A DNA stretch of 64,000 nt from an uncultured Gemmatimonadaceae bacterium (GCA_963829055.1 CAWHHI010000016.1:672001-736000); one strand, 5' to 3'. Shown: positions 1 to 64,000, counted from the stretch's first letter. Numbers and translations are program-made. Notes: a model not told the origin generated them from the letters alone.

Positions 1-981
1 TGTCTCGCGCTGTTCGGCAACCAGTCGCGCGTAGCCATCGCGCACGCCGCGGTCACTCGTGTCGACATCGATCGTCGCGCCAGACTCTGGATCCACGAGG
101 CGCGCGAGCCCGATGTCGGGCAGCGTCTCCTCGCTCGGATCCTCGATCGTCACCGCGACGACGTCGTGCTGCTGCGCCGCGAGCTTGAGCGGACGCTCGA
201 GGTGTTCGGAGAAGAAATCCGACACGAGAAAGATGATCGCCTTCTGCCGCAGCATGCCACGCATGTACTCGAGCGCGCCGGCGATGTCCGTGCCGCGCCC
301 CTCGGGCTCGTGCACGAGCAGGTCGCGGATGACGCGGAGCACGTGACGACGCCCCTTCTTCGGCGGCACGACATGCTCGACGCGGTCGGTGAACAGCATG
401 ACACCGACGCGATCGTTGTTCCGCACGGCGGACATGGCGAGTACGGCACCGAGCTCGGTGGCGAGCTCGCTCTTGAACCGCCTAACGGTGCCGAATCGCT
501 CGGACCCGGAGAGGTCGACCGCGAGCATGACGGTGAGCTCACGCTCTTCGATGTAGCGCTTCACGAACGGACGCCGCATGCGCGCCGTCACGTTCCAGTC
601 GATGGAGCGCACCTCGTCGCCAGGCTGATACTCCCGCACCTCCGCGAACTCCATTCCCTGCCCCTTGAACACGGAGCGGTACTCGCCGCTGAACACCGAG
701 TTCACGAGACCGCGCGTGCGAAGCTCGATGAGCTTCACCTGCTTGAGCACTTCGGGCGGGACGCCGGCGACGACCTTCTGTCGCGCCGCATCAGGCTCCG
801 CTCCGCGACGGGAACGGGTAACGGGGAACCGGGAACCGATGGCCAACGGCGCCGTCGGCGGCGTACGCAGCGCATGCCTCGCCCGCGCCGGCGTCTCGAA
901 CGCTACCTGCGACGCCTTCCCCCGTTCCCCGTTCCCGTCCGCCCGCTGATCGCGGGCACCCGCCCGTTCCCTGTCTGTCAT
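1..981 (-). CDS. DUF58 domain protein (MoxR-associated), runs off the left edge
   Basis: Hand translation from ATG 981, which overlaps the moxR stop: ...EVLKQVKLIELRTRGLVNSVFSGEYRSVFKGQGMEFAEVREYQPGDEVRSIDWNVTAR...EERELTVMLAVDLSGS; directly downstream of moxR. Confidence 0.9.
   Translation of the reverse strand, partial: MTDRERAGARDQRADGNGERGKASQVAFETPARARHALRTPPTAPLAIGSRFPVTRSRRGAEPDAARQKVVAGVPPEVLKQVKLIELRTRGLVNSVFSGEYRSVFKGQGMEFAEVREYQPGDEVRSIDWNVTARMRRPFVKRYIEERELTVMLAVDLSGSERFGTVRRFKSELATELGAVLAMSAVRNNDRVGVMLFTDRVEHVVPPKKGRRHVLRVIRDLLVHEPEGRGTDIAGALEYMRGMLRQKAIIFLVSDFFSEHLERPLKLAAQQHDVVAVTIEDPSEETLPDIGLARLVDPESGATIDVDTSDRGVRDGYARLVAEQRET
810..936. repeat. Two inverted arrays of 7-bp tandem repeats (GGGAACS) in the 5' part of the DUF58 gene
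   Basis: GGGAACG GGTAACG GGGAACC GGGAACC at 810-837; CCTTCCC c CGTTCCC CGTTCCC at 915-936. Confidence 0.75.
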
Positions 982-1962
982 GGACTTTCGATCTTTCCGA
1001 GAATCTTGGCCACGATGTCGTCGCTCGTGACCTCTTCGGCCTCGGCTTCGTACGTCGTGAGCACGCGATGACGGAGCACGTCAGGAGCGATCGACTTCAC
1101 ATCGTCCGGAGTCACGAACGTGCGTCCGCGGAGGAACGCGTGCGCACGCGAGGCCTGCGCCAATGCGATCGTCGCGCGCGGGCTGGCTCCGAACTCGATG
1201 AGCGGCGCGAGCTCCTTGAGACCCGACTCCGCCGGTTCACGCGTCGCATGCACGATCTCGACGATGTAATCGACGATCCGCTCGTCCATGTACAGCTCGG
1301 AAATGCGGTGCCGTGCGTCCATGATCGCGAGCGGCGACGCGACGTGCTGCAACCGAGATCGGTTCGCCGCCAGCCATGCGACGCATGATCTCCTTCTCTT
1401 CGTCGCGCGACGGGTAGCCGACGCGGAGCTTGAGCATGAAGCGGTCGACCTGCGCTTCGGGCAGCGGGTACGTACCCTCCTGCTCGATGGGATTTTGCGT
1501 CGCCAACACGAGGAACGGCTCGTCGAGCTTGAACGTCTGGCCGCCGAGCGTGACCTGCTTCTCCTGCATGGCCTCGAGCAGCGCAGCCTGCACTTTCGCC
1601 GGCGCACGGTTGATTTCGTCGGCGAGCACGATGTTCGCGAAGATCGGGCCCTTCTTCACGGAGAACTGTCCCGTGGACTGGTCGAACACCTGGGTGCCTA
1701 ACACGTCCGCGGGAAGCAGATCCGGCGTGAACTGAATACGCTGGAAGCTCGTATCGATCGTTTCAGCGAGCGTGCGCACGGTCAGCGTTTTCGCGAGTCC
1801 CGGAACGCCCTCGAGCAACACGTGTCCGCCAGTCAGAAGGCTGATCAACAGCCGCTCGACCATGTATTCCTGCCCGACGACGCGACGCCCCACCTGACGC
1901 ATTACGCCCTGAACGAGCGCCATGTCCGCCTGCGAGGAGACCTGTGTTGCCGCTGTTGCCAC
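978..1962 (-). CDS. moxR: MoxR family AAA+ ATPase (one apparent frameshift near 1351)
   Basis: [13 protein letters not shown]alker [58 protein letters not shown]-terminus [16 protein letters not shown] lies in the second frame; GTG 1962 after GGAG. Confidence 0.92.
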
Positions 1963-2138
1963 GTGCACACTCCATGGAAATGGGCCCAGTGCGGCGCGAG
2001 TTCGTCGCGTGAGCCCGCTGATTCAAGTTCAGGACCGAAGCCGTGCCTGCGCCAGATAGGCCGCAGGCCGGTCTTCAGAGTATACACGAAACCAGTGATT
2101 CGGCTCCGCGAGTCACGACGAATCGCTACCGCGAATCG

Positions 2139-3029
2139 CTACCGCGGCTTTCTCGGTACCCGCCGTTCGGGTGGCCGGGGGCGCGGCGCCCGCTCATCCG
2201 ACGATCCATCACGCGCTCGATCGTGCGGCACATCACGTTTCGCAGCCGAGCGGCGAGGCCGGTCACGGCGGACGGGTCGGGTTTTTTCCGGACTCAGCCC
2301 GAGTGGCCTTCCGAGGAGTGACTCGAGCTCATGCCGCTCGCGACTCGAGAGCGCGCGCGTCGCGCCGCTCGGCAACGGTCCGAGCACCACGGGACCGAAT
2401 CGCACGCGCACGAGTCGCTCGACTTCGAGGCCCAGCGCCTCGCACAGGCGACGCACCTCGCGGTTTTTCCCTTCCGCGATCGTGAGCTCGAGCTCGGACG
2501 TGCGATTCCCCATCTGTCGCACTTCCACCACCGATGGCCGGACGAACCCGTCTTCGAGCTCTACGCCACGGCGCGCTTCAGCAGCCGCGACGCGCACAGG
2601 TCCCCGCACGGTCGCGACGTAGGTCCGCTCGATCTCGCTGCTCGGGTGCGTGAGCAGGTGCGCCGCGTCGCCATCGGTCGTGAGCAGCAACACGCCTTCG
2701 GTGAGATAGTCGAGGCGGCCAACGTACGTGAGCCCGGGAGTGTTGGGCACCATGTCGAACACGGTGCGCCGACCCTCTGGATCGGACCGCGTCGTGACCA
2801 CACCCGGCGGCTTGTTGAACACGATCCATTCGTACGTCGACGCTGGCGGTGGTAGCTCCTTGCCATCGACGCTGATCCGGTCCTTGGTGGGATCGACCGC
2901 CTGTCCGGTTCGCGCCACGACGCCATTCACGAGCACGCGGCCGTTCGCCACCAACTCCTCCGCCTTGCGGCGCGACGCGATGCCCGCACGAGCGAGCGCG
3001 CGGTGAATTCGCATCGGCTCGTTGCTCAC
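2139..3029 (-). CDS. rluB: rRNA pseudouridine synthase, RsuA/RluB family
   Basis: S4 domain ([17 protein letters not shown]), catalytic VGRLD motif, EGKNREVRR; scpA-scpB-rluB synteny. Confidence 0.9.
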
Positions 3030-3592
3030 GTGGTCGGTGCCGGTTCGGCCGTCGCCGGCGGAGTCACGCTGCGCAGCGCGATCGCGAGCTCGTCGCCCCG
3101 TGGCAACTCCTCGAGATGCCGCAGCGCGAACTGCTCGAGGAAGATCGGCGTCGTCCCATACAGGAGCGGCCTGCCCACGCCTTCGGCGCGGCCAACGACG
3201 TCGATGAGCCCACGCTCGAGAAGCGACTTGAGGACACTCCCGACGGCGACACCGCGAATCTCCTCGATCTCGGCTCGGCCGATGGGCTGACGGTACGCGA
3301 TGATTGCCAGCGTCTCGAGCGACGCACCCGACAGCCGGTGCGGACGCGCCGCAAGCTGTGCGCGTTCGATCGCCTCCGTGTACTCGGCGCGCGTGAGAAT
3401 CTGCCAGCCGCCGCCGACGTCCACCAACTCGACACCGTGTCCGGCAGTGTCGTATGTCTCACGCAATTCATCGAGCGCGGACTGCAGGGCCGCAGGCGAT
3501 GCCTCCGAGTCGAGTGCTGCGAGCTCGTCGAGCGGAATGGGGCGTGCGCTCGCGAAGAGCGCGGCTTCAAGCAACCTGGCTAGCGGATTCAC
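3026..3592 (-). CDS. scpB: SMC-Scp complex subunit ScpB
   Basis: [48 protein letters not shown]. Confidence 0.95.
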
Positions 3593-4286
3593 GACTGATC
3601 AATACGGAGGCAAAGGGAGCGAGCTGGGCGAGGCGCAGCTCACCGCGGCGCGCGAGCTCGAGCAACGCCAGCAGCGCCGAGAGCACCTGCCACGGCTGCG
3701 ATGTCGGCGGGCACACGTCGCGCCATCGAGCGGTAGCGCGGAGGGCGAGAACGGCGCGCACGGTCTCGATGGCGCCATCCACGTCCAGCGGGCGCGCCAC
3801 GACGTCGTGGATCGCCGGCTCACGAGCGACGCGAAGCACACGGTCGGTAGCCGCGAGCAGCTCGGCGAGCGAGAGCGCCAGCGGCGCCATGGGCGGCGCG
3901 ATCTGCTGCGGAACGTACGCGCGCGCGAATCGGCTGCGTCGTTCCTCGCCCAGACGCTCGAGCACATCGACGACTTCGCGCATCTGTTGGTATTCCAACA
4001 GACGACGCACGAGCTCAGCCCGAGGATCTTCCCACGCATCGTCCAGCTCGTTCCGCGGGAGGAGCATCTGCGCCTTGATGCGGAGCAGCCGCGCGGCCAT
4101 CTCGAGATAGTCGGCCGCCTGATCGAGCTGCATGAACCGGATGTGCGCCAGAAACTGCTCGGCGATGCGCGCGATCGGGATGTCGTAAATGTCGACCTGC
4201 TCGTCGCGGATGAGCGAGAGCAACAGGTCGAGCGGCCCACTGAACTGCGTGAGCTCGATGACGAACGGCGTCGTGGCGTCGGACAT
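3567..4286 (-). CDS. scpA: Segregation/condensation protein A (kleisin)
   Basis: FSGPLDLLLSLIR...DIYDIPIARIAEQF...LRIKAQMLLP...EDPRAELVRRLLEY, C-terminal LALLEL; start placed at ATG 4286. Confidence 0.93.
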   Translation of the reverse strand: MSDATTPFVIELTQFSGPLDLLLSLIRDEQVDIYDIPIARIAEQFLAHIRFMQLDQAADYLEMAARLLRIKAQMLLPRNELDDAWEDPRAELVRRLLEYQQMREVVDVLERLGEERRSRFARAYVPQQIAPPMAPLALSLAELLAATDRVLRVAREPAIHDVVARPLDVDGAIETVRAVLALRATARWRDVCPPTSQPWQVLSALLALLELARRGELRLAQLAPFASVLISRESASQVA

Positions 4287-4354
4287 CGGATCGAGTCGTC
4301 GCGACTCGATGACCGCGCCATCGAACGCGAGCGGGCTCGTGAGGGCGGGCGGGA

Positions 4355-5062
4355 TCAGAACGTCGATGTCCATGGGCTCGGCACGACGTATGGCATAACG
4401 AGTCTCATCGCATTCTCGAAAATGATGGACATTGGCCGCATCCACATCTGCAGCAGACCGCGAAAGAACAGCAGGAGTCCGAGGATCAGGAACATTCCGT
4501 AGAAGCCGAGGCGCTGGTAGTGCACGGCGATCGTCGCCGGCAGGAAATGCTTCACGACATGTGATCCATCGAGCGGCGGAATCGGCAGCAGGTTGAACGC
4601 GACGAGCACGAGGTTGAAGCTGATGCCCACGATCAACATCGTCTGCACTATCGCGACGGCACTGGACGTTACCGGCACCACGCGCGCAACGAGACCAACC
4701 AGCACGATCAACAGGACACAAGCGATCGCGAGCACCGCATTCGTCGCGACGCCAGCAAGCGACACAATGATGTCACCTCGGCGATACGACCGATAATTCC
4801 GCGGATCCACGGGGACGGGCTTCGCGCCGCCGAAGATCAATGGCTGGCCCAGCAGTCCGCCGCCGAAGTACGTGATGAGCGGAAGGATCACCGTCATCAC
4901 GGGGTCGATGTGCCGAATCGGGTTCCAGGTGAGTCGGCCAAGTTGCTGTGCCGTCGAGTCACCTTGCTTGAGGGCTGCGTACCCGTGCGCGTACTCATGC
5001 GCGACCATCGATGCGAGTAGCACGGGCGCGTACAACAGGAAGAGCTCGATTCGTTGCAGCAC
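4355..5062 (-). CDS. Site-2 protease (M50 family) membrane metalloprotease
   Basis: HEYAH and FNLLPIPPLDG motifs, AKPVPV, several TM helices. Confidence 0.92.
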   Translation of the reverse strand: MLQRIELFLLYAPVLLASMVAHEYAHGYAALKQGDSTAQQLGRLTWNPIRHIDPVMTVILPLITYFGGGLLGQPLIFGGAKPVPVDPRNYRSYRRGDIIVSLAGVATNAVLAIACVLLIVLVGLVARVVPVTSSAVAIVQTMLIVGISFNLVLVAFNLLPIPPLDGSHVVKHFLPATIAVHYQRLGFYGMFLILGLLLFFRGLLQMWMRPMSIIFENAMRLVMPYVVPSPWTSTF

Positions 5063-5263
5063 GATCTCTCGCGGCGGTGAGCCCAGGCGCGGCAGCGCGA
5101 AGACGGCCGCGTTCCCGCGACTGGGGCGAAAAGCTAGCGGGACCGCACGCGCGAGTCAAAGCAAAAACACGCTCGACTTCGCATGGCCCGAGCCTTTGAC
5201 GGCTCGACGGTGCATCAACGTTTTGCACGTGGCGCGTGTACTTCATCCGATTGCCACGCGACA

Positions 5264-5275
5264 CGTGATATCACG
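5264..5275. promoter_or_regulatory. 12-bp perfect palindrome CGTGATATCACG, possible operator
   Basis: 25 nt upstream of ATG 5300 in a divergent intergenic region. Confidence 0.3.
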
Positions 5276-5299
5276 CTCAAACGACACGTTGGGGGATTC

Positions 5300-5665
5300 A
5301 TGAAACGGATTCGAGTATTCGCGCTGCTGGCAGCGCTTGTCGCCTTCGCCGCGCCGGCGGCACACGCACAGGGTGGCGGCGGTGGTCAGGGCGGGCGGGG
5401 CCGGCAGATGGAGATGCTGATGCAGGGCATCACGCTCACCGACGCGCAGAAGGCCTCGGTCGACTCGATCGGGCAGGTCTACCGCGCCCAGATGCCGCCC
5501 ATGCAGCAGGGCACGCCGCCGGACTCGGCCACGCGGGCCAAGATGATGGACGTGCGCCAGAAGCAGTACGCGGCGGTCCGCGCCGTCCTCACCCCCGAGC
5601 AGCAGAAGACCTTCGACAAGAACCTCGAGGAGATGCGCGCCAACGCCGCCAAGCCCAAGCCATAA
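5300..5665 (+). CDS. Secreted Spy/CpxP-like (LTXXQ) protein
   Basis: Signal peptide MKRIRVFALLAALVAFAAPAAHA; two LTxxQ motifs (LTDAQK, LTPEQQ). Confidence 0.8.
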   Translation: MKRIRVFALLAALVAFAAPAAHAQGGGGGQGGRGRQMEMLMQGITLTDAQKASVDSIGQVYRAQMPPMQQGTPPDSATRAKMMDVRQKQYAAVRAVLTPEQQKTFDKNLEEMRANAAKPKP

Positions 5666-5687
5666 GCGGCTGCACGTAGGCAACAAC

Positions 5688-5730
5688 ACAGCGGGCCGGC
5701 ACTCGATCGAGTGCCGGCCCGCTGTCGTTT
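5688..5730 (+). terminator. Intrinsic terminator-like hairpin
   Basis: Perfect 38-bp palindrome 5688-5725 followed by CGTTT. Confidence 0.7.
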
Positions 5731-5768
5731 CGCACGTATTGTGGGCGAGTCCAAGCCCCTGCACCGCC

Positions 5769-5797
5769 TTGACATCGCTCCTCGCCACGGGTAAGGT
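5769..5797 (+). promoter_or_regulatory. Sigma70-type promoter of rpsT
   Basis: TTGACA (5769-5774), 17-nt spacer, TAAGGT (5792-5797). Confidence 0.75.
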
Positions 5798-5846
5798 TCG
5801 GGTCTCTATTTTTGAACGTTGATTCAGGGAATCCGGAGACCAAGAC

Positions 5847-6086
5847 GTGCCGAATATCGCGTCCGCGAAGAAGAACATGAGAAAGGCTCGAGCTGCCACG
5901 GTGCGCAATCGCGCGCAACGCTCGGCGCTCCGCACTGCACTCAAGAAGGCCAAGGCTCCTACCGCGAGCCCCGAAGAGCGGACGACTGCCGTCAGCTTGC
6001 TCGATCGCGCCGCACGCAAGGGTCTCATCCACGCGAATGCCGCCGCGCGACACAAGAGCCGGCTCGCTATCGCCGCGAACAAGTAA
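5847..6086 (+). CDS. rpsT: 30S ribosomal protein S20
   Basis: MPNIASAKKNMRK...LLDRAARKGLIHANAAARHKSRLA. Confidence 0.97.
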   Translation: MPNIASAKKNMRKARAATVRNRAQRSALRTALKKAKAPTASPEERTTAVSLLDRAARKGLIHANAAARHKSRLAIAANK

Positions 6087-6106
6087 GATCGGTTCGCGTC
6101 GCGGCT

Positions 6107-6142
6107 GAAAAGCAAAAGGGCCCGGACTCAGTCCGGGCCCTT
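6107..6142. terminator. Terminator between convergent genes
   Basis: AAGGGCCCGGAC-TCA-GTCCGGGCCCTT stem (6116-6142); A-rich left flank gives a U-tract on the - strand. Confidence 0.8.
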
Positions 6143-6162
6143 CGTGCGTTCGGCGGCGCGTC

Positions 6163-7170
6163 CTACATCGCGGCGAGCTCGCCACCGCAACGCTCGCAGT
6201 ACCACTCGGTGGGGTAGTTCATGGTGCCACATTCCTGACACTTGAGCGTCTTGATCTGCTCAGTTGGAACGTCCTTGAGAAAGGCCGGAATGCTGCCTGG
6301 CGTGAGTGAGGAATTCGTTTCCTGCCCTTCCTTTGCAATGAGCGGGGTCGACGTCAGAACGGGCGTCGGCGCGGCGTTTCTACGCGGTGGCGCGGCCGGA
6401 GCCCCGGCGTTGATCGTGTCAGCCATCGACACCCGGGCAGCGGCGTGGGCGGACCCGCGGTTCTCGACCCGCGGCTCCGGAGCCGGCGCGACGTCGGCGG
6501 CCATGTGTGACGAGGCTGGCCGATCCACGACTGACTGCAGGAACGCGAGCTCATCGAAGCTGGCAGCAGGAGCGGGGCGGCTCGGCGCCTGATAGGCTGG
6601 TTGCGGCGGCGGCGGCGGGGGTGCGGCAGCCACAGGTGCTGCGGCCGGCGGGGGTGGCATCGGCGGGGCTGCTACCGGTTCCGGCGCGAGAGACTCGATG
6701 GGAACGACAGACGCTTCACCGGCGGGCGGTGTCGGCGGGCGCACCGCGACCGCCAGAATCTCCTGTACTCGACCTAGCTCCGCACCGACCGTGGCGCGCT
6801 CCGCACCGAGCGAGGAGATCGCTTCGTCGCACCGCTGCATCACCTCGCGCGCGTGCTCGAGCGTGAACTCGCCCACGGACGCGCGGAGCTCGGCTTCCGC
6901 GCGCTCGTCGCGTAGCGACGTCTCATCGGCGTAGAGGGACGCCACGCGCTCCGCGAGCGTGCCGGCAGTCTCCTGCAGCTCGGTCGCGCGGCCGGCGAGC
7001 TGATTGAGAACGTTTTCCAACCGCTCGCCGTAGTCGCCGCGAACACGGTTGAAGACGTGAGGCGGGGTGGTGCCCCTGCGCGCGTCGAGCTGAGCCAACC
7101 ACTGCTCGTATCGGTTGCGCTCTTCCATCAACGCGTTCAACGCGTCCATCGGATTCTGACCGTCGCTCAT
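6163..7170 (-). CDS. Hypothetical protein: N-terminal coiled coil, Pro/Ala linker, C-terminal zinc ribbon
   Basis: Heptad-rich N-terminal ~140 aa; C-terminal KCQECGTMNYPTEWYCERCG; last gene of the pyr run. Confidence 0.8.
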   Translation of the reverse strand: MSDGQNPMDALNALMEERNRYEQWLAQLDARRGTTPPHVFNRVRGDYGERLENVLNQLAGRATELQETAGTLAERVASLYADETSLRDERAEAELRASVGEFTLEHAREVMQRCDEAISSLGAERATVGAELGRVQEILAVAVRPPTPPAGEASVVPIESLAPEPVAAPPMPPPPAAAPVAAAPPPPPPQPAYQAPSRPAPAASFDELAFLQSVVDRPASSHMAADVAPAPEPRVENRGSAHAAARVSMADTINAGAPAAPPRRNAAPTPVLTSTPLIAKEGQETNSSLTPGSIPAFLKDVPTEQIKTLKCQECGTMNYPTEWYCERCGGELAAM

Positions 7171-7173
7171 GCT

Positions 7174-7860
7174 TCACTCCTCTCGACTGCCCGGCAGGGG
7201 GCAGCCTGGATAGATCTCGCCGGGAAACGCTCTCGACCTCGCCGCCTCGAGCGCTCGAACCTCATCCACGCCTAACGTCTGCACTCGGCCGAGTAGCCGA
7301 GCGGTCAACAAAATTTTCGCCGTGTGCTCGAGGCTCTCCATGCGCTGATGCGCGACGAGCAGCGAGGCACCAACGGTTGTCGCTCCATGATTCGCCATCA
7401 AGAACGCGTCGTGCTGTGCAACATACGGCTCGAACGCATCCGCTAACGCAGTCGTGCCGGGCGTCGCATACGGAACCAGCGGCACCCAGCCAACCTGATA
7501 AATGATCTCCGGTAACACGCACGCCGAGAACGACTCGCCCGCAACGGCGAAGCCTGTCGCCGTCGGCGGATGCGCGTGGACCACGGCCTGCACGTCAGGG
7601 CGTCGCTGGTAGATACGCAGGTGCACGGCCACTTCGGACGAGGCCTTCTGCGCTCCGCGCCGACGCTGACCGTCGAGCGAGAGCTCGACCAGGTCCTCCT
7701 CGGTCACGTCCACCTTCGACATCCCGGAGGGTGTCACGAGCACCCGGTCTCCCGGGAGCCGTACCGACACGTTGCCGTCGGGCCCGGCGATCAGCCCGCG
7801 CTCGTACAGGCGCTTGCAGACTCGCACGATTTCCCGCCGTACCGGCAACGACCCGTACAC
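7174..7860 (-). CDS. Class II aldolase/adducin family protein
   Basis: DGNVSVR, VTPSG, SSEVAVHLRIY, AVVHAHPP, LMANHG; start placed at GTG 7860. Confidence 0.92.
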   Translation of the reverse strand: MYGSLPVRREIVRVCKRLYERGLIAGPDGNVSVRLPGDRVLVTPSGMSKVDVTEEDLVELSLDGQRRRGAQKASSEVAVHLRIYQRRPDVQAVVHAHPPTATGFAVAGESFSACVLPEIIYQVGWVPLVPYATPGTTALADAFEPYVAQHDAFLMANHGATTVGASLLVAHQRMESLEHTAKILLTARLLGRVQTLGVDEVRALEAARSRAFPGEIYPGCPLPGSREE

Positions 7861-7865
7861 GCTCG

Positions 7866-9230
7866 TTACCCCGCCGCCTGATGGACGATTCTGCCGCCGA
7901 CAATGGTACACATCACAACACCCTGGAGCGTGTGACCCGAGTACGGGCTGTTCCGGCCCTTCGAGACGAAGTTCGCCGCGTCGACTTTCCACTCGCGCGT
8001 GGGGTCGAAGACCGTCACGTCGGCGACTGCCCCGCGCTGGAGCGAGCCACCGGGTAACCCGAACGTACGCGCCGGCGACACGGACATCCGCTGGATGAGC
8101 GTGGGGAGGTCGATGATCCCGGGCTTCACGAGCCACTTCACCACGACTGCCAGGGCAGTCTCCAGCCCGACGATGCCGTTCGGTGCGTCGGAGAATTCCC
8201 GCTCCTTCTCGTCGTAGTGATGTGGCGCGTGGTCCGTTGCCACGAGATCGATGGTGCCGTCGCGCACCGCCTCGCGAATCGCCTCGACGTCCTCTTCCGT
8301 GCGGAGCGGCGGGTTCATCTTCGCATTCGTGTTGTACCCGTTCACCTCGTTCTCGGTCAGCGAGAGATGATGCGGGCAGGCTTCCGCGGTGACGCGGATG
8401 CCTCGCTCCTTCCCCCACCGAATGAGCTCCACGGAGCCCTTCGTGCTCATGTGACAGAGGTGCACGTGTCCACCGGTGCGGCGCGCGAGGAGGATGTCGC
8501 GGATGACCATGATCTCTTCGGCTTCCGCCGGGATGCCCTTGAGACCAAGCCGTGCGCTGACGATCCCTTCGTTCATCGCGCCGCCCGCCGCGAGCGTCGG
8601 CTCTTCGCAGTGGTCGGCGACCGGAATGCCGAACGTCCGCGCGTACTCGAGCGCCGTTCGCATGAGGTGCGCGCTCGCGACAGGCCTCCCGTCGTCGCTG
8701 ACGGCGACCGCGCCTGCACCGACCATCTCGCCGAATTCGGCCAGGGCTTCGCCCTTCTGGCCTAACGAGATGGCGCCGATGGGATGCACCCGTGCGGCAT
8801 TCGCCATCTGGCCCTGTCGAAGCACGAACCCGACCGCGGCCTGATTGTCCGTGACTGGCTGCGTGTTAGGCATCGCGCAGACGGCCGTGAACCCACCCAC
8901 GGCCGCAGCACGCGCGCCGGTCGCAATGGTCTCGACGTCTTCACGGCCGGGTTCGCGCAGATGGCAGTGCACGTCGATGAACCCGGGCGAGACGACGAGT
9001 CCCGCGCAGTCGATGACGCGAACGTCGTCGCCGTACGACGCTCCTGCCGCCGTTTCGAACGCGCTCGGTCTTCCCGTCCTCGAGAATCGAGGTCCCCTGT
9101 GGCATCGAGGTTCTGCGACGGGTCGATGACTCGCCCGCCGCGCAACACCGTCCTGCGCGCGTCGCCTTTCCGGTCTCCGCTGACCGCTTCCCCGTTCCCG
9201 GTTCCCGCTTTCCCGCTCGCGATCCGTCAC
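7866..9230 (-). CDS. pyrC: Dihydroorotase (compensating indels near the 5' end)
   Basis: [33 protein letters not shown]; the expected N-terminal LRGGRVIDP and ILEDGK appear in the other two frames (about 9150-9060). Confidence 0.95.
9186..9214. repeat. 7-bp tandem repeats at the pyrC 5' end
   Basis: GCTTCCC CGTTCCC GGTTCCC GCTTTCCC, same unit as in the DUF58 gene. Confidence 0.65.
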
Positions 9231-10189
9231 CGATCAGATCCCCCTTTCGCCGCATCGGCCAATTCAGGGGCTCCGCCCGCCAGCAGGTACAGCACCGCCA
9301 TCCGGACGGCGACGCCGTTCGTGACCTGCTCGAGGATCACGCTGTGAGGACCATCAGCCACGTCGGAATCGATCTCGACGCCGCGATTCATGGGACCGGG
9401 ATGAAGGATGAGAAGATCGCGCGGCGCGCGGTCGAGCCGCTCGCGCGTCACGCCGAACACACGATTGTACTCGCGAAGCGATGGGATATAACCGCCCTGC
9501 ATGCGCTCCAACTGAAGGCGTAGGACGTTGAGCGCCTCGGCCCATTCGATTGCGGCTTCGATCCGGTCGAACACTTCGACGCCAAGCTCCGAGACGGCGT
9601 TCGGCAGTAGCGACCGAGGGCCGCACACACCGACCTCGGCGCCGAGCTTCTTGAGGCCCCAGATGTTCGAGCGCGCAACGCGTGAATGAAGCACGTCGCC
9701 GCAGATGCACACGCGCCGGCCTTCGAGCGATCCGAAGTGGTCCCGCAGCGTGAGCAGATCGAGGAGCCCCTGCGTGGGATGCTCGTGCGTGCCGTCACCA
9801 GCGTTGATCACGTTCGATTCAATGCGCTCGGCGAGAAAGTGCGCGGCGCCGGACGCACCGTGGCGAATCACCACCATGTCGATGCGCATCGCTTCCAGGT
9901 TCCGGGCCGTATCGACGAGCGTCTCACCCTTGGATACGCTCGACCCCGACGCCGCCACATTCACCGTATCCGCAGACAAACGCTTCTCGGCGAATTCGAA
10001 CGATACGCGCGTCCGCGTGGATGCTTCGAAGAACAGGTTGACGATGGTCGAGCCCCGAAGCGTCGGGACCTTCTTGATCGCCCGCTCGCTGATTTCCTTG
10101 AACGGCCCCGCAGTGTCGAGAATCAATCGAATCTGCTCGGGGGTCAGCGGCTCGAGCGCCAGCAAGTCTTTCCCGAGCGGCGTCGTCAC
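9227..10189 (-). CDS. pyrB: Aspartate carbamoyltransferase catalytic subunit
   Basis: [39 protein letters not shown]. Confidence 0.97.
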
Positions 10190-10737
10190 GCCACGTCCTC
10201 GCGCCTGACGAGGACCACGCTGTCCTCGCCATCCAGGTCCGAGACGAGCACGTCGACGCGGTCCTTCGCGGCGACGTCTACGCGCTTGCCGACGATGTCG
10301 GCGTGGATCGGCAGCTCGCGCCCGCCTCGATCGACGAGCACGGCAAGCGCGATGCGAGCCGGCCGGCCGAAGTCCGCGAGCTCGTCCAGCGCGGCACGTA
10401 CAGTGCGACCCGTGTGCAGAACGTCGTCGACGATCACGACGCGCCTGCCATTCAGGTCCCAGGGCAGCTTTGTCGGCCCGACCACCGGGCGCGGGCCGAC
10501 GGTCTGCAGGTCATCGCGGTAGAGCGTGATATCGAGCGACCCGCGCGGAACCTTCACCTGCTCGCGTTCGTCGAGGACGTCCGCAATGCGGTCGGCCAGC
10601 TGCACGCCGCGTCGCTGGATACCAACGAGGATCAGGTTGTCTGTTCCGTCGAACAGCTCGACGATCTCGTCGGCCATCCGGCGGAGGGTACGTGCGACGG
10701 CGCGAGCGTCGAGCACGGTCGTGGACTTGTCGGCCAT
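10186..10737 (-). CDS. pyrR: PyrR regulator / uracil phosphoribosyltransferase
   Basis: [37 protein letters not shown] 10737. Confidence 0.95.
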
Positions 10738-10745
10738 GGGGGGCC

Positions 10746-10785
10746 AATATGGGCAGGGCGCGCCGCAAATTGAAGCGGCGCGCCC
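10746..10785 (-). promoter_or_regulatory. Possible promoter of a near-leaderless pyrR transcript overlapping an 11-bp hairpin
   Basis: Minus strand TTCAAT-17 nt-CATATT, then 8 nt to ATG with no SD; stem GGGCGCGCCGC (10756-10766) / GCGGCGCGCCC (10775-10785). Confidence 0.35.
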
Positions 10786-10846
10786 GGGTATCTCACTCAC
10801 GTGTGCGTTCGAGCGTCCGGTTTGCGCCCCGGTATCGGGCTCGCGA

Positions 10847-11668
10847 CTAGCGGCGCCCGCCCTTCTCGGCCGCGTGCGACATGGGCCGCAGATACGGGTT
10901 CGGCACGTTCAAGCGCGTCGCGGGATCACTGCCGCGAAGTCGCGCCGCGAGTGCCCTTCCCGGGCGCTCGGGCCCGCCGTCCGCGTGAATGACTCGCAAC
11001 TGTATCTCTCGATCAATACCTGGGCGCGAGCGGCCCCCAGCCGGGGACTCGTCGCTCAACGTGGTCGAGCTCTGGCCATCCTCGCGAGCGACGACGCGCA
11101 CCAACTCGAGATCCGCGAAGCGCGCGAGCGCCACGTTCCTGCGGTCGCCGAATTCCGCCGTCGATTCGGCGTGCTTGTTTCGCCTGATCGCGGCGATCAC
11201 CATGGCCGTCGTTCGCATGAGCATGACGACACCCGCATACGCCGCGACATCGGCGACGTTCAGCACGATGCCCGCACCGTCGGCACGCTGCACCGCGATG
11301 AAATCGACCACGCCAGCCGGGGACAGTAGCAGACTCACGAGATTGCCGATCGCGCCGCCGGCAATCAGGCCTAACGCGGCGGACGACCGATCGTCGATGC
11401 GGGCCAGATCCCGCGCGACCGGGATGATCAGCAGCAGCGCCCCGAGCGTGAGCGCGAGGCTGACCTCGAAGGTGTAGTTGCCGAGGGTGAGTCCAAAAGC
11501 CCCTTTGTCATTGTGGACGACGCCGAAGCGCACGAGGCTCGAAACACTCGGTTCGAGAGTGCCGACCCACAGCAGTGCGACCTGCTTGGTCATGAGGTCC
11601 CCGAGCGCAACGAGCGTCGCGACACGAGCGAGCGGTATCAACGGCGAGCGGCGCGGCAGTCCCTGCAT
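10847..11668 (-). CDS. Signal peptidase II (LspA)-like protein with C-terminal extension
   Basis: DLMTK, HNDKGAFG, GGAIGNL, VVDFI and NVAD motifs; four TM segments. Confidence 0.8.
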   Translation of the reverse strand: MQGLPRRSPLIPLARVATLVALGDLMTKQVALLWVGTLEPSVSSLVRFGVVHNDKGAFGLTLGNYTFEVSLALTLGALLLIIPVARDLARIDDRSSAALGLIAGGAIGNLVSLLLSPAGVVDFIAVQRADGAGIVLNVADVAAYAGVVMLMRTTAMVIAAIRRNKHAESTAEFGDRRNVALARFADLELVRVVAREDGQSSTTLSDESPAGGRSRPGIDREIQLRVIHADGGPERPGRALAARLRGSDPATRLNVPNPYLRPMSHAAEKGGRR

Positions 11669-11846
11669 CGATCCCCCGGTGCGGTGAGCGGTTCCGCCGG
11701 CAGAGGGGCACCTCTCATGCCAGCCCCGGCCGTAGCTAATCGCCGGCGCAGCGCTGGCTTACAGCCGGTCCTACGGTCTAACGTGGCGCGTTCGCCACAG
11801 GATCAAGGGCTCGGTTGCATCACGCGGTCGACGTGACCGCGGGCAC

Positions 11847-13004
11847 CTAACCGCCGTGCCGTGTCGCTCGCGCGAGCTGTCGGGCGGCGTGCTGCTCGCG
11901 GAAATCGTCGAGCTCCTCACCGCCGAACATCCCGTCGGCGATCGCCGCGACCTCCTCGGCCTCCCGCCATGCGCGTTCGAGCTCGAGTAGCTCGCCCGCA
12001 AGCGCGCGCCGCTCCGTGTCCTCGTTGGCGGCCATCTCGAGTGCCAGCCGGTCGACGAGCGGGAGCCGCAACATCAGCGTGCTCGGCTCGCTCGTGATCG
12101 ATCCGCGTCCCCAGAACGAGCGATTCGTGATGTGCAGTGCCAGGCGTTCAGCGGCGGATGACGTGGGCGCCACCGGCGCGGAGCTCAGTGGCGCGTCGGG
12201 GTATCGACCCCAGCCCGTCCGCATCGCCAGCGCGACGATCCGGGAGAAGTAGCCCTGAACGTCCTCCGCATCCTCGATCTTGGCGGTGGCACGACGGACA
12301 TCATCCGGCAGCGCGCCGGCGGCGTTCAAGGCCGACAGCACCTTGCCCGCGGTGCGCAGCCCGTCATCGCCGGTGACGGTCGTTAGGCCGCCGTCGTGCT
12401 TCACGATCAGCCGCCACGGCTCGTGCGGGTCGGGGCGAATCAGTTCCGCCGCGTCGAGGTGGCCCCACCGGATGACCGAGCGGTTTCCCTGCGCATCGGT
12501 GAGCACATCGAGCACGCGATCGCGATGCCGATACAAACGAAGCCGCGTGAGCGGCTCATCGGCGAAGATGCTTGGCGTGTCGTCGCGGGTAATGCGGCTG
12601 ATCGTGTCGTTCGCTGCACGAATCCCGCGGCGCACGAGGCCGGTTGCGATCCCAAGAATGCGACCGGACCCACGGCGCTGGATGACGTCCCCATACCGCC
12701 ACGCGGCGACTTCCGGACGCAACGCCTTGCCGATGCGGACGAGCTCGAGCCCCTCGCGAAGCTGCGCGAGGCCGATGTTGTCGGTGGAGTAGCGGAGGTG
12801 CGTCGCGCGAAAGCGACGCTCACAGTCGTCGATCGCTTCCCAGCGTTCCTCGATCGGCGAGAGGTTCCAGCGCGTGCACTGCCCGCAGATCACCCAGAGG
12901 CGGCCCTGTTCCGGGTCGAAGGCGAGTCGCCGCCCGACCGGAAACAGTTCGACCACGTCGTTCGTGCCGAGTGACTCGTTGCAGAACAGGCAGGTCGTGT
13001 ACAT
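11847..13004 (-). CDS. Hypothetical protein with N-terminal Cys pairs
   Basis: 385 aa; CLFC and CGQC; C-terminal LALEMAANE...AWREAEEVAAIAD helix; typical codon pattern. Confidence 0.8.
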   Translation of the reverse strand: MYTTCLFCNESLGTNDVVELFPVGRRLAFDPEQGRLWVICGQCTRWNLSPIEERWEAIDDCERRFRATHLRYSTDNIGLAQLREGLELVRIGKALRPEVAAWRYGDVIQRRGSGRILGIATGLVRRGIRAANDTISRITRDDTPSIFADEPLTRLRLYRHRDRVLDVLTDAQGNRSVIRWGHLDAAELIRPDPHEPWRLIVKHDGGLTTVTGDDGLRTAGKVLSALNAAGALPDDVRRATAKIEDAEDVQGYFSRIVALAMRTGWGRYPDAPLSSAPVAPTSSAAERLALHITNRSFWGRGSITSEPSTLMLRLPLVDRLALEMAANEDTERRALAGELLELERAWREAEEVAAIADGMFGGEELDDFREQHAARQLARATRHGG

Positions 13005-13280
13005 GACAACCGGCGAGAGGCGCGAGAACAGCGGCGGGCCGCTTCGACCGCGGTGCGATCGACGACAGCCGTATTATACGCGCGCGTCCGTCGAGCCGCC
13101 CATACCAATGTGGTGGTCATGCAGTGAGCGGTAGGCGGCAGTGCCAGCGGCGTGACAGGACGTCCAATGGCGCGTCGAATGCATGGACGACGCCGTACCA
13201 AATGAGGAGACCCTCACGTCGGACCATCGGCAGCCCTGCTTCGCTGTATCGCCACTTTCGCGGTCCCGTGCTCGGGACTT

Positions 13281-14094
13281 ATGATCCTGTCGGACGCGAC
13301 ACCCGCACCGGCTGTCGCCACGCACTCCTCCTCGAGAACCTTGCACAGCCGATCCGACGCCTTCGCGCGAGGCGCCGTTGTACTGCTTCCGGCGTTGGAC
13401 TCACGCTGGTTCGAGGGACGGAGTCGACCGATCGTGCTGCTGGTCGCGTTCGCGGTCGTGGCAATCATCGCGTTGCTCGTGGCGAGCGCGGCGCACCTCA
13501 ATGGTCAGCGCCAGCGGCCGCGCAAAGCGACTCGACGACGAAGAGTTGTTCATCACGACGCCACTCCCGATGTCGAAGGAGGAGATGGCGCGCCTCGCGC
13601 GGCAATCACCGCACTATGCGTTCACCGGTTTGAAGCTTCCGCGCTGGGTTCAGGCGGGATCACTCCTCGCCGCTCTCGCTATCACGTGGATGGTGGCGCA
13701 ACGCATCCAGCCGGGCGATGGGAGCGGCAACACCGACACCGGCCGGTCACCCGCAACGGCGGACGACGCCGCCGGTCGCACACCCAATGACGTCAGCGAC
13801 TCACCAGAAGATCTGGATCTCGCTCCGGACTCGAGCCCCGCGTTCGCGTTTCGTGTGCGTAACTGGGTCGCACGTGGTGCGGGCTGCGCCGGTTTGCTCG
13901 AGGTCACGAAGGGTGAGCCGCGCGCGTGGAATCTCACGGCGCGCGTTCACGATGGTCGGGGCCAGCTGATGGACACGGCCCGCGCGCGCGTGGCGGCGCT
14001 GCGTAAAGGGGATGTGGTCGAATTCACGTTCCCGAAGGCGGACTGTGACCGCATAGGCGCCTGGGAAGTGCGCGGCGCACCGCGCGATCCGTAG
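13281..14094 (+). CDS. Hypothetical membrane-anchored protein (probable frameshift near 13510)
   Basis: TM helix in frame 13281 (IVLLVAFAVVAIIALLVAS); second TM and beta-rich domain with two Cys in frame 13378. Confidence 0.5.
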
Positions 14095-14175
14095 CCGTCC
14101 CTCCACGCGTTAGGCGCTGCGATCGCGCAGCACCACGCGTCGCGGATAGTCGGGGCCGCATCGATCAACGGCGCG

Positions 14176-16876
14176 TCAACACCGCGCGCCAATCGAATAC
14201 GAGCACGATCGGGACGGAACGCGAGGCACCACGGCTACTGATGAGAAATCGATTCCCGTCCGCTGCTGACATCGTAATGGTTCAGCGACTCGGGCGGGTT
14301 GACGGTCGCCACGTTCACGTGCGTCTGAAAGAGTACGCGCGGTGGGAATGCCTGAAGCCGCTGTCAGTCGCGACGGGCGCCACCATGAGCTTCCCGTCGG
14401 GGGCGAGGTAGAACAGTTCCCCTCCATGCCGATTCCAGATCGGCTGAAAGCCGCCCCCGCTCGAGACCCTAAAGGCGCCACTGGCCTTCGGGAAGCGTTG
14501 CACAAAGACCTCGTACTGCCCAAGCTCGTTCGATGTGTAGGCGATCCAGCGGCCATCCGGGGAGACGCGCCCGAACCACTGGTCGAACGGTCCCTCGCTG
14601 ATGGCGTCTGTCGTGTCCAGTTGCGCGCACCGCCTTTATGTCGACGTTGCTCGACGCGCTCAGGTCGTCGTACACGATGAACCGCCCATCGGGCGACCAG
14701 TCGCGTACCAGCTTCGCGGACAACGAGCCCAGGAGCTTTACGGGCTCGGAACCGCCGCTCGCCGCCTGGCGGTAAAGGTCGAACGCGCCGGCACGATCGG
14801 ACGAGAACGCAATGCTGTCCCCGCGTGGCGACCACGTCGGCGAGAAGTCACTGGCCACGCTACCGAACGTGAGCTGCTGAGAAGAGCCGGCCGCGAGGTC
14901 GTGGATCCAGAGATTCCGCGCCTCCGTCAGCTCGTTCGTGCGAGAGACGGCCAGTTGGCTGTCGTTAGGTGACAGGCGCAGGTTGAGGTAGTTGGCGGGC
15001 TCGCCGATGCGGCCTTGCTCCGTGCCGGACCTGTCGACCCACACCAGCGCTGTCTTATCGATGCCGCCGGATCGATATGCAAGTAGCCCGCTGCGAGTCA
15101 CGCTGAAGCTTGCGAGCGCTGTGAACGACGGGTCGAACCACACGTGGTCGGCGACCTCCACCGGTTCGCCCGAGAGCTGCCGGGTCCGCGCGTCGAACGG
15201 ATGGGCGACCAAGCTTTCACCTCGCCTGTAGATCAGGTACCCAGGCGGTGCGTACACGGCGAGCGATTTGACGGCGAGCAATTGTTTCGGTTTGTCGCCG
15301 GATGCCAACGAGACGACGTAGAGCCCTGTGAGAGCGCTGTTAACGCCGTTGCGGCTGAAGTACAGCACGTGCTGTCCGTCTGGAAGGAAATGGGGGTAGC
15401 GGTGAGAGTTCTCACCCGCGGCCGAATCGAGACGCGTCACTGGCATCGGCGGGCCGCCACGCGCGGGCACGCGGGAGAGCCCCATCGAGGACGCCGCGAA
15501 CACGATTGTGCCATCGCTGTTCCACGTGCCGCCCCGCGAATTGCTCACCGGACACAAGTCGACGACCGGGCCTCCCCCCACCGGGATCCGCTTCAGTTTC
15601 CCATCAGCGAAGAATCCAATGGAGCGACTGTCGGGCGACCAGAATGGATACGTCGCACCGATGGTACCCTCCAGCTTTTTCGGCTCCTCAGCGTCGAGGC
15701 GACGAACCCAGGAGATGAGTCGGGCCGTCCGCGTCGGCGGCGAGGAGGACGAGACGTTCACCGTCCGGCGAGACGACGACCGACTGCAGCACGCTACCAG
15801 CCGGTGGCTCGACCGAGACGATGCGTCGCTCGCCCGACGACCGCGCGAACCGCGGACTCAGTGCCTGCCAAACGACGACCGTCAGCAGCGCGGCGACGAG
15901 TATCCACGGGACACGTCGGGCCCCGTGGACGAGCCAACGTCGCCAGCGCGCCTTCATGTCCGCGCGTGCGGCCGGCAATCGCGGAAGCGAATCCACGCCG
16001 CGGGCGGGTATGCCCGGGGTACCACCTGGCTGCGTGAGCTCGGCTAGCGCTTCGCCCAGCTCGATGCGGGCGTCCCCGATGTCCCGTAGGCGTTGGTGCG
16101 GATCCTTGCGCAGACAACGCCTAACGAGTGCCAGAATCGAGGGCGGGACGTCTGCCGGGAGCCAGGACCAGTCCGGGTCACGCGTCAGAATCGCGCCGAT
16201 GGTTCCCGCGGCCGTATCGCGATCGAACGGTCGCGACCCGGATAGCGTCTCGAATAGCAGACACCCGAACGACCGAGATGTCCGTGCGCTTGTCTACGCG
16301 ATCCCCGCTCGCCTGCTCGGGACTCATATAACTCACAGTCCCCATCAAGACGCCGACCGTGCTCATGTCCGCGCTGCCGACGGCGCCCGTCAGTTTGCCC
16401 GGTGGGCGGAGCGTGGCGATGCCGAAGTCGAGCACCTTTGCTTGCCCGACGGCGGTAAGCATCACGTTCGCCGGCTTCAGGTCGCGGTGGACAACACCCT
16501 TCTCGTGCGCAGCCTCGAGCGCCGCCGCCACATCCTGACACACCTTCAGTGCCGCCGCGACCGGCAGCGCTCCACCCGCCAGCCGACGCTCGAGCGTGTC
16601 GCCCTCGACGAACTCGAGGACAAGGAAGCGAACCCCGTCGGCTTCCTCCAAACTGTGAATGCTCGCGACGTTCGGATGGTTGAGCGCGGCCATGAGTCGC
16701 GCCTCCTTCTCGAGTCGGTCGAGGCGTCCCGGATCCTCGCCTGCCTCATCGAGCAGGAGCTTGATGGCAACGTCACGCCGGAGACGGTTGTCGCGCGCGC
16801 GGTATACCTGGCCCATCCCCCCGGCGCCGAGTCGGCCAACGACCTCGTATCTGCCTAACGAGCGGCCGATGTCCAA
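14176..16876 (-). CDS. Hanks-type Ser/Thr kinase with TM helix and TolB/WD40-like beta-propeller (several frameshifts)
   Basis: GAGGMG, VAIK, HRDLKPAN, DFG, YMSPEQ; LVRRCLRKDP in the next frame; repeated WSPDG-type propeller motifs. Confidence 0.85.
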
Positions 16877-16916
16877 AACTGACCTCCGAGATAGGGCGCG
16901 TGGGCTAGACGAGAGG

Positions 16917-17804
16917 TCACTGGATGGACGCGGGCGCGTGCGGAAGCTTCGCGTACTGTTCGACGTCGTGCTGGATCCAGAGTGTCGCGCCGGTGCGGGT
17001 GAGGAACGCCTCGATCTGGTCCATCGACCGGAGTGTCATCTCGCGGTCGAAGTTGGATAGGGGCATGCGACGGAGACGCCGATTCTTCGCGAAGTGATAC
17101 AGATCTCCTGAGAGCACTACCGGTCCGGTCTTCGGCAGCCGGATGAACAGGACCTGGTGTCCGGGAGTATGTCCTGGCGCGGGCATGATCACGACAGAAC
17201 TATCGCCGAACACGTCGTACGCGCCGTCGAGCATGATGGTCTTGCTCGACTGGAGCTTCTCGTAGTACCGACCCCACGACGACGCGAGGACTGAGTCGCT
17301 AAAGGCTGCTTGATGCTCCGCTTTCTGGATCAATAGCGTCGAACCGGCGAACAGATTCGCGTTCCCGACATGGTCGAAATCCATGTGTGACAGCGCGAGA
17401 TAGGTGGCGTCGGACGGCCGGAACCCGATCTCCGCGAGTTGCGAAGCGAGCGTCTTCCTGACGCGAAACCGTATGTTGCCGTTCAACGGCGCCCATCCGT
17501 CAGGCAGCCGCACCAGCGAGTCAGGGAGACCCGCGTCCCAAACAAGCGTGCCTCGCGGATGGCTGATCAGGTAGCATGGGTCGACGAATGCCTGTGACAC
17601 GCCCTTGTCGAACCCCGACGAGAAGCCGGAGACGTCCCTGATCTCACCGTACCCACAGTCGAAGATCTGGACGTGTAAATCGCGCGCGGCGCGCGGAGCC
17701 GGCGGCTGCGGAACGTCGTGCACACCAAGTGTGGTCACGACGATGGCGGCCGTCAGGAAACTCGAAGCGGCGCGTTGGGGGAGAAACCGGCGACCTGGCA
17801 ACAT
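16917..17804 (-). CDS. N-acyl homoserine lactonase-like metallo-beta-lactamase fold hydrolase
   Basis: LSHMDFDHVGN (HxDxDH), PGHTPGHQ, LSGDLYH; hydrophobic N-terminal segment. Confidence 0.85.
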   Translation of the reverse strand: MLPGRRFLPQRAASSFLTAAIVVTTLGVHDVPQPPAPRAARDLHVQIFDCGYGEIRDVSGFSSGFDKGVSQAFVDPCYLISHPRGTLVWDAGLPDSLVRLPDGWAPLNGNIRFRVRKTLASQLAEIGFRPSDATYLALSHMDFDHVGNANLFAGSTLLIQKAEHQAAFSDSVLASSWGRYYEKLQSSKTIMLDGAYDVFGDSSVVIMPAPGHTPGHQVLFIRLPKTGPVVLSGDLYHFAKNRRLRRMPLSNFDREMTLRSMDQIEAFLTRTGATLWIQHDVEQYAKLPHAPASIQ

Positions 17805-18164
17805 TGCCGCCTCGCTGCGAGGTATGCGCTCATCGGGCGCCGGCGTCGGCGGCTGTCCAATCGAATCGGAACGACACACCCAACTTCGGTGCGGAGAATG
17901 GAGTGAGTCAAGCTCGCCCGCAGCTCACTTTCGAATGCTCGAGCCGGCCTACCAAGGAACGTCAGCGAACGTCGACCGGCGCCTAACGCGGCACGGTCCC
18001 GCGCGCCACGAAGAGAACATCGCCGCGCTTCGCCGCCGTGATCGCCGCCGCCGCGACGCAGGCATACTGGAACTCCTCAGCCGTGCCCATCTCGCGTTCG
18101 GTCGCCTCGAACCCGACGTCGCGTAGAAACACACGCACCCATTCGAGTAACTCTGCCCGGTCGA

Positions 18165-18285
18165 AGACGCCCTGCATCAGCGACAGGTCGATCATGAGCC
18201 CGCCGTCGCAGACCGCCGTCTCCGCGGCGTTGTGGTCGCCACCACGCACGGCCGGCAGCAGCCGGTGCGAATGGGCAAAGTCAAA
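18165..18285 (-). pseudogene. Remnant of an FAD-linked oxidase (VAO/BBE family)
   Basis: FAHSHRLLPAVRGGDHNAAETAVCDGGLMIDLSLMQGV resembles the AVRGGGH..G..IDLS motif; rest of gene absent. Confidence 0.65.
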
Positions 18286-18648
18286 CCCTACTGAAAGCCG
18301 CGCACGATGGGCCGTCGACCTTAATGCCGCTCCGACCGGCTGTCGAAAGCAACGCGCCTCGGCGCCGCACGACGCCCAATGTCGCAGCGCCTCGTAGGCG
18401 CACCCGATCCTTAGGCGATCGCCTTCATCGCCGTGATACGCACGGCTCCGCACGCAAGGACGAGGACGCCATCGCGGATCGCCGACGCGGGCGCGCCGCG
18501 CTGCGTCGGGCGTGGCGCAGTCCCTACCGGTTGCCTCGACACGCGCGTGAGCCAAGGCGAGTCGATTTCTCGTTACCGGGTGAAGAGCAATCAGCGCGCA
18601 GTTCCGGTCAAAGGGCTGCGAGTCGACAGCGTGTCACCGGAGGTGTTC

Positions 18649-19263
18649 ATGTCAGGAAGCTCATGGCGTCTCACTCGGTCGTTGGTCGTCAGCGCGGCCA
18701 TACCAGTCGTTCTTAGTGCATGCTCCGACCCATCGTCAACGTCACCGGGTAGCACGACACTCGATACGACGCTGCCGATGCCCATTGCCAGGAGCGGGCG
18801 TGGTGGAGCGACGAGCCGCACGAGTGACACAAACGTTGAACAGCAACTCGCATCGCTGCGCGCGCTGACTGCGAAATTTCATCGATTCGAGGTGGCGCAG
18901 GCGGCGGGGTGGTCGGTGCCGGTTCCACCCTGCCGAGACAATCCACCGCAGGGCGGAATGGGCTGGCACTTCGTGAATGTCGCCTATGTCGACGCGACTG
19001 TCGAAGTTCTCAAGCCGGAAGTGGTCATCTACGAGCCGGAGAAGAACGGCGATCTTCGGCTGGTGGGCGTCGAATACATCATCCCCTTCACCATCCTGCC
19101 GTCGACTGCGAGTCCGCCGTCACTCCTGGGTCAGCAATTCGTCCGCAACTTCGGCGATCAGGTGTGGATGCTCCACGTGTGGGTATGGAGGCACAACCAT
19201 GACGGCATGTTCGCCTCCTGGAACCCGAGCGTGTCCTGTCGGTACGCGGGGGCGCAGCCGTGA
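18649..19263 (+). CDS. Uncharacterised lipoprotein
   Basis: GGAGG SD; lipobox VLSAC; motifs GGMGWHFVN, PEVVIYEP, LVGVEY, LHVWVW..N..GMFASWNP.VSC. Confidence 0.85.
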   Translation: MSGSSWRLTRSLVVSAAIPVVLSACSDPSSTSPGSTTLDTTLPMPIARSGRGGATSRTSDTNVEQQLASLRALTAKFHRFEVAQAAGWSVPVPPCRDNPPQGGMGWHFVNVAYVDATVEVLKPEVVIYEPEKNGDLRLVGVEYIIPFTILPSTASPPSLLGQQFVRNFGDQVWMLHVWVWRHNHDGMFASWNPSVSCRYAGAQP

Positions 19264-19338
19264 GCGCGTGAGTGATCAACGTGCCGCACGCCAGACCGTT
19301 CGTCGTCGGATGTTGCCTAACGTGTCGTCGGCCAGCCG

Positions 19339-19587
19339 TCAGGTTGCGTCGGCGCCCACCAGATCGGCAGCGGTCGCCACCACGGCCCGCGTCAGCTCGC
19401 GAAAGAACGGCTCGACTCGTGACTCACACGAGAGGAGCGAGCCGAGCTCCCGGGCGAGCGCGCGGTCCGCATAGCCCACGACGGCGACGCGCGCCGCGCG
19501 AGCGGCGATCGGAATGTTCGTGAGCTCGGCGTACAGTTGCTCCAAACGGTCCCAGTCGATCGGCGGATCGCCGGCGACGCGCGTCAC
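19339..19587 (-). CDS. Short protein matching only the N-terminal helical region of ECF-associated Ser/Thr kinases
   Basis: GTGA overlap with the sigma stop; DWDRLEQLYAELTNIPIAARAARV...DRALARELGSLL. Confidence 0.6.
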   Translation of the reverse strand: MTRVAGDPPIDWDRLEQLYAELTNIPIAARAARVAVVGYADRALARELGSLLSCESRVEPFFRELTRAVVATAADLVGADAT

Positions 19588-20207
19588 GACGCCGGTCCCT
19601 CCGCTAGCTCGCGGTAGAGCCACGCCTGCGCGAGTGCCCAGCCGCGCTTCACCGACGCCGGCGAGATGCCGAGGGCGTCAGCGGTCTCGTGAATCGACAT
19701 GCCGCCAAAGAATCGGCACTCCACGATCCGACTCTGGCGTTCCGACAGTTCGGCGAGTCGTGCGAGCGCCGTGTCGAGGGCCAACATGAGCTCGAGGTCT
19801 TCGTTTGCGGCGAGCGGCGCGGTGCCGACGAGCGCTTCTACCTTGGCGACATCCACAGCCGCTCGACCGCCCCCGCACTTCGCAGTATGTCGTCGTCGCG
19901 CGTGATCGACGAGGATGCTGCGCATCGCCATGGCCGCAACCGCAAGAAAATGGGCGCGATCTCGCCAATCGTTCTCGCGCCCACGTGCGAGCTTCATGTA
20001 CGCCTCGTGCACGAGCGCCGTCGTGTTGAGCGTATCGGCGTCAGCCCAGGCACGCCGTTGAGCCCGCGCGATCCGCTTCAGCTCGTCGTAAACGATCGGG
20101 ACCAGCCGCTGGATTGCTGACGCGTCGCCGCCGCGCATGTCTGCCAGTAGCTGGCCGACGTCAGCCCCTGGACTGTCCGCTGGGAGGAGTGTTCTCGGCC
20201 TGGCCAC
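19584..20207 (-). CDS. ECF sigma factor, TIGR02999-like
   Basis: LVPIVYDELKRIA, TLNTTALVHEAYMKL, DRAHFLAVAAMAMRSILVDHAR, VECRFFGGMS..ETA..LGIS..SVKRGW..AQAWL; AAGGAG SD. Confidence 0.92.
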   Translation of the reverse strand: MARPRTLLPADSPGADVGQLLADMRGGDASAIQRLVPIVYDELKRIARAQRRAWADADTLNTTALVHEAYMKLARGRENDWRDRAHFLAVAAMAMRSILVDHARRRHTAKCGGGRAAVDVAKVEALVGTAPLAANEDLELMLALDTALARLAELSERQSRIVECRFFGGMSIHETADALGISPASVKRGWALAQAWLYRELAEGPAS

Positions 20208-20456
20208 GTCGACGACTCCTTGAGGCGACGAGGGTACGGGTACGAACACACCCTGCGCGCGGGGCTTCGCGGAGTCAACCCCCTCCCTGCCGCTGATCCG
20301 CTCAAAACACCAAGCCGCCAACGAAAGCGGGTCTTCGGTTCTGTCGGCCTCTTCGTCGACCCGCGGTGCCGCCCAGGTCGGTTCCAAGTCCCACATGTCT
20401 ACATGGTCGTCACTCAGCGCGTTAGGCGCGCAGCTCGCCACGTCGGGCGCCTCTCG

Positions 20457-23169
20457 CTACGCATCGCGGATCGTCGAGGCTGGATCGATCCGTGTGGCGC
20501 GGCGGGCCGGCACCCACGATGCCAGACCGGCAACGACCGCCACCAGCGCGGCCACGGTTACGAACGTCGCAGGATCGGTCGGCGACACCTCGAACAACAG
20601 ATCCGAAAGGAGTCGAGTGAGCGCCAACGCCGCGACGCTCCCGATCGCTACGGCGATGACCGCGAGAACTCAGCGCTTCGCGTACCACGACGCTCGTCAC
20701 CTGCGCGGCCCGCGCGCCGAGCGCGATACGAATGCCGAACTCGCGACGGCGCTGGACGACGCCGTACGAGAGCACGCCGTACATCCCGACCATCCCGAGC
20801 AGCAATGCCGCAACGGCGAACGCCCCGGAGAGGACGGTCGCGAATCGCCGCCGGGCGATACTCTCCCGGTAGAGCTGGTGAACCGTCGCCACCCGATGGA
20901 CCGGGAGCTCGGGGTCGAGCTGCCTAACGGCGCCGCGAAGGGCAGACCCGAGCGACGTGGTGTCGCCGGTGCCATTGGTGCGCACGACCAGCGTGAGCCA
21001 GGTCATCCAGTTCCAGCGTTTCTGTGCGAACGGCATGTAGAACGCGGGCGCCGCCGCTTCGTCGGCGGCCGTGGTCCGGGCGTCGCCAACGACGCCGACG
21101 ATCTGGAGCCACGGACCCGACGCCCCCACCAGGCTGATGCGAGCTCCCACGGGATCGCGATCAGGCCAATGCAGCCGCGCGAGCGATTCATTCACGATGA
21201 CCACGGGCGGCGCGCCGGCGCGATCAGCCGCCGTGAACGCGCGCCCGCGACGCAGCGGAATGCCTAACACGCGAAAGTAATCCCCGGCAACGACGCGCAG
21301 CGGCTGGGGGTCTTCACGCCCGCTGGCGTTACGAGATGGGCGGCCCTCGACGGCGAACGAGAACGTCGTTTCTCCCGTCGCGCCGAGACTCTCCGTGGTG
21401 CCGGCGACGCCACTGACGTTCGGCAAATCGCTCACCCGCTCCAGTAGCCGATCGTAGAACTGCACATGACGCACGGTGCTGTCGTATCGTGCGTGCGGGA
21501 GATCCAGCGATGCGGTCACGAGGCCGTCGGTGCGGTACCCATAGTCGATCCGCCCGAGTCGCTGAGCCGAGCGAAGCAACAGCCCAGCTCCCGTCAGGAG
21601 CACGAGCGAGATCGCGAGCTCACCGACGAGCAGTAGCGAACGCGTGGGTCCAGTGCGGCCACTGCCAGCGCGGTCGCCGGACGCGCGAAGCGCGAGCTGG
21701 AGCGACTGCCCGCGGAAGCGATCAGCAGCCAGGAGACGCACAGCCGGAGCGAGTCCGAACAACAATCCGGCAACGATCGTCGACACCAAGGCGTACGCGA
21801 GCACGCTGCCGTCCATGTGTACGGCCGTGAGGCGCGGGATATCGCTCGGTGCCAGCGCGAGCAGCGCGCGTGTGAGGACTGCCGCCGCGCCTACGCCGAG
21901 CGCACCACCGAGCAGCGCGACGACGAGGCTCTCGGTGAGCAATTGCCGCAAGAGCCGGCCGCGCGCGGCGCCTAACGCGCCACGCACCGCCATCTCGCGC
22001 CGCCGGCTCACAGCGCGCGCCAGCAGCAGGTTCGCGATGTTCGCGCAGGCAACGACGAGCAGGAGCGTCGCGCCCGCCATGAGCACGAGCAGCAGCGGTC
22101 GGACACGGACAACGAGGTCATCGCCCATGGCGACCACGTTCGTGCCGTATCCGGTCATGTACTGCGGATATTCGCGCGCGAGCCCACCCGTGATCGACCG
22201 CATTTCCGCGCGCGCCGATGTGATCGTCGCTCCCGGCGCGAGCCGTGCGACCACCAGCCAGTTGTGACTGCGACGCTCGTTCGAATCGATCTGGTCGTCC
22301 GTGACCGGTCGCCAGATATCGACGCCGGCAGCCGGAAACTCGAACTCCTCGGGCATGATGCCAATAACGGAGTGCGGGACACCGTTGAACATCAAGCGGC
22401 GTCCGATCACGCCGCGATCGAGGCCAAAGCGCCGCTGCCAGAACTGGTGACTCAGCACGACGATCCGTCCGTCGCCGGTCGCGTCATCAGGCACGAACGA
22501 GCGACCTAACGCGGCGCGCGCGCCGAGCGTCTGCATGAGCGACGGCGTGGCTTCGACGACGGTGATCTGCGTCGGGTCACCATCGCCAACGTAGCTCACC
22601 CCGTGTGGTGCGCCATGCGCACCCATGACGGAGAACGACTTCGCAGCGGAGCGCCAGCTCGCGTAGTTCCCTATCGACGCCACGTTGTGATCATCGCCAC
22701 GGGGCGACACCTCCCAGATGCGGACGAGCCGCGCGGGATCAGCATACGGCAGCGGGCGGAGCAGGACGCCGCGCACGATGCTGAAGATGGCCGTGCTCGC
22801 GCCGATGCCGAGCGCCAGCGTCAGCACGATGGCGGCGGTGAACCCTGGGGCTCGGCGCAATGACCGCACCGCGAATCGAACGTCCTTGCGCACCGAGTCC
22901 AGCAACTCGGACCACTCGTGTCGACGCTCCTGCTCGGCGCCGATGTCTTCGCAAAGCCGGCGCGCGCGCTCCATGTCGCCGAACTCCGTTCGGGCTCGTG
23001 CGCGAGCCTCGTCAGGCGAAACGCCGTTGGCCACGTGACGCGCCGCGATCATGTCGATGTGGAATTCGAGCTCGTCGGCAACGTCGGCCCGTACGTCAGC
23101 ACCGCGAAGTCGCAGATATCGTCGCCACGCCGGTGCGCTGCTCTCGCGGTCGCGCGGTTGATTCGTCAT
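20457..23169 (-). CDS. ADOP-type duplicated MacB/FtsX-like permease (frameshift near 20665)
   Basis: LALGIGASTAIFS, ACANIANLLLAR..RRREMAVRGALGA, RRREFGIRIALGA; C-terminal PARRATRIDP in a shifted frame ending at TAG 20457. Confidence 0.92.
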
Positions 23170-23176
23170 GATGGCC

Positions 23177-23521
23177 TCAGGCGCCCTGCTCGGCGGCCGC
23201 GAGCACCTTGCCGATGACGGACACGTAGCGCGTCCAGGTCTCCGCCTCCGCGCGAAGCTCGCGGCGTCCGCGTGTCGTCAGGCGGTAGAACTTCGCTTTG
23301 CGGTTGTTCTCTGACAGACCCCACTCGGCCTCTATGAGGCCGCGGGCTTCCATCCGATGGAGCGCCGGATACAGCGCGGCGTCCTCGATGCGGAGCTCAC
23401 CATCTGTCGTCTGCCGAAGCCACGACAAAATCGAGTAGCCGTGCATGCGTCCCCAAGCGAGCGCTTTGAGAACGAGCATGTCGAGGGTTCCCTGCAGGAC
23501 ATTGACTTCGGCGCGCGCCAC
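23177..23521 (-). CDS. PadR family regulator (ADOP-associated type)
   Basis: QGTLDMLVLKAL..MHGY, LYPALHRME, WGLSENNRKAKFYRLT. Confidence 0.95.
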   Translation of the reverse strand: MARAEVNVLQGTLDMLVLKALAWGRMHGYSILSWLRQTTDGELRIEDAALYPALHRMEARGLIEAEWGLSENNRKAKFYRLTTRGRRELRAEAETWTRYVSVIGKVLAAAEQGA

Positions 23522-23526
23522 GTGGC

Positions 23527-23584
23527 CTCTCCACCAAATGATTTAGGGGAGAGTAGGATCGTTCCACTAAACTGTCAAGGGGAG
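23527..23584 (-). promoter_or_regulatory. Sigma70 promoter of padR-permease with two imperfect inverted repeats
   Basis: TTGACA (23578-23573), 17 nt, TACTCT (23555-23550); IRs CTCTCCACCAAAT-G-ATTTAGGGGAGAG (23527-23553) and TCCACTAAA-CTG-TCAAGGGGA (23563-23583). Confidence 0.7.
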
Positions 23585-24556
23585 ACCGCGGACTGGCCGC
23601 GAGGCTCGAACGGCTCCATGTGCACGAGCACGGATGCGACCTGCGGCACCGCCGACTGAATTGCGCGCTTGACCTGACCACCAAGCGCGTGCGCATCGCG
23701 GAGTGATATCGCCGGTTCGGCCTGCACGTGAATGGTCGTTCGATACGTCAGTCCCACCTTTCGCAGATACAGCTTCTCGACAGCGAGCACGCCAGGGACC
23801 GCCAGCGCCGCGCGGCGCACTGGCTCCACCACCGTGGCGTCGGCCATGCGGTCCATGAGATCGTGCATTGCGGACCGCAGCATCGAGATGCCGTTGAACG
23901 CGATCACGCCCGACGCGAGAAGCGCCGCCCAGTCATCGGCGGATGCCCACCGCGTGCCGCCTGCGGCTCGACTCCCGACGAGGGCGATGGAGATGCCAAT
24001 GAAGGCTGCCGCGGACGTGATCGCATCGCTCAGGTGATGCGCGGCATCGGCCTTCACGGCAGTGCTGCCCGTGTCCGCACTGACGACAGCGACGCGACGC
24101 GAGAGCGTCCACTTCGCGAGCATGACAGCGACGAGGACCGCGAGCGTCCAGGGCGCTGGTAGCTCGTGCGGCGTTCGAATTTCGTCGCACGGCCTGAATG
24201 CCGATACCGACAGCGGCGAGCAGCAGCATGGCTGAAACGACCGCGGCAGCGAGCGCTTCCGCCTTGCCGTGCCCATACGGATGGTTGTCGTCCGGTGGCC
24301 GAGCCGCGATGGCCAGTCCGCTCCACACGATGAGTGACGCGACCACGTCGGCCAACGACTCCACTGCATCAGCCACGAGTGCGTACGTGTTCCCAACCAG
24401 TCCCGCGACGAGCTTTGCCGCCGCCAACCCGGCGTTGACGAGCATACCGACCTGGGCTGCGCGAATGCTGCGGCGAGTCGCTTCCACGATTGGCGCGAGG
24501 GAGGAGCGTAGTGTTGGATCGAGGCGCTCGTTCGTGCGGAAGTTAGTCGCCTGCAA
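23575..24556 (-). CDS. Cation diffusion facilitator family transporter (frameshift near 24190)
   Basis: ALVADAVESLAD, PPDDNHPYGHGKAE, ADAAHHLSD, C-terminal VLVHMEP. Confidence 0.9.
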
Positions 24557-25635
24557 TGACGCTCACCAACGGCGCGCTGCCCACGACGCAGTCGCGGGTT
24601 CGCGACACGGCGGGCCGAGCACGTCGCCTAACGCGACTCGGTCAGCCGGCGCCGCTGTGCGACTGAAGCTTACTCGAGCGTCAGTGCATCGTCGTCCACG
24701 GGAAGCACGTCATGTCGACGGACAGCAGTCGTCTCGACGTCGATCACATGTCTCCGAACGACGACTCGTCCGGGTCACCGTACGGACGCTCACCGTAGCA
24801 CCAGTCGTCTTCACGGCCGCCGCTCACGGTCGTCGAGCGCGGCAGCTCACGCGCGAGCTGTCTCGGGACCTGGCGATCATCGCGCCCGAGCGCATCGGTG
24901 GTGACGCGATCGTGAGGCGATCCGTTCGAGTTTCTGATCGGGGCGAGCCGAAGCACTGCAGTCTCGGTGCGAAGTAGCGGTAGGTCATGCGTCAACCTCC
25001 AACGGTCGGCGTGGACCGAACCGTACCGGGCCGAGATCAAGGCGGCGTATCAGGAATGTCACGTCGACGCCACGCTGTCGGCTGCTGGCGAGTCCGTGAT
25101 GCCAGCGCACCTAACGACGCTAACAACATCCTTCGCCTTGATCCTAACGCGGCGGGTGCCACGCTCAGCGCGTGAACGACTGGAACCTGACCGCCGATCT
25201 GCCGGTGGTGGAGCGAACCGCGGGGTCGAGCCGGTGACGTGGGTTACAGATGCGTCGCTGACTGCTGGCGGCCACCGAAACTAGACGTGCGCCAGGCTGA
25301 GCCGCGTGGGGTACCCGAGCCGCCTAACGATTCCTCGTCTGCAGCAGCCTCGAGCATGTGGCCCGGGCGTCATCGATATGTATCGCGACGCGAGACGCTC
25401 CCAGCCACGGCGCTGAGGGCTGTCCCCAACGTCCCATTGTTGACCGCGCGATTGGCGCGAAATTGCGCATGTTCTTCGTAGATCGGAGCGACGGTGACGC
25501 GGCGCGTGGTCAGCGCTTTCCGGCCGTCGCGACGTCTCTGCATCCCGACCTCCGAGATCGTCTTCGGGGAAGCCGCTCGCGCGGGTGCGAGCGTGCGCGT
25601 CACCGCCCGAAGCAAGCTCACCTCAGGAGCATACG

Positions 25636-26217
25636 ATGGCCGACACCCCGCCCACCCCTAGCACCCCCGGCGCCTCAAGCACGCCAAGCACCACGACCAC
25701 TCCGAGCACCTCCAGCACCGCGAAGTCCCCATTCAAGTCCGATCAGTATATGTCGCCTGGTAAGGCCGGGCAGTCGAAAGTGGAGAAGGCCGACCAGACC
25801 GAAGCGACGAAAACTGCTCGGGCCACGGCGGTGAAGACGGACCAGCCCGTCCAGAGGCTCATGACCGTGACCATAACGATCGACGCCGAATCGGCCGAGG
25901 TTGTTCGCGTCGAGGGCGTCGATGCGACCGGCGCGCGCCACGAGCTCTCCGCCGAGGAGAAGGCGAGCTTCATGAAGGAAAGGCGCGACGAACGCGTTCT
26001 CGCGTTGGTAGAGCATGCCTTCGAAGCCGGAATCGCAAGCGTACTCGGAGTCGGAGACGAGGAGGAGGAGAATACGCAGGAATCGCCGGAGGATATTGAG
26101 TTTCGCCGCGAACTGCTCGCGCCGCTGATCGAGCGAAGCGGTCTTGGTCACCTGAAGGAGCGGCCCGCGCTCAACCGGGCGATTCTGGGCACATTGATCG
26201 AGCACTCCATGAAGTGA
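25636..26217 (+). CDS. Hypothetical protein with Thr/Pro/Ser-rich N-terminus
   Basis: AGGAG SD before ATG 25636; disordered N-terminus, then a beta/alpha region with an acidic patch. Confidence 0.8.
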   Translation: MADTPPTPSTPGASSTPSTTTTPSTSSTAKSPFKSDQYMSPGKAGQSKVEKADQTEATKTARATAVKTDQPVQRLMTVTITIDAESAEVVRVEGVDATGARHELSAEEKASFMKERRDERVLALVEHAFEAGIASVLGVGDEEEENTQESPEDIEFRRELLAPLIERSGLGHLKERPALNRAILGTLIEHSMK

Positions 26218-26251
26218 GCCGTTCCGCCGCGTGGGAGTGCGACTGAGGTTC

Positions 26252-26277
26252 GCGACGGTAATAGGCGACGGTAATAG
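26252..26277. repeat. 13-bp tandem direct repeat GCGACGGTAATAG x2
   Basis: Exact copies at 26252-26264 and 26265-26277. Confidence 0.9.
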
Positions 26278-26337
26278 GATCCTGCGAGGCTGCTGGTTCC
26301 GCGTTCGACTCAACAGATGATCAAACAGGAGCACGAC

Positions 26338-27115
26338 ATGAGTGACAGTGCACGGGAAACTGAAGATCTCGCGAAACTCGCGGTCGGCGGCCGAATGATT
26401 CGTAACGGCCGGACTCGCCGCGCCCTCATCGCACGACTCCTGAGCGAGCAGGCGGCAGGGTCGGACGAAGAGGGAGACGAGGAGACGACCGACGAGGGTG
26501 GCGATGACGACCGCCAGCTGGTGAAGGCGCTCCTCGGTAGCCGCATGCTGAAGCGCCGCCGACTGCGCCGAGTCCTCCTCGCGCATCTCATCAGGGAGCG
26601 CGGTGCGAGTGAGGGTGACGATGAGGTAGAGGATAATGACGAGGACGTCGGCGAGGAGGAGTCGGGCGATGAAGATCGCAAGCTCCTGCGCCTCGTGCTC
26701 GGCAGCCGCATCCTGCGGAAGCGCCGCGTACGCCGCGCCCTCATCGCCAAGCTGCTGAGGAACCGCAGCGGCGCCGAGACCGACGACGATGAGTTGACGA
26801 TGACGTGGACGAGAGTGACGACGACATCGGCGAGGAAGGCGGCGATAGCGAGCGCAAGTTCCTCCGCCTCCTGGTCGGCAGCCGCATCCTGCGGAAGCGC
26901 CGCGTACGCCGCGCCCTCATCGCCAAGCTGCTGAAGGACCGCAGCGGCGGCGGCGAGACCGAGGACGACTACGACGATCAGGCGAGGACGAGGACGTGGA
27001 GGAGGGGCCAGACGTGGAGCGTCAGCTGGCGCGCCTGCTGGTCGGAGGCCGAGTCGTCCGACGGCGTCGCACACGAAAGGCTGCGCTTGCCCGCTTCCTG
27101 CGTAACCGGGATTGA
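26338..27115 (+). CDS. Five-repeat protein of basic amphipathic helices and acidic linkers (two apparent 1-bp deletions)
   Basis: AGGAG SD; five related units (consensus near L.GSR.LR.RR.RRALIA.LL) across frames 26317, 26805 and 26981-27115; exact 60-bp DNA repeat at 26699-26758 and 26875-26934. Confidence 0.8.
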
Positions 27116-27441
27116 TGTGCCCTGAAACGCAGCGAACGAATGGGTAATGCACGGCAGAGCAGCCGGAGGGTGCCCCGGCTGCTTTGTCGTGTGCCTTGGG
27201 TCGGCGGGACCGCGCGCCGTGTAAACCCGCGCTCGGCGGTGGAGCGTTAGGCACGACCGCGGACGAGCCGCGGCCACACACCCTCGCGGCGCGTCATCCT
27301 CGCCTGTCTCCTACTCACCGCTCCAGGCGCACTCGCGCAAACGCCAGCGCCTAACGCCGATCCGTCGTACGTTCGGATCGCACGGTGGCGCGAGTACGCG
27401 CGACATCCCGGTCGACATCGCTCCGATTTACCGTCGCCTCG

Positions 27442-28959
27442 TCACGCTTTCGGCTTCGCCTTCGTCCACACCGGCTTTTCGGGCAGCCGCTCACGGTCGA
27501 TGATGCGACCGTCACGCATCACGAGCGACAGCTTGCGAATGTTGTGAATGTCGGCGAGCGGATCGGCGTCGAGCACGAGCAGATCCGCGAGCTTGCCCGT
27601 CTCGAGCGTCCCGAAGTCCTTGAGCCCCTGCGACGCGATGGCGCCGTTCTTCGTCGCGGCGACGATCGCCTGGGACGTCGTCATCCCCAGCTCCACGAGA
27701 CCTTCGATCGCCGCGAGCGTTGCCGTGCCTGGCATCGCGTGCAGGTCCGTGCGCGGCATTCGAAGAAATTCGGGCGCACTGCTCAGATACGTATCGGTAG
27801 ACGGAGTCGTTATGCAGCCACCCTTGATCAGCGCCTCCGCATTCGCACGCCGAATGGCCACACCCTGCGTGCGCTTCTCGTTCCGTAGCTCCCAGCCGGT
27901 CTTGGCGCGCTGCTGCATCAGCTTGAGCGTGTCGTTCCTCACAGAGTCGGCCTTCGCCGAGTCCGCGCGCTGCCGCGTCTTGAGATAGTCCTTCCACGGC
28001 TTGCCGGTGATGCCGTTCGACAGGATGGAGCAGATCACCTTGCGTTCGACGATGAGCTTCACGAGCTCGTCGGGGATCGGCACGTTATGCACTTCTGGGT
28101 GCTGGATGAGATCGATGCCGGCCAGCACCGAAAGCCGCAGCGGCTCCGGGTTCGTCGCGTGCGTCTCGGCGATCAAACCGCGTTTGTGCACCTCGTCGAC
28201 GAGTGCTTCCTGTTGCCGAGGTGAGAACGTGATGAGGTTGTTCGTGTGGCCCGTGCCGCCGTACTTCACGAAGTTGGGGCCCTTGTCGAGATAGGCACGC
28301 ATGGCGACGCGCAGCTCGTCCGGCGACAGGTCGAGCAACTCTTCACCCGAGCCTTGCGCGATGAAGTCCATCATCTGCTCGTCGAAGAACGTCGTCGGCG
28401 TCGCGTTGGAGAAGAGCGGCGACTTGGGTCCGCCCCATCCGACGATGTTGCCGGCGACCAGCAGTCGTGGACCGATCAACTTTCCGCGCGCAATCGAGTC
28501 GCGCACCGAGATGAGCGGGAGCAAAGCGCCGTAGCTGTCACGGACGGTCGTGATCCCGTACTTCAGCTCCGTTTGCGCCGCCTCGGTGATGAGGTCGAGG
28601 AAACGGTCCTCGTAGCGCACCATCGATTCGCCGTTGTTGTACAGCGAGAGATGCACGTTCGTGTCGATGAACCCGGGCGTGACGAATTTGCCGGCGGCGT
28701 CGACGACACGGGCGCCTTTCGGCACTTGTACCGTTGCGCGGGGACCAAGCGCGGCGATGCGCTTGCCGCGCACGACGATCGTCGCGTCGGTGAGTGGCGT
28801 TCCGCCATTGCCATCGATGACCGTCGCGCCGACGATCGCGACGAGCGTATCCGACGACGCTACCCTTGACGGTGCGGCCTGCGCTCCGAGCGAGAGCGCG
28901 CCGAACTGGAGAACAACCAGCAAAGGTGTGACGAGCCGAGTTTGCGTTGATCGTGTCAC
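27442..28959 (-). CDS. Secreted amidohydrolase family protein
   Basis: Signal peptide; PGFIDTNVHL, GITTVRD, GTLETGKLADLLVLDADPL. Confidence 0.9.
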   Translation of the reverse strand: MTRSTQTRLVTPLLVVLQFGALSLGAQAAPSRVASSDTLVAIVGATVIDGNGGTPLTDATIVVRGKRIAALGPRATVQVPKGARVVDAAGKFVTPGFIDTNVHLSLYNNGESMVRYEDRFLDLITEAAQTELKYGITTVRDSYGALLPLISVRDSIARGKLIGPRLLVAGNIVGWGGPKSPLFSNATPTTFFDEQMMDFIAQGSGEELLDLSPDELRVAMRAYLDKGPNFVKYGGTGHTNNLITFSPRQQEALVDEVHKRGLIAETHATNPEPLRLSVLAGIDLIQHPEVHNVPIPDELVKLIVERKVICSILSNGITGKPWKDYLKTRQRADSAKADSVRNDTLKLMQQRAKTGWELRNEKRTQGVAIRRANAEALIKGGCITTPSTDTYLSSAPEFLRMPRTDLHAMPGTATLAAIEGLVELGMTTSQAIVAATKNGAIASQGLKDFGTLETGKLADLLVLDADPLADIHNIRKLSLVMRDGRIIDRERLPEKPVWTKAKPKA

Positions 28960-29216
28960 GGTCGTATGCGAACGGGTGTCGGGTGATGCAGCAGGCCGAA
29001 CACACGATAGAGGAAAATCGTTTGGAAGTCGACGTCGGTGGGGTGGTGATGCCCCTCGCGTCTACTCGAGTCGCAGCGTGCCTGGACAAACGGTCGACCG
29101 GGCGTGCGAGGCGGCTTGAGCCGAATTCGTCGGACTTCGCGCGTTTCCGAATGGCGACGCGCGGCCACCCCGGCTCGTCGGGCGCCATATTCCTCACTCG
29201 TCATCAGGTGTCGCAC

Positions 29217-29765
29217 ATGACCCGCCCAGCCCGCGCCATCCTCGTGTCGCTCGCCGCCCTAGCCTGCGGGGGCGGGCCTTTCGGCCCGGGGACACCCGCC
29301 GCGACCTACGAGGTCATGGTCACCCCGCGCGACCCCAAGGCGGCTACGTCTCGGTTCGTCGGCACGAACGCGGAGCACGTCGGTGCTCGTATTCCCATCG
29401 ACTCGAGGCAGACGATATGGAGGGCAAAACTGAGCATCCGGCTCATGAACAAGACTGGCGCGCTGGTGGGTGTCATGGACCTCGTCTTCCCCGACACCAC
29501 GCTCCGATATGGCCAGATCGAGCTCGAGCGCGGGCGCCTCGGTCCGTTCCCCGATAGGCTCGTGGCAACGGGGTACGTCGTCCGCCCGGATGGCACGGGC
29601 TTGTACCAGATCACGTCCGGGCAGCTGCAGCTGGCGAAGGGGGCTGAGGGCGTCCTGCAGGGCAGCTTCACCGCCGAGCTCAGTCCCGTCGTACCGGCCG
29701 ACGCAACCGCCGAGGTGGTCGCCGACGCGGCCGGACGATTCGTCGCCCGGCGCCTAACGTGGTGA
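29217..29765 (+). CDS. Hypothetical lipoprotein
   Basis: MTRPARAILVSLAALAC lipobox; beta-rich body. Confidence 0.7.
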   Translation: MTRPARAILVSLAALACGGGPFGPGTPAATYEVMVTPRDPKAATSRFVGTNAEHVGARIPIDSRQTIWRAKLSIRLMNKTGALVGVMDLVFPDTTLRYGQIELERGRLGPFPDRLVATGYVVRPDGTGLYQITSGQLQLAKGAEGVLQGSFTAELSPVVPADATAEVVADAAGRFVARRLTW

Positions 29766-29894
29766 CGCCGGTACCGGACCGCCCATCGCGCTCTAGCGCC
29801 GGCGCCGATGGCCGAGCGGGAGAACAGCACGGCTACGCGAAAGTAGTCGAGCAAGGGTACGTCTCCCGCTGCCCCTGGGCGCAGGATCGGCACG

Positions 29895-30145
29895 CACAAG
29901 GTGCGGGCGGAGGCCCGGCCGGCGGGGACCGCCGGCTGGGCGGCACGTTAGGCACCCTGATCCAGATGACGATCGATCCCGGAGCCCTTCCGCGGCCGAT
30001 GCTGCAGCAGGTCATAGCGACCGACGCGGCGATGGCGCTGGGCGGAGACATGCCGATGGCGATGTCGACTCCGGTCGAACCGGGCGAATCGCTCGTGGTG
30101 GCCGTGGCGCGCCTGCGGTTGCAGTTTGTGTGGCAGTCGCGGTGA
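29895..30145 (+). pseudogene. C-terminal remnant of a SIMPL/DUF541-like protein
   Basis: LGGTLGTLIQMT...PRPM...TPVEPGESLVVAVARLRLQF resembles SIMPL C-termini; no N-terminal part or credible start. Confidence 0.45.
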
Positions 30146-30223
30146 CCGGGCATCCTCGCGTTGGCTCCCTCCGGCAACGCCTCGATAGGCTCCGTTAGGC
30201 AACCCAGCTTCTGGAGGCGACGC

Positions 30224-30610
30224 GTGCTCTCGCTCCTGCTCGGCCTGGTCCAGCTTGGCCACACGATTGCGCGGACGGCACGCAATCCGGAATTCCGCGC
30301 GCTGCTGATCTTGTACGGCGTGCTGCTGGCGATCGGCACGGGATTCTACTCCCGCGTCGAAGGGTGGAGCGTTCTCGACGCGATGTACTTCTGTGTGCTG
30401 ACGCTGGCGACGGTCGGCTTTGGAGACCTCACGCCGCGCACACCGCTCGGCCGGGCGTTCACCATCGTGTACGTGCTCATTGGTACGGGCGTCTTCGTCG
30501 GCGTGGCTGCCGAGTTCGCCATCACGATCCTTCGTGGCCGCGTTGCACCCGCCGTAACCAAAGGAGGGCGACGTGCGGGCGATAGCCTCGAGGGCCGCCT
30601 CGACGAATAG
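30224..30610 (+). CDS. Two-TM potassium channel family protein
   Basis: EGWSVLDAMYFCVLTLATVGFGDLTP filter; GGAGG SD. Confidence 0.92.
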   Translation: MLSLLLGLVQLGHTIARTARNPEFRALLILYGVLLAIGTGFYSRVEGWSVLDAMYFCVLTLATVGFGDLTPRTPLGRAFTIVYVLIGTGVFVGVAAEFAITILRGRVAPAVTKGGRRAGDSLEGRLDE

Positions 30611-30653
30611 GTGCGAGGCGACGCCACCGCGTCCCGTTATCATCGCCTGAACG

Positions 30654-32513
30654 TTACGCACCGTCACCCTCGGCCACCCTGTTGACCGCGCCGCGCCGCG
30701 ACGCCGTTCGGCGCCAGCCACGACGCGCGAGCCGAAGCCGTGCGCCCAGACGCGTGGTCGACTCCCGGGTGTGATCCTCCTCGGCCGTGCGCTGCCACGC
30801 GCGCGCGAGACCCTTCCAGTCGAGCAGGCCAATCATTCGCGTCGGGTCATCGCGATCGACGACAGGAAGGCGACTGATTCGCCTCGCCAGCATGAGGCCG
30901 ACAGCTTCCTCGAGCAACGCGTCGGCGTGGGCAACTATCGCCGGTGCGCTGCCCGCGTCGAGTACACTCAGCGTGTCGCCATCCTCACGGTCGGCCGAGG
31001 CGATGAGGTCACGGCGCGTGATGATCCCCAGCAGTGCACCAGCAGCGTCGACAATCGGCCAGGCCTGATGCGGGGCCAGCACCGGGTCGTCGTTCGCCAG
31101 GCGCCGGAGCAGCCCGTCGGCAGGCATGCTCGCCGGAATGGTCGGCACGTCGCGCTCCATCACGTCCGCCACTCGAAAGCGCGACAGCGGGCTCACAGCG
31201 TATTCACGGGCAATGTGGTAGCCCCGGCGCGCAACCTTCTCCGTCAGTATCGAGCGCCGCATCACCAGCACGGTGAAGCCGTGCGCCGCGACGCACGCGA
31301 GGAAGAGCGCCGGAACGACGGATAGGTCGTGTGTAAGCTCGAGCAGGAACACCGCGGCGGTGAGCGGCGACCGCATCGTCCCGGCGAGCATCGCCGCCAT
31401 GCCAACGGCCGCCCAGAGACTCGTGTCGCCAACCGGGATGACCGCGCTTCCGATCGCGCCTAACGCGCCACCCATGATCAAGAGCGGCGCGAGCACGCCA
31501 CCCGACGTCCCCGAACCGAGCGCGACGGCCCAGATGACCGTCTTCACGGCCATCAGTCGGACGGCTGCGAGCCCCGCGAGCTGTCCCGCGAGCAGCGCGC
31601 CAATCGTATCGTAGCCGACTCCGAGCGCCTTCGGTGCAATCAGGCCGCCGATCCCCACCGCGAAGCCACCGATTGCCGGCCACCACATTGGATCGAGCGG
31701 CAGTTTGCCGAAAGCGTCCTCGCAGGCGTAGACGAGCAACGTCGCCAGCGCGGATACACCTCCGGCACACAGGCCCAGCGCAAACGCAGCGGCCAGCACC
31801 TGCCACGAGGGCGACAGATGCGGCGCCACGGTGAACAGCGGACCGCCGCCGAGGAGCGGCACACGACACGCGCCCGCAACGATCGCCGCAACGGCCACTG
31901 GGATGAAACTCCGGGGCTTCCACTCGAAGAGTAAAAGCTCGACCGCGAGCAACACCGCGGCGATAGGTGTCGCGAAGATTGCGGCCATGCCTGCCGCCGC
32001 ACCCGCAACGAGCAGTGTCTTTCGTTCCGCAGCGGAGAGATGAAAGCCCTGCGCGAAGAGGGAGCCAACCGCCCCGCCAGTCATCACGATTGGGCCTTCG
32101 GCGCCGAACGGACCACCTGTGCCAATCGCGATCGCCGACGACAACGGCTTGAGCACAGCAACCTTCGCCGACATGCGGCTGCGGCCAATCAGGATTGCCT
32201 CGAGCGCCTCGGGAATCCCGTGCCCGCGGATCTTCTCCGACCCGTAACGCGCCATGAGCCCGATGACGAGCCCACCGACAACTGGCACGATTACACCGAT
32301 GACGCCGAGGGTGCTCATGGCGGGCGAGACGAGCGCGCTCGAATACCGGTGATACCAGATGAGATTCGTTGCGACCCCAATGAGCCACACGAGCGCGTAG
32401 GCTACGAACGAACTCATGACGCCGACGACGACCGCCATCACCGCCATCACCAGGAGTCGGGAATTGGTGGTGAAGTCGGCGAGGCGGTCGTCGTGTCTGG
32501 GGATCACGACCAA
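30654..32513 (-). CDS. ClC chloride channel/transporter with CBS domains
   Basis: GHGIPE, GAEGP, GGVLAP; two C-terminal CBS domains. Confidence 0.93.
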   Translation of the reverse strand: MVVIPRHDDRLADFTTNSRLLVMAVMAVVVGVMSSFVAYALVWLIGVATNLIWYHRYSSALVSPAMSTLGVIGVIVPVVGGLVIGLMARYGSEKIRGHGIPEALEAILIGRSRMSAKVAVLKPLSSAIAIGTGGPFGAEGPIVMTGGAVGSLFAQGFHLSAAERKTLLVAGAAAGMAAIFATPIAAVLLAVELLLFEWKPRSFIPVAVAAIVAGACRVPLLGGGPLFTVAPHLSPSWQVLAAAFALGLCAGGVSALATLLVYACEDAFGKLPLDPMWWPAIGGFAVGIGGLIAPKALGVGYDTIGALLAGQLAGLAAVRLMAVKTVIWAVALGSGTSGGVLAPLLIMGGALGAIGSAVIPVGDTSLWAAVGMAAMLAGTMRSPLTAAVFLLELTHDLSVVPALFLACVAAHGFTVLVMRRSILTEKVARRGYHIAREYAVSPLSRFRVADVMERDVPTIPASMPADGLLRRLANDDPVLAPHQAWPIVDAAGALLGIITRRDLIASADREDGDTLSVLDAGSAPAIVAHADALLEEAVGLMLARRISRLPVVDRDDPTRMIGLLDWKGLARAWQRTAEEDHTRESTTRLGARLRLARRGWRRTASRRGAVNRVAEGDGA

Positions 32514-32593
32514 GCATCACATGCCGCCGGCGCTCGATCAATGAGTCGTTCATCTCGCGGAATGGGACGAATCGCTCATGTGGCGCCGCATGA

Positions 32594-33241
32594 TCAGATG
32601 AGATTTCGCTTGATCGCGTGCGTCACAGCTTCGAGGCGGCTGTGCGTGCGCAGCTTCTTGTTGATGTGGTGCAGGTGATTGCGCAGTGTATGCGCGGAGA
32701 TGTCGAGCGTGCGAGCGACGGCGGCGGGCGTGCTTCCCTGCGCGAACATTCGGAGGATGCGCTGCTCCTGTGGCGTCAGCGGCGAGACCGGTGCGGGGCG
32801 GCCCGTTTCCGAGCCGAGCGCTCGCAGACGGTCGGCCGCCGCCAGCATTCGCTCGACGAGGTGCTCGCGTGCTCGGCGGAGGTGAATATCCTGCGCGATG
32901 AATATCACCAGTCGCGTGCTCGACCGCGCCGGTGCGTGCACGAGCGTCGAGATACTGACCCAGCGGCGGCGCCCATCGCGCGAGCGGATCTCCGCGTCGA
33001 ACGCCGGCAGCGTGTGGCCGGTGAGTGCCATCTCGCACAACTCGCGGCCGATCGACGTCCCGAGCGCACCGCGAGCATCCAGCACCTTCATCCACTCCGC
33101 CCCGATGATATCGACGGCGCTCCAGCCGAACAGTGTGGAGGCCGCGCTGTTCCAGGTTCGCACGATTCCGCGACTGTCGATCGCGAATGCCGCGTCGGCA
33201 GTGGAATCGAGGAGTTGAGCTATTCCGTCGGGGCGGGTCAT
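32594..33241 (-). CDS. PAS-domain LuxR-type transcriptional regulator
   Basis: PAS (AFAIDSRG..WNSAA..LFGW); HTH LTPQEQRIL...ISAHTLRNHLHHINKKL. Confidence 0.9.
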   Translation of the reverse strand: MTRPDGIAQLLDSTADAAFAIDSRGIVRTWNSAASTLFGWSAVDIIGAEWMKVLDARGALGTSIGRELCEMALTGHTLPAFDAEIRSRDGRRRWVSISTLVHAPARSSTRLVIFIAQDIHLRRAREHLVERMLAAADRLRALGSETGRPAPVSPLTPQEQRILRMFAQGSTPAAVARTLDISAHTLRNHLHHINKKLRTHSRLEAVTHAIKRNLI

Positions 33242-33271
33242 GGCCTCGAGCGCACGGTCGAAGGGTGCACG

Positions 33272-34201
33272 TTAGGCGGAGCATAGTACCTGAGGTCGAT
33301 CTGTACAGCGGCCAGGTGATTCGAGGCATCGTACCACCTCGGCGGAGTGAGGCACGACGACCACGGAGCAATTCGCAGTTCTCGCGAGCATGTGCGCGAC
33401 ATCATCGTCATCCGTGGATGCGGGTACGCAACTACCAATGACAATAACGTCCGCGCTCAGCTTTCGAGCGACATCGATGATCATCCGCACTTGCTCACGC
33501 TTCGCTACCGCGTCGCGTCTCTCGACAGGGATACTCGTCTGCCGAGTTGGATACTCGACGCTCGCGAGTGAACCGACTGATGTCCTGTCCGCCAGGCGTA
33601 GCGACTGAACCCGAGCTGTGCAGGACGCCGCGACCATCTGCGCCACGGTGAGAACCGGTCCCGCAACGTCGCCGGCGAGAGCAGCGAGAACGGTCGTAGG
33701 CGCCGCCCGGACGTTGCGCGCAACGAGTCCCGGGCGAGCCAGTCGTCGCAGTAAACGGTGGGTCGTTGCGGTCTCGTGGCGCGGCGCCGCGCGAGACACG
33801 GCGTTCCCGCCAACGACGACGAGATCCGCCGCGACCATATCGGCGTACGCGGCTAGCTGCAGTGCCGGGTCCCCAACTCGTACCTCGACCCTGGTGTCGG
33901 TGCCGCCGACTACTCCCGACAGTCCGTGCAGCGCACCGCGCAGTGACTCGATGCGCCCTTGCAGTCGGCTTTCAAGGTCGGGTATCCGAGCCGAATGCAG
34001 CCGCGATACGTTAGGCGACGGCGGTGGCTCGACTACGTGAACGAGCGTGAGCGCTGCGTCACGTGCGAGATGGCGCCTCACCCACTGAGCGGCGGCTAGC
34101 GACACCTCAGAAAAATCGACGCCGACAACGATGCGATCGAGTGGCCGAGCGGTAACGTCTTGCTGGAATGCGTCTTTCCCGTGCGCGATTGCTGAGAGCA
34201 T
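33272..34201 (-). CDS. Universal stress protein (tandem domains)
   Basis: RIVVGVDFSEVS, LVHVV, GDPA, ADLVVVG; AGGAG SD. Confidence 0.8.
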   Translation of the reverse strand: MLSAIAHGKDAFQQDVTARPLDRIVVGVDFSEVSLAAAQWVRRHLARDAALTLVHVVEPPPSPNVSRLHSARIPDLESRLQGRIESLRGALHGLSGVVGGTDTRVEVRVGDPALQLAAYADMVAADLVVVGGNAVSRAAPRHETATTHRLLRRLARPGLVARNVRAAPTTVLAALAGDVAGPVLTVAQMVAASCTARVQSLRLADRTSVGSLASVEYPTRQTSIPVERRDAVAKREQVRMIIDVARKLSADVIVIGSCVPASTDDDDVAHMLARTANCSVVVVPHSAEVVRCLESPGRCTDRPQVLCSA

Positions 34202-34244
34202 GGCATTGTCTCCTGCCGTTAGGCACAACGGTTGAATTCCGTCT

Positions 34245-35552
34245 CTATGCGTACACACCGCGCAGCTCGTGCACCGCTGCCACGCGGCTCATCGCGAGCA
34301 TATAGGCGGCGGTGCGCATGCTCACCTGACGGGTCCGCGACAGCTCGTGCACTTCGCGGAAGCTCCGGACCATGGTTTCTTCGAGACGTTCGTTAACGAC
34401 CGTCTCCGTCCACGCGTATCCCGCACGGTTCTGCACCCACTCGAAGTACGACACCGTGACGCCTCCCGCGTTGGCGAGGATGTCCGGGATGACGAAGACC
34501 CCGTTCTCTTCCAGGATCGGATCGGCCGCAGCCGTGGTCGGGCCGTTCGCACCTTCGCAGATGATCTTTGCGCGAACGCGCGCCGCGTTCTTCGTCGTGA
34601 TCACGTTCTCGAGCGCCGCGGGCACGAGCACGTCGACGTCCAGCGTGAGCAGCTCGTCGTTCGTGATCGACGTGCCTTTGACATAGCCCTCGAGCGTCCC
34701 GTGTCTCCGCACCCACGCGGCGGCTTCGACAACATTGATCCCCCGCGCGTCGTACAGCGCGCCGGTTCGGTCGCCGATCGCAACGACACGAGCGCCCGCC
34801 CGCGATAGCTGCAGTGCGGCAACAGAACCCACGTTGCCGAACCCCTGCACTGCGACGGTCGCGCGCATCAACGACATGCCCCGCGCGCTGAGCGCCTCGC
34901 GCGTCGCGATCATGCAGCCGCGCCCGGTCGCCTCCCGCCGCCCGAGCGAGCCGCCCAGCGCCACCGGCTTGCCGGTCACGACCGCGGGGACGCTATGCCC
35001 CACGTGCATCGAGTAGGTGTCCATCACCCACGCCATCACGCGCTCGTTCGTGTTCACGTCTGGCGCGGGGACATCCGAGTCGGGGCCGAGCCCGTCGATG
35101 ATGGCGGACGTGTAGCGACGCGTTAGGCGCTCGAGCTCGCCCGGCGACATCGAGAACGGGTCGCACAACACGCCACCCTTCGCGCCGCCGAACGGCACAT
35201 CGACTACGGCACACTTCCAGGTCATCCAGGCTGCCAGCGCCGACACCTCATCGAGCGAGACGCGGGTGTCGAACCGGATGCCGCCCTTCCCCGGACCTCG
35301 CGCGGTGTTGTGCACCACGCGATGGCCGGTGAACACCTCGATCTCGCCGCTGTCCATTCGAACCGGAATCGCGACGGTGAGCTGCCGCTCGGGCTGGCGG
35401 AGTATCCGGTAGATGCCCGGATCCAGCTCGATCTCGGCTGCAGCGCGATCGAGCCGGGCCGCCATCGCGTCGAATGGATTCTCCTCGTGCGCGACGGAGT
35501 ACGTGGCGGGGAGTTCAGTCCTGCGACCGCGCACGAGCGTGTTCGTCGTCAT
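34245..35552 (-). CDS. gdhA: Glu/Leu/Phe/Val dehydrogenase, probably glutamate dehydrogenase
   Basis: GPGKGGIRF, FGGAKGG, DVPAPDVNT, QGFGNVG, EGANGP, ANAGGVTVSYFEWVQN. Confidence 0.93.
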   Translation of the reverse strand: MTTNTLVRGRRTELPATYSVAHEENPFDAMAARLDRAAAEIELDPGIYRILRQPERQLTVAIPVRMDSGEIEVFTGHRVVHNTARGPGKGGIRFDTRVSLDEVSALAAWMTWKCAVVDVPFGGAKGGVLCDPFSMSPGELERLTRRYTSAIIDGLGPDSDVPAPDVNTNERVMAWVMDTYSMHVGHSVPAVVTGKPVALGGSLGRREATGRGCMIATREALSARGMSLMRATVAVQGFGNVGSVAALQLSRAGARVVAIGDRTGALYDARGINVVEAAAWVRRHGTLEGYVKGTSITNDELLTLDVDVLVPAALENVITTKNAARVRAKIICEGANGPTTAAADPILEENGVFVIPDILANAGGVTVSYFEWVQNRAGYAWTETVVNERLEETMVRSFREVHELSRTRQVSMRTAAYMLAMSRVAAVHELRGVYA

Positions 35553-35757
35553 AATGATCTCCAACGTGACGGGTAAGGTGAATCGCGTCAGCGAGGAGAG
35601 AGATGGCCGGCGGGAATGTGCAGAAGGGCCCGGTAGTGGGAGTCGCGTGTCGCACCCGGGTCGTTACACACCGCGCCGGCGCCTCGCTTGGGTCGCGTGA
35701 CGCCATGATCAATCCATGAGCGATTGCGACCGGCCATGCGGCTGGCACCGATGCACG

Positions 35758-35790
35758 ACGCCCCACCTGCGTTAGGCGCGGGTGGGGCGT
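35758..35790. other. 14-bp stem hairpin with TTAGG loop
   Basis: ACGCCCCACCTGCG-TTAGG-CGCGGGTGGGGCGT, one T:G pair. Confidence 0.6.
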
Positions 35791-36481
35791 TCGGGTGTGA
35801 CCCGTAACCGAGGCGGGCTACGCCGTCGAGCAGCGCTCCCGTCCACCCATCCCGCGTGGGCTCGTCGTGGCCGGCACGGACATCCGAGTTCCTCGGAGGT
35901 CCGCCGCACCACCGGCGCGTTGCAGGCGCTTGGCCGACACACGCGTGAGCCGCGCCCCCCGATTCGCACTCCAGCCGCGCTCCAATCTCTCAGGCGGGCA
36001 CAACCCGATCGGACGGCAGGCCATCGCTCGGCCGCCACCGGAAGTCGCGTCGGCGTGCACATCGTGCGCGCGAAGTGGAGAGAATGAGATCGGCATCATC
36101 ACAGAGTTGAACCCTCGTCGCGAAGATTAGTTCCCGGTCGTCACCGCGATAGCATTGCCGCCGCCGTCGTTGCGTCCGCTATGGATACTGATATGGGCGA
36201 AGTACCGATCGTCACGGCTGGCACGTGTGTTCGGCGCGTCTGACGTTACGGATCGGATCCGACGTCGACATCGGGATGTTTCGCTGTGCCCATCGCATCC
36301 GCAGTCAAGACGCGTAGGACAAACGCCGACACGGGTCGCGGGATGATCCGACAGACGGGGCAAGAAGCCCGGCATAGTTTGATCGCACGATGAGACGTGC
36401 TTGGCGGCGCGCGTGCCCGTACGTCCTGCCAGATGTCAGCGACGCCGGAGGTTTCAAATGGTTGCTCTGTCTGAACGATCG

Positions 36482-36943
36482 ATGGCCGACCGATGCATTG
36501 GGGTGTCGGCGGAACCCGGATGCGCGAAAGAGCATCTGGTCCGTCGCGGTCCAGTGGTTCTCGCCATCGACGGAGCGGAACGCGGCGGGTCAGCCGTCGT
36601 CGCGGCCCGGATGATCGCGGCACGGCTCGACCTCCCGCTCGAGGTCATCACCGTCCTCGAGCCGACACCGATGTCGGCGGCGACACTGGACGTCGGGGCG
36701 CGTGGTGATCCCGCCCACGACGACGCCCGCCGGCAGACGCGCGAGATCGCCATCACCGATTATGTGTGCCGCTTCTCGGGCGGCGACACGCCTCCCCGTG
36801 TTCACGTACGCGTCGGCAACGTCTCGGATGAGATCACGCGCTTCGCGCGCGCGGTATCCGCGACGACCGTCGTGCTGGGCAACGGCCTGACGGCGACACC
36901 GTCCGAGCTCGCCATCGGTCATCGGGTGCCGAACTTGCGTTAG
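36482..36943 (+). CDS. Single-domain, possibly truncated universal stress protein
   Basis: GPVVLAIDG, LEVITVLEP, VRVGNVSDEI..FA; C-terminal GS motif missing. Confidence 0.65.
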   Translation: MADRCIGVSAEPGCAKEHLVRRGPVVLAIDGAERGGSAVVAARMIAARLDLPLEVITVLEPTPMSAATLDVGARGDPAHDDARRQTREIAITDYVCRFSGGDTPPRVHVRVGNVSDEITRFARAVSATTVVLGNGLTATPSELAIGHRVPNLR

Positions 36944-37162
36944 GCGCGGACGGCTGGTGTCGACAGCGTTGCGGGTGAGCCCGCGCATCCGCGTGTGGCG
37001 CCACCTCTTCGCGTTGGCCGCTTGAACGCGAGTCCGTCCGACCGAGCGCCCCAGCCCGAGAGGGTTGGCGTGACGTGGCCGACGATTTTCGAGACGCTGG
37101 CTCGTGCTCGTAGGGCATTCGATCACCAGCACGACGCAATGTCAGTCATCGGGGATGCAATC

Positions 37163-37348
37163 ATGACGAAAGACGAACGGCCTGATGTCGCGCGACAACC
37201 GCTCGAATCGCCTTCACGCGAGCCCTCTGCTCTTCGTTCGTGGCATTCCGACTCGCTTGACGACGTCGAGGAAGCATCGCTGGATAGCTTTCCGGCGAGT
37301 GACCCGCCAACGTGGTCTTCAATGCGCGCTGGACCTCCGCGCAACTGA
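37163..37348 (+). CDS. Small protein with SFPASDPP motif
   Basis: DDVEEASLDSFPASDPPTW. Confidence 0.75.
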   Translation: MTKDERPDVARQPLESPSREPSALRSWHSDSLDDVEEASLDSFPASDPPTWSSMRAGPPRN

Positions 37349-37759
37349 GTCGACAGACGTTAGGTAGCCGAGTTGCATACGCGGTTCGTTCGGCGATCGT
37401 TGCTGAGGCGTGAGTGCCTGTCCAACCCCAGTGGCCGGTGACTGCTGCCCATCCATGTTGGAGCTCCGATGAAACGACTCATGCCTAACGCCAACCGACG
37501 ATTGGCTTACGGCCGCGTGACTCGGCTCGCGGCGGGGTGCGTCACCGAGCGAGACGCGGGCGCCTGGGCGTCCGTCCAGGCGCATCACGCCTACCGAGGA
37601 GCGCAGAAAGGAGCGCAGCCATTCGAATCATGAGTGGCTGACCGCACCTACGTCGGCACTGGGCATCGTCCATCGCCCCGTCTGCGCTCGAAGCGCAGAC
37701 GGGGCGATGTGTTTCCACGGGATTACCAGTTCCTCTACGGATTGTAAAAGGAGGCTACC

Positions 37760-38200
37760 ATGTCATTCAGCGTTTTCGACCGCGGCGACGGCCGCTTCGA
37801 ACTCATGCGCAGCGACGCCGAGATCGGCTGGATCGCAGACCGCGCGATCGGCTTTGGCGGCTTCGAAAATCGAGCAACGGCCCATCGCGCAGCTACCATC
37901 GCGTACAAAGCGCTCACCGGCTGGCTCGCGCGCCAGCGCCGCATCGACGCCGCGCCTCAAAATGCGCGTGCGCTGCGCGTGCGACGCAAAGGCGCGGTCG
38001 ATCAGCTCACGCTCGGCGACGTCTCAGTCGGACGACTCTTGCCGCACAGCGCCCATTTGAATGGAGCTAGTGAGTACGCGTTCGAGTTACTCCTGCCGCC
38101 GCGGGTGGGAGCGTCAGTCGGTGGCGCGCAGATCATGTACCTCGCACTCATGCGCCACGGCCTGATCCGAGAACGGACGAGCGAAGTCCAACCCGCCTGA
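37760..38200 (+). CDS. Hypothetical protein, divergent paralog 1 of a three-member family
   Basis: AAGGAGG SD; IGWIADRAIGFGGF...AHRAA, YAFELLLP, shared with 43710-44277 and 55200-55871. Confidence 0.85.
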   Translation: MSFSVFDRGDGRFELMRSDAEIGWIADRAIGFGGFENRATAHRAATIAYKALTGWLARQRRIDAAPQNARALRVRRKGAVDQLTLGDVSVGRLLPHSAHLNGASEYAFELLLPPRVGASVGGAQIMYLALMRHGLIRERTSEVQPA

Positions 38201-38325
38201 TGAATCGCACGCTCACCACCTCATCGCTCGAGCGCGGCCGGTAATTCAACGTCGAGGTGCTTGGTCGGTGCGAGGCCGAGGGAGAACGACTCGGTCGGCC
38301 TCGCTCCGCATCGAGAGCGGTCTTG

Positions 38326-39087
38326 TCATTTCCGGATCAAATCCAGCGACAGCGCCAGTCGCACGTATTCCGTGCGATGCGTGATGCCGAGTTTGTGCTC
38401 GATTCGTTGCTTGTACGTGTCGATTGTTTTGGGACTGATCCCGAGTTGCTGCCCGATCTCCACGCCGCTGTACCCTTCGGCCATGAGACGCACGACCGCC
38501 TGCTCGCGATCGCTCAGCGATTCGAACGCCTGACGACGAACGTCCGGAGCGCCGCGACGCCGCATGGACCCCGCGAGCAGCCTCGCGACGTGCGGCCGCA
38601 CGTAGATATCACCCGACGCCACCACGCGGATCGCCGTCACGAGATCCCGGCCCGCCGCTTCCTTCGACAGATATCCAGTCGCCCCGTCCTCGAGCAGCGG
38701 GATCAACTGGTCTTCTTCAGCATGCATGCTCAGAATGAGCACCTTGGGCGCGCGCGCCATTGCGCAGAGCGCCCGCGTCGCTGTCGCTCCATTGCCGCCC
38801 GGCATGTCCAGGTCGAGCACCACCACGTCGGGCAACAGGCGCTCGGCCAACTCGACCGCCTCGAGACCGTTCGAGCCATTGCCCACAACCGTAATGTCGG
38901 GGATGGTAGCGAGTAGTGCTTTGAGGCCCACACGAAGGACGGCGTGGTCGTCGACGAGGAGCACACGAATTGGCGTCTCGCGCGGCGCGACTCCGCGGCG
39001 CATGTAGGGTTGCGCGGCGAGCGCCGTGCCGACGGCGTGCAGCGGGTCGACCGACTCCGAATCCGATGTGGGGCGGAAGAGTGACAT
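38326..39087 (-). CDS. NarL/FixJ family response regulator
   Basis: VLLVDDH, PDVVVLDLDMP, GYLSK, LSDREQAV..ISPKTIDTYK; start uncertain (39087 or 39003). Confidence 0.93.
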   Translation of the reverse strand: MSLFRPTSDSESVDPLHAVGTALAAQPYMRRGVAPRETPIRVLLVDDHAVLRVGLKALLATIPDITVVGNGSNGLEAVELAERLLPDVVVLDLDMPGGNGATATRALCAMARAPKVLILSMHAEEDQLIPLLEDGATGYLSKEAAGRDLVTAIRVVASGDIYVRPHVARLLAGSMRRRGAPDVRRQAFESLSDREQAVVRLMAEGYSGVEIGQQLGISPKTIDTYKQRIEHKLGITHRTEYVRLALSLDLIRK

Positions 39088-39169
39088 GAGAACCTTTGAC
39101 GAAACTGTAGCACAACGCAGATCCGCTGAGTGGAGCTCCGCGCGACTGCGTCTCGGTGCACAGGCAGTG

Positions 39170-40411
39170 TCACGACCGCTCTGGGAGGACCAGGGTAAAC
39201 GTACTGCCGCGGCCCGGCTGACTTTCAACCTCGATGCGCCCGCCATGCCCTTCGGCGATCCCGTGTGCGATCACGAGGCCCAGCCCAGCCCCGCCTCGAC
39301 CCGATTCGTGCGCCTGCCAGAATCGGTCGAAGAGACGTGGAATGTTTTCGGTCGCGATTCCAACACCATTGTCTTCTACCCGAAATCGAACTGAATTGCC
39401 GTCGCGATTCACGGCAAGTGTCACTTTGCCGCCGCGTGGAGTGAACTTGATGGCGTTGCCGACGAGGTTGCCCACCGCCTGAACGACGCGGTCGACATCG
39501 GCATCGACCCAGAGCGCCGTTCCGACGGGCTCGACGACCAGCGTCACACCAGCAGTCGCCGCGGATGACGCGAACATGGAGCAGATCACCTCCGTGATCG
39601 CCTGAACGATCATCGGCTCTGGGTGGATCGTTAGGCGGCCGGCCTCGATCGCGGTGACGTCGAGCAGATCGCGGATGATTCGGAGCGCCCATTCACTCGA
39701 ACGCACAATCGCGTTCGCCAGTACGGGCAGCTCGCCGCTGCCCTCGAGCAGGGCGTTTGCCGACATGGCAATCGCGCTCAGCGGGCTCCGAAGATCATGC
39801 GAAACCATCCCCAGCACTTCGTCTCGCACACGAGCGGCGCGCTCTGCCGCCGCCCGCGCCGCGCGCTCGCTCGCGAGCAGCGCCTCGCGCTCACGACGCA
39901 GGCAATGGCGGTCGATTGCGTGACTGACGGCGTGTCGTACGATCTCCGCGCCATCACGACCCTTGATCAGGTAGTCCTGGGCACCCGCCTTGACCGCCGC
40001 AACGGCAAGGCTATGGTCGGCAACGTGTGCCATGACCACGATGGGAGCATCGGGAGCAGCGACGCACAGTGACTCGACACCTTCCAGGCCACTGGCGCCG
40101 AGTTGCGACAGGTCGAGCATCACGACGTCGAATCGCTCGGAAGCCAGACGTTCGCACGCCCTTACAACTTGGTCTTCGCGTTCGACGATCGTCTCCGGCG
40201 GGTGTCCGCCCGGGGCCCTGAAGTGGGCTCCGATTGTCGCAGCGTCTTCCGGTGAGGCGATCATCAACACACGCATGACGCTCTTGACGTTAGGCGACGA
40301 CGTAGCCAGGACCGGAGACACCGGCGGAGTCGAGCGAGTGATAGCAGGCATGTCGTGTTCACCAGTCGTCGATGAGCCCGTTTGCGCTGAAGGGTCATGC
40401 CTTCCGCTCAT
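39170..40411 (-). CDS. Hybrid receiver-histidine kinase, cytoplasmic
   Basis: Receiver FDVVMLDL..GAQDYLIK; SHDLRSPL H-box; NLVGNAIKFT, DNGVGI, GAGLGL. Confidence 0.93.
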   Translation of the reverse strand: MSGRHDPSAQTGSSTTGEHDMPAITRSTPPVSPVLATSSPNVKSVMRVLMIASPEDAATIGAHFRAPGGHPPETIVEREDQVVRACERLASERFDVVMLDLSQLGASGLEGVESLCVAAPDAPIVVMAHVADHSLAVAAVKAGAQDYLIKGRDGAEIVRHAVSHAIDRHCLRREREALLASERAARAAAERAARVRDEVLGMVSHDLRSPLSAIAMSANALLEGSGELPVLANAIVRSSEWALRIIRDLLDVTAIEAGRLTIHPEPMIVQAITEVICSMFASSAATAGVTLVVEPVGTALWVDADVDRVVQAVGNLVGNAIKFTPRGGKVTLAVNRDGNSVRFRVEDNGVGIATENIPRLFDRFWQAHESGRGGAGLGLVIAHGIAEGHGGRIEVESQPGRGSTFTLVLPERS

Positions 40412-40724
40412 TCCAACGTCGTCAGCGTTTGTTGCAGCCGAGCGAAATGCGAGAAATGCCTACGTGCAAATCTCACTGCCAATCGCGCCAGGCGCCGTCA
40501 GCGTTTGTCCGACAACACGCCGTTGGAACATTGATGCACGGGAGATCTTCCGTCGGGCTTATCCCGGCAGAACCGCACGACCATCCGACATACACGTGGC
40601 CGCGAGGATGGTACCATGTCAGATGCGGACTTCGACGCTCGCGACCACGCGTCGGCGACGAGTCGTCCGCACGATATTCAGCCGATCCAGACGCTCCACG
40701 ACGCGAAAACAAAGGAGGGTCACA

Positions 40725-40997
40725 ATGCGGAAGAATGTGGAGTACGCCGTAGCGCGTCATAACGGTCCGATCTCGGTCTCGCTCGACGAAGCCGAGAATC
40801 TCCTCGAAGGTCGCAGGTTAACGGACCCACCAGATTGGGACACTGACGGTGGCACGCCAGCTCGAAAGAATTCGAGACATCATCGAACTGCCGCTGGTCA
40901 ACCGCGCAGCGGCTCGCGACAGCAAGCCTATGGAGCCGGCCGGCGCCTGCGCCGGCTGTTGAGTCGAGCGTGGCACTCTCTATTTCCGGACTCGTAG
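40725..40997 (+). CDS. Small hypothetical protein with WDTDGG motif
   Basis: AAGGAGG SD at 40712-40718 before ATG 40725. Confidence 0.55.
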   Translation: MRKNVEYAVARHNGPISVSLDEAENLLEGRRLTDPPDWDTDGGTPARKNSRHHRTAAGQPRSGSRQQAYGAGRRLRRLLSRAWHSLFPDS

Positions 40998-41097
40998 CGC
41001 AAGAAGAGATAGTGCGCAGCCTCCGCACAGAGAGTGGAGTATGAGACGTTTCGTAATTCCTGCCCTCGCCGCCGCGTTTTCCTTACGGTTACGCGGC

Positions 41098-41556
41098 ATG
41101 GCTTCCGCTTCCCCAGCGGGCAACCACAACTCGCTCAGGGAAGGCACCACGCTCGGAATCATTGTTGCCACCGCCATTTGGGTGTGGCTCGCTGTGGTCG
41201 ACGCCGCTGCTGGCCAGCCGTTCCGGACGTTCGCGGCGCTGGGCGGTATCACCGTTTTCACCGTCGTGCACTACCTACTGAACATTGTGTACGGCGTGGT
41301 GATCGTGTCGGCGGTCCACGGCGCCGCCCGCGAACCGAGCGTGGCCCTCGCCCTCGCGTTCGGCCTGGTCACGTTCGAGATCGCACTCGCGATGGTAACA
41401 GTGCTGCTCTCACAGCTCGGGCTCGGGCAGCTCGCCTGGGTCCGGATCTTCGGCGGGAGCCTGGTGGGCGTAGCGGTTGCCCTGTTCCTGCTTTCCCGCC
41501 GGCATCCACTCGCGTCACAACTCCGGCACGCCGACCACACACACGACGCCACCTAA
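41098..41556 (+). CDS. Four-TM hypothetical membrane protein
   Basis: LREG..LGIIVA...VVD..AGQPF.T, VVHY, ending RRHP; start 41098 or 41041. Confidence 0.8.
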   Translation: MASASPAGNHNSLREGTTLGIIVATAIWVWLAVVDAAAGQPFRTFAALGGITVFTVVHYLLNIVYGVVIVSAVHGAAREPSVALALAFGLVTFEIALAMVTVLLSQLGLGQLAWVRIFGGSLVGVAVALFLLSRRHPLASQLRHADHTHDAT

Positions 41557-41806
41557 CGACTATGCCGCCGACGTCGTTTCCTCCCCCGACTGCCAGGGTC
41601 GCGATCAGCGGCTTGGGACGAATCCGGCGCGCGATGCGGCGGCGGGGGCGCTCGCACGCGCGAGGATCTCGAGACGGTGGCCGCGAGAGCCCGGCTGGCG
41701 CCGAGATGCATGTCGGGGCCGCCGGTCCGTGCGGCGCTCGATCGTGGAGGGGGCAACGCCATCCTGTTTGGTAGGAGCAATGAATGCACAATGAAACTCC
41801 TCGAAT

Positions 41807-42877
41807 TCACCCATTGAAGTGCATCCCGTCGGTGCGAGCTCGATCCGGAAGACGTTCTTTTGACGAGGTCACGGCCCAACCCTTTCGGATTCGGTAGTCG
41901 TGCCGTGGGCTGACGTTCCCGGTTCCGCGCAACAGAACGAAACCGTCGAATGCGCGGAGGATTCGGCGCCTCGTACCATGAGAGACACGGTCTGCGACCG
42001 TAGCTGGCTGCCGATCGCCCACCGCAATCAGATCGGCGTTGGCGCGCTCGGCGTACGCCGTTAGGCGCGCGGCCGGCTCGCCGCGCAGTACGCGGCGCTT
42101 GACGGCGGCGATGCCGGAATGCGTGAGCGCTTTCTCGATTTCGGTGAACCTCACCGCCCATCCAACAGTGTCCTCTGCGTCTGCGGGGCCGTACGCCGCG
42201 GGCGCCTCCACGCCGTCGACGTGCACCAGGTGTACGGCCGCGCTCTCGGCGAGGACTCCGATCGTGGACGTCGCAATCGCGACGTCGGCGTCCCTCCCGT
42301 CAACGCCAACGATGGCTCGCGCTGGCAACGTGGAGGCCGACCGTGGTACGACAAGCACGGCAACACCACTACGCTGTGCCACCGCGAGAGCTGTTGGGCG
42401 CCGGAGCCAACGGGTAATCCAGCCACGACGGTTGCCCGTTACGATCAGATCGTGGCCACCGGTTCGCGCTGTTTCAGCAATGCTGTCGACAATGCTGCTG
42501 CTGTCGATGAGTCTGATGGTCCAGAATGGCGTGCCGTTCCCGAGAGCGCGCTGGCCCTGCGGGAGGACAGACGCGAGACGTTCTTCCAGTAGCTCGCCGG
42601 TGATGGCCAGAAACTCAGGGGCAGGAGGCGACTCCCCCCAGCGGGGGAGCACGCTCACCACATCTACCGTCGCGTGGTGCCGCCGTGCCAGAAGGCCCGC
42701 CACGGTGACAGCACCTTCCGATGCCGCCGTACCATCGGTGGCCACAAGGATGCGCGAGAGCCGCCGAGTTGTCCTCGACTCCGGTCGCTTGGCGACGCTA
42801 CGAATCTGCGCGGCGTGGGCCCGCGCGCGCCCGGCTCGGGCCGCGTGATGGACTTCGAACCGGATCGCGTTAGGCAT
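41807..42877 (-). CDS. Universal stress protein (tandem domains)
   Basis: RILVATDGT, DLIVTG, AVLVVP, GEPAARL, ADLIAVG. Confidence 0.85.
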   Translation of the reverse strand: MPNAIRFEVHHAARAGRARAHAAQIRSVAKRPESRTTRRLSRILVATDGTAASEGAVTVAGLLARRHHATVDVVSVLPRWGESPPAPEFLAITGELLEERLASVLPQGQRALGNGTPFWTIRLIDSSSIVDSIAETARTGGHDLIVTGNRRGWITRWLRRPTALAVAQRSGVAVLVVPRSASTLPARAIVGVDGRDADVAIATSTIGVLAESAAVHLVHVDGVEAPAAYGPADAEDTVGWAVRFTEIEKALTHSGIAAVKRRVLRGEPAARLTAYAERANADLIAVGDRQPATVADRVSHGTRRRILRAFDGFVLLRGTGNVSPRHDYRIRKGWAVTSSKERLPDRARTDGMHFNG

Positions 42878-43103
42878 CGTCGCAGCCCTCCGGATCTGTG
42901 AGTTTGCCGTTCCGCGCACGGCGTCTTGTTGACGCCAGCCGCATCATGGCACGTCGTGGCACCCAACCCCTGGACGTCGAAGACAGACGCAGCAGCACGA
43001 GTCCCATGAGGCCAACGACGGTCAGCGGTGTCGCGAGACTATCGCCGACGGCGAGGGCGAGCAGGAGCAGCGAGATGCTCAGCAGGCCGAGGTATGTGGT
43101 CAT
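42870..43103 (-). CDS. Small two-TM protein
   Basis: MTTYLGLLSISLLLLALAVG..LTVVGLMGLVLL; stop overlaps the USP start. Confidence 0.55.
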   Translation of the reverse strand: MTTYLGLLSISLLLLALAVGDSLATPLTVVGLMGLVLLRLSSTSRGWVPRRAMMRLASTRRRARNGKLTDPEGCDDA

Positions 43104-43165
43104 GGAAGTTTTCTCCGTGATTGGTTCCGGTCCGCCAGTGACGTTCCGGGCATGCGATGGCCGGC

Positions 43166-43513
43166 TTACACGCCGCCACCGCAGCCGACGCAGTACGTCG
43201 CCTCGGGCATAGCGAGCAGCCGTCCGTACGGGATCGGGCTGTGACAACTCACGCAGACTCCGTAGGTCCCCGTCTCGAAGCGGCGCAGCGCCGAGTCGAG
43301 CATCTCGCGCCGATCGAAGATTCGCGTCTCCAGGGCTACGGCGAGTCCGCCCGCGGCGTACGAGCCTCCACGGAGGGGGCTGTCCGTCGACGGCGACGCG
43401 TCGTCTGCTCCTATGCGGGTCGCGATCGAACGCTCCAGGCGTGCGCGCTCGGTCCGCAGTTCCTCTTCGAGGTCCCGCAACTGCGCTTGGGTCAAATGAT
43501 GTGCGGCATTCAT
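43166..43513 (-). CDS. TraR/DksA C4 zinc finger protein
   Basis: ALRRFETGTYGVCVSCHSPIPYGRLLAMPEATYCVGC. Confidence 0.9.
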   Translation of the reverse strand: MNAAHHLTQAQLRDLEEELRTERARLERSIATRIGADDASPSTDSPLRGGSYAAGGLAVALETRIFDRREMLDSALRRFETGTYGVCVSCHSPIPYGRLLAMPEATYCVGCGGGV

Positions 43514-43710
43514 CTCAGCCTCCTGCTTCGGAGTAACATCACACTACCAGCGCCCATCCCGGCGAAAAGCACTACCGCCAGAGGGATCGGCACGAATGGG
43601 GCAACACCGACGGCGAGAACGGCCGCGGCAGCGAGCAGTAGAACGGTGAACGCGACTTTCGTTAGGCGTGGCGCACCCTCCCCCGTCACGACGGCTGGTA
43701 GCACCCGCAT
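43510..43710 (-). CDS. Small two-TM protein, partner of paralog 2
   Basis: TAATG overlap with the upstream gene and ATGA overlap with the TraR/DksA gene. Confidence 0.65.
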   Translation of the reverse strand: MRVLPAVVTGEGAPRLTKVAFTVLLLAAAAVLAVGVAPFVPIPLAVVLFAGMGAGSVMLLRSRRLR

Positions 43711-44277
43711 TATGCGGCTGCGCCGTTCGGGACGTCGCTCGTTCCCGCGCTGATGCGCTGAGTGGTCTCGATCACGGTCTCGACGCTCGTCGGCGCGGTC
43801 GATGTCTCATTGGCCGTCGGGACCCCGGGCCGCCACATGGCCCACCGAATTCCCGACTTGCGCAGCGTGCGGTATACCAGATAGGCGATCGCGCGCGTCT
43901 CGCAGCTCGGTAGTGGGCGTCGGGATCATGAGCTCGAACCCGAACGAATCAACGCCGCTCCGACTGTCCGGACCCGGCCTAACGAGAGCTGCGATCGGTC
44001 GGCCGCTTGCGAGGATCATCTCGCTGCGCTCGATCCGTTGAATCGCCAGCGGCTCGATGTCCACCGGAACGGGTCGCGTCCCGTGCGTGCGAGCGAGTCG
44101 GCGCGCAACCGTCCTGTGGGCAACCCAGGCGGCGTGCGCGGCCTCGGTCTCGTCGCCAAACCCGCGAAACCCTACTGCGTTGTCGGCGATCCAGCCTGCC
44201 GCACGGCCGGCGTCGACCAGGTCCAGGTCGAGCGGCGGAGGTAAGGCGAGTCGATCGGGTGCAAGTTGCGTCGTCAT
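43710..44277 (-). CDS. Hypothetical protein, paralog 2 (frameshift near 43890)
   Basis: AGGAGG SD; closely similar to 55200-55871; shifted frame continues IAYLVYRTLRKSGIRWAMWRP to TAA 43712-43710. Confidence 0.85.
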
Positions 44278-44352
44278 TCGGATCCTCCTGATCTGGTTCG
44301 GTCCATCGCGTACTCGGCGGCACTCCACGCCGCCCGAATATCGCTTGCAAGT

Positions 44353-44372
44353 ATTGTCCTTATAAGGACTAT
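44353..44372. promoter_or_regulatory. Palindromic operator 1, ATTGTCCTTATAAGGACTAT
   Basis: Perfect 14-bp core 44356-44369, about 85 nt upstream of paralog 2. Confidence 0.8.
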
Positions 44373-44414
44373 AAACACATGGGACTACGTCATCGTGGAT
44401 TGCAGAGGATGGCT

Positions 44415-44897
44415 TTACACCGGCCCTACTTCTGCCGCTTTCTTGAGCAATTTCCTCAACGTCTCGAGCCCTCGCTCGCCGAGCGGCCCGAGCTGACGAG
44501 CGTGCAACGCCGCGACGGGTCCCTCCAGCGTGTCCAGCAGGCGACCTCCCTCGCTCGTGATCCGAGCGGTGACGACCCTGCGGTCCGCGCCCTCCCGCGC
44601 TCGGCGCGCCAGTCCGCGCTGCTCGAGCCGGTCGAGGAGTCGGGTTACGTCGGGGTCACCCGCTGGCGATCGCTCTCCTATTGCCGTCAACGGTGTACCG
44701 TCGGCGCCGGCGTCCTGAAGGATGCGCAGCACGTGGTACTGCTCCGGCGTAATGCCGGCCGGCCTGAGCAACGTCGCGAGCTCGTGAATCAGCTCGCCTG
44801 ACAAGTGTTGGAGGAGCAGGTAGATCTCCCGCTCCAATGTCTCCGCCGTCTCGAACCGCCACGTACGCCTTGTTGCGTCCTTGGGCTGTGCACGCAC
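44415..44897 (-). CDS. MarR family transcriptional regulator
   Basis: GITPEQYHVLRIL, DVTRLLDRLEQRGL..R...DRRVV...T.EG; start placed at GTG 44897. Confidence 0.9.
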   Translation of the reverse strand: MRAQPKDATRRTWRFETAETLEREIYLLLQHLSGELIHELATLLRPAGITPEQYHVLRILQDAGADGTPLTAIGERSPAGDPDVTRLLDRLEQRGLARRAREGADRRVVTARITSEGGRLLDTLEGPVAALHARQLGPLGERGLETLRKLLKKAAEVGPV

Positions 44898-44939
44898 GGT
44901 CGGGTCCGGTGAAGGAACCAGCGCAAAGTAGTCTAGCAA

Positions 44940-44968
44940 AGGATAGTCCTTATAACGAGCATTGTCAA
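44940..44968 (-). promoter_or_regulatory. Sigma70 promoter of marR with operator 2 between -35 and -10
   Basis: TTGACA (44968-44963), 17 nt, TATCCT (44945-44940); ATAGTCCTTATAACGAGCAT at 44943-44962. Confidence 0.8.
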
Positions 44969-45334
44969 CCTCTGGTGTCGATTGTCCCGCGCAGTGACGT
45001 GGCCGCTGCGACCTCCACAGTGGCTGGGCGAGCGCGCCTCGCATGTGATGCGACGACCAACACGACGATGTCGACGATGCACTCGACGTTAGGCGCCCCT
45101 GCCAGCGCGGGGAACAGGGCGAGAACGTCGGCACCATGGCAATGTAGCCAGCAAGGATTCTGTCTCGGAACAGCCACCGGCCGTTTGGGGCAGGCCATGG
45201 TAGCCGGAGCGGTCTGGCACTTGCGACCGTCACGTCCTCGTCTGGAGTCTCCGGCGGCGCGCCTGTTGCAGCGCCGGTAGCCGATGCCGATGACCAGAGC
45301 AGCGCGACTTAGCCGTCAGAGGGAGGCAGCGGAC

Positions 45335-45835
45335 GTGAACCAGACACCAGCCGCACGGTCTCGGATCTCGAGCGGTGCATCGCGCGAGCCCACCCGCACG
45401 CGAAACGCTGGAAGGCGAGAACCACTCGCGGATCAGGTGCCCAGGCCAGTGAAGCGGACCGCTGGTCGAGCCCCTGCACCGCTGACGCCCGCGAATATCC
45501 GAGTCGACGGGGTCACCCTTGATGTGGAGGATCGGGCATACATCCGGCGAAGACTCGGCGAAAAGCTCGGGAAGTATGCGAGATCCATCGAGCGCGTCAC
45601 CGTCAGGGTGCGCGACGTCAACGGCCCGCGCGGTGGGATCGACCTCCTGTGCCGCATCAAGGTGGTCCTGAGCGGCCTTCCGAGCGTGGTCGTCGAGCAC
45701 CAAGCCGCCCTCCTCAAACCTGCGCTCACGCGTGCCCTCACCGGAGCGGAGCGAACCGTGCGGCAAACGGTACAGCGCAAACGCATGCGACCCATCAGGT
45801 CGGCGGCCGGCCGCGAAGTCGGACAGGGTCGCTGA
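45335..45835 (+). CDS. HPF/RaiA-like ribosome-associated protein
   Basis: YIRRRLGEKL..IERVTVRVRDVNGPRGGID..CRIKV.L. Confidence 0.8.
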   Translation: MNQTPAARSRISSGASREPTRTRNAGRREPLADQVPRPVKRTAGRAPAPLTPANIRVDGVTLDVEDRAYIRRRLGEKLGKYARSIERVTVRVRDVNGPRGGIDLLCRIKVVLSGLPSVVVEHQAALLKPALTRALTGAERTVRQTVQRKRMRPIRSAAGREVGQGR

Positions 45836-45878
45836 CCCCGAACGCGATGAAGTTCTGATCCAAGATCAAGGAGCAGCT

Positions 45879-46280
45879 ATGCGAGTCGCAGACCTGATGC
45901 AGAAGAATGTGAGGGCGATTGCCCCCGAGGCCACTGTCGCCGAGCTCGTGCAGGCGATGGCGGATTCACGCGTGTCCGGCCTGCCAGTCGTGACGCCGAC
46001 AGGGCGCGTGGTGGGGGTGGTCTCGGCCACTGACGTGCTGCAGGCAGGCGCGGAGCAGGAGGACGCGACGGCACGTGAGAATCTGTTCGAGCACCACATG
46101 GTGCGCGACCTCATGACGCCGAACCCGTACGTCATTCAGCCGGATGCCGACGTGCGTGAGGCCGCCAAGCACATGCTGTACGCCGACGTTCGACGCCTGT
46201 TCGTGGAAGACCAGGGGCGGCTGGTCGGCGTCATTTCGCAAACAGACATCGCGCACGCCGTCGGCACTGGACGCATATAA
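45879..46280 (+). CDS. CBS-pair protein
   Basis: MRVADLM, VSGLPVV, VRDLMTP, LVGVIS.TDI; AAGGAG SD. Confidence 0.9.
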   Translation: MRVADLMQKNVRAIAPEATVAELVQAMADSRVSGLPVVTPTGRVVGVVSATDVLQAGAEQEDATARENLFEHHMVRDLMTPNPYVIQPDADVREAAKHMLYADVRRLFVEDQGRLVGVISQTDIAHAVGTGRI

Positions 46281-46311
46281 GCACGAGAACCACGGCGATC
46301 GGCCGTCGGCT

Positions 46312-47223
46312 ATGAGCACCGCAGATGCTGTTGGGGCGACTCGTCGCGCGCTTGTCGGTCCGCTCCTTGTCGCGGGAGAGGACGCGAGTCGTATGGACGG
46401 TGCGCTACACGTGGCGCAATTGCTCGCGCGCCGGGACCGCGTCAACGCACACGTGCTCACTGTCGTCCGGCCGCTGGCGCTCCCGGCCTCGCTCTTTGCC
46501 GCCGTTGACCAGGACGCGTGGGCGGAGGTTCGGCGGCAACAACAACTCGCATCCGTTCGACAGCGGCTGCACGAGACCGTGGGGCGGACGGCGTACTTCA
46601 GCGTCAGCGCGGAGAGCGGCAGCCGCGCGCCCGTGATCGCGCGCGCCGCGCGGGAGCGCGGCGCGGAGTTGATCATCGTCGGCATCGACGCGCACGGCGC
46701 ATCCCGCCGCGCGGAGACAGAGGACGCCGCACTGCAGGTGACGAGGACGGCAGACGTGCCGGTCGTCGCCGTCCCGCCTAACGTCGCTCTGCTTCCGCGC
46801 CGCGCTCTGGTCGCGATGGACTTCAGCGAGGCCAGCGCCAGCGCGGCGCGCGCGGCGGCCCTCATGCTCGCCAGCGGCGGCACTCTGACGCTCGCGCACG
46901 TCGCGCCGGACATCGACTTCCGCGAGATGGGGAAGGTCGGGTGGGAACAGATCTACGACAGCGGCGTCGCTGGCTTGTTCGAGCAGCTCGTCGGCGAGCT
47001 GCGCATTCCGGGCGAGTTGGACGTAGATACCGTCCTGGTGCGCGGCGACGCGTCCACACACCTCCTGGGTCTCGCGGCCCGCGGCGCTTTCGAGCTCGTC
47101 GCGGCGGGCTCGCAGGCGACGCCGTGGGTGGAGTGGCACCTCACTGGCAGCGTCTCAACGAGTCTCCTGCGCGGCGCGCGCTGCCCCGTCCTGATTGCGC
47201 CACCTCCGAACGCACGTAGATGA
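46312..47223 (+). CDS. Universal stress protein (tandem domains)
   Basis: AELIIVG, PVVAVP, ALVAMDFS, GSVSTSLLRGARCPVLI. Confidence 0.88.
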   Translation: MSTADAVGATRRALVGPLLVAGEDASRMDGALHVAQLLARRDRVNAHVLTVVRPLALPASLFAAVDQDAWAEVRRQQQLASVRQRLHETVGRTAYFSVSAESGSRAPVIARAARERGAELIIVGIDAHGASRRAETEDAALQVTRTADVPVVAVPPNVALLPRRALVAMDFSEASASAARAAALMLASGGTLTLAHVAPDIDFREMGKVGWEQIYDSGVAGLFEQLVGELRIPGELDVDTVLVRGDASTHLLGLAARGAFELVAAGSQATPWVEWHLTGSVSTSLLRGARCPVLIAPPPNARR

Positions 47224-47315
47224 CCGCGGTCGCATTGACCGTGCGTCGCGGCAGCTGCATCATCGTGCACACCAAGTCGCCCCTCGAGCATGGCTCGGGT
47301 AGCGACGAGATGCAG

Positions 47316-47445
47316 GCGCTCACCACGCTTCACTTCATGACCCGACTCGGCGAAGCCAGCGAGGTCGCGCATCTCGTGCACTTCTTGGCGTCGGGACCGG
47401 GCGTCATTCCTCACCGCGGCATATTTCACCGTCGCTGGCGGGATC
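47316..47445 (+). pseudogene. C-terminal remnant of an SDR oxidoreductase
   Basis: LHFMTRLGEASEVAHLVHFLAS, then ASFLTAAYFTVAGG in a shifted frame; parallels the C-terminus of the SDR at 49462-50217. Confidence 0.6.
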
Positions 47446-47623
47446 TCGTGCGGGAGAGCAGTCGTCGTGACGACCGCTCCTGCCGTGGAGCAGGCCGGTG
47501 CCGATCGCTGTGGATGATGGTGCGAGTACGATCGAGGTCGGGGAGACCGTTTGAGGATCCAAGCCCTCAGCAACGTCGGTTTATTCGGGACGCAAGCCAC
47601 GACCTGGAGATAGGGAGACCGAC

Positions 47624-48593
47624 ATGGCTGGGTTCACCAATCTGCTCTTCTGCGTTACAGACGATGACGACGCCTCCGTTCGGTATGTGGCGCGACTTGC
47701 GGCACCAACGAGCGCCCGCCTAACGATCGCCGACGTCATCGAGGACGTCCCTCCGATCGCGCGCCGACTCCTTCCGCGCAGCTGGAATCTCCCTGCTCTG
47801 GTGCGCGCGCAGAAGCAAGCCCGCATAGAGAGCACCGCTGCCATAGCCCGGCGCCTCGGCGTCGTGCCGAAAACCGTGCTGTTGACCGGATCTCCGATCA
47901 AAGCACTCGTCCGGGAAGTGCTGCGCGGCGGACACGATCTACTCGCAGCGGGCGCGGCGTCCTCGGGCTCGGTGGAATGCATCGGAGCATCTGCCACGCG
48001 TCTAATGCGCGAGGCCCCATGTCCGGTATTGCTGGTACACCCCGCTCGCCGCTGGCGCCGACCCCGAGTACTCGTCGCAATCGATACTGGCCCGTGGGTC
48101 TCGAAACGCACAAGCGCGCTGACTGCGAAACTCATCAAGACTGGACTCTGGATCGCTGCGAAGCACGGAGGTGAGTTGCACGTGCTGCATGCGTGGGTCC
48201 CGTACGGAGAACGGATGCTAACGCGCGCCGGAGTGTCGGACGCCGAGGCCCGGCGCTTCCTGGCCGGTCAACGCGAGGAGGTACGCCAGGAGGAGCTGGA
48301 GCCGCACGCTCGCCCCGTTCCGCGCGCACATTTCCCCGGCGCGCGTGCACCTCGTGAAGGGAGACCCGAGAGTCGCGATCGGGGACTTCGCGACCAGTCA
48401 TCGGATCGACATCCTCGTCATTGGAACCGTAGCCCGATCCGGCATCGCCGGCCACATCATTGGCAATACCGCCGAGGCGGTGCTGAGCCAACTTCCGTGC
48501 TCGATGCTCGTCGTGAAACCTGATGCTGGGCGAGGCGGGCGATCGAGGCACAAATCGGCCAGTCGCTCCGGGGAACGCGTTGACCTCCCCTGA
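47624..48593 (+). CDS. UspE-like universal stress protein (frameshift near 48300)
   Basis: ATRLMREAPCPVLLV, ELHVLHAW; second frame IDILVIGTVARSGIAGHIIGNTAEAVL. Confidence 0.88.
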
Positions 48594-48685
48594 TAGTCGC
48601 GGTCACCACGACAGGCTGAAAGTCTCAGCAGCGCGCCAGGCCGGTCTCGTCTCCTCGGTCGCGCCGGAACCCGGTCGTTAGGCAT

Positions 48686-49387
48686 ATGCAAATCATTCCC
48701 GACGAGAAGGTCATCATCGCGGGGTTCCTGGTCGCGTTCGACCTCCTCGGCACCTTCGTCTTTGCGCTGAGCGGGGCCGTGGCCGGGATCCGACATCGGC
48801 TGGACCTGTTCGGCGTGCTGGTGCTCTCGTTCGCGGCCGCCGCCGCGGGCGGGATCCTCCGCGACGTGCTGATCGGCATGGAGATGCCGGCCGCGATTCG
48901 CGACTGGCGCTATGTCGCCGTGTCGGCGCTCGCAGGACTCGTCACGTTTTACCGGCCATCTGGGATTCACCGGTTCCGGAACGCGGTGCTGTGGTTCGAC
49001 GCGGCGGGGCTTGCGCTCTTCGCGGTCACGGGGACCAGCAAGGCGCTCGCGTATCACGTCAATCCAGTCTCGGCAGCGCTGCTCGGCATGCTCACGGGAA
49101 TCGGGGGCGGCGTTATGCGTGACGTGCTCGTGTCCGAAGTCCCCACTGTGTTCCGCGCCGAGCTGTACGCCCTCACCGCCCTCGCCGGCGCGGCCGTGGT
49201 GGTCGCCGGCCACCTGCTCCGCCTCCCGGATGGCGCGGTCGCGACCGCGGGCGCGGTCCTATGCTTCGCGCTTCGCTTCATGGGCATTCGACACGGTTGG
49301 CGGCTTCCACTCGCCCCCGGAGTCGAACAATTCTCTGCACCAACGCCACCGGCCGGCAACACGCCCCACGACGACGCGGGACGCTGA
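48686..49387 (+). CDS. TRIC / UPF0126 family membrane protein
   Basis: DLLGTFVFALSGA, GGILRDVL, DAAGLALFAV.G, TGIGGGVMRDVL. Confidence 0.92.
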   Translation: MQIIPDEKVIIAGFLVAFDLLGTFVFALSGAVAGIRHRLDLFGVLVLSFAAAAAGGILRDVLIGMEMPAAIRDWRYVAVSALAGLVTFYRPSGIHRFRNAVLWFDAAGLALFAVTGTSKALAYHVNPVSAALLGMLTGIGGGVMRDVLVSEVPTVFRAELYALTALAGAAVVVAGHLLRLPDGAVATAGAVLCFALRFMGIRHGWRLPLAPGVEQFSAPTPPAGNTPHDDAGR

Positions 49388-49461
49388 GGCGACTCGGGGC
49401 CACCCGTGACCATAACGTTCCACGACCGCCGCGTATCGGTCCAATGCGTTGCCGTATGTAG

Positions 49462-50217
49462 TCAGACCGCGGTGTAGCCCCCGTCCACCAGGTAGTACCC
49501 TCCCGTCATGAACGACGCTTCGTCGGACAGGAGGAAGCAGACGAGCGAAGCGACCTCCTCAGGTTGTCCGAGCCTGCCAAGAGGATGCCGCGCGACGAGC
49601 GCGCTTTTCTGGTCGGCAGGAAGGTTCGCCAGGAGCGGCGTCTCGATGTACGCGGGGCCCACGCAGTTGACTCTGAGCCCTTGCGGCCCGTACTCCGCAG
49701 CCGCGTTTCTGGTCAGACCGACGACACCGTGCTTGGCGGCGGTGTACGCTCCGTTTCCGACCGCCGCAACCATGCCGTGGATCGAGGCCATGTTGACGAT
49801 CGCGGAGTTGCGCGCACCCGCTTTCAGCATCGCGGGTATCTGGTAACGCATGCCGTACAGCACGCCATTCAGGTTGATGTTGATGACGCGGTCCCAATCC
49901 GCGAGATCGACCTCCCCGGCCGGGGCCGCGGCCCCACCAATGCCGGCGTTGTTGACCGCGTAGTGCAGCGCGCCGTAGGTGGACACTGCGTGGGACACCA
50001 CCCGCTCGTTGTCCTCGGCTTTCGCGGTGTCGTGCTCGACGGCGCTGGCGGTGCCGCCCGCATCCGCGATTTCGTGCGCCACTCGTTCGGCGCCCTTCAG
50101 GTTGATGTCCGAAACGACAACTTTGACGCCTTTGCTCACGAGCGCCTTCGCGATCGCCTCGCCGATTCCGGAGCCTCCGCCCGTGACGATCGCAACCTTC
50201 CCATCAAGCCCTCTCAT
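49462..50217 (-). CDS. Short-chain dehydrogenase/reductase
   Basis: TGGGSGIG, NNAG, YTAAKHG. Confidence 0.95.
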   Translation of the reverse strand: MRGLDGKVAIVTGGGSGIGEAIAKALVSKGVKVVVSDINLKGAERVAHEIADAGGTASAVEHDTAKAEDNERVVSHAVSTYGALHYAVNNAGIGGAAAPAGEVDLADWDRVININLNGVLYGMRYQIPAMLKAGARNSAIVNMASIHGMVAAVGNGAYTAAKHGVVGLTRNAAAEYGPQGLRVNCVGPAYIETPLLANLPADQKSALVARHPLGRLGQPEEVASLVCFLLSDEASFMTGGYYLVDGGYTAV

Positions 50218-50310
50218 GTCGCCCTCCATGAGTCTCAGGTGAATAGCCAGAAGGAGTCTGAGTCGGTGTGAATACCTCCCGATCGTTAGGCTGGAAACGA
50301 TGGGACGGTG

Positions 50311-51479
50311 TCAGCGCAGGTAGCCTTCCGTCAGGGCTACCCAGTACGCGGCTCCTTTTGGCAGGATGCCCTGGTTCAGGATGAATTGCGGGTGATGCAC
50401 CATCGGCGTGTCACCGTTGCCGATGAAGCAGTAGGTGCCCTTCTTCTCCTGCAGCATGAAGGCGAAGTCCTCCGAGCCCAGAAACGTGGGCCCCGGGATA
50501 GACGACATTGTCCTCGCCGAAGGCGGCCCGCGCGATTTCGGCCGCCCGGAGGGTCTCCTCCTTGTCGTTGACGAGGACCGCCCCCGGCACGCCCTCGCGG
50601 ATCTCGTACGTGCAGCCATACCCCTCGGCCTGCGTCCGCGTTAGGTCGCGTACCTTGTTGAGCACCAACTCTCGATCGGCGGGCGTCTTGGTACGGATCG
50701 ACAGGCGCAGGATTGCGGACTGCGCGATGACGTTGCCAGCATTGCCCGACAGGAACGCGCCGACCGTCACCACCGCGCTGTTGTGCGGCGAGACGTTACG
50801 CGACACGATCGTCTGCAGCGCCATCACGAGCGAGGATCCAGCGACCACCGGGTCGATGCTCAGCTCGGGCATCGAGCCATGCCCACCCTTGCCCGTCAGT
50901 TCGATCTCCCAGTTGTCGACCGCCGCCATGACGTCGCCATGGGCAAAGTACAGTTTGCCCAACTCGAGCCCGGGCATGTTGTGCATGCCGAAAACCGCGT
51001 CGACCGGAAAGCGGGCGAACAGCCCATCCCTGATCATCGCCGGACCACCTTCCATCGTCTCCTCACCGGGCTGGAAAATCAGCCGGACCGTCCCGTTGAA
51101 GTTCCTGGTCTCGGCGAGGTACTTGCCCGCGGCGAGCAGCATGGTGGTGTGCCCGTCATGACCGCACAGATGTGCAACGCCCTCGACCCCGCTCTTGTAG
51201 TCGAGGGTATTGACCTCCTGGATCGGCAGCGCGTCGAAATCCGCGCGTAACCCGATCGCCTTGCCGCCGTCCCCAACGGTCATCGAGGCGACGATGCCGT
51301 GCTTGCCGATGCCGGTTTCGACGTCGTATCCCCAGTGCCTAACGGCGCTCGCGATGTATTCCGCGGTTTCCTGCTCCTGCATCGACAGCTCTGGGTTGCG
51401 ATGCATGTGCTCGAACCACTCCTTCATCTGCGCCGTGATCCGCTTCCAGCGCCTCGAGCAGCGTGTTCATGGTTTTCAT
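50311..51479 (-). CDS. M20D amidohydrolase, hippurate hydrolase-like (frameshifts near 51435 and 50497)
   Basis: HRNPELS, LRADFDALP, HLCGHDGH, FQPGEE, GMHNMPG; GSEDF and HHP in a shifted frame. Confidence 0.9.
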
Positions 51480-52974
51480 GGTAACGCCTCCCTGTCGGGC
51501 TTCCGCTTCGGGATCGTCACCATGATCGAGACGATCGCCGCCACCACCATCAGCAGATTGATCGCCAGCGCGAAGAACGCCGCCTGGCGCACGGCGAGAT
51601 TGTCCTGCCGGCCGATATAGCTGATCACACCCTCGATCCACGCGATCGAGCGGTTGCTGCCGCTCAGCGCCGTGAAGACAGTGGCCGAGATGGCGACACC
51701 GAACGACGCGCCTAACGATGACGCCATCTTGTAAATCCCGGCACCACTACCGGCCTGGTGTCGGGCAACGCGGACAGCGCCGCGTCCGTGGACGGCGTCG
51801 CGTAGAACGCGAGGCCGAGGCCGAACAACGTGAAGCCCACGACCGCGAGGACCTTGTAGGTGCCAAGCGTTAGGTTGGTCGGCAACAGACACGCGATGGA
51901 GGCGCCCACGATCAGCGATCCCCAGATCATCGGCCGCCGCGGACCGAACCGCTGCAGCAGCTTCTCGCCAACTCGGATGAACGCCACGATGGCGATGGCA
52001 TAGCCGATCGTCAGGAACCCGGCCTCCTGCGCCGTCATCCCGCCCCCGACCTGCACCAGCATCATCGCCACGATCAGGATGCCGGCAGTTGCGTTGAGCA
52101 GGAAGTTCGAGATCGTGGCGCCGGTGTAGGTCATGTTCCGGAACAGCTTGAAGTCGACGAAGCCGTTGGGGTTGTTGGACTCGATTCGGAAGAACAGCAC
52201 GGCGAAGATGACGCTGGCCGCGAGGAGTCCCAGCGTCGGCAGGCTGGTCCACCCCATGGTCCCGCCCTGAGTGGCCAACACCTGGAGCGAGACCATCATG
52301 ACCATGAAAGTCAGGACTCCCGCGGTGTCGAACTTGTACGCCCCGGTCGACTCGGCTTTGCTCTCGGGCGTTCCGGCTACCATGAGCATTCCGACCAGCG
52401 AGATCGCCGCCGCGGCGAAGAAGATCCAGCGCCAACCGATGTTCGCGGCCATGAGGCCCCCGAAGAGCGCAGCAAAGCCAGAACCGCCCCAGGAGCCTAT
52501 GGACCAGAGCGAGACCGCCCGCTGGCGCGCCGCCCCATGCCAGTACGCCTTCACGAGGGCGAGGCTGGCCGACATGATGAACGCGCCTGACAGTCCCTGA
52601 AGGATTCGACCGAACATCAGGAACGCCGAGGCAAGGCTGCCGGATGGCGCGAACCCGACCAGCAGCGAACCGATGATGCTGAGGACGAAGCCGATCTGCA
52701 CCATCTTCACGCGGCCGAAGCGGTCGGCCAGGCTGCCGACGACGACGATGAAAATGCCGGAGAACAGCGCCGTGATCGACACGGCGATGTTCATCACGCT
52801 GGTCTCGATCCCGAGATCATCCGCCATCACCGGCGAGATGTTCAGCGTCGTCTGCGCAAACAGCCAGAACGCGAGAACGCCGAAGATGATGCCGAACAGG
52901 ACACGATCATTCCCGACGAACCGCGCGCTTTCGTTCATCTGGGACGGTTGCGTGGCCATCGCCGCCTCTTTCAT
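51476..52974 (-). CDS. MFS transporter, NorB/NorC-like (frameshift near 51750)
   Basis: LAFWLFAQT, LADRFGRVK, WSIGSWGGSG, FYATPSTD, GIYKMASSLG. Confidence 0.88.
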
Positions 52975-53008
52975 AGCGTCTCCCATTGTTGGCTCCGGGA
53001 TGTAGGCC

Positions 53009-54685
53009 TCAGCGCGGCGGAGTCACGACGGGCCGCGTGCGAAAGCGAAAGGGCTCGTCCAGCGCGCGCGCCAATCGCACATCGCGTTGGTAGATGTCGG
53101 GCCGGAAGTTCACGCGTCCCGCATCGTCGACCCATGCCGTCCAGTAGAGCAGCAGCACCGGCACTGGGCGCGGCAGATGAACGGTGCGAGTCCGCCGCGT
53201 TCCCGTCGCGCGGGCAGTCGAGTCCGAATTCCAATTCGCGTCGCCGAGAAGAAGCTGCGCGAGCTCGAACGGTCGCTCCACCCTGATGCATCCGGAGCTG
53301 AACGCGCGCGCGGACTCGTCGAATAGCTCGCGACTGGGCGTGTCGTGCAGGTACACGAGATAACGATTCGGGAACATGAACTTGATCAGGCCGAGCGAGT
53401 TCTGCGGCCCGGGGTCCTGGCGCAGTGTGAAGGGAAACGAGGACGCCGAGTATGCCGACCAGTCGATGCGCGACGCGTCCACGGGGCGACCGGAGCGGTT
53501 GAGGACCCGCATTCCTTCGGGCAGCGCGCGGACTCCTCCCCGCTTGAGGCGGGGGAGCATGTCGCGCGCGAGGATACCTGGCGGTACCGTCCACGTGGGA
53601 TTGAAAACGAGGTACGTGATCGAATCCCGAAAGATCGGAGTGCGCCGGTAGGGCAATCCCACGACGGCGCGGCTCCGCCACACGGTGCGCCCATCCCGCA
53701 CGTAGGCAACACTGTATCCCGCGATGTTGACGACGACGAAGGTGCCGTCCAGGTGATGCAGCACCCAGCGGCCGCGCTCGAGGTTGAGGCGGATCTGCTG
53801 GATGCGCTTTCCCACTGGCACGTTCATAGCCGAGCGCGTCCCCTCGCCAAGCACTCCGTCATCGGCGAGGCCAACGCGCGCCTGAAAGCTGCGCACTGCG
53901 GTGGCGAGTGTCGAATCGTAGCGCGTCGAGGTGTCGTGCCCTTGCCTAACGAGGTCACCAGTCGCCTCGAGGCGGCGCTTCAACACCGGCACGCGTGCGT
54001 CAGCGACGCCGACGCGAAAGGCCGGCCCCGCGGGCACTAGCGGCCAGCCGCCGGCGGCCTCGATCTGTCGATAGCGCGCCAGTTCACGCTTGAGCCCAGC
54101 GTAGACTTGGTGGCCGGGCTTCTCGCGCTCCAGCGCCTGATACACGTCGCCGGCGTCGAGCATCCGCTGGATATCCAAGGCCGGCTCGAAACCGCGAATC
54201 TGGCGTGCCATATTCCAGTTTGGATCCACACGTTCGGGATCGACCTTGCCGAACATCAGGTGGTAGCCGAGCCGCACCAGTGCGTCCGTGAGCAGCAGGT
54301 CGTAATCGGCCAGCAACGCGGCGTCCGACTGCCCACTCGCCGCAACCTCGCCGCGGAGGCGCTCGAGGAGCGCTTGATGGTAATCGCGTGGATCGAGCCC
54401 GTCGGCCGCGGCGTCAGCAATGGCGCGGACGAGTTGCTCGATCGTGCGCGCGTCGCGCCACGCCGGGCGGAATCCGCGCCGCTCGTAGAGGTCGGGGAGG
54501 ACGATGACGGACGCGATGCGACTTCCTCTGACGTCGAGCCGACCGGTCTCGCGCAGCGCCTCGACGCGACTCCTCAGCACCTCGCGGATGGCATCGTCCT
54601 GCGCCTCCGCACTCGCCGCCATGCAGTGGAGCGAGAGCATGACGCCAGCGCACAGCGTCGCACGGCGGAGACCATCAGTAGTCAT
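53009..54685 (-). CDS. L,D-transpeptidase, YcbB/LdtD-like, with peptidoglycan-binding domain
   Basis: Signal peptide; AVRSFQ..GLADDG; FNPTW.VP; YLHDTP...RAFSSGCIRV. Confidence 0.93.
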   Translation of the reverse strand: MTTDGLRRATLCAGVMLSLHCMAASAEAQDDAIREVLRSRVEALRETGRLDVRGSRIASVIVLPDLYERRGFRPAWRDARTIEQLVRAIADAAADGLDPRDYHQALLERLRGEVAASGQSDAALLADYDLLLTDALVRLGYHLMFGKVDPERVDPNWNMARQIRGFEPALDIQRMLDAGDVYQALEREKPGHQVYAGLKRELARYRQIEAAGGWPLVPAGPAFRVGVADARVPVLKRRLEATGDLVRQGHDTSTRYDSTLATAVRSFQARVGLADDGVLGEGTRSAMNVPVGKRIQQIRLNLERGRWVLHHLDGTFVVVNIAGYSVAYVRDGRTVWRSRAVVGLPYRRTPIFRDSITYLVFNPTWTVPPGILARDMLPRLKRGGVRALPEGMRVLNRSGRPVDASRIDWSAYSASSFPFTLRQDPGPQNSLGLIKFMFPNRYLVYLHDTPSRELFDESARAFSSGCIRVERPFELAQLLLGDANWNSDSTARATGTRRTRTVHLPRPVPVLLLYWTAWVDDAGRVNFRPDIYQRDVRLARALDEPFRFRTRPVVTPPR

Positions 54686-54915
54686 GCGCCGGAAGTGAAA
54701 ACCCGATCGTGGACCGCGAAGACATCTGAGCGCGCGACGTCAACGGCCCGCGAGGCGGTGTCGATCTGCTGTGCGGCATCAACGTAGTCCTGTGGGCGGT
54801 CTTCCGAGCATATTAGGGGCCGCGCGTCCGCCGCATTACCATCGGCACAGGCCACTTCGCCCAGTTGGATGGTCGCGGCGCGGATCGCCCTCTGCTCCGA
54901 GGTGACAGGGCGGTG

Positions 54916-55203
54916 TCACTCAGTGCGACGGCGAAGCGCGAGCCAACGGTCGCCGGTCGCGACGAGGACGCTAGAGATGATGCCAGAACCAAGCACCGCT
55001 GCAAGCGGGACCGTCACGGTGGGAGGGGCCGTCGCTATCAGCGCGGCCCCCACGGCCATCGTAGTCGTGACCAACCCAATTGCCGAGATGAACCCGATCG
55101 CCGAGGACTCTCTCGGCGTCGCGTGACTCGTCGGGCGGCCACCCATTCTGGACACGCTCGCGGATGGCACCCACATGCGGTTTGGTGCGAGACGTCCATT
55201 CAT
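54916..55203 (-). CDS. Small two-TM protein, partner of paralog 3
   Basis: ATGA overlap with paralog 3; LIATAPPTVTVPLAAVL resembles LAVGVAPFVPIPLAVVL of 43510-43710. Confidence 0.6.
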   Translation of the reverse strand: MNGRLAPNRMWVPSASVSRMGGRPTSHATPRESSAIGFISAIGLVTTTMAVGAALIATAPPTVTVPLAAVLGSGIISSVLVATGDRWLALRRRTE

Positions 55204-55871
55204 GGGTGTATCCTCCGAATCGAAGGAGGTGTGGTGGTGCCTAACGACGAAACCCTGCGGATCACGTCGGTCGTTCGGCGCAGCCAGGTGCCGATCCGCT
55301 GGAACGGCCGTCGGGCGAGTGTCCACGCGGGTCGGCGTGGTCGTCGAACCGGCTCGCGTGCCCGAGCCGCCACCACGCCAGCCGCTTCGGTCATCTGTTC
55401 TGTACGCGGCGCCGGGTCAGGGCGCCATATCGCCCACCGGACACCGGACTTTCGCAGCGCGCGGTAAAGCAGATACGCCACGCCACGCAGCTCGAACTCG
55501 GTCATTGGCGACGGGACGGCGAGTTCGAACCCGAACGAGTCACCCGTGCGGCTGTGGCTGCCCGGCCTGATGAGGGTGGCGATCGGACGATTGCTGGCGA
55601 GGATGACGTCTGTCTCTCCAGCGTCGCTCCGCTCGAGCGCCAGCGGCTCAATGTCAACAGGAACGAGTCGCGTGCCGTGTGTGCGCGAGAGACGGCGCGC
55701 CAGCGTCCGATGCGCAACCCAGGCGGCATGCGTCGCCTCGGTCTCGTCCCCGAACCCTCGGAACCCAATCGTGTCGCCGACGATCCAACCCACCGCCCTG
55801 TCGGCGTCCACCAGGTCCATCTCGAACGGAGGCGGATGGGCGAGCATGTCACGCATAAGCTGGGTAGTCAT
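55200..55871 (-). CDS. Hypothetical protein, paralog 3
   Basis: GGGAG SD; MTTQL...GFRGFGDETEATHAAWVAHRT...SFGFEL...AYLLYRALRKSGVRW. Confidence 0.88.
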   Translation of the reverse strand: MTTQLMRDMLAHPPPFEMDLVDADRAVGWIVGDTIGFRGFGDETEATHAAWVAHRTLARRLSRTHGTRLVPVDIEPLALERSDAGETDVILASNRPIATLIRPGSHSRTGDSFGFELAVPSPMTEFELRGVAYLLYRALRKSGVRWAIWRPDPAPRTEQMTEAAGVVAARAREPVRRPRRPAWTLARRPFQRIGTWLRRTTDVIRRVSSLGTTTPPSIRRIHP

Positions 55872-55944
55872 TGTCTCCCTCTCGGTTGAGGTGTTGGCCG
55901 CGTCGGAACCTTCTAACACGGCAGATTAATCACGCGTTACGAGA

Positions 55945-55964
55945 TATATCCTTGTAAGGAGTAT
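55945..55964. promoter_or_regulatory. Palindromic operator 3, TATATCCTTGTAAGGAGTAT
   Basis: Core TCCTTGTAAGGA (55949-55960), 11/12 match to operator 1, about 83 nt upstream of paralog 3. Confidence 0.75.
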
Positions 55965-55999
55965 TTGGTTCCCACAATCTCGGTGCGGCAATGGACGCG

Positions 56000-56404
56000 T
56001 CAGGAAGCGCGCTTCGGACTCACCGATGTGTCGCTTTCAGCTCCGGCTGGTCGAGCCTGAGTTGTATCCGCCGCTGGCCGATCGAGGACTCCGGCCAGAG
56101 GATCGCCACGGTCGAGCCCCTCGATCGGAGCACCCGAGAGGTACGCCGCGCGGGCGAGTAGCTGGGACGCGACCGAGAGCGTCAGCAGCATGAACGCGAT
56201 AGTGAGGACGCCGGTCAGCGGCCGCGCCACTCCACCAGCCACGAGCACGCCCAACACGACCAGACTCGTGCCGATGCCGCCCGCCTTCGTGGCTGCGTGC
56301 ATCCGCTGAAATACGTCGGGCAACCGAGCGACGCCGATGCTGGCGATGGTGATGAACACCACGCCGGCGCCGAGCAGCACTGTCGCCACAAGGAGACGCG
56401 TCAC
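56000..56404 (-). CDS. mrpG: Mrp antiporter subunit G
   Basis: GVARLPDVFQRMHAATKAG. Confidence 0.92.
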   Translation of the reverse strand: MTRLLVATVLLGAGVVFITIASIGVARLPDVFQRMHAATKAGGIGTSLVVLGVLVAGGVARPLTGVLTIAFMLLTLSVASQLLARAAYLSGAPIEGLDRGDPLAGVLDRPAADTTQARPAGAESDTSVSPKRAS

Positions 56405-56682
56405 TGGCCGCCCCGCTTGCGCTCGAGGAACGCCGCGAAGGCACACGTGGACGCGAAGTTGATGAGTGCAGCCCCGAGGCCGACGTCGAGGAAGGCACTG
56501 CGGCCGGTTGCCAACGAGGTCAAGGCCGAGAGAGAGACCACGACGGCGGTGAGCATATCCAGCGCGACTATGCGGTCGGCGTACCCGGGCCCCTTGAGCA
56601 TCCGATACGCCGCGAGGGCGAGTGACAGCGCGAGCACCGCGATCATCACCGTTGCCATCGTCGAGAGGTCGAACATCGTCAT
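56401..56682 (-). CDS. mrpF: Mrp antiporter subunit F
   Basis: RMLKGPGYADRIVALD. Confidence 0.92.
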   Translation of the reverse strand: MTMFDLSTMATVMIAVLALSLALAAYRMLKGPGYADRIVALDMLTAVVVSLSALTSLATGRSAFLDVGLGAALINFASTCAFAAFLERKRGGQ

Positions 56683-57044
56683 CGAGAGATCTCCCGGGCT
56701 TCGTGCGGTTGACCTTCCATCTGGATGATCCACCGCTCGTAGAGCGCCTTCATTCCGGCGGCGGACGCCCGCGTGTCGGGCGCGTCGAGAAAGTGCACGT
56801 AAATGGTGCGCCGATCGTCAGCCACGTGGAGACACGTCGAGCCCGGCGTCGCCGACACGAAGTAGGCGAAGAGCGCGACACCCCACTCGGTGCGTGCGTC
56901 CACGGGCACGGCAACGATCGCCGGCTGGTTCCGCCGCCCCGGTGCCAGAACGATCCGGGCCACCGCGAGCGAGGCGACAACGAGATCGTAGGCGAACGTG
57001 CCGACCAGCGACACCGCGGCCCAGAACCGCTGGAGTCCGCTCAT
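56679..57044 (-). CDS. mrpE: Mrp antiporter subunit E
   Basis: PAIVAVP, SATPGS, IYVHFLD; operon position. Confidence 0.88.
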   Translation of the reverse strand: MSGLQRFWAAVSLVGTFAYDLVVASLAVARIVLAPGRRNQPAIVAVPVDARTEWGVALFAYFVSATPGSTCLHVADDRRTIYVHFLDAPDTRASAAGMKALYERWIIQMEGQPHEAREISR

Positions 57045-58587
57045 CGTGGCGGTCTCGCCGTGCCGACGGACGGCGCCACGTTAGGCATGGCCGCATCGGG
57101 CGTCAGTTGCTTCGCGGCGATGCGCGACAGCCGTACGGCCGGCTCGATGGCCAGCCCCAGGCCTAACGTGCACGCCGCCAACAGCGCCACGCCGGCAACC
57201 ATCGCGGGCGGAATAGGGCGAGCCGCCTGCCCCTCGCGCGCTCGCGGTCGCCAGAACGCCTGCGTCCACAGCATGCTCATCGAATAGAGCGTCAGGAAAC
57301 CGGTGACCAGGGCGACCGCGACCAGCCATCCCGCTCCGGACGTCCCGCTGCGAAAGGCGGCGTCGATCACGAGCGCCTTCGCCCAGAAACCAGAGAGCGG
57401 CGGGACCCCGGAGATCGAGAGCGCGAGCGCGGCGAACAGCACGGAGAAACGCGGGTGCTCGCGAATCAGGCCACCGAGGGCACGGAGATCGTAGCCTCCG
57501 CTGGCCCGCGCGATCGCGCCGGCACCAAGGAAGAGACCCGTCTGCACGAGCATCGTATGCATTGTATAGAAGATGGCGGCGGCGCTCCCCTGCCAGGATG
57601 CGAGCGCCAGCCCCATCATCAGATAGGCTACCTGCCCGACGACGTGGAACGCCAACAGCCGGCGCACGTCCACCTGGGCGATCGCGGCGAGCACGCTGAC
57701 GAGCATCGTCGCCGTCGCGAGCAGCGCGAAGAGCGGCGGCAATCCCGGACACGACCGCCGTGCCCGTTCCGACGCCGAACACGGCAACGAAGATGCGAAG
57801 GCAGGCGTAGAAGGCGACCTTCGTCAGCAAACCGGCGAGTGCCGCCGCGACGCTGATCGGCGCCGTGTGATACGATGCAGGCAGCCAGAAGAACAGCGGA
57901 AAGAGGCCCGCCTTCAGCACCAACCCGGTGAGCAACAGGTACGCGGCGACGGTCGAGGTCACCGAGGGCACACGACCCGCGAGCGTGGTGGCCAGGTGCG
58001 TCAGGTCCAGCGTGCCCGCCTCACCGTACAGCAGCCCGATACCCACGAGCATGAACGTCGCTCCCATCATGCTCATGGCCGCATAACGAAGCGCGCCGTC
58101 GATCTGGGCGCGACCGCCGATCGAGCGTCATGAGTCCGAGGGCCGTGACGAGCATCAGCTCGAACCAGACGTACAGGTTGAAGAGGTCGCCCGTCAGGAA
58201 CGCACCGTTGACCGCCGCGAGCATCCCGAGGAAGAGCGGGTCGAAACCGGATCGTCTGCGCCGGGCGCGCACGTCGGCGCGCGCGAAGATCGCGACCGCG
58301 AGCGCAACGATGCCGGCGGCCGTGCACAGTGCCCCGCTCAGCGCGTCGGCCACGAACGTCACGCCGAACGGCGTGCCCCACCCGCCGAACTTCATCACGA
58401 TGACGTCGCCGCCCCGCGTCCGCGCGAGCAACAGCGCGGACGCGACGAGCATCGCCGCGACCGCCACTTCCATCACGCTGCGCTGCAGCGCCGGCCAGCG
58501 GCGGACGACTACCGTCAGCGCGGCCGCGCCGAGTGGGATGATGACGGGCCATATCGCGAGGCCGTTCGCGAGCGCATCAGTGCTCAA
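57041..58587 (-). CDS. mrpD: Mrp antiporter subunit D (frameshifts near 58110 and 57745)
   Basis: GDLFNLYVWFE, KAGLFPLFFWLPASY, GLLTKV, GVPPLSGFWAK over three frames. Confidence 0.9.
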
Positions 58588-58962
58588 CGTCCGGCCCCGG
58601 TGCGAGAGGATTGCCGAGGTCCTGTGCGGAATGCAGCTCGTCGCTCCTCAGCGTCTTGTGCGCCCCGCCAGGCGCGGAGCACGAGCGCGGCGAGAATCAC
58701 CGTGAGGGCAAACCCGATCACGATCGCCGTCAGCACGAGGGCCTGCGGCACCGGGTCGGCGGATTCGCCCAGTCGCTCGGCGCCCTCCGCGATCAGCGGC
58801 GGCTGCTGCCGTGCGAATCCGTCCCGCCTGGAACAGCACGAGATTCACCGCCGTCGTGAGCAGCGACAGACCGAGTAGCATGCGCACGACGTGCCGCGAG
58901 AGCACCATGTAGAGCCCGCAGCCGAACAGCCCGGCGGCGACGAACGCATAGAGGACGGTCAC
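58577..58962 (-). CDS. mrpC: Mrp antiporter subunit C (frameshift near 58810)
   Basis: GLYMVLSR..RMLLG..AVNL; DPVPQALVLTAIVIGF in a shifted frame; 3' end approximate. Confidence 0.88.
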
Positions 58963-61704
58963 GACTCCACTTCCCTCGTTAGGCCGAAGAGGAAGGCGAG
59001 CACGGTTCCCAGCACCGCGAGGTAGACGCCGAGGTCGAAGAGAAGCGTCGTGCCCTGCTTGACGTGCACGCCGAGCACGGTCACCTCGATCCAGATGTGC
59101 CGCAGGTAATCGCCGTACACCACGAGCCCGGGGAGTCCGCTCGCCACCGCGAGCAGCAGGCCGCCGCCGACGAGCGTCAGCGGATGGTACCGCAGCTTCT
59201 CACGCGCCCGATCCACCCCGTGGGTGAGCGCGACGATCGCGAAGGCGAGGGCGGCCATGAGACCGCCCACGAAACCGCCACCGATCTCGTTGTGGCCGCG
59301 AAGCAGCACGATCACCGACAGCGCGGCGAGCAACCAGAAGAAGAGCGGGCTGGCGAACGCGAGGACGAACACCGAGCGTCGCGCGCCGCCGGACCTGTCC
59401 TCGAGAGGCAGACGCGGCCCGAGCAGCGACCACGCGATGACGGCCGAAAGCGCGATCACGGTGGTCTCGCCTAACGTGTCGAAGCCCCGGAAGTCCACGA
59501 GGATGACGTTCACGACGTTCCGGCCGAACGCCTCGAGGTAGCTGCGCGCGCCGAAGAACGCAGAGACTTCCGTGTTCTGCGGCGCGGCGCTCATGTCGAG
59601 CAGCGCGACGAAGAGCAGCACGGAGAGCACCGTGGCCACCGCGGCGTCACGCCCTCGCGCGCCACGCGAGCGGGTCGTCGGAGCGCTGAGCGGCAGCACG
59701 AGCAAGGCGGCGGTGAGCAGCACGACGACCAGAGACTCCACCGCGAACTGCGTGAGCGCCAGGTCGGGCGCGCCGTTCATGAGGAACGTGAGCGCGGCGA
59801 CGAGCCCCGTCAGGCCGGTCGCGATCATCGCCGCGAGGAGCGATCGGGCGCGGATGGCGGCGAGACCACCGGCGAGTCCGACCAGCGCCAGTGCCGCCGG
59901 CCCTACGCGCATCGCACCCAGATCGGCCGGCACTCGCGGCCCGCGGCCCGTCGCGACGAGCCCCCAGACCACGAATGCCGCCGCGGCAACGAAGATGACC
60001 CCGAGGTGGTCACGCAGGTCCCCCTGCTGCAGGCGCGCTGGCGATGCCCCGAGAAATCGCGTAGAGGCGCCGACGGAGCGCGTCGTAGGCATGCTCCACA
60101 TCGTACCGGCCGACCCAGATGATGCGCAGTCGATGGTGGATGGGCACCCAGAAGGCGAGAATCAACGCGCCGATGCCGACCACGGCGGTGCTGAGCAGGA
60201 GCATCGGCGTCACGCCGTGCCACAGCGCGACTCTCGCCTCCACCGGCCTGCCGTAGATGGCTGCCACGGCCGGCCGCAACACCACACGGTCCACCCACGT
60301 CGGCTCCAGGCTGATGACCAGCCCGAGGAGCGCCAGGAGCATCGGCCCCACGAGCAGCCCGACCACTTCCCGGTGCCTAACGCTTTCAACCCGCCCGGCG
60401 CCCATGAAGAACGGCCGCAGCGTGACGATGCCGGCGACGCCCACCATCACGGCATTGACGAGCACCGCCACGGCCATTGGCAGCGCATCCCAGGAGCTCT
60501 GGATCTGTGCCTCGAACAGAAACTCCTTGGAGATGAATCCGAGGAAGGGCGGCAGCCCGGCCATCGAGAGGCTCGCGAGGACGGACGCGACCGCCGTGAC
60601 GGGCAGGAACCGCCAGAGGCCGCCCATCTGGCGCAGCTTGGTCAGGCCGGTCGCGTGAATCACCGTCCCCGCACAGAAGAACAGCGTCGCCTTGTACAGC
60701 GCGTGGGCGAGGAGAAACCCGATCGTCGCGACGCTGGCCATGGGTCCATCGAGCCCCACGAGCATGACGAGGATGCCGAGCGAAGCGATCGTAGAGTACG
60801 CGAGCACCGTCTTGTAGTTCTCGGCGCGGATGGCCTGGAACGCCGCGACCAGCATCGTGACCATCGCCACCGTGATGAGCATGTCACGGCCGCCGCGCAC
60901 GGAGCCGATGACGGGCTCGAAGCGCGCCAGCAGGTAGATGCCCAGCTTCACCATCGTCGCCGAGTGCAGGTACGCCGAGGCGGGCGTGGGCGCCTGCATG
61001 GCGTTAGGCAGCCAGAAGTGAAACGGGAACTGGGCCGACTTGGTGAAGGCGCCGAGGAAGATCCCCGCGAGGATCGGGACGATCCAGGGACTCCGCGCCA
61101 GCTCGGGCGCCCGCGCGACCGCGCCGCTCAGCGAATAGCTGCCCAGCGTCACGCCGATGAGGAGGATCGCGGCCAGCAGCGCGAGCCCGCCACCGGCGGT
61201 GACATGCAACGCCATCAGCGCCGATCGCCGCGCTGAAGGACTGTCGACGTCGAAGCCGATGAGCAGGAACGAGAACAGGCTGGTCGCCTCCCAGAAGAGG
61301 AACAGGACGACCAGGTTGTCGGCGAGCACGGTGCCCAGCATCGCCGTCATGAAGAACAGGATCAGGGCGAGGAACCGGGCCCGGTCCGACGGCGCGCGCT
61401 CGACGAGGTAGGCGTCGGCGTAGATCACGACGAGCGCGCCGACGCCGGTGACGAGCAGGCAGAAGAGAAAGGCGAAGCCGTCCAGCCGCAGCGTGAACTC
61501 GACGCCGAGCGATGGAGCCCAGGCCAGCCGCTCCGTCACGGTCTGTCCCGCCTCGATCGTCCCGTGGAAGCCGAGGAAGCCGACGAAGAGCGCCGCGGGC
61601 ACGAGCGCGAGCAGCCAGCCCACTCCTCGGCGGCAGAGGAGTCGACCGACGGGCAACGACAGGGCGCTAGCGACCGACGACGTGGCGAGCAAGACCGCGA
61701 TCAT
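58959..61704 (-). CDS. mrpA: Mrp antiporter fused subunit A/B (frameshift near 60035)
   Basis: FTKSAQFPFHFWLPNAMQAPTPASAYLHSATMVK; APDLALTQ, NVVNVILVDFRGFDTLGE; MrpB motif RGHNEIGGGFVGG. Confidence 0.93.
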
Positions 61705-61876
61705 ACGCGTCCTGAGACGGAATTTTCGGGCGTGTGCAGTCGGCTAGACTGCCTTAGTTCCGGCGCCGCCGCAATCGCAGAGTCGTCGCTCAGTCCCAGG
61801 CTCACTGGCGACAAACCCACCAATCGGGGTCATTGCCCGGGGGACTCACGTCGCGCATTCCGTTACCGGCACTGTG

Positions 61877-62200
61877 CTATCCCTTCCGCGCCCGCTTCTT
61901 CGCGTCGCGCTCGAGCCGCAACCGGAGCTCCTCGAGGGCACGCGTGACTTCGTCGCGCTCCGCGTCGGTCAGCACCACGGCCTGGTCGCCAGTGCGAGCG
62001 AGCCGCTCCGTCACCACGTCGTAGGCCTCCAGCGCCAACCCGCGGCGCCGCTCGTCTGCTGCGCGATCCGCGCTTGCGTCGATGGCATCGAGCAGAGTGA
62101 GGCCGGTGTTCACCTCGGTCAGCAGGAACGCCGCGGCGACGTGGCGTGCGTCCTCGCCGAGACGCTGGGCATGGCGCAAGGCATCGGAGTGCTCAGACAT
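61877..62200 (-). CDS. Small helical hypothetical protein
   Basis: 107-aa ORF, GAGG SD, basic C-terminus KKRARKG. Confidence 0.6.
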   Translation of the reverse strand: MSEHSDALRHAQRLGEDARHVAAAFLLTEVNTGLTLLDAIDASADRAADERRRGLALEAYDVVTERLARTGDQAVVLTDAERDEVTRALEELRLRLERDAKKRARKG

Positions 62201-62255
62201 GTGCCCTCACCCTTTCCGCCCGCGCTTCTTCTCGTCCGCGCGCGAACACCTCGCC

Positions 62256-62333
62256 GAGATCGACTGATTCGTCGTCGACCCGCAGTCGCAGCACGTCGAG
62301 ATTGTCGCCGTAGTAGAGCCGGTTGGTGGTCAT
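62256..62333 (-). pseudogene. N-terminal remnant of an N4/N6 DNA methyltransferase
   Basis: MTTNRLYYGDNLDVLRLRVDDESVDL, diverging just before the expected xYxDPPF motif; frame ends at TGA 62193. Confidence 0.7.
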
Positions 62334-62479
62334 GCGGGAAAACTGACAGATGCAAAACGCCGCCGCTACGGGTTGCGTAGTCGGCGGCGTTTTGACTCGC
62401 GATCGAGCATCGCCTCGAAGTCCTCGAGGACGCCTCGGGGACAGCGCGCGGTCGCGGCGTCGCGCTCGAATGCATCACC

Positions 62480-63329
62480 GTGGGCCTTGATGGCATGCTC
62501 GCGCTCGAGATCGCCGGCAACTACCCCACGTTGGCTACCGCTGGGCGTGGCAATCGGAGTCGTCGCGGGTACACTGGGCCTGTGGCGGGCGCTCATTCTC
62601 GGCGGGTATGCACCGTTCGCGTTACTTCCCACCGTCGTGCTCGTGCTCGGCGGCATCCTCGCACCGATCTTCGCGTGGACGGTCCACCTCGCGCAGCGCG
62701 GACACGCGCAGGCGGCGGCGCTGCGACGAAGTCAAGCCTTCCTGGCCGAGGCACAGCGTCTCAGTCGCACTGGCAGCTTTGCCTGGCGTGTGGCGACCGA
62801 CGAGATCACGCTGTCAGACGAGGTCTATCGCATCTTTCAGCTGGACCGCGCGGTGCCCGTGACACTCGCGACGATCGACACGCGCGTTCACGCGGATGAC
62901 ATCCCCGGCCTGCACGAGATCATTGGCGGAGCGCGCATCGCAGGCAGCGATTTCGAGTACGAGCACCGGATGCTGATGCCGGACCAGTCGATCAAGTACC
63001 TCCACCTGGTCGCGCACGCGGCGCGCGACCAGGCTGGCCGGTTGGAGTACATCGGGGCGATTCAGGACGTGACGCAGCGACGCGTCTCGGAAGAGGCACT
63101 CTCGAAGGCTCGGTCCGAGCTCGCCCACGTGGCCCGGGTGACGACGCTCGGCGCGCTGACGGCGTCCATCGCGCACGAGGTCAATCAGCCGCTCTCGGGC
63201 ATTGTCACCAACGCCAGCACGTGCCTCCGGATGCTGGCCGCCGACCCGCCTAACGTCGAAGGGGCGCGCGAAACCGCAGGGAAGGACCGGCAGAGTCGGT
63301 CGACCTGGAAGAAGCAACACCCCGCCTGA
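62480..63329 (+). pseudogene. Truncated TM-PAS sensor histidine kinase lacking the ATPase domain
   Basis: TM helices, PAS (AQRLSRTGSF.W...VHADD), SIAHEVNQPL H-box; similarity ends near 63278; 5' end unclear. Confidence 0.8.
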
Positions 63330-63350
63330 CGTCGGAACGTCAAGCGGAGC

Positions 63351-63405
63351 TGACGGATGGAGCGAGATTCGAACTCGCGGTACGCTTCACGTACATACTC
63401 ATTCC
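63351..63405 (-). mobile_element. att-like site: isolated 3' half of a tRNA-Ser gene
   Basis: Minus strand GTACG-TGAAG-CGTAC variable arm, GCGAG-TTCGAAT-CTCGC T arm, TCCATCC acceptor strand, G discriminator; no 5' half upstream. Confidence 0.75.
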
Positions 63406-63492
63406 GCGGACTTGCGGGAGTTGCTCAAAACGGCGAGGCGGCGAGCTTGTCGATCGACGTTAGGCGGTTGATTCTGAAGGCTTACTCCCGCG

Positions 63493-64000
63493 TTACGTCG
63501 GTATCCCGAACCCGTCGACGTTCACGTTCTTCCCGTTCTTGTCTTTCGCACCAACCAACTTTCCGCCCTTGTACCTGTAACGAAGAACGTCTCCCTGGTT
63601 CGGCGGGGGCGTGAGCACCAGACTGACCCGGTCGTCCGGCGACGGGCGCTCGCAGCAGTTGTTGTGGCGCGGCGTCGCGCCGCGGCCCCAGGAGTCGTCG
63701 CCGGCGTACGTCGGCGCCTGCTTGGGCAGGTCCCAGCGGGGGATTCGCGCGTAGTCGACCTCGGTGAAGTAGTCGCCGAAGTTTGGACCCGTCGCGTCGC
63801 CGTCCGCGTCGGGCGTGACCTTGGTCCGCAGCTTCGTGACGGCCGCTGCCCACTCCTGGAGCGCCGCGTCGTTGCCGGTCCCGTTCCGGTCCACCGCGGC
63901 CGGGTGGTCGAGCTTGAACACGGGCACCGCGTTGGCCGCTGCGTTCGACGCCGCCCAGAGGTCGTACGCCTGGTGCGCCGGCCCGCCGAACGCGACGATC
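63493..64000 (-). CDS. Partial ORF running off the right edge, possibly uracil-DNA glycosylase-like family
   Basis: Open frame IVAFGGPAHQAYDLW...FKLDHPAA fits a UDG-like C-terminal strand plus HP motif; assignment from recall only. Confidence 0.5.
   Translation of the reverse strand, partial: IVAFGGPAHQAYDLWAASNAAANAVPVFKLDHPAAVDRNGTGNDAALQEWAAAVTKLRTKVTPDADGDATGPNFGDYFTEVDYARIPRWDLPKQAPTYAGDDSWGRGATPRHNNCCERPSPDDRVSLVLTPPPNQGDVLRYRYKGGKLVGAKDKNGKNVNVDGFGIPT

Follow-up and report, generated by a model that had tools for sequence, protein, structure and literature searches.

A lineage-specific 'self word' saturates the chromosome of a Gemmatimonadaceae soil bacterium

The DUS of Neisseriaceae and the USS of Pasteurellaceae are 'self tags' by which bacteria such as Neisseria and Haemophilus choose DNA for uptake. 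About half of their copies reportedly lie in terminators, often as inverted pairs (10.1101/2025.10.24.684340), and a mismatch profile with a steep drop and a drained two-mismatch class is reported for DUES (PMC1939737). In the Gemmatimonadaceae soil bacterium analyzed here, GCCTAACG occurs about once per 1.5 kb, in genes and spacers and on both strands, saturating the chromosome as a lineage-specific 'self word'. A literature search found no word of this type described in print for the lineage, in agreement with a preliminary description of the same DNA.

The stretch of DNA that was analyzed (64,000 nucleotides, hereafter the window) contains 59 exact copies of CCTAACG/CGTTAGG, 31 on the plus and 28 on the minus strand, compared to 2.51 on average and at most 8 in dinucleotide-preserving shuffles (Table 1). 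The full GCCTAACG accounts for 51 of these (1.04 expected and at most 3 in the shuffles), as the base 5' of CCTAACG is G in 51 cases, A in 7, and T in 1, giving 58 copies of RCCTAACG. The preliminary description had the 51 copies and all of its example coordinates right, as well as the frames xCG TTA GGC, GTT AGG, and CCT AAC in the dihydroorotase-like, DUF58, and MrpA-like genes and the stop codons at 33272, 36943, and 41556 inside the word, and fell one short for CCTAACG (58, with 27 on the minus strand) and for RCCTAACG (57). Across the 7.78 Mb genome, GCCTAACG was found 5004 times (0.64 copies per kb), ranking first among all 8-mers by z-score for over-representation; Markov models of order 0–3 predict 131–297 copies (257 at order 3). 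The density is 0.48–0.80 copies per kb on each of the 20 contigs. Within 3147 high-confidence genes, 2409 copies were counted, compared to 97.7 +/- 7.5 after synonymous-codon shuffling and 44.2 +/- 6.6 after shuffling of codon order. The two strands carry 2457 and 2547 copies, and no replichore polarity is seen: 267 leading-strand and 341 lagging-strand copies on contig C16, where the terminus is visible, and 840/899 and 1332/1330 when sorted by the sign of the GC skew.

Table 1. Copies of GCCTAACG and its variants in the window, with gene context, reading frame, and state in relatives
Word	Position	Strand	Context
GCCTAACG	480..487	+	DUF58/VWA gene, antisense; C GTT AGG C
GCCTAACG	7270..7277	+	class II aldolase gene, antisense; CG TTA GGC
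GCCTAACG	8760..8767	+	dihydroorotase-like gene, antisense; CG TTA GGC; exact in 3/6 congeners, core CCTAACG in 6/6
GCCTAACG	11369..11376	+	signal peptidase II gene, antisense; Ala-Leu-Gly = GCG TTA GGC; same residues encoded without the word in 5 congeners
GCCTAACG	12381..12388	-	no Pfam-supported gene; present in 5/5 aligned congeners
GCCTAACG	14108..14115	-	no Pfam-supported gene
variant ACCTAACG	14963..14970	-	PD40-repeat gene, sense; A CCT AAC G
GCCTAACG	16119..16126	+	no Pfam-supported gene
GCCTAACG	16853..16860	+	Ser/Thr kinase gene, antisense; CG TTA GGC
GCCTAACG	17981..17988	+	no Pfam-supported gene
GCCTAACG	19315..19322	+	no Pfam-supported gene
GCCTAACG	20420..20427	-	TAA stop (GCC TAA CG) of MacB/FtsX permease ORF 20422-23169; overlaps ECF sigma ORF
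GCCTAACG	20922..20929	+	MacB/FtsX gene, antisense; C GTT AGG C; congeners GTC AGG or GTC CGG
GCCTAACG	21970..21977	+	MacB/FtsX gene, antisense; CG TTA GGC; present in 3/5 congeners
variant ACCTAACG	22504..22511	+	MacB/FtsX gene; 4/4 public-run contigs have G at 22504, giving GCCTAACG
GCCTAACG	24626..24633	+	no Pfam-supported gene
variant ACCTAACG	25109..25116	+	no Pfam-supported gene
variant TCCTAACG	25142..25149	+	no Pfam-supported gene
GCCTAACG	25322..25329	+	no Pfam-supported gene
GCCTAACG	27245..27252	-	no Pfam-supported gene
GCCTAACG	27349..27356	+	no Pfam-supported gene
GCCTAACG	29752..29759	+	no Pfam-supported gene
GCCTAACG	29946..29953	-	no Pfam-supported gene
GCCTAACG	30193..30200	-	no Pfam-supported gene
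GCCTAACG	31458..31465	+	ClC channel gene, antisense; CG TTA GGC
GCCTAACG	33270..33277	-	TAA stop of Usp gene 33272-34258 (minus strand)
GCCTAACG	34009..34016	-	Usp gene, sense; G CCT AAC G
GCCTAACG	34217..34224	-	Usp gene, sense; GC CTA ACG
GCCTAACG	35121..35128	-	glutamate dehydrogenase gene, sense; Arg-Leu-Thr = CGC CTA ACG; same residues with CTC in 3 congeners; spanned by a public-run contig, no difference
GCCTAACG	35770..35777	-	no Pfam-supported gene
GCCTAACG	36938..36945	-	TAG stop (CGT TAG GC) of Usp gene 36401-36943 (plus strand)
variant ACCTAACG	37358..37365	-	canonical word in run X13 (C at 37365)
GCCTAACG	37483..37490	+	no Pfam-supported gene
GCCTAACG	39629..39636	-	histidine kinase gene, sense; GC CTA ACG
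GCCTAACG	40288..40295	-	no Pfam-supported gene
variant ACCTAACG	41551..41558	+	TAA stop of ORF 41041-41556
GCCTAACG	42059..42066	-	Usp gene, sense; GC CTA ACG
GCCTAACG	42868..42875	-	Usp gene, sense; G CCT AAC G
GCCTAACG	43660..43667	-	no Pfam-supported gene
GCCTAACG	43977..43984	+	no Pfam-supported gene
GCCTAACG	45087..45094	-	MarR gene, sense; GC CTA ACG
GCCTAACG	46776..46783	+	Usp gene, sense; G CCT AAC G
GCCTAACG	47718..47725	+	Usp gene, sense; GC CTA ACG
GCCTAACG	48676..48683	-	no Pfam-supported gene
GCCTAACG	50284..50291	-	no Pfam-supported gene
variant ACCTAACG	50639..50646	-	peptidase M20 gene, sense
GCCTAACG	51337..51344	+	peptidase M20 gene, antisense; C GTT AGG C
GCCTAACG	51710..51717	+	no Pfam-supported gene
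variant ACCTAACG	51868..51875	-	MFS transporter gene, sense
GCCTAACG	53944..53951	+	L,D-transpeptidase gene, antisense; C GTT AGG C
GCCTAACG	55239..55246	+	no Pfam-supported gene
GCCTAACG	57079..57086	-	no Pfam-supported gene
GCCTAACG	57161..57168	+	Mrp/Nuo membrane subunit ORF, antisense; C GTT AGG C
GCCTAACG	58977..58984	-	MnhB/MbhDE gene, sense; GC CTA ACG
GCCTAACG	59469..59476	+	MnhB/MbhDE gene, antisense; CG TTA GGC; present in 3/3 congeners
GCCTAACG	60375..60382	+	MrpA-like gene, antisense; C GTT AGG C
GCCTAACG	61002..61009	-	MrpA-like gene, sense; G CCT AAC G
GCCTAACG	63248..63255	+	PAS-HisKA gene, sense; G CCT AAC G
GCCTAACG	63458..63465	-	no Pfam-supported gene

The word occupies all four stop-free reading frames, stop codons, and spacers. 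It contains 994 of 1990 TTA codons, a codon that makes up 1.6% of Leu codons, together with 166 of 655 TAA and 125 of 1342 TAG stop codons. Tolerated near-variants are specific (ACCTAACG, 827 copies; GCCTAACA, 435; GCATAACG, 583; CCCTAACG, 428), and with increasing mismatch load the ratio of observed to expected counts runs 16.9, 1.10, 0.87, and then about 1, such that the two-mismatch class is drained. The sequences flanking the copies show no conservation, and the word is therefore not a repeat element; it arises by point substitution, mostly through synonymous codon choice, rather than from an inserted element. Compositionally foreign-looking islands lack it: 12 of the 14 motif-free 10-kb windows of the genome rank among the 4% most atypical in composition.

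Relatives were then compared. At orthologous sites in congeners (~78% identity), the exact word was found in 28 of 65 site-by-congener comparisons, 2.5 times the 17.3% retention of all 8-mers in the same alignments, and where it was absent from such sites in Pfam-supported genes the amino acids were identical in 19 of 30 cases. The word is not an assembly artifact: six independently assembled congeners carry it at orthologous sites, and several of the window sites are spanned without a difference by contigs of four public runs. Among 401 sampled Gemmatimonadota genomes, abundance of the word is confined to certain genera of a single order, where densities are graded; the density is nil in the other families sampled, and preferences at positions 1 and 8 vary slightly among lineages. 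Genus g46 is split, with ~3500–4100 copies in three genomes and 66 in G293, so that fast gain or loss is needed. In G304, all replicons carry the word, including a 21-kb contig, and secondary replicons have the chromosomal density. Given that the excess withstands a codon-preserving null, extends across the genome and to other assemblies, and lacks replichore polarity, the observation in the preliminary description is confirmed.

By analogy with the described systems, GCCTAACG may be a signal of the DUS/USS type that molecular drive has accumulated, a reading that we hold tentatively. In its favor are the extreme excess, the unconserved flanks, the balance between strands, the specific variants and drained two-mismatch class, the retention in congeners, the lack of the word in foreign-looking DNA, and the graded densities. 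It appears to be the best fit of the three put forward in the preliminary description, the interpretation of which is partly supported by our analysis. A DNA-binding part of the route that imports and recombines the DNA of relatives, putatively a component of a type IV pilus or of the competence machinery, would prefer word-carrying fragments; word-bearing alleles would replace word-less alleles more often than the reverse, and the drive would fill the genome until halted by codon and protein constraints and by redundancy. A second copy beside an existing one would add nothing, which would explain why copies avoid each other at short range: the pair-correlation rises from 0.21 below 100 bp through 0.45 at 100–200 bp and 0.77 at 200–300 bp to ~1 beyond 500 bp. 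This avoidance range of ~300 bp, shorter than expected for kb-sized uptake fragments, counts against uptake, as do the split in g46 and the density on the secondary replicons of G304. The genome encodes ComEC, a secretin, and type IV pilins, but word-poor genomes also have ComEC and pilins (found in 104 and 111, respectively, of the 111 genomes of the family), and these proteins thus do not discriminate. One orphan pilin that was tested is genus-specific.

The same spacing is compatible with an array of sites bound by some abundant protein of the chromosome, a reading also raised in the preliminary description; examples would be a nucleoid organizer, a loader, or a self-marker of a defense or repair system, with natural selection acting on the sites in place of an uptake drive. 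Even spacing and an exclusion below ~300 bp that holds for every relative orientation could be a footprint, and a protein gained or lost would fit the patchy distribution across genera; conservation of sites above background, the presence of the word on every G304 replicon, and its absence from foreign islands also agree. We consider this rather unlikely, however, as selection per site over ~5000 redundant copies should, on population-genetic grounds, be too weak to maintain rare codons like TTA, no candidate protein was found, and the drained two-mismatch class and graded densities resemble the outcome of directional conversion.

An identity missed by the preliminary description is that the word equals the R-box, or crossover core, of integron attC sites in the present genome and in a sister family. 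GCCTAAC(G) and (C)GTTAGGC form the two arms of attC hairpins in the genome's own integron (IntI at C20:208041-208958; cassette array at ~188–207 kb), and the folding z-scores of five of six hairpins are -3.2 to -5.1. Cassette arrays in word-poor genomes of that family share the arms (24 sites in L204 and 20 in L205), and in the oligonucleotide table of PMC2811028 GTTAGGC appears as the core of attI1 in class 1 integrons; a random 8-mer would hold that 7-mer on either strand with a chance of ~2e-4. The identity may be due to chance or to a recognition sequence common to the reader of the word and the integron cassettes, and it counts against a plain uptake model, which does not predict it. These matches would also suit a word read by an integron-type tyrosine recombinase, its copies being isolated R-boxes in present or past use by IntI or a relative, for example as secondary cassette insertion sites or docking sites. 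This is improbable, since just 2 of the 5004 copies have an attC-like signature downstream, inverted pairs spaced as in attC sites are depleted, and conversion of near-matches by substitution is no known action of a recombinase. Published secondary integron sites need only GWT (10.1101/2022.09.11.507474). Moreover, the integrase occurs in word-rich and word-poor genomes alike: IntI scored above the cut-off in word-poor G007, G008, G011, G012, G016, and others, whereas no full-length IntI was found in word-rich G002, G004, and G010, and that of G014 is fragmented.

A repair- or methylation-linked mutational drive, of the kind proposed for cyanobacterial HIP1, would have a sequence-specific methylase or mismatch nuclease convert near-cognates to the word. 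The drained two-mismatch class speaks for it, and an MmeI/Eco57I-type methylase, a class known for asymmetric sites, is fused to an SNF2 helicase at C8:73862-77248. C-to-T variants are rare at positions 2, 3, and 7 (24, 24, and 13 copies), but other CTAA-containing words are also at 0.2–0.4 of expectation, indicating a baseline and no specific depletion. Vsr and C5 methylase were found only in word-poor genomes (in 0 of 7 from the genus, nor in G014, where the word is richest), and very-short-patch repair in E. coli leaves far smaller word excesses. Neither PF01555 nor PF02384 methylases were found in the present 86%-complete genome, and its two candidates do not track the word: the Eco57I-type protein also occurs in word-poor G293 (5/5 handles), and the D12 methylase carries a frameshift in this genome, with none found in G014 or G304. 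The methylation-linked drive raised in the preliminary description is weakened accordingly and seems improbable. Least probable would be a Chi-like signal restraining a helicase-nuclease of the AddAB type, so that marked linear DNA is protected and recombined, giving drive: the word is 8 nt, non-palindromic, and enriched in native DNA, and an AddAB-like gene pair lies at C15:11673-16010, yet known Chi sites are strand-skewed and the leading-strand bias is absent here, and Chi reaches nowhere near this excess. Word-poor G008, G009, G011, G026, and G032 have AddAB-like genes, a search of G001, G002, G005, and G010 found none, and RecC was not found.

Returning to the uptake-signal reading, the arrangement of the copies differs from that of DUS and USS: close inverted pairs are depleted, with opposite-orientation neighbors less than 60 bp apart in 13 of 4982 gaps, and this depletion counts against the reading. 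The mismatch-load profile has the shape given for DUES in PMC1939737, and in running through genes and spacers on both strands GCCTAACG is much like the 'self tags' of Neisseria and Haemophilus.

Exact copies of the heptamer CCTAACG/CGTTAGG number 59 in the window (31 on the plus strand and 28 on the minus strand), compared with 2.5 in dinucleotide-preserving shuffles, where the maximum was 8. The base at the first position is G in 51 of these copies, A in 7, and T in 1, and the octamer GCCTAACG, hereafter the word, is present in 51 copies where 1.0 is expected (maximum 3). The preliminary description, a count by hand, had listed example positions, placed the motif in all three reading frames, and attributed to it the stop codons of three genes, all of which held up on recheck. 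The source genome is an assembly of 7.78 Mb in 20 contigs with 66–67% GC and 86% completeness, and its PyrB finds its closest named relatives among Gemmatimonadaceae and Gemmatimonadales MAGs. It contains 5004 copies of the word (2457 forward and 2547 reverse; 0.64 per kb), with every contig at 0.48–0.80 copies per kb. Markov models of orders 0, 1, 2, and 3 predict 297, 131, 102, and 257 copies; the excess was placed at 17- to 38-fold above expectation, and the word has the highest z-score among all 8-mers of the genome. Within 3147 high-confidence genes, 2409 copies were found, compared with 97.7 ± 7.5 when synonymous codons were shuffled and 44.2 ± 6.6 when codon order was shuffled (n = 10 each). 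Because these shuffles retain the rare codons supplied by the word itself, both nulls are conservative. An artefact, codon bias, and a repeat element were all excluded as the source of the word.

The flanks of the word are at background composition, save for a slight bias at −1 (towards C or T) and another at +8, and the word is thus not the core of a longer repeat. A dispersed repeat of the REP or MITE type was rejected on the same flanks and because the copies lie in frame within conserved genes, with no indels. Four one-off variants exceed expectation by 4- to 13-fold, namely ACCTAACG (827 copies), GCCTAACA (435), GCATAACG (583), and CCCTAACG (428); variants at positions 2 and 7, and those with C3 changed to T or G, stand at 0.2–0.6, the baseline of other CTAA-containing words. 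Grouped by mismatch load, the observed/expected ratio is 16.9 at zero, 1.10 at one, and 0.87 at two mismatches, and about 1 beyond that. The deficit at two mismatches, approximately 6,000–10,000 words, has a magnitude similar to that of the surplus of perfect words and one-off variants, which fits creation of the word by point substitution from near-matches. For the DNA uptake sequences of Neisseriaceae (DUS) and Pasteurellaceae (USS), PMC1939737 describes an excess that declines steeply yet gradually as mismatches accumulate, and the word behaves in the same manner. A large share of DUS and USS is located in transcription terminators, often as inverted pairs, as stated in 10.1101/2025.10.24.684340. 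No terminator-type habit of inverted pairing was seen for the word, as judged from neighbour spacing over 4982 gaps, among which only 13 separate opposite-orientation neighbours by less than 60 bp; convergent and divergent pairs closer than 100 bp occur at 0.17–0.20 of expectation. Copies instead avoid each other, with a pair-correlation of 0.21 below 100 bp, 0.45 at 100–200 bp, and 0.77 at 200–300 bp, rising through about 0.9 (up to 500 bp) to about 1 further out, equally in direct, convergent, and divergent pairs. Gaps shorter than 200 bp make up 4.3% of the total, compared with 12.2 ± 0.4% under a null retaining 10-kb density, and no periodicity was seen up to 3 kb in this spacing analysis.

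Chi and KOPS/AIMS words are strongly skewed to the leading strand. The replication terminus on contig C16, which carries the window at positions 672001-736000, was placed near 540 kb from the cumulative GC-skew maximum and a gene-strand switch, and on the two arms the word occurs 267 times on the leading and 341 times on the lagging strand (44:56), with control words reaching 80–85%. When 137 windows of 50 kb were sorted by the sign of their GC skew, the strand counts were 840/899 and 1332/1330, and the correlation of orientation with GC skew was −0.19. A Chi- or KOPS-like polarity was rejected, as there is no strong orientation bias relative to the direction of replication; the mild lagging tilt goes in the direction that we infer from an antisense frame preference combined with leading-strand genes. 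A match to an Xer-like recombinase also lies by the terminus.

The word leaves a deep imprint on coding sequence. In the high-confidence genes, 994 of 1990 TTA codons fall inside the word, as do 439 of 2358 CTA, 657 of 5332 CCT, and 319 of 3604 AGG codons, together with 166 of 655 TAA and 125 of 1342 TAG stop codons. The frames most used are xCG TTA GGC (1264 copies), xxG CCT AAC G (873), xGC CTA ACG (594), and xxC GTT AGG C (421), with the two stop-containing frames accounting for 15 copies together. Codon usage is thus distorted by the word, which supplies half of TTA codons and a quarter of TAA stops, and the word therefore matters for gene prediction and for codon-based inference in this Gemmatimonadaceae group. 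A further 1496 copies lie outside called genes and 332 on gene boundaries, shares that are approximate because the gene caller, our own, is crude (72% coding, 28% uncalled, genes missed) and the assembly contains frameshifts. Reading-frame breaks divide an MmeI/Eco57I-type methylase with a SNF2 helicase, a D12 methylase, a secretin, and an Mrp subunit, and intact methylase ORFs in relatives span 1024–1402 aa, which suggests assembly indel errors or pseudogenes; such splits explain the low coding fraction. Separately, a 15-kb part of the window contains five genes with universal-stress-protein (Usp) domains, among which lie a LuxR-type response regulator, a histidine kinase, a PAS-LuxR regulator, and a MarR gene, in what looks like a stress-response neighbourhood.

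Conservation was followed at 20 word sites of the window in six congeners, which are 77–79% identical in aligned DNA. In 65 site-by-genome comparisons, non-independent as the congeners are kin, 28 (43%) retained the exact word and 37 retained the CCTAAC core, against a background identity of 17.3% across all 8-mers of the same alignments; at 12 of the 20 sites at least one congener has the exact word. Fifty-four of the comparisons lie inside Pfam-supported genes: 21 retain the word, 19 lack it and encode the same amino acids, 11 lack it and encode other amino acids, and 3 are gapped. The Ala-Leu-Gly of signal peptidase, for example, is encoded here as GCG TTA GGC and in five congeners as GCC CTC GGC, GCC CTT GGC, or GCG CTC GGG. 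These comparisons indicate that within genes the word is largely written by codon choice. Among strains, contigs from four public runs of different studies cover word sites unchanged, and two of the 40 differences listed (of 855) convert a ACCTAACG of the source genome to the canonical word, at 22504 in all four runs and at 37365 in one. Near-identical DNA of the species (window 20001–40000) was found in 20 public runs from 17 studies, labelled as rhizosphere, soil, and freshwater-sediment metagenomes, and the organism is therefore widespread.

All seven genomes of the genus carry 2501–5112 copies, G014 from another genus has 6360 in 5.1 Mb, and several further genera are intermediate. Among 401 Gemmatimonadota genomes, abundance of the word is confined to one order, where it extends at graded densities over three families and at least 15 genera (for example g46, g49, g44, g45, g51, g38, and g77). 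Families f4–f12 show none, and in most genomes the word is rarer than its reversed control. These tallies take in the unpublished genomes G013, G085, G124, and G203, all word-poor, while the unpublished G425 and G449 were counted only in the ComEC and pilin searches, and no claim depends on any unpublished genome. Genus g46 is split, with three genomes at 3479–4141 copies and one, G293, at 66. The complete word-rich genome G304, in four contigs or replicons, has sampled densities of 0.57, 0.53, 0.75, and 0.85 per kb on contigs of 5.3 Mb, 1.1 Mb, 1.0 Mb, and 21 kb. Small lineage differences are apparent: G304 requires G at position 1 (98%), G014 accepts A there (21%) and favours AG downstream of the word, and a further genome, G240, accepts C at position 8 (11 of 51). 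Samples of 100 kb from two word-poor relatives, G008 and G012, showed no alternative hyper-abundant word, and a candidate dialect in G012 turned out to be a 16-bp tandem repeat, ACGAGAACGACTRACN, rather than a dispersed word; short arrays of it recur in that genome. Genomes rich in GCCTAACGA were absent from 401 sampled Verrucomicrobia and from the 138 genomes searched in one order of that phylum, the one containing the least word-poor genome, a sampling that a narrow clade could escape.

Within the source genome the word is depleted from atypical DNA. Fourteen 10-kb windows lack the word where 1.2 are expected, and by tetranucleotide atypicality 12 of these rank in the 96th percentile or higher. 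The average is 3.4 copies per window in the most atypical 5%, compared with approximately 6.5. Some word-free segments are at contig ends and could be mis-joined, and the largest word-free gap represents a foreign island or else a mis-join at a contig end.

These observations require a directional process at the level of DNA that is indifferent to orientation and coding status, can outweigh codon usage at thousands of sites, and operates in some lineages but not in those closely related to them. By analogy, we tentatively favour the molecular drive of uptake sequences akin to DUS and USS, the known mechanism of this kind. Such a drive would account for the mismatch-load profile and the specificity of the variants, and would explain why sites are conserved, why foreign islands lack the word, and why copies avoid one another; it leaves unexplained the lack of terminator pairs, the short range of avoidance, and the identity with the integron core described below. 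The source genome has ComEC, a secretin, a weak ComEA-like (HHH_3) match, and four prepilins. Across 111 genomes of the family, ComEC was detected in 104 and pilins in every one, irrespective of word abundance, and ComEC, pilins, and the integron integrase IntI are uninformative because they are near-universal or uncorrelated with the word. One orphan pilin gene has a full-length match only in the congener G001, its family-wide matches being confined to the N-terminal helix. That the word is instead an array of binding sites selected for a protein is, in our estimation, unlikely; no candidate reader protein emerged from the families searched. PMC7305173 mentions ComEC in soil bacteria in general terms only. 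Searches for literature linking Gemmatimonadetes with uptake sequences, competence, or abundant oligomers returned nothing relevant, and in the literature searched no description of the exact word was found, the best-ranked matches being primers and unrelated oligonucleotides.

The core sites of integrons are named by the consensus sequences RYYYAAC and GTTRRRY. In word-poor genomes of the sister family, the few copies of the word cluster on one strand every 500–650 bp and are the attC sites of cassette arrays, in which GCCTAACGGATCGCGCTTAAGCTGCGG... pairs with ...TGTTAGGC to form a classical imperfect hairpin and to which IntI genes adjoin. Two such arrays, L204 and L205, supply most of the word copies of their genomes. 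The source genome has an integron of its own, with attC sites of the form GCCTAACGC...ACGTTAGGK and at least 12 attC-like sites of 88–126 nt; Rfam gave no match in the integron regions. Judging by the arms of these attC sites, the hyper-abundant word equals the R-box arms of the attC sites of this order, and the attI1 core of class 1 integrons is GTTAGGC, of which only GTT is strictly conserved according to PMC2811028. A random 8-mer would hold that 7-mer on either strand with a chance of approximately 2e-4, before allowing for many comparable motifs. This identity of letters would favour a recombinase-linked role for the word, but we regard that as quite improbable: the attC-like downstream signature accompanies 2 of 5004 copies, attC-like inverted pairs are depleted, and the R''-L''...L'-R' hairpin array was found genome-wide only at C20:188-208 kb. 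IntI exceeds the cut-off in 24 of 41 Gemmatimonadales genomes, some rich and others poor in the word, suggesting that integrons are common in the order, and full-length IntI was not found in the word-rich genomes G002, G004, and G010. Moreover, published genomic insertion sites of cassettes need GWT alone, according to 10.1101/2022.09.11.507474.

Coordinates of the features discussed (contigs are those of the source genome unless another genome is named)
Feature	Location	Strand	Remarks
Cassette array L204	G027:C95:1-20000	one strand	24 attC sites in 20 kb, all starting GCCTAACGG
Cassette array L205	G379:C2:1-20000	one strand	20 attC sites in 20 kb, all starting GCCTAACGG
IntI gene	C20:208041-208958	minus	265.7 bits, barely reaching the cut-off of 265
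Chromosomal integron (L228, L229)	C20:188000-209000		Outside the window; array at ~188-207 kb
Additional attC-like sites	C20:119252, 119425, 173526, 183883, 890463		
Genes split over reading frames	C8:73862-77248, C8:134909-135647, C8:360651-361147; window 57081-58076		
Usp-domain genes and regulators	window 33272-48523		
Orphan pilin gene	C16:947580-948095		
Xer-like recombinase match	C16:541419-541592		
Largest word-free gap	C6:5440-55037		~50 kb, 70-73% GC
Further word-free atypical segments	C6:600000-620000, C11:0-40000, C19:0-10000		
Short ACGAGAACGACTRACN arrays	L144-L146 (G012:C72)		

We consider a drive by repair or methylation very unlikely. Vsr and C5 methylase each occur in 4 of 41 genomes, only word-poor ones, and the Vsr/Dcm model was rejected on this distribution. 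Methylases of families PF01555 and PF02384 had no match in the source genome, its D12 methylase is frameshifted and has no counterpart found in G014 or G304, and an Eco57I-type protein is present in five of five genomes examined, including the word-poor G293; the methylase candidates were rejected as drivers because their presence does not follow word abundance. An unpolarised Chi-like signal is highly improbable, as an AddAB-like pair, although present in the source genome, is uncorrelated with the word across genomes, and RecC was not found.

Returning to uptake-driven accumulation, the coincidence of a putative uptake tag with the integron crossover core may have a reason shared by the import machinery and the cassettes, a proposal that we advance as a long shot. 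DNA-import machinery might have become tuned to the attC R-box, or cassettes might have evolved to bear the host's uptake tag. Cassette DNA, carrying the word twice per attC, would then be favoured for import and be captured, and the same preference acting on homologous DNA would saturate the chromosome by molecular drive. If true, natural transformation would be mechanistically coupled to the traffic of integron cassettes in soil bacteria. The identity could also link two questions, namely what reads hyper-abundant words and how cassettes move between soil bacteria. To our knowledge, two proteobacterial families are the only ones in which a genome-saturating tag is established to accompany sequence-specific DNA uptake. 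An uptake function here would add a third case, in Gemmatimonadota, an abundant and rarely cultured soil phylum, and would mean that self-preferring gene exchange is more widespread; it would also provide a simple marker by which to tell native from foreign DNA in genomes and metagenome bins of Gemmatimonadota, and would open recombination in soil bacteria to experiment.

Among known systems, Chi and KOPS/AIMS resemble the word in being non-palindromic octamers enriched in native chromosomal DNA. The cyanobacterial HIP1, GCGATCGC, is likewise an over-represented and conserved octamer near one per kb; PMC5861425 gives its over-representation as 15- to 300-fold and its function as unsettled, and PMC4390886 ties it to two methylases. 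HIP1 is palindromic, whereas the word is asymmetric, shows no periodicity up to 3 kb, and is not tracked by the methylase families searched; a HIP1-type explanation was rejected on this asymmetry and on the state of the methylases (C5, PF01555, and PF02384 not found, D12 broken). The attC R-box and attI core share identical letters with the word, GCCTAAC/GTTAGGC being the R'' and R' arms in the source genome and the sister family, but copies across the genome are isolated, without a partner arm, L-box, or hairpin, occur in housekeeping genes with no accompanying indels, and show no co-variation with IntI. Compared with DUS and USS, the word belongs to a different phylum, is an 8-mer with no flanking AT-tract, avoids close pairs and shows in its spacing no terminator or inverted-pair habit, coincides with an integron core, and is not tracked by the competence genes found. 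In other respects the word resembles DUS and USS: each is a short non-palindromic word at approximately one per kb, equal on the two strands, found in genes (in preferred frames) and in spacers, arising by point substitution with a steep drop in excess with mismatch load, and rare in foreign DNA. Its recurrence in related species, slightly altered from lineage to lineage, and the presence of competence genes may be further points of resemblance.
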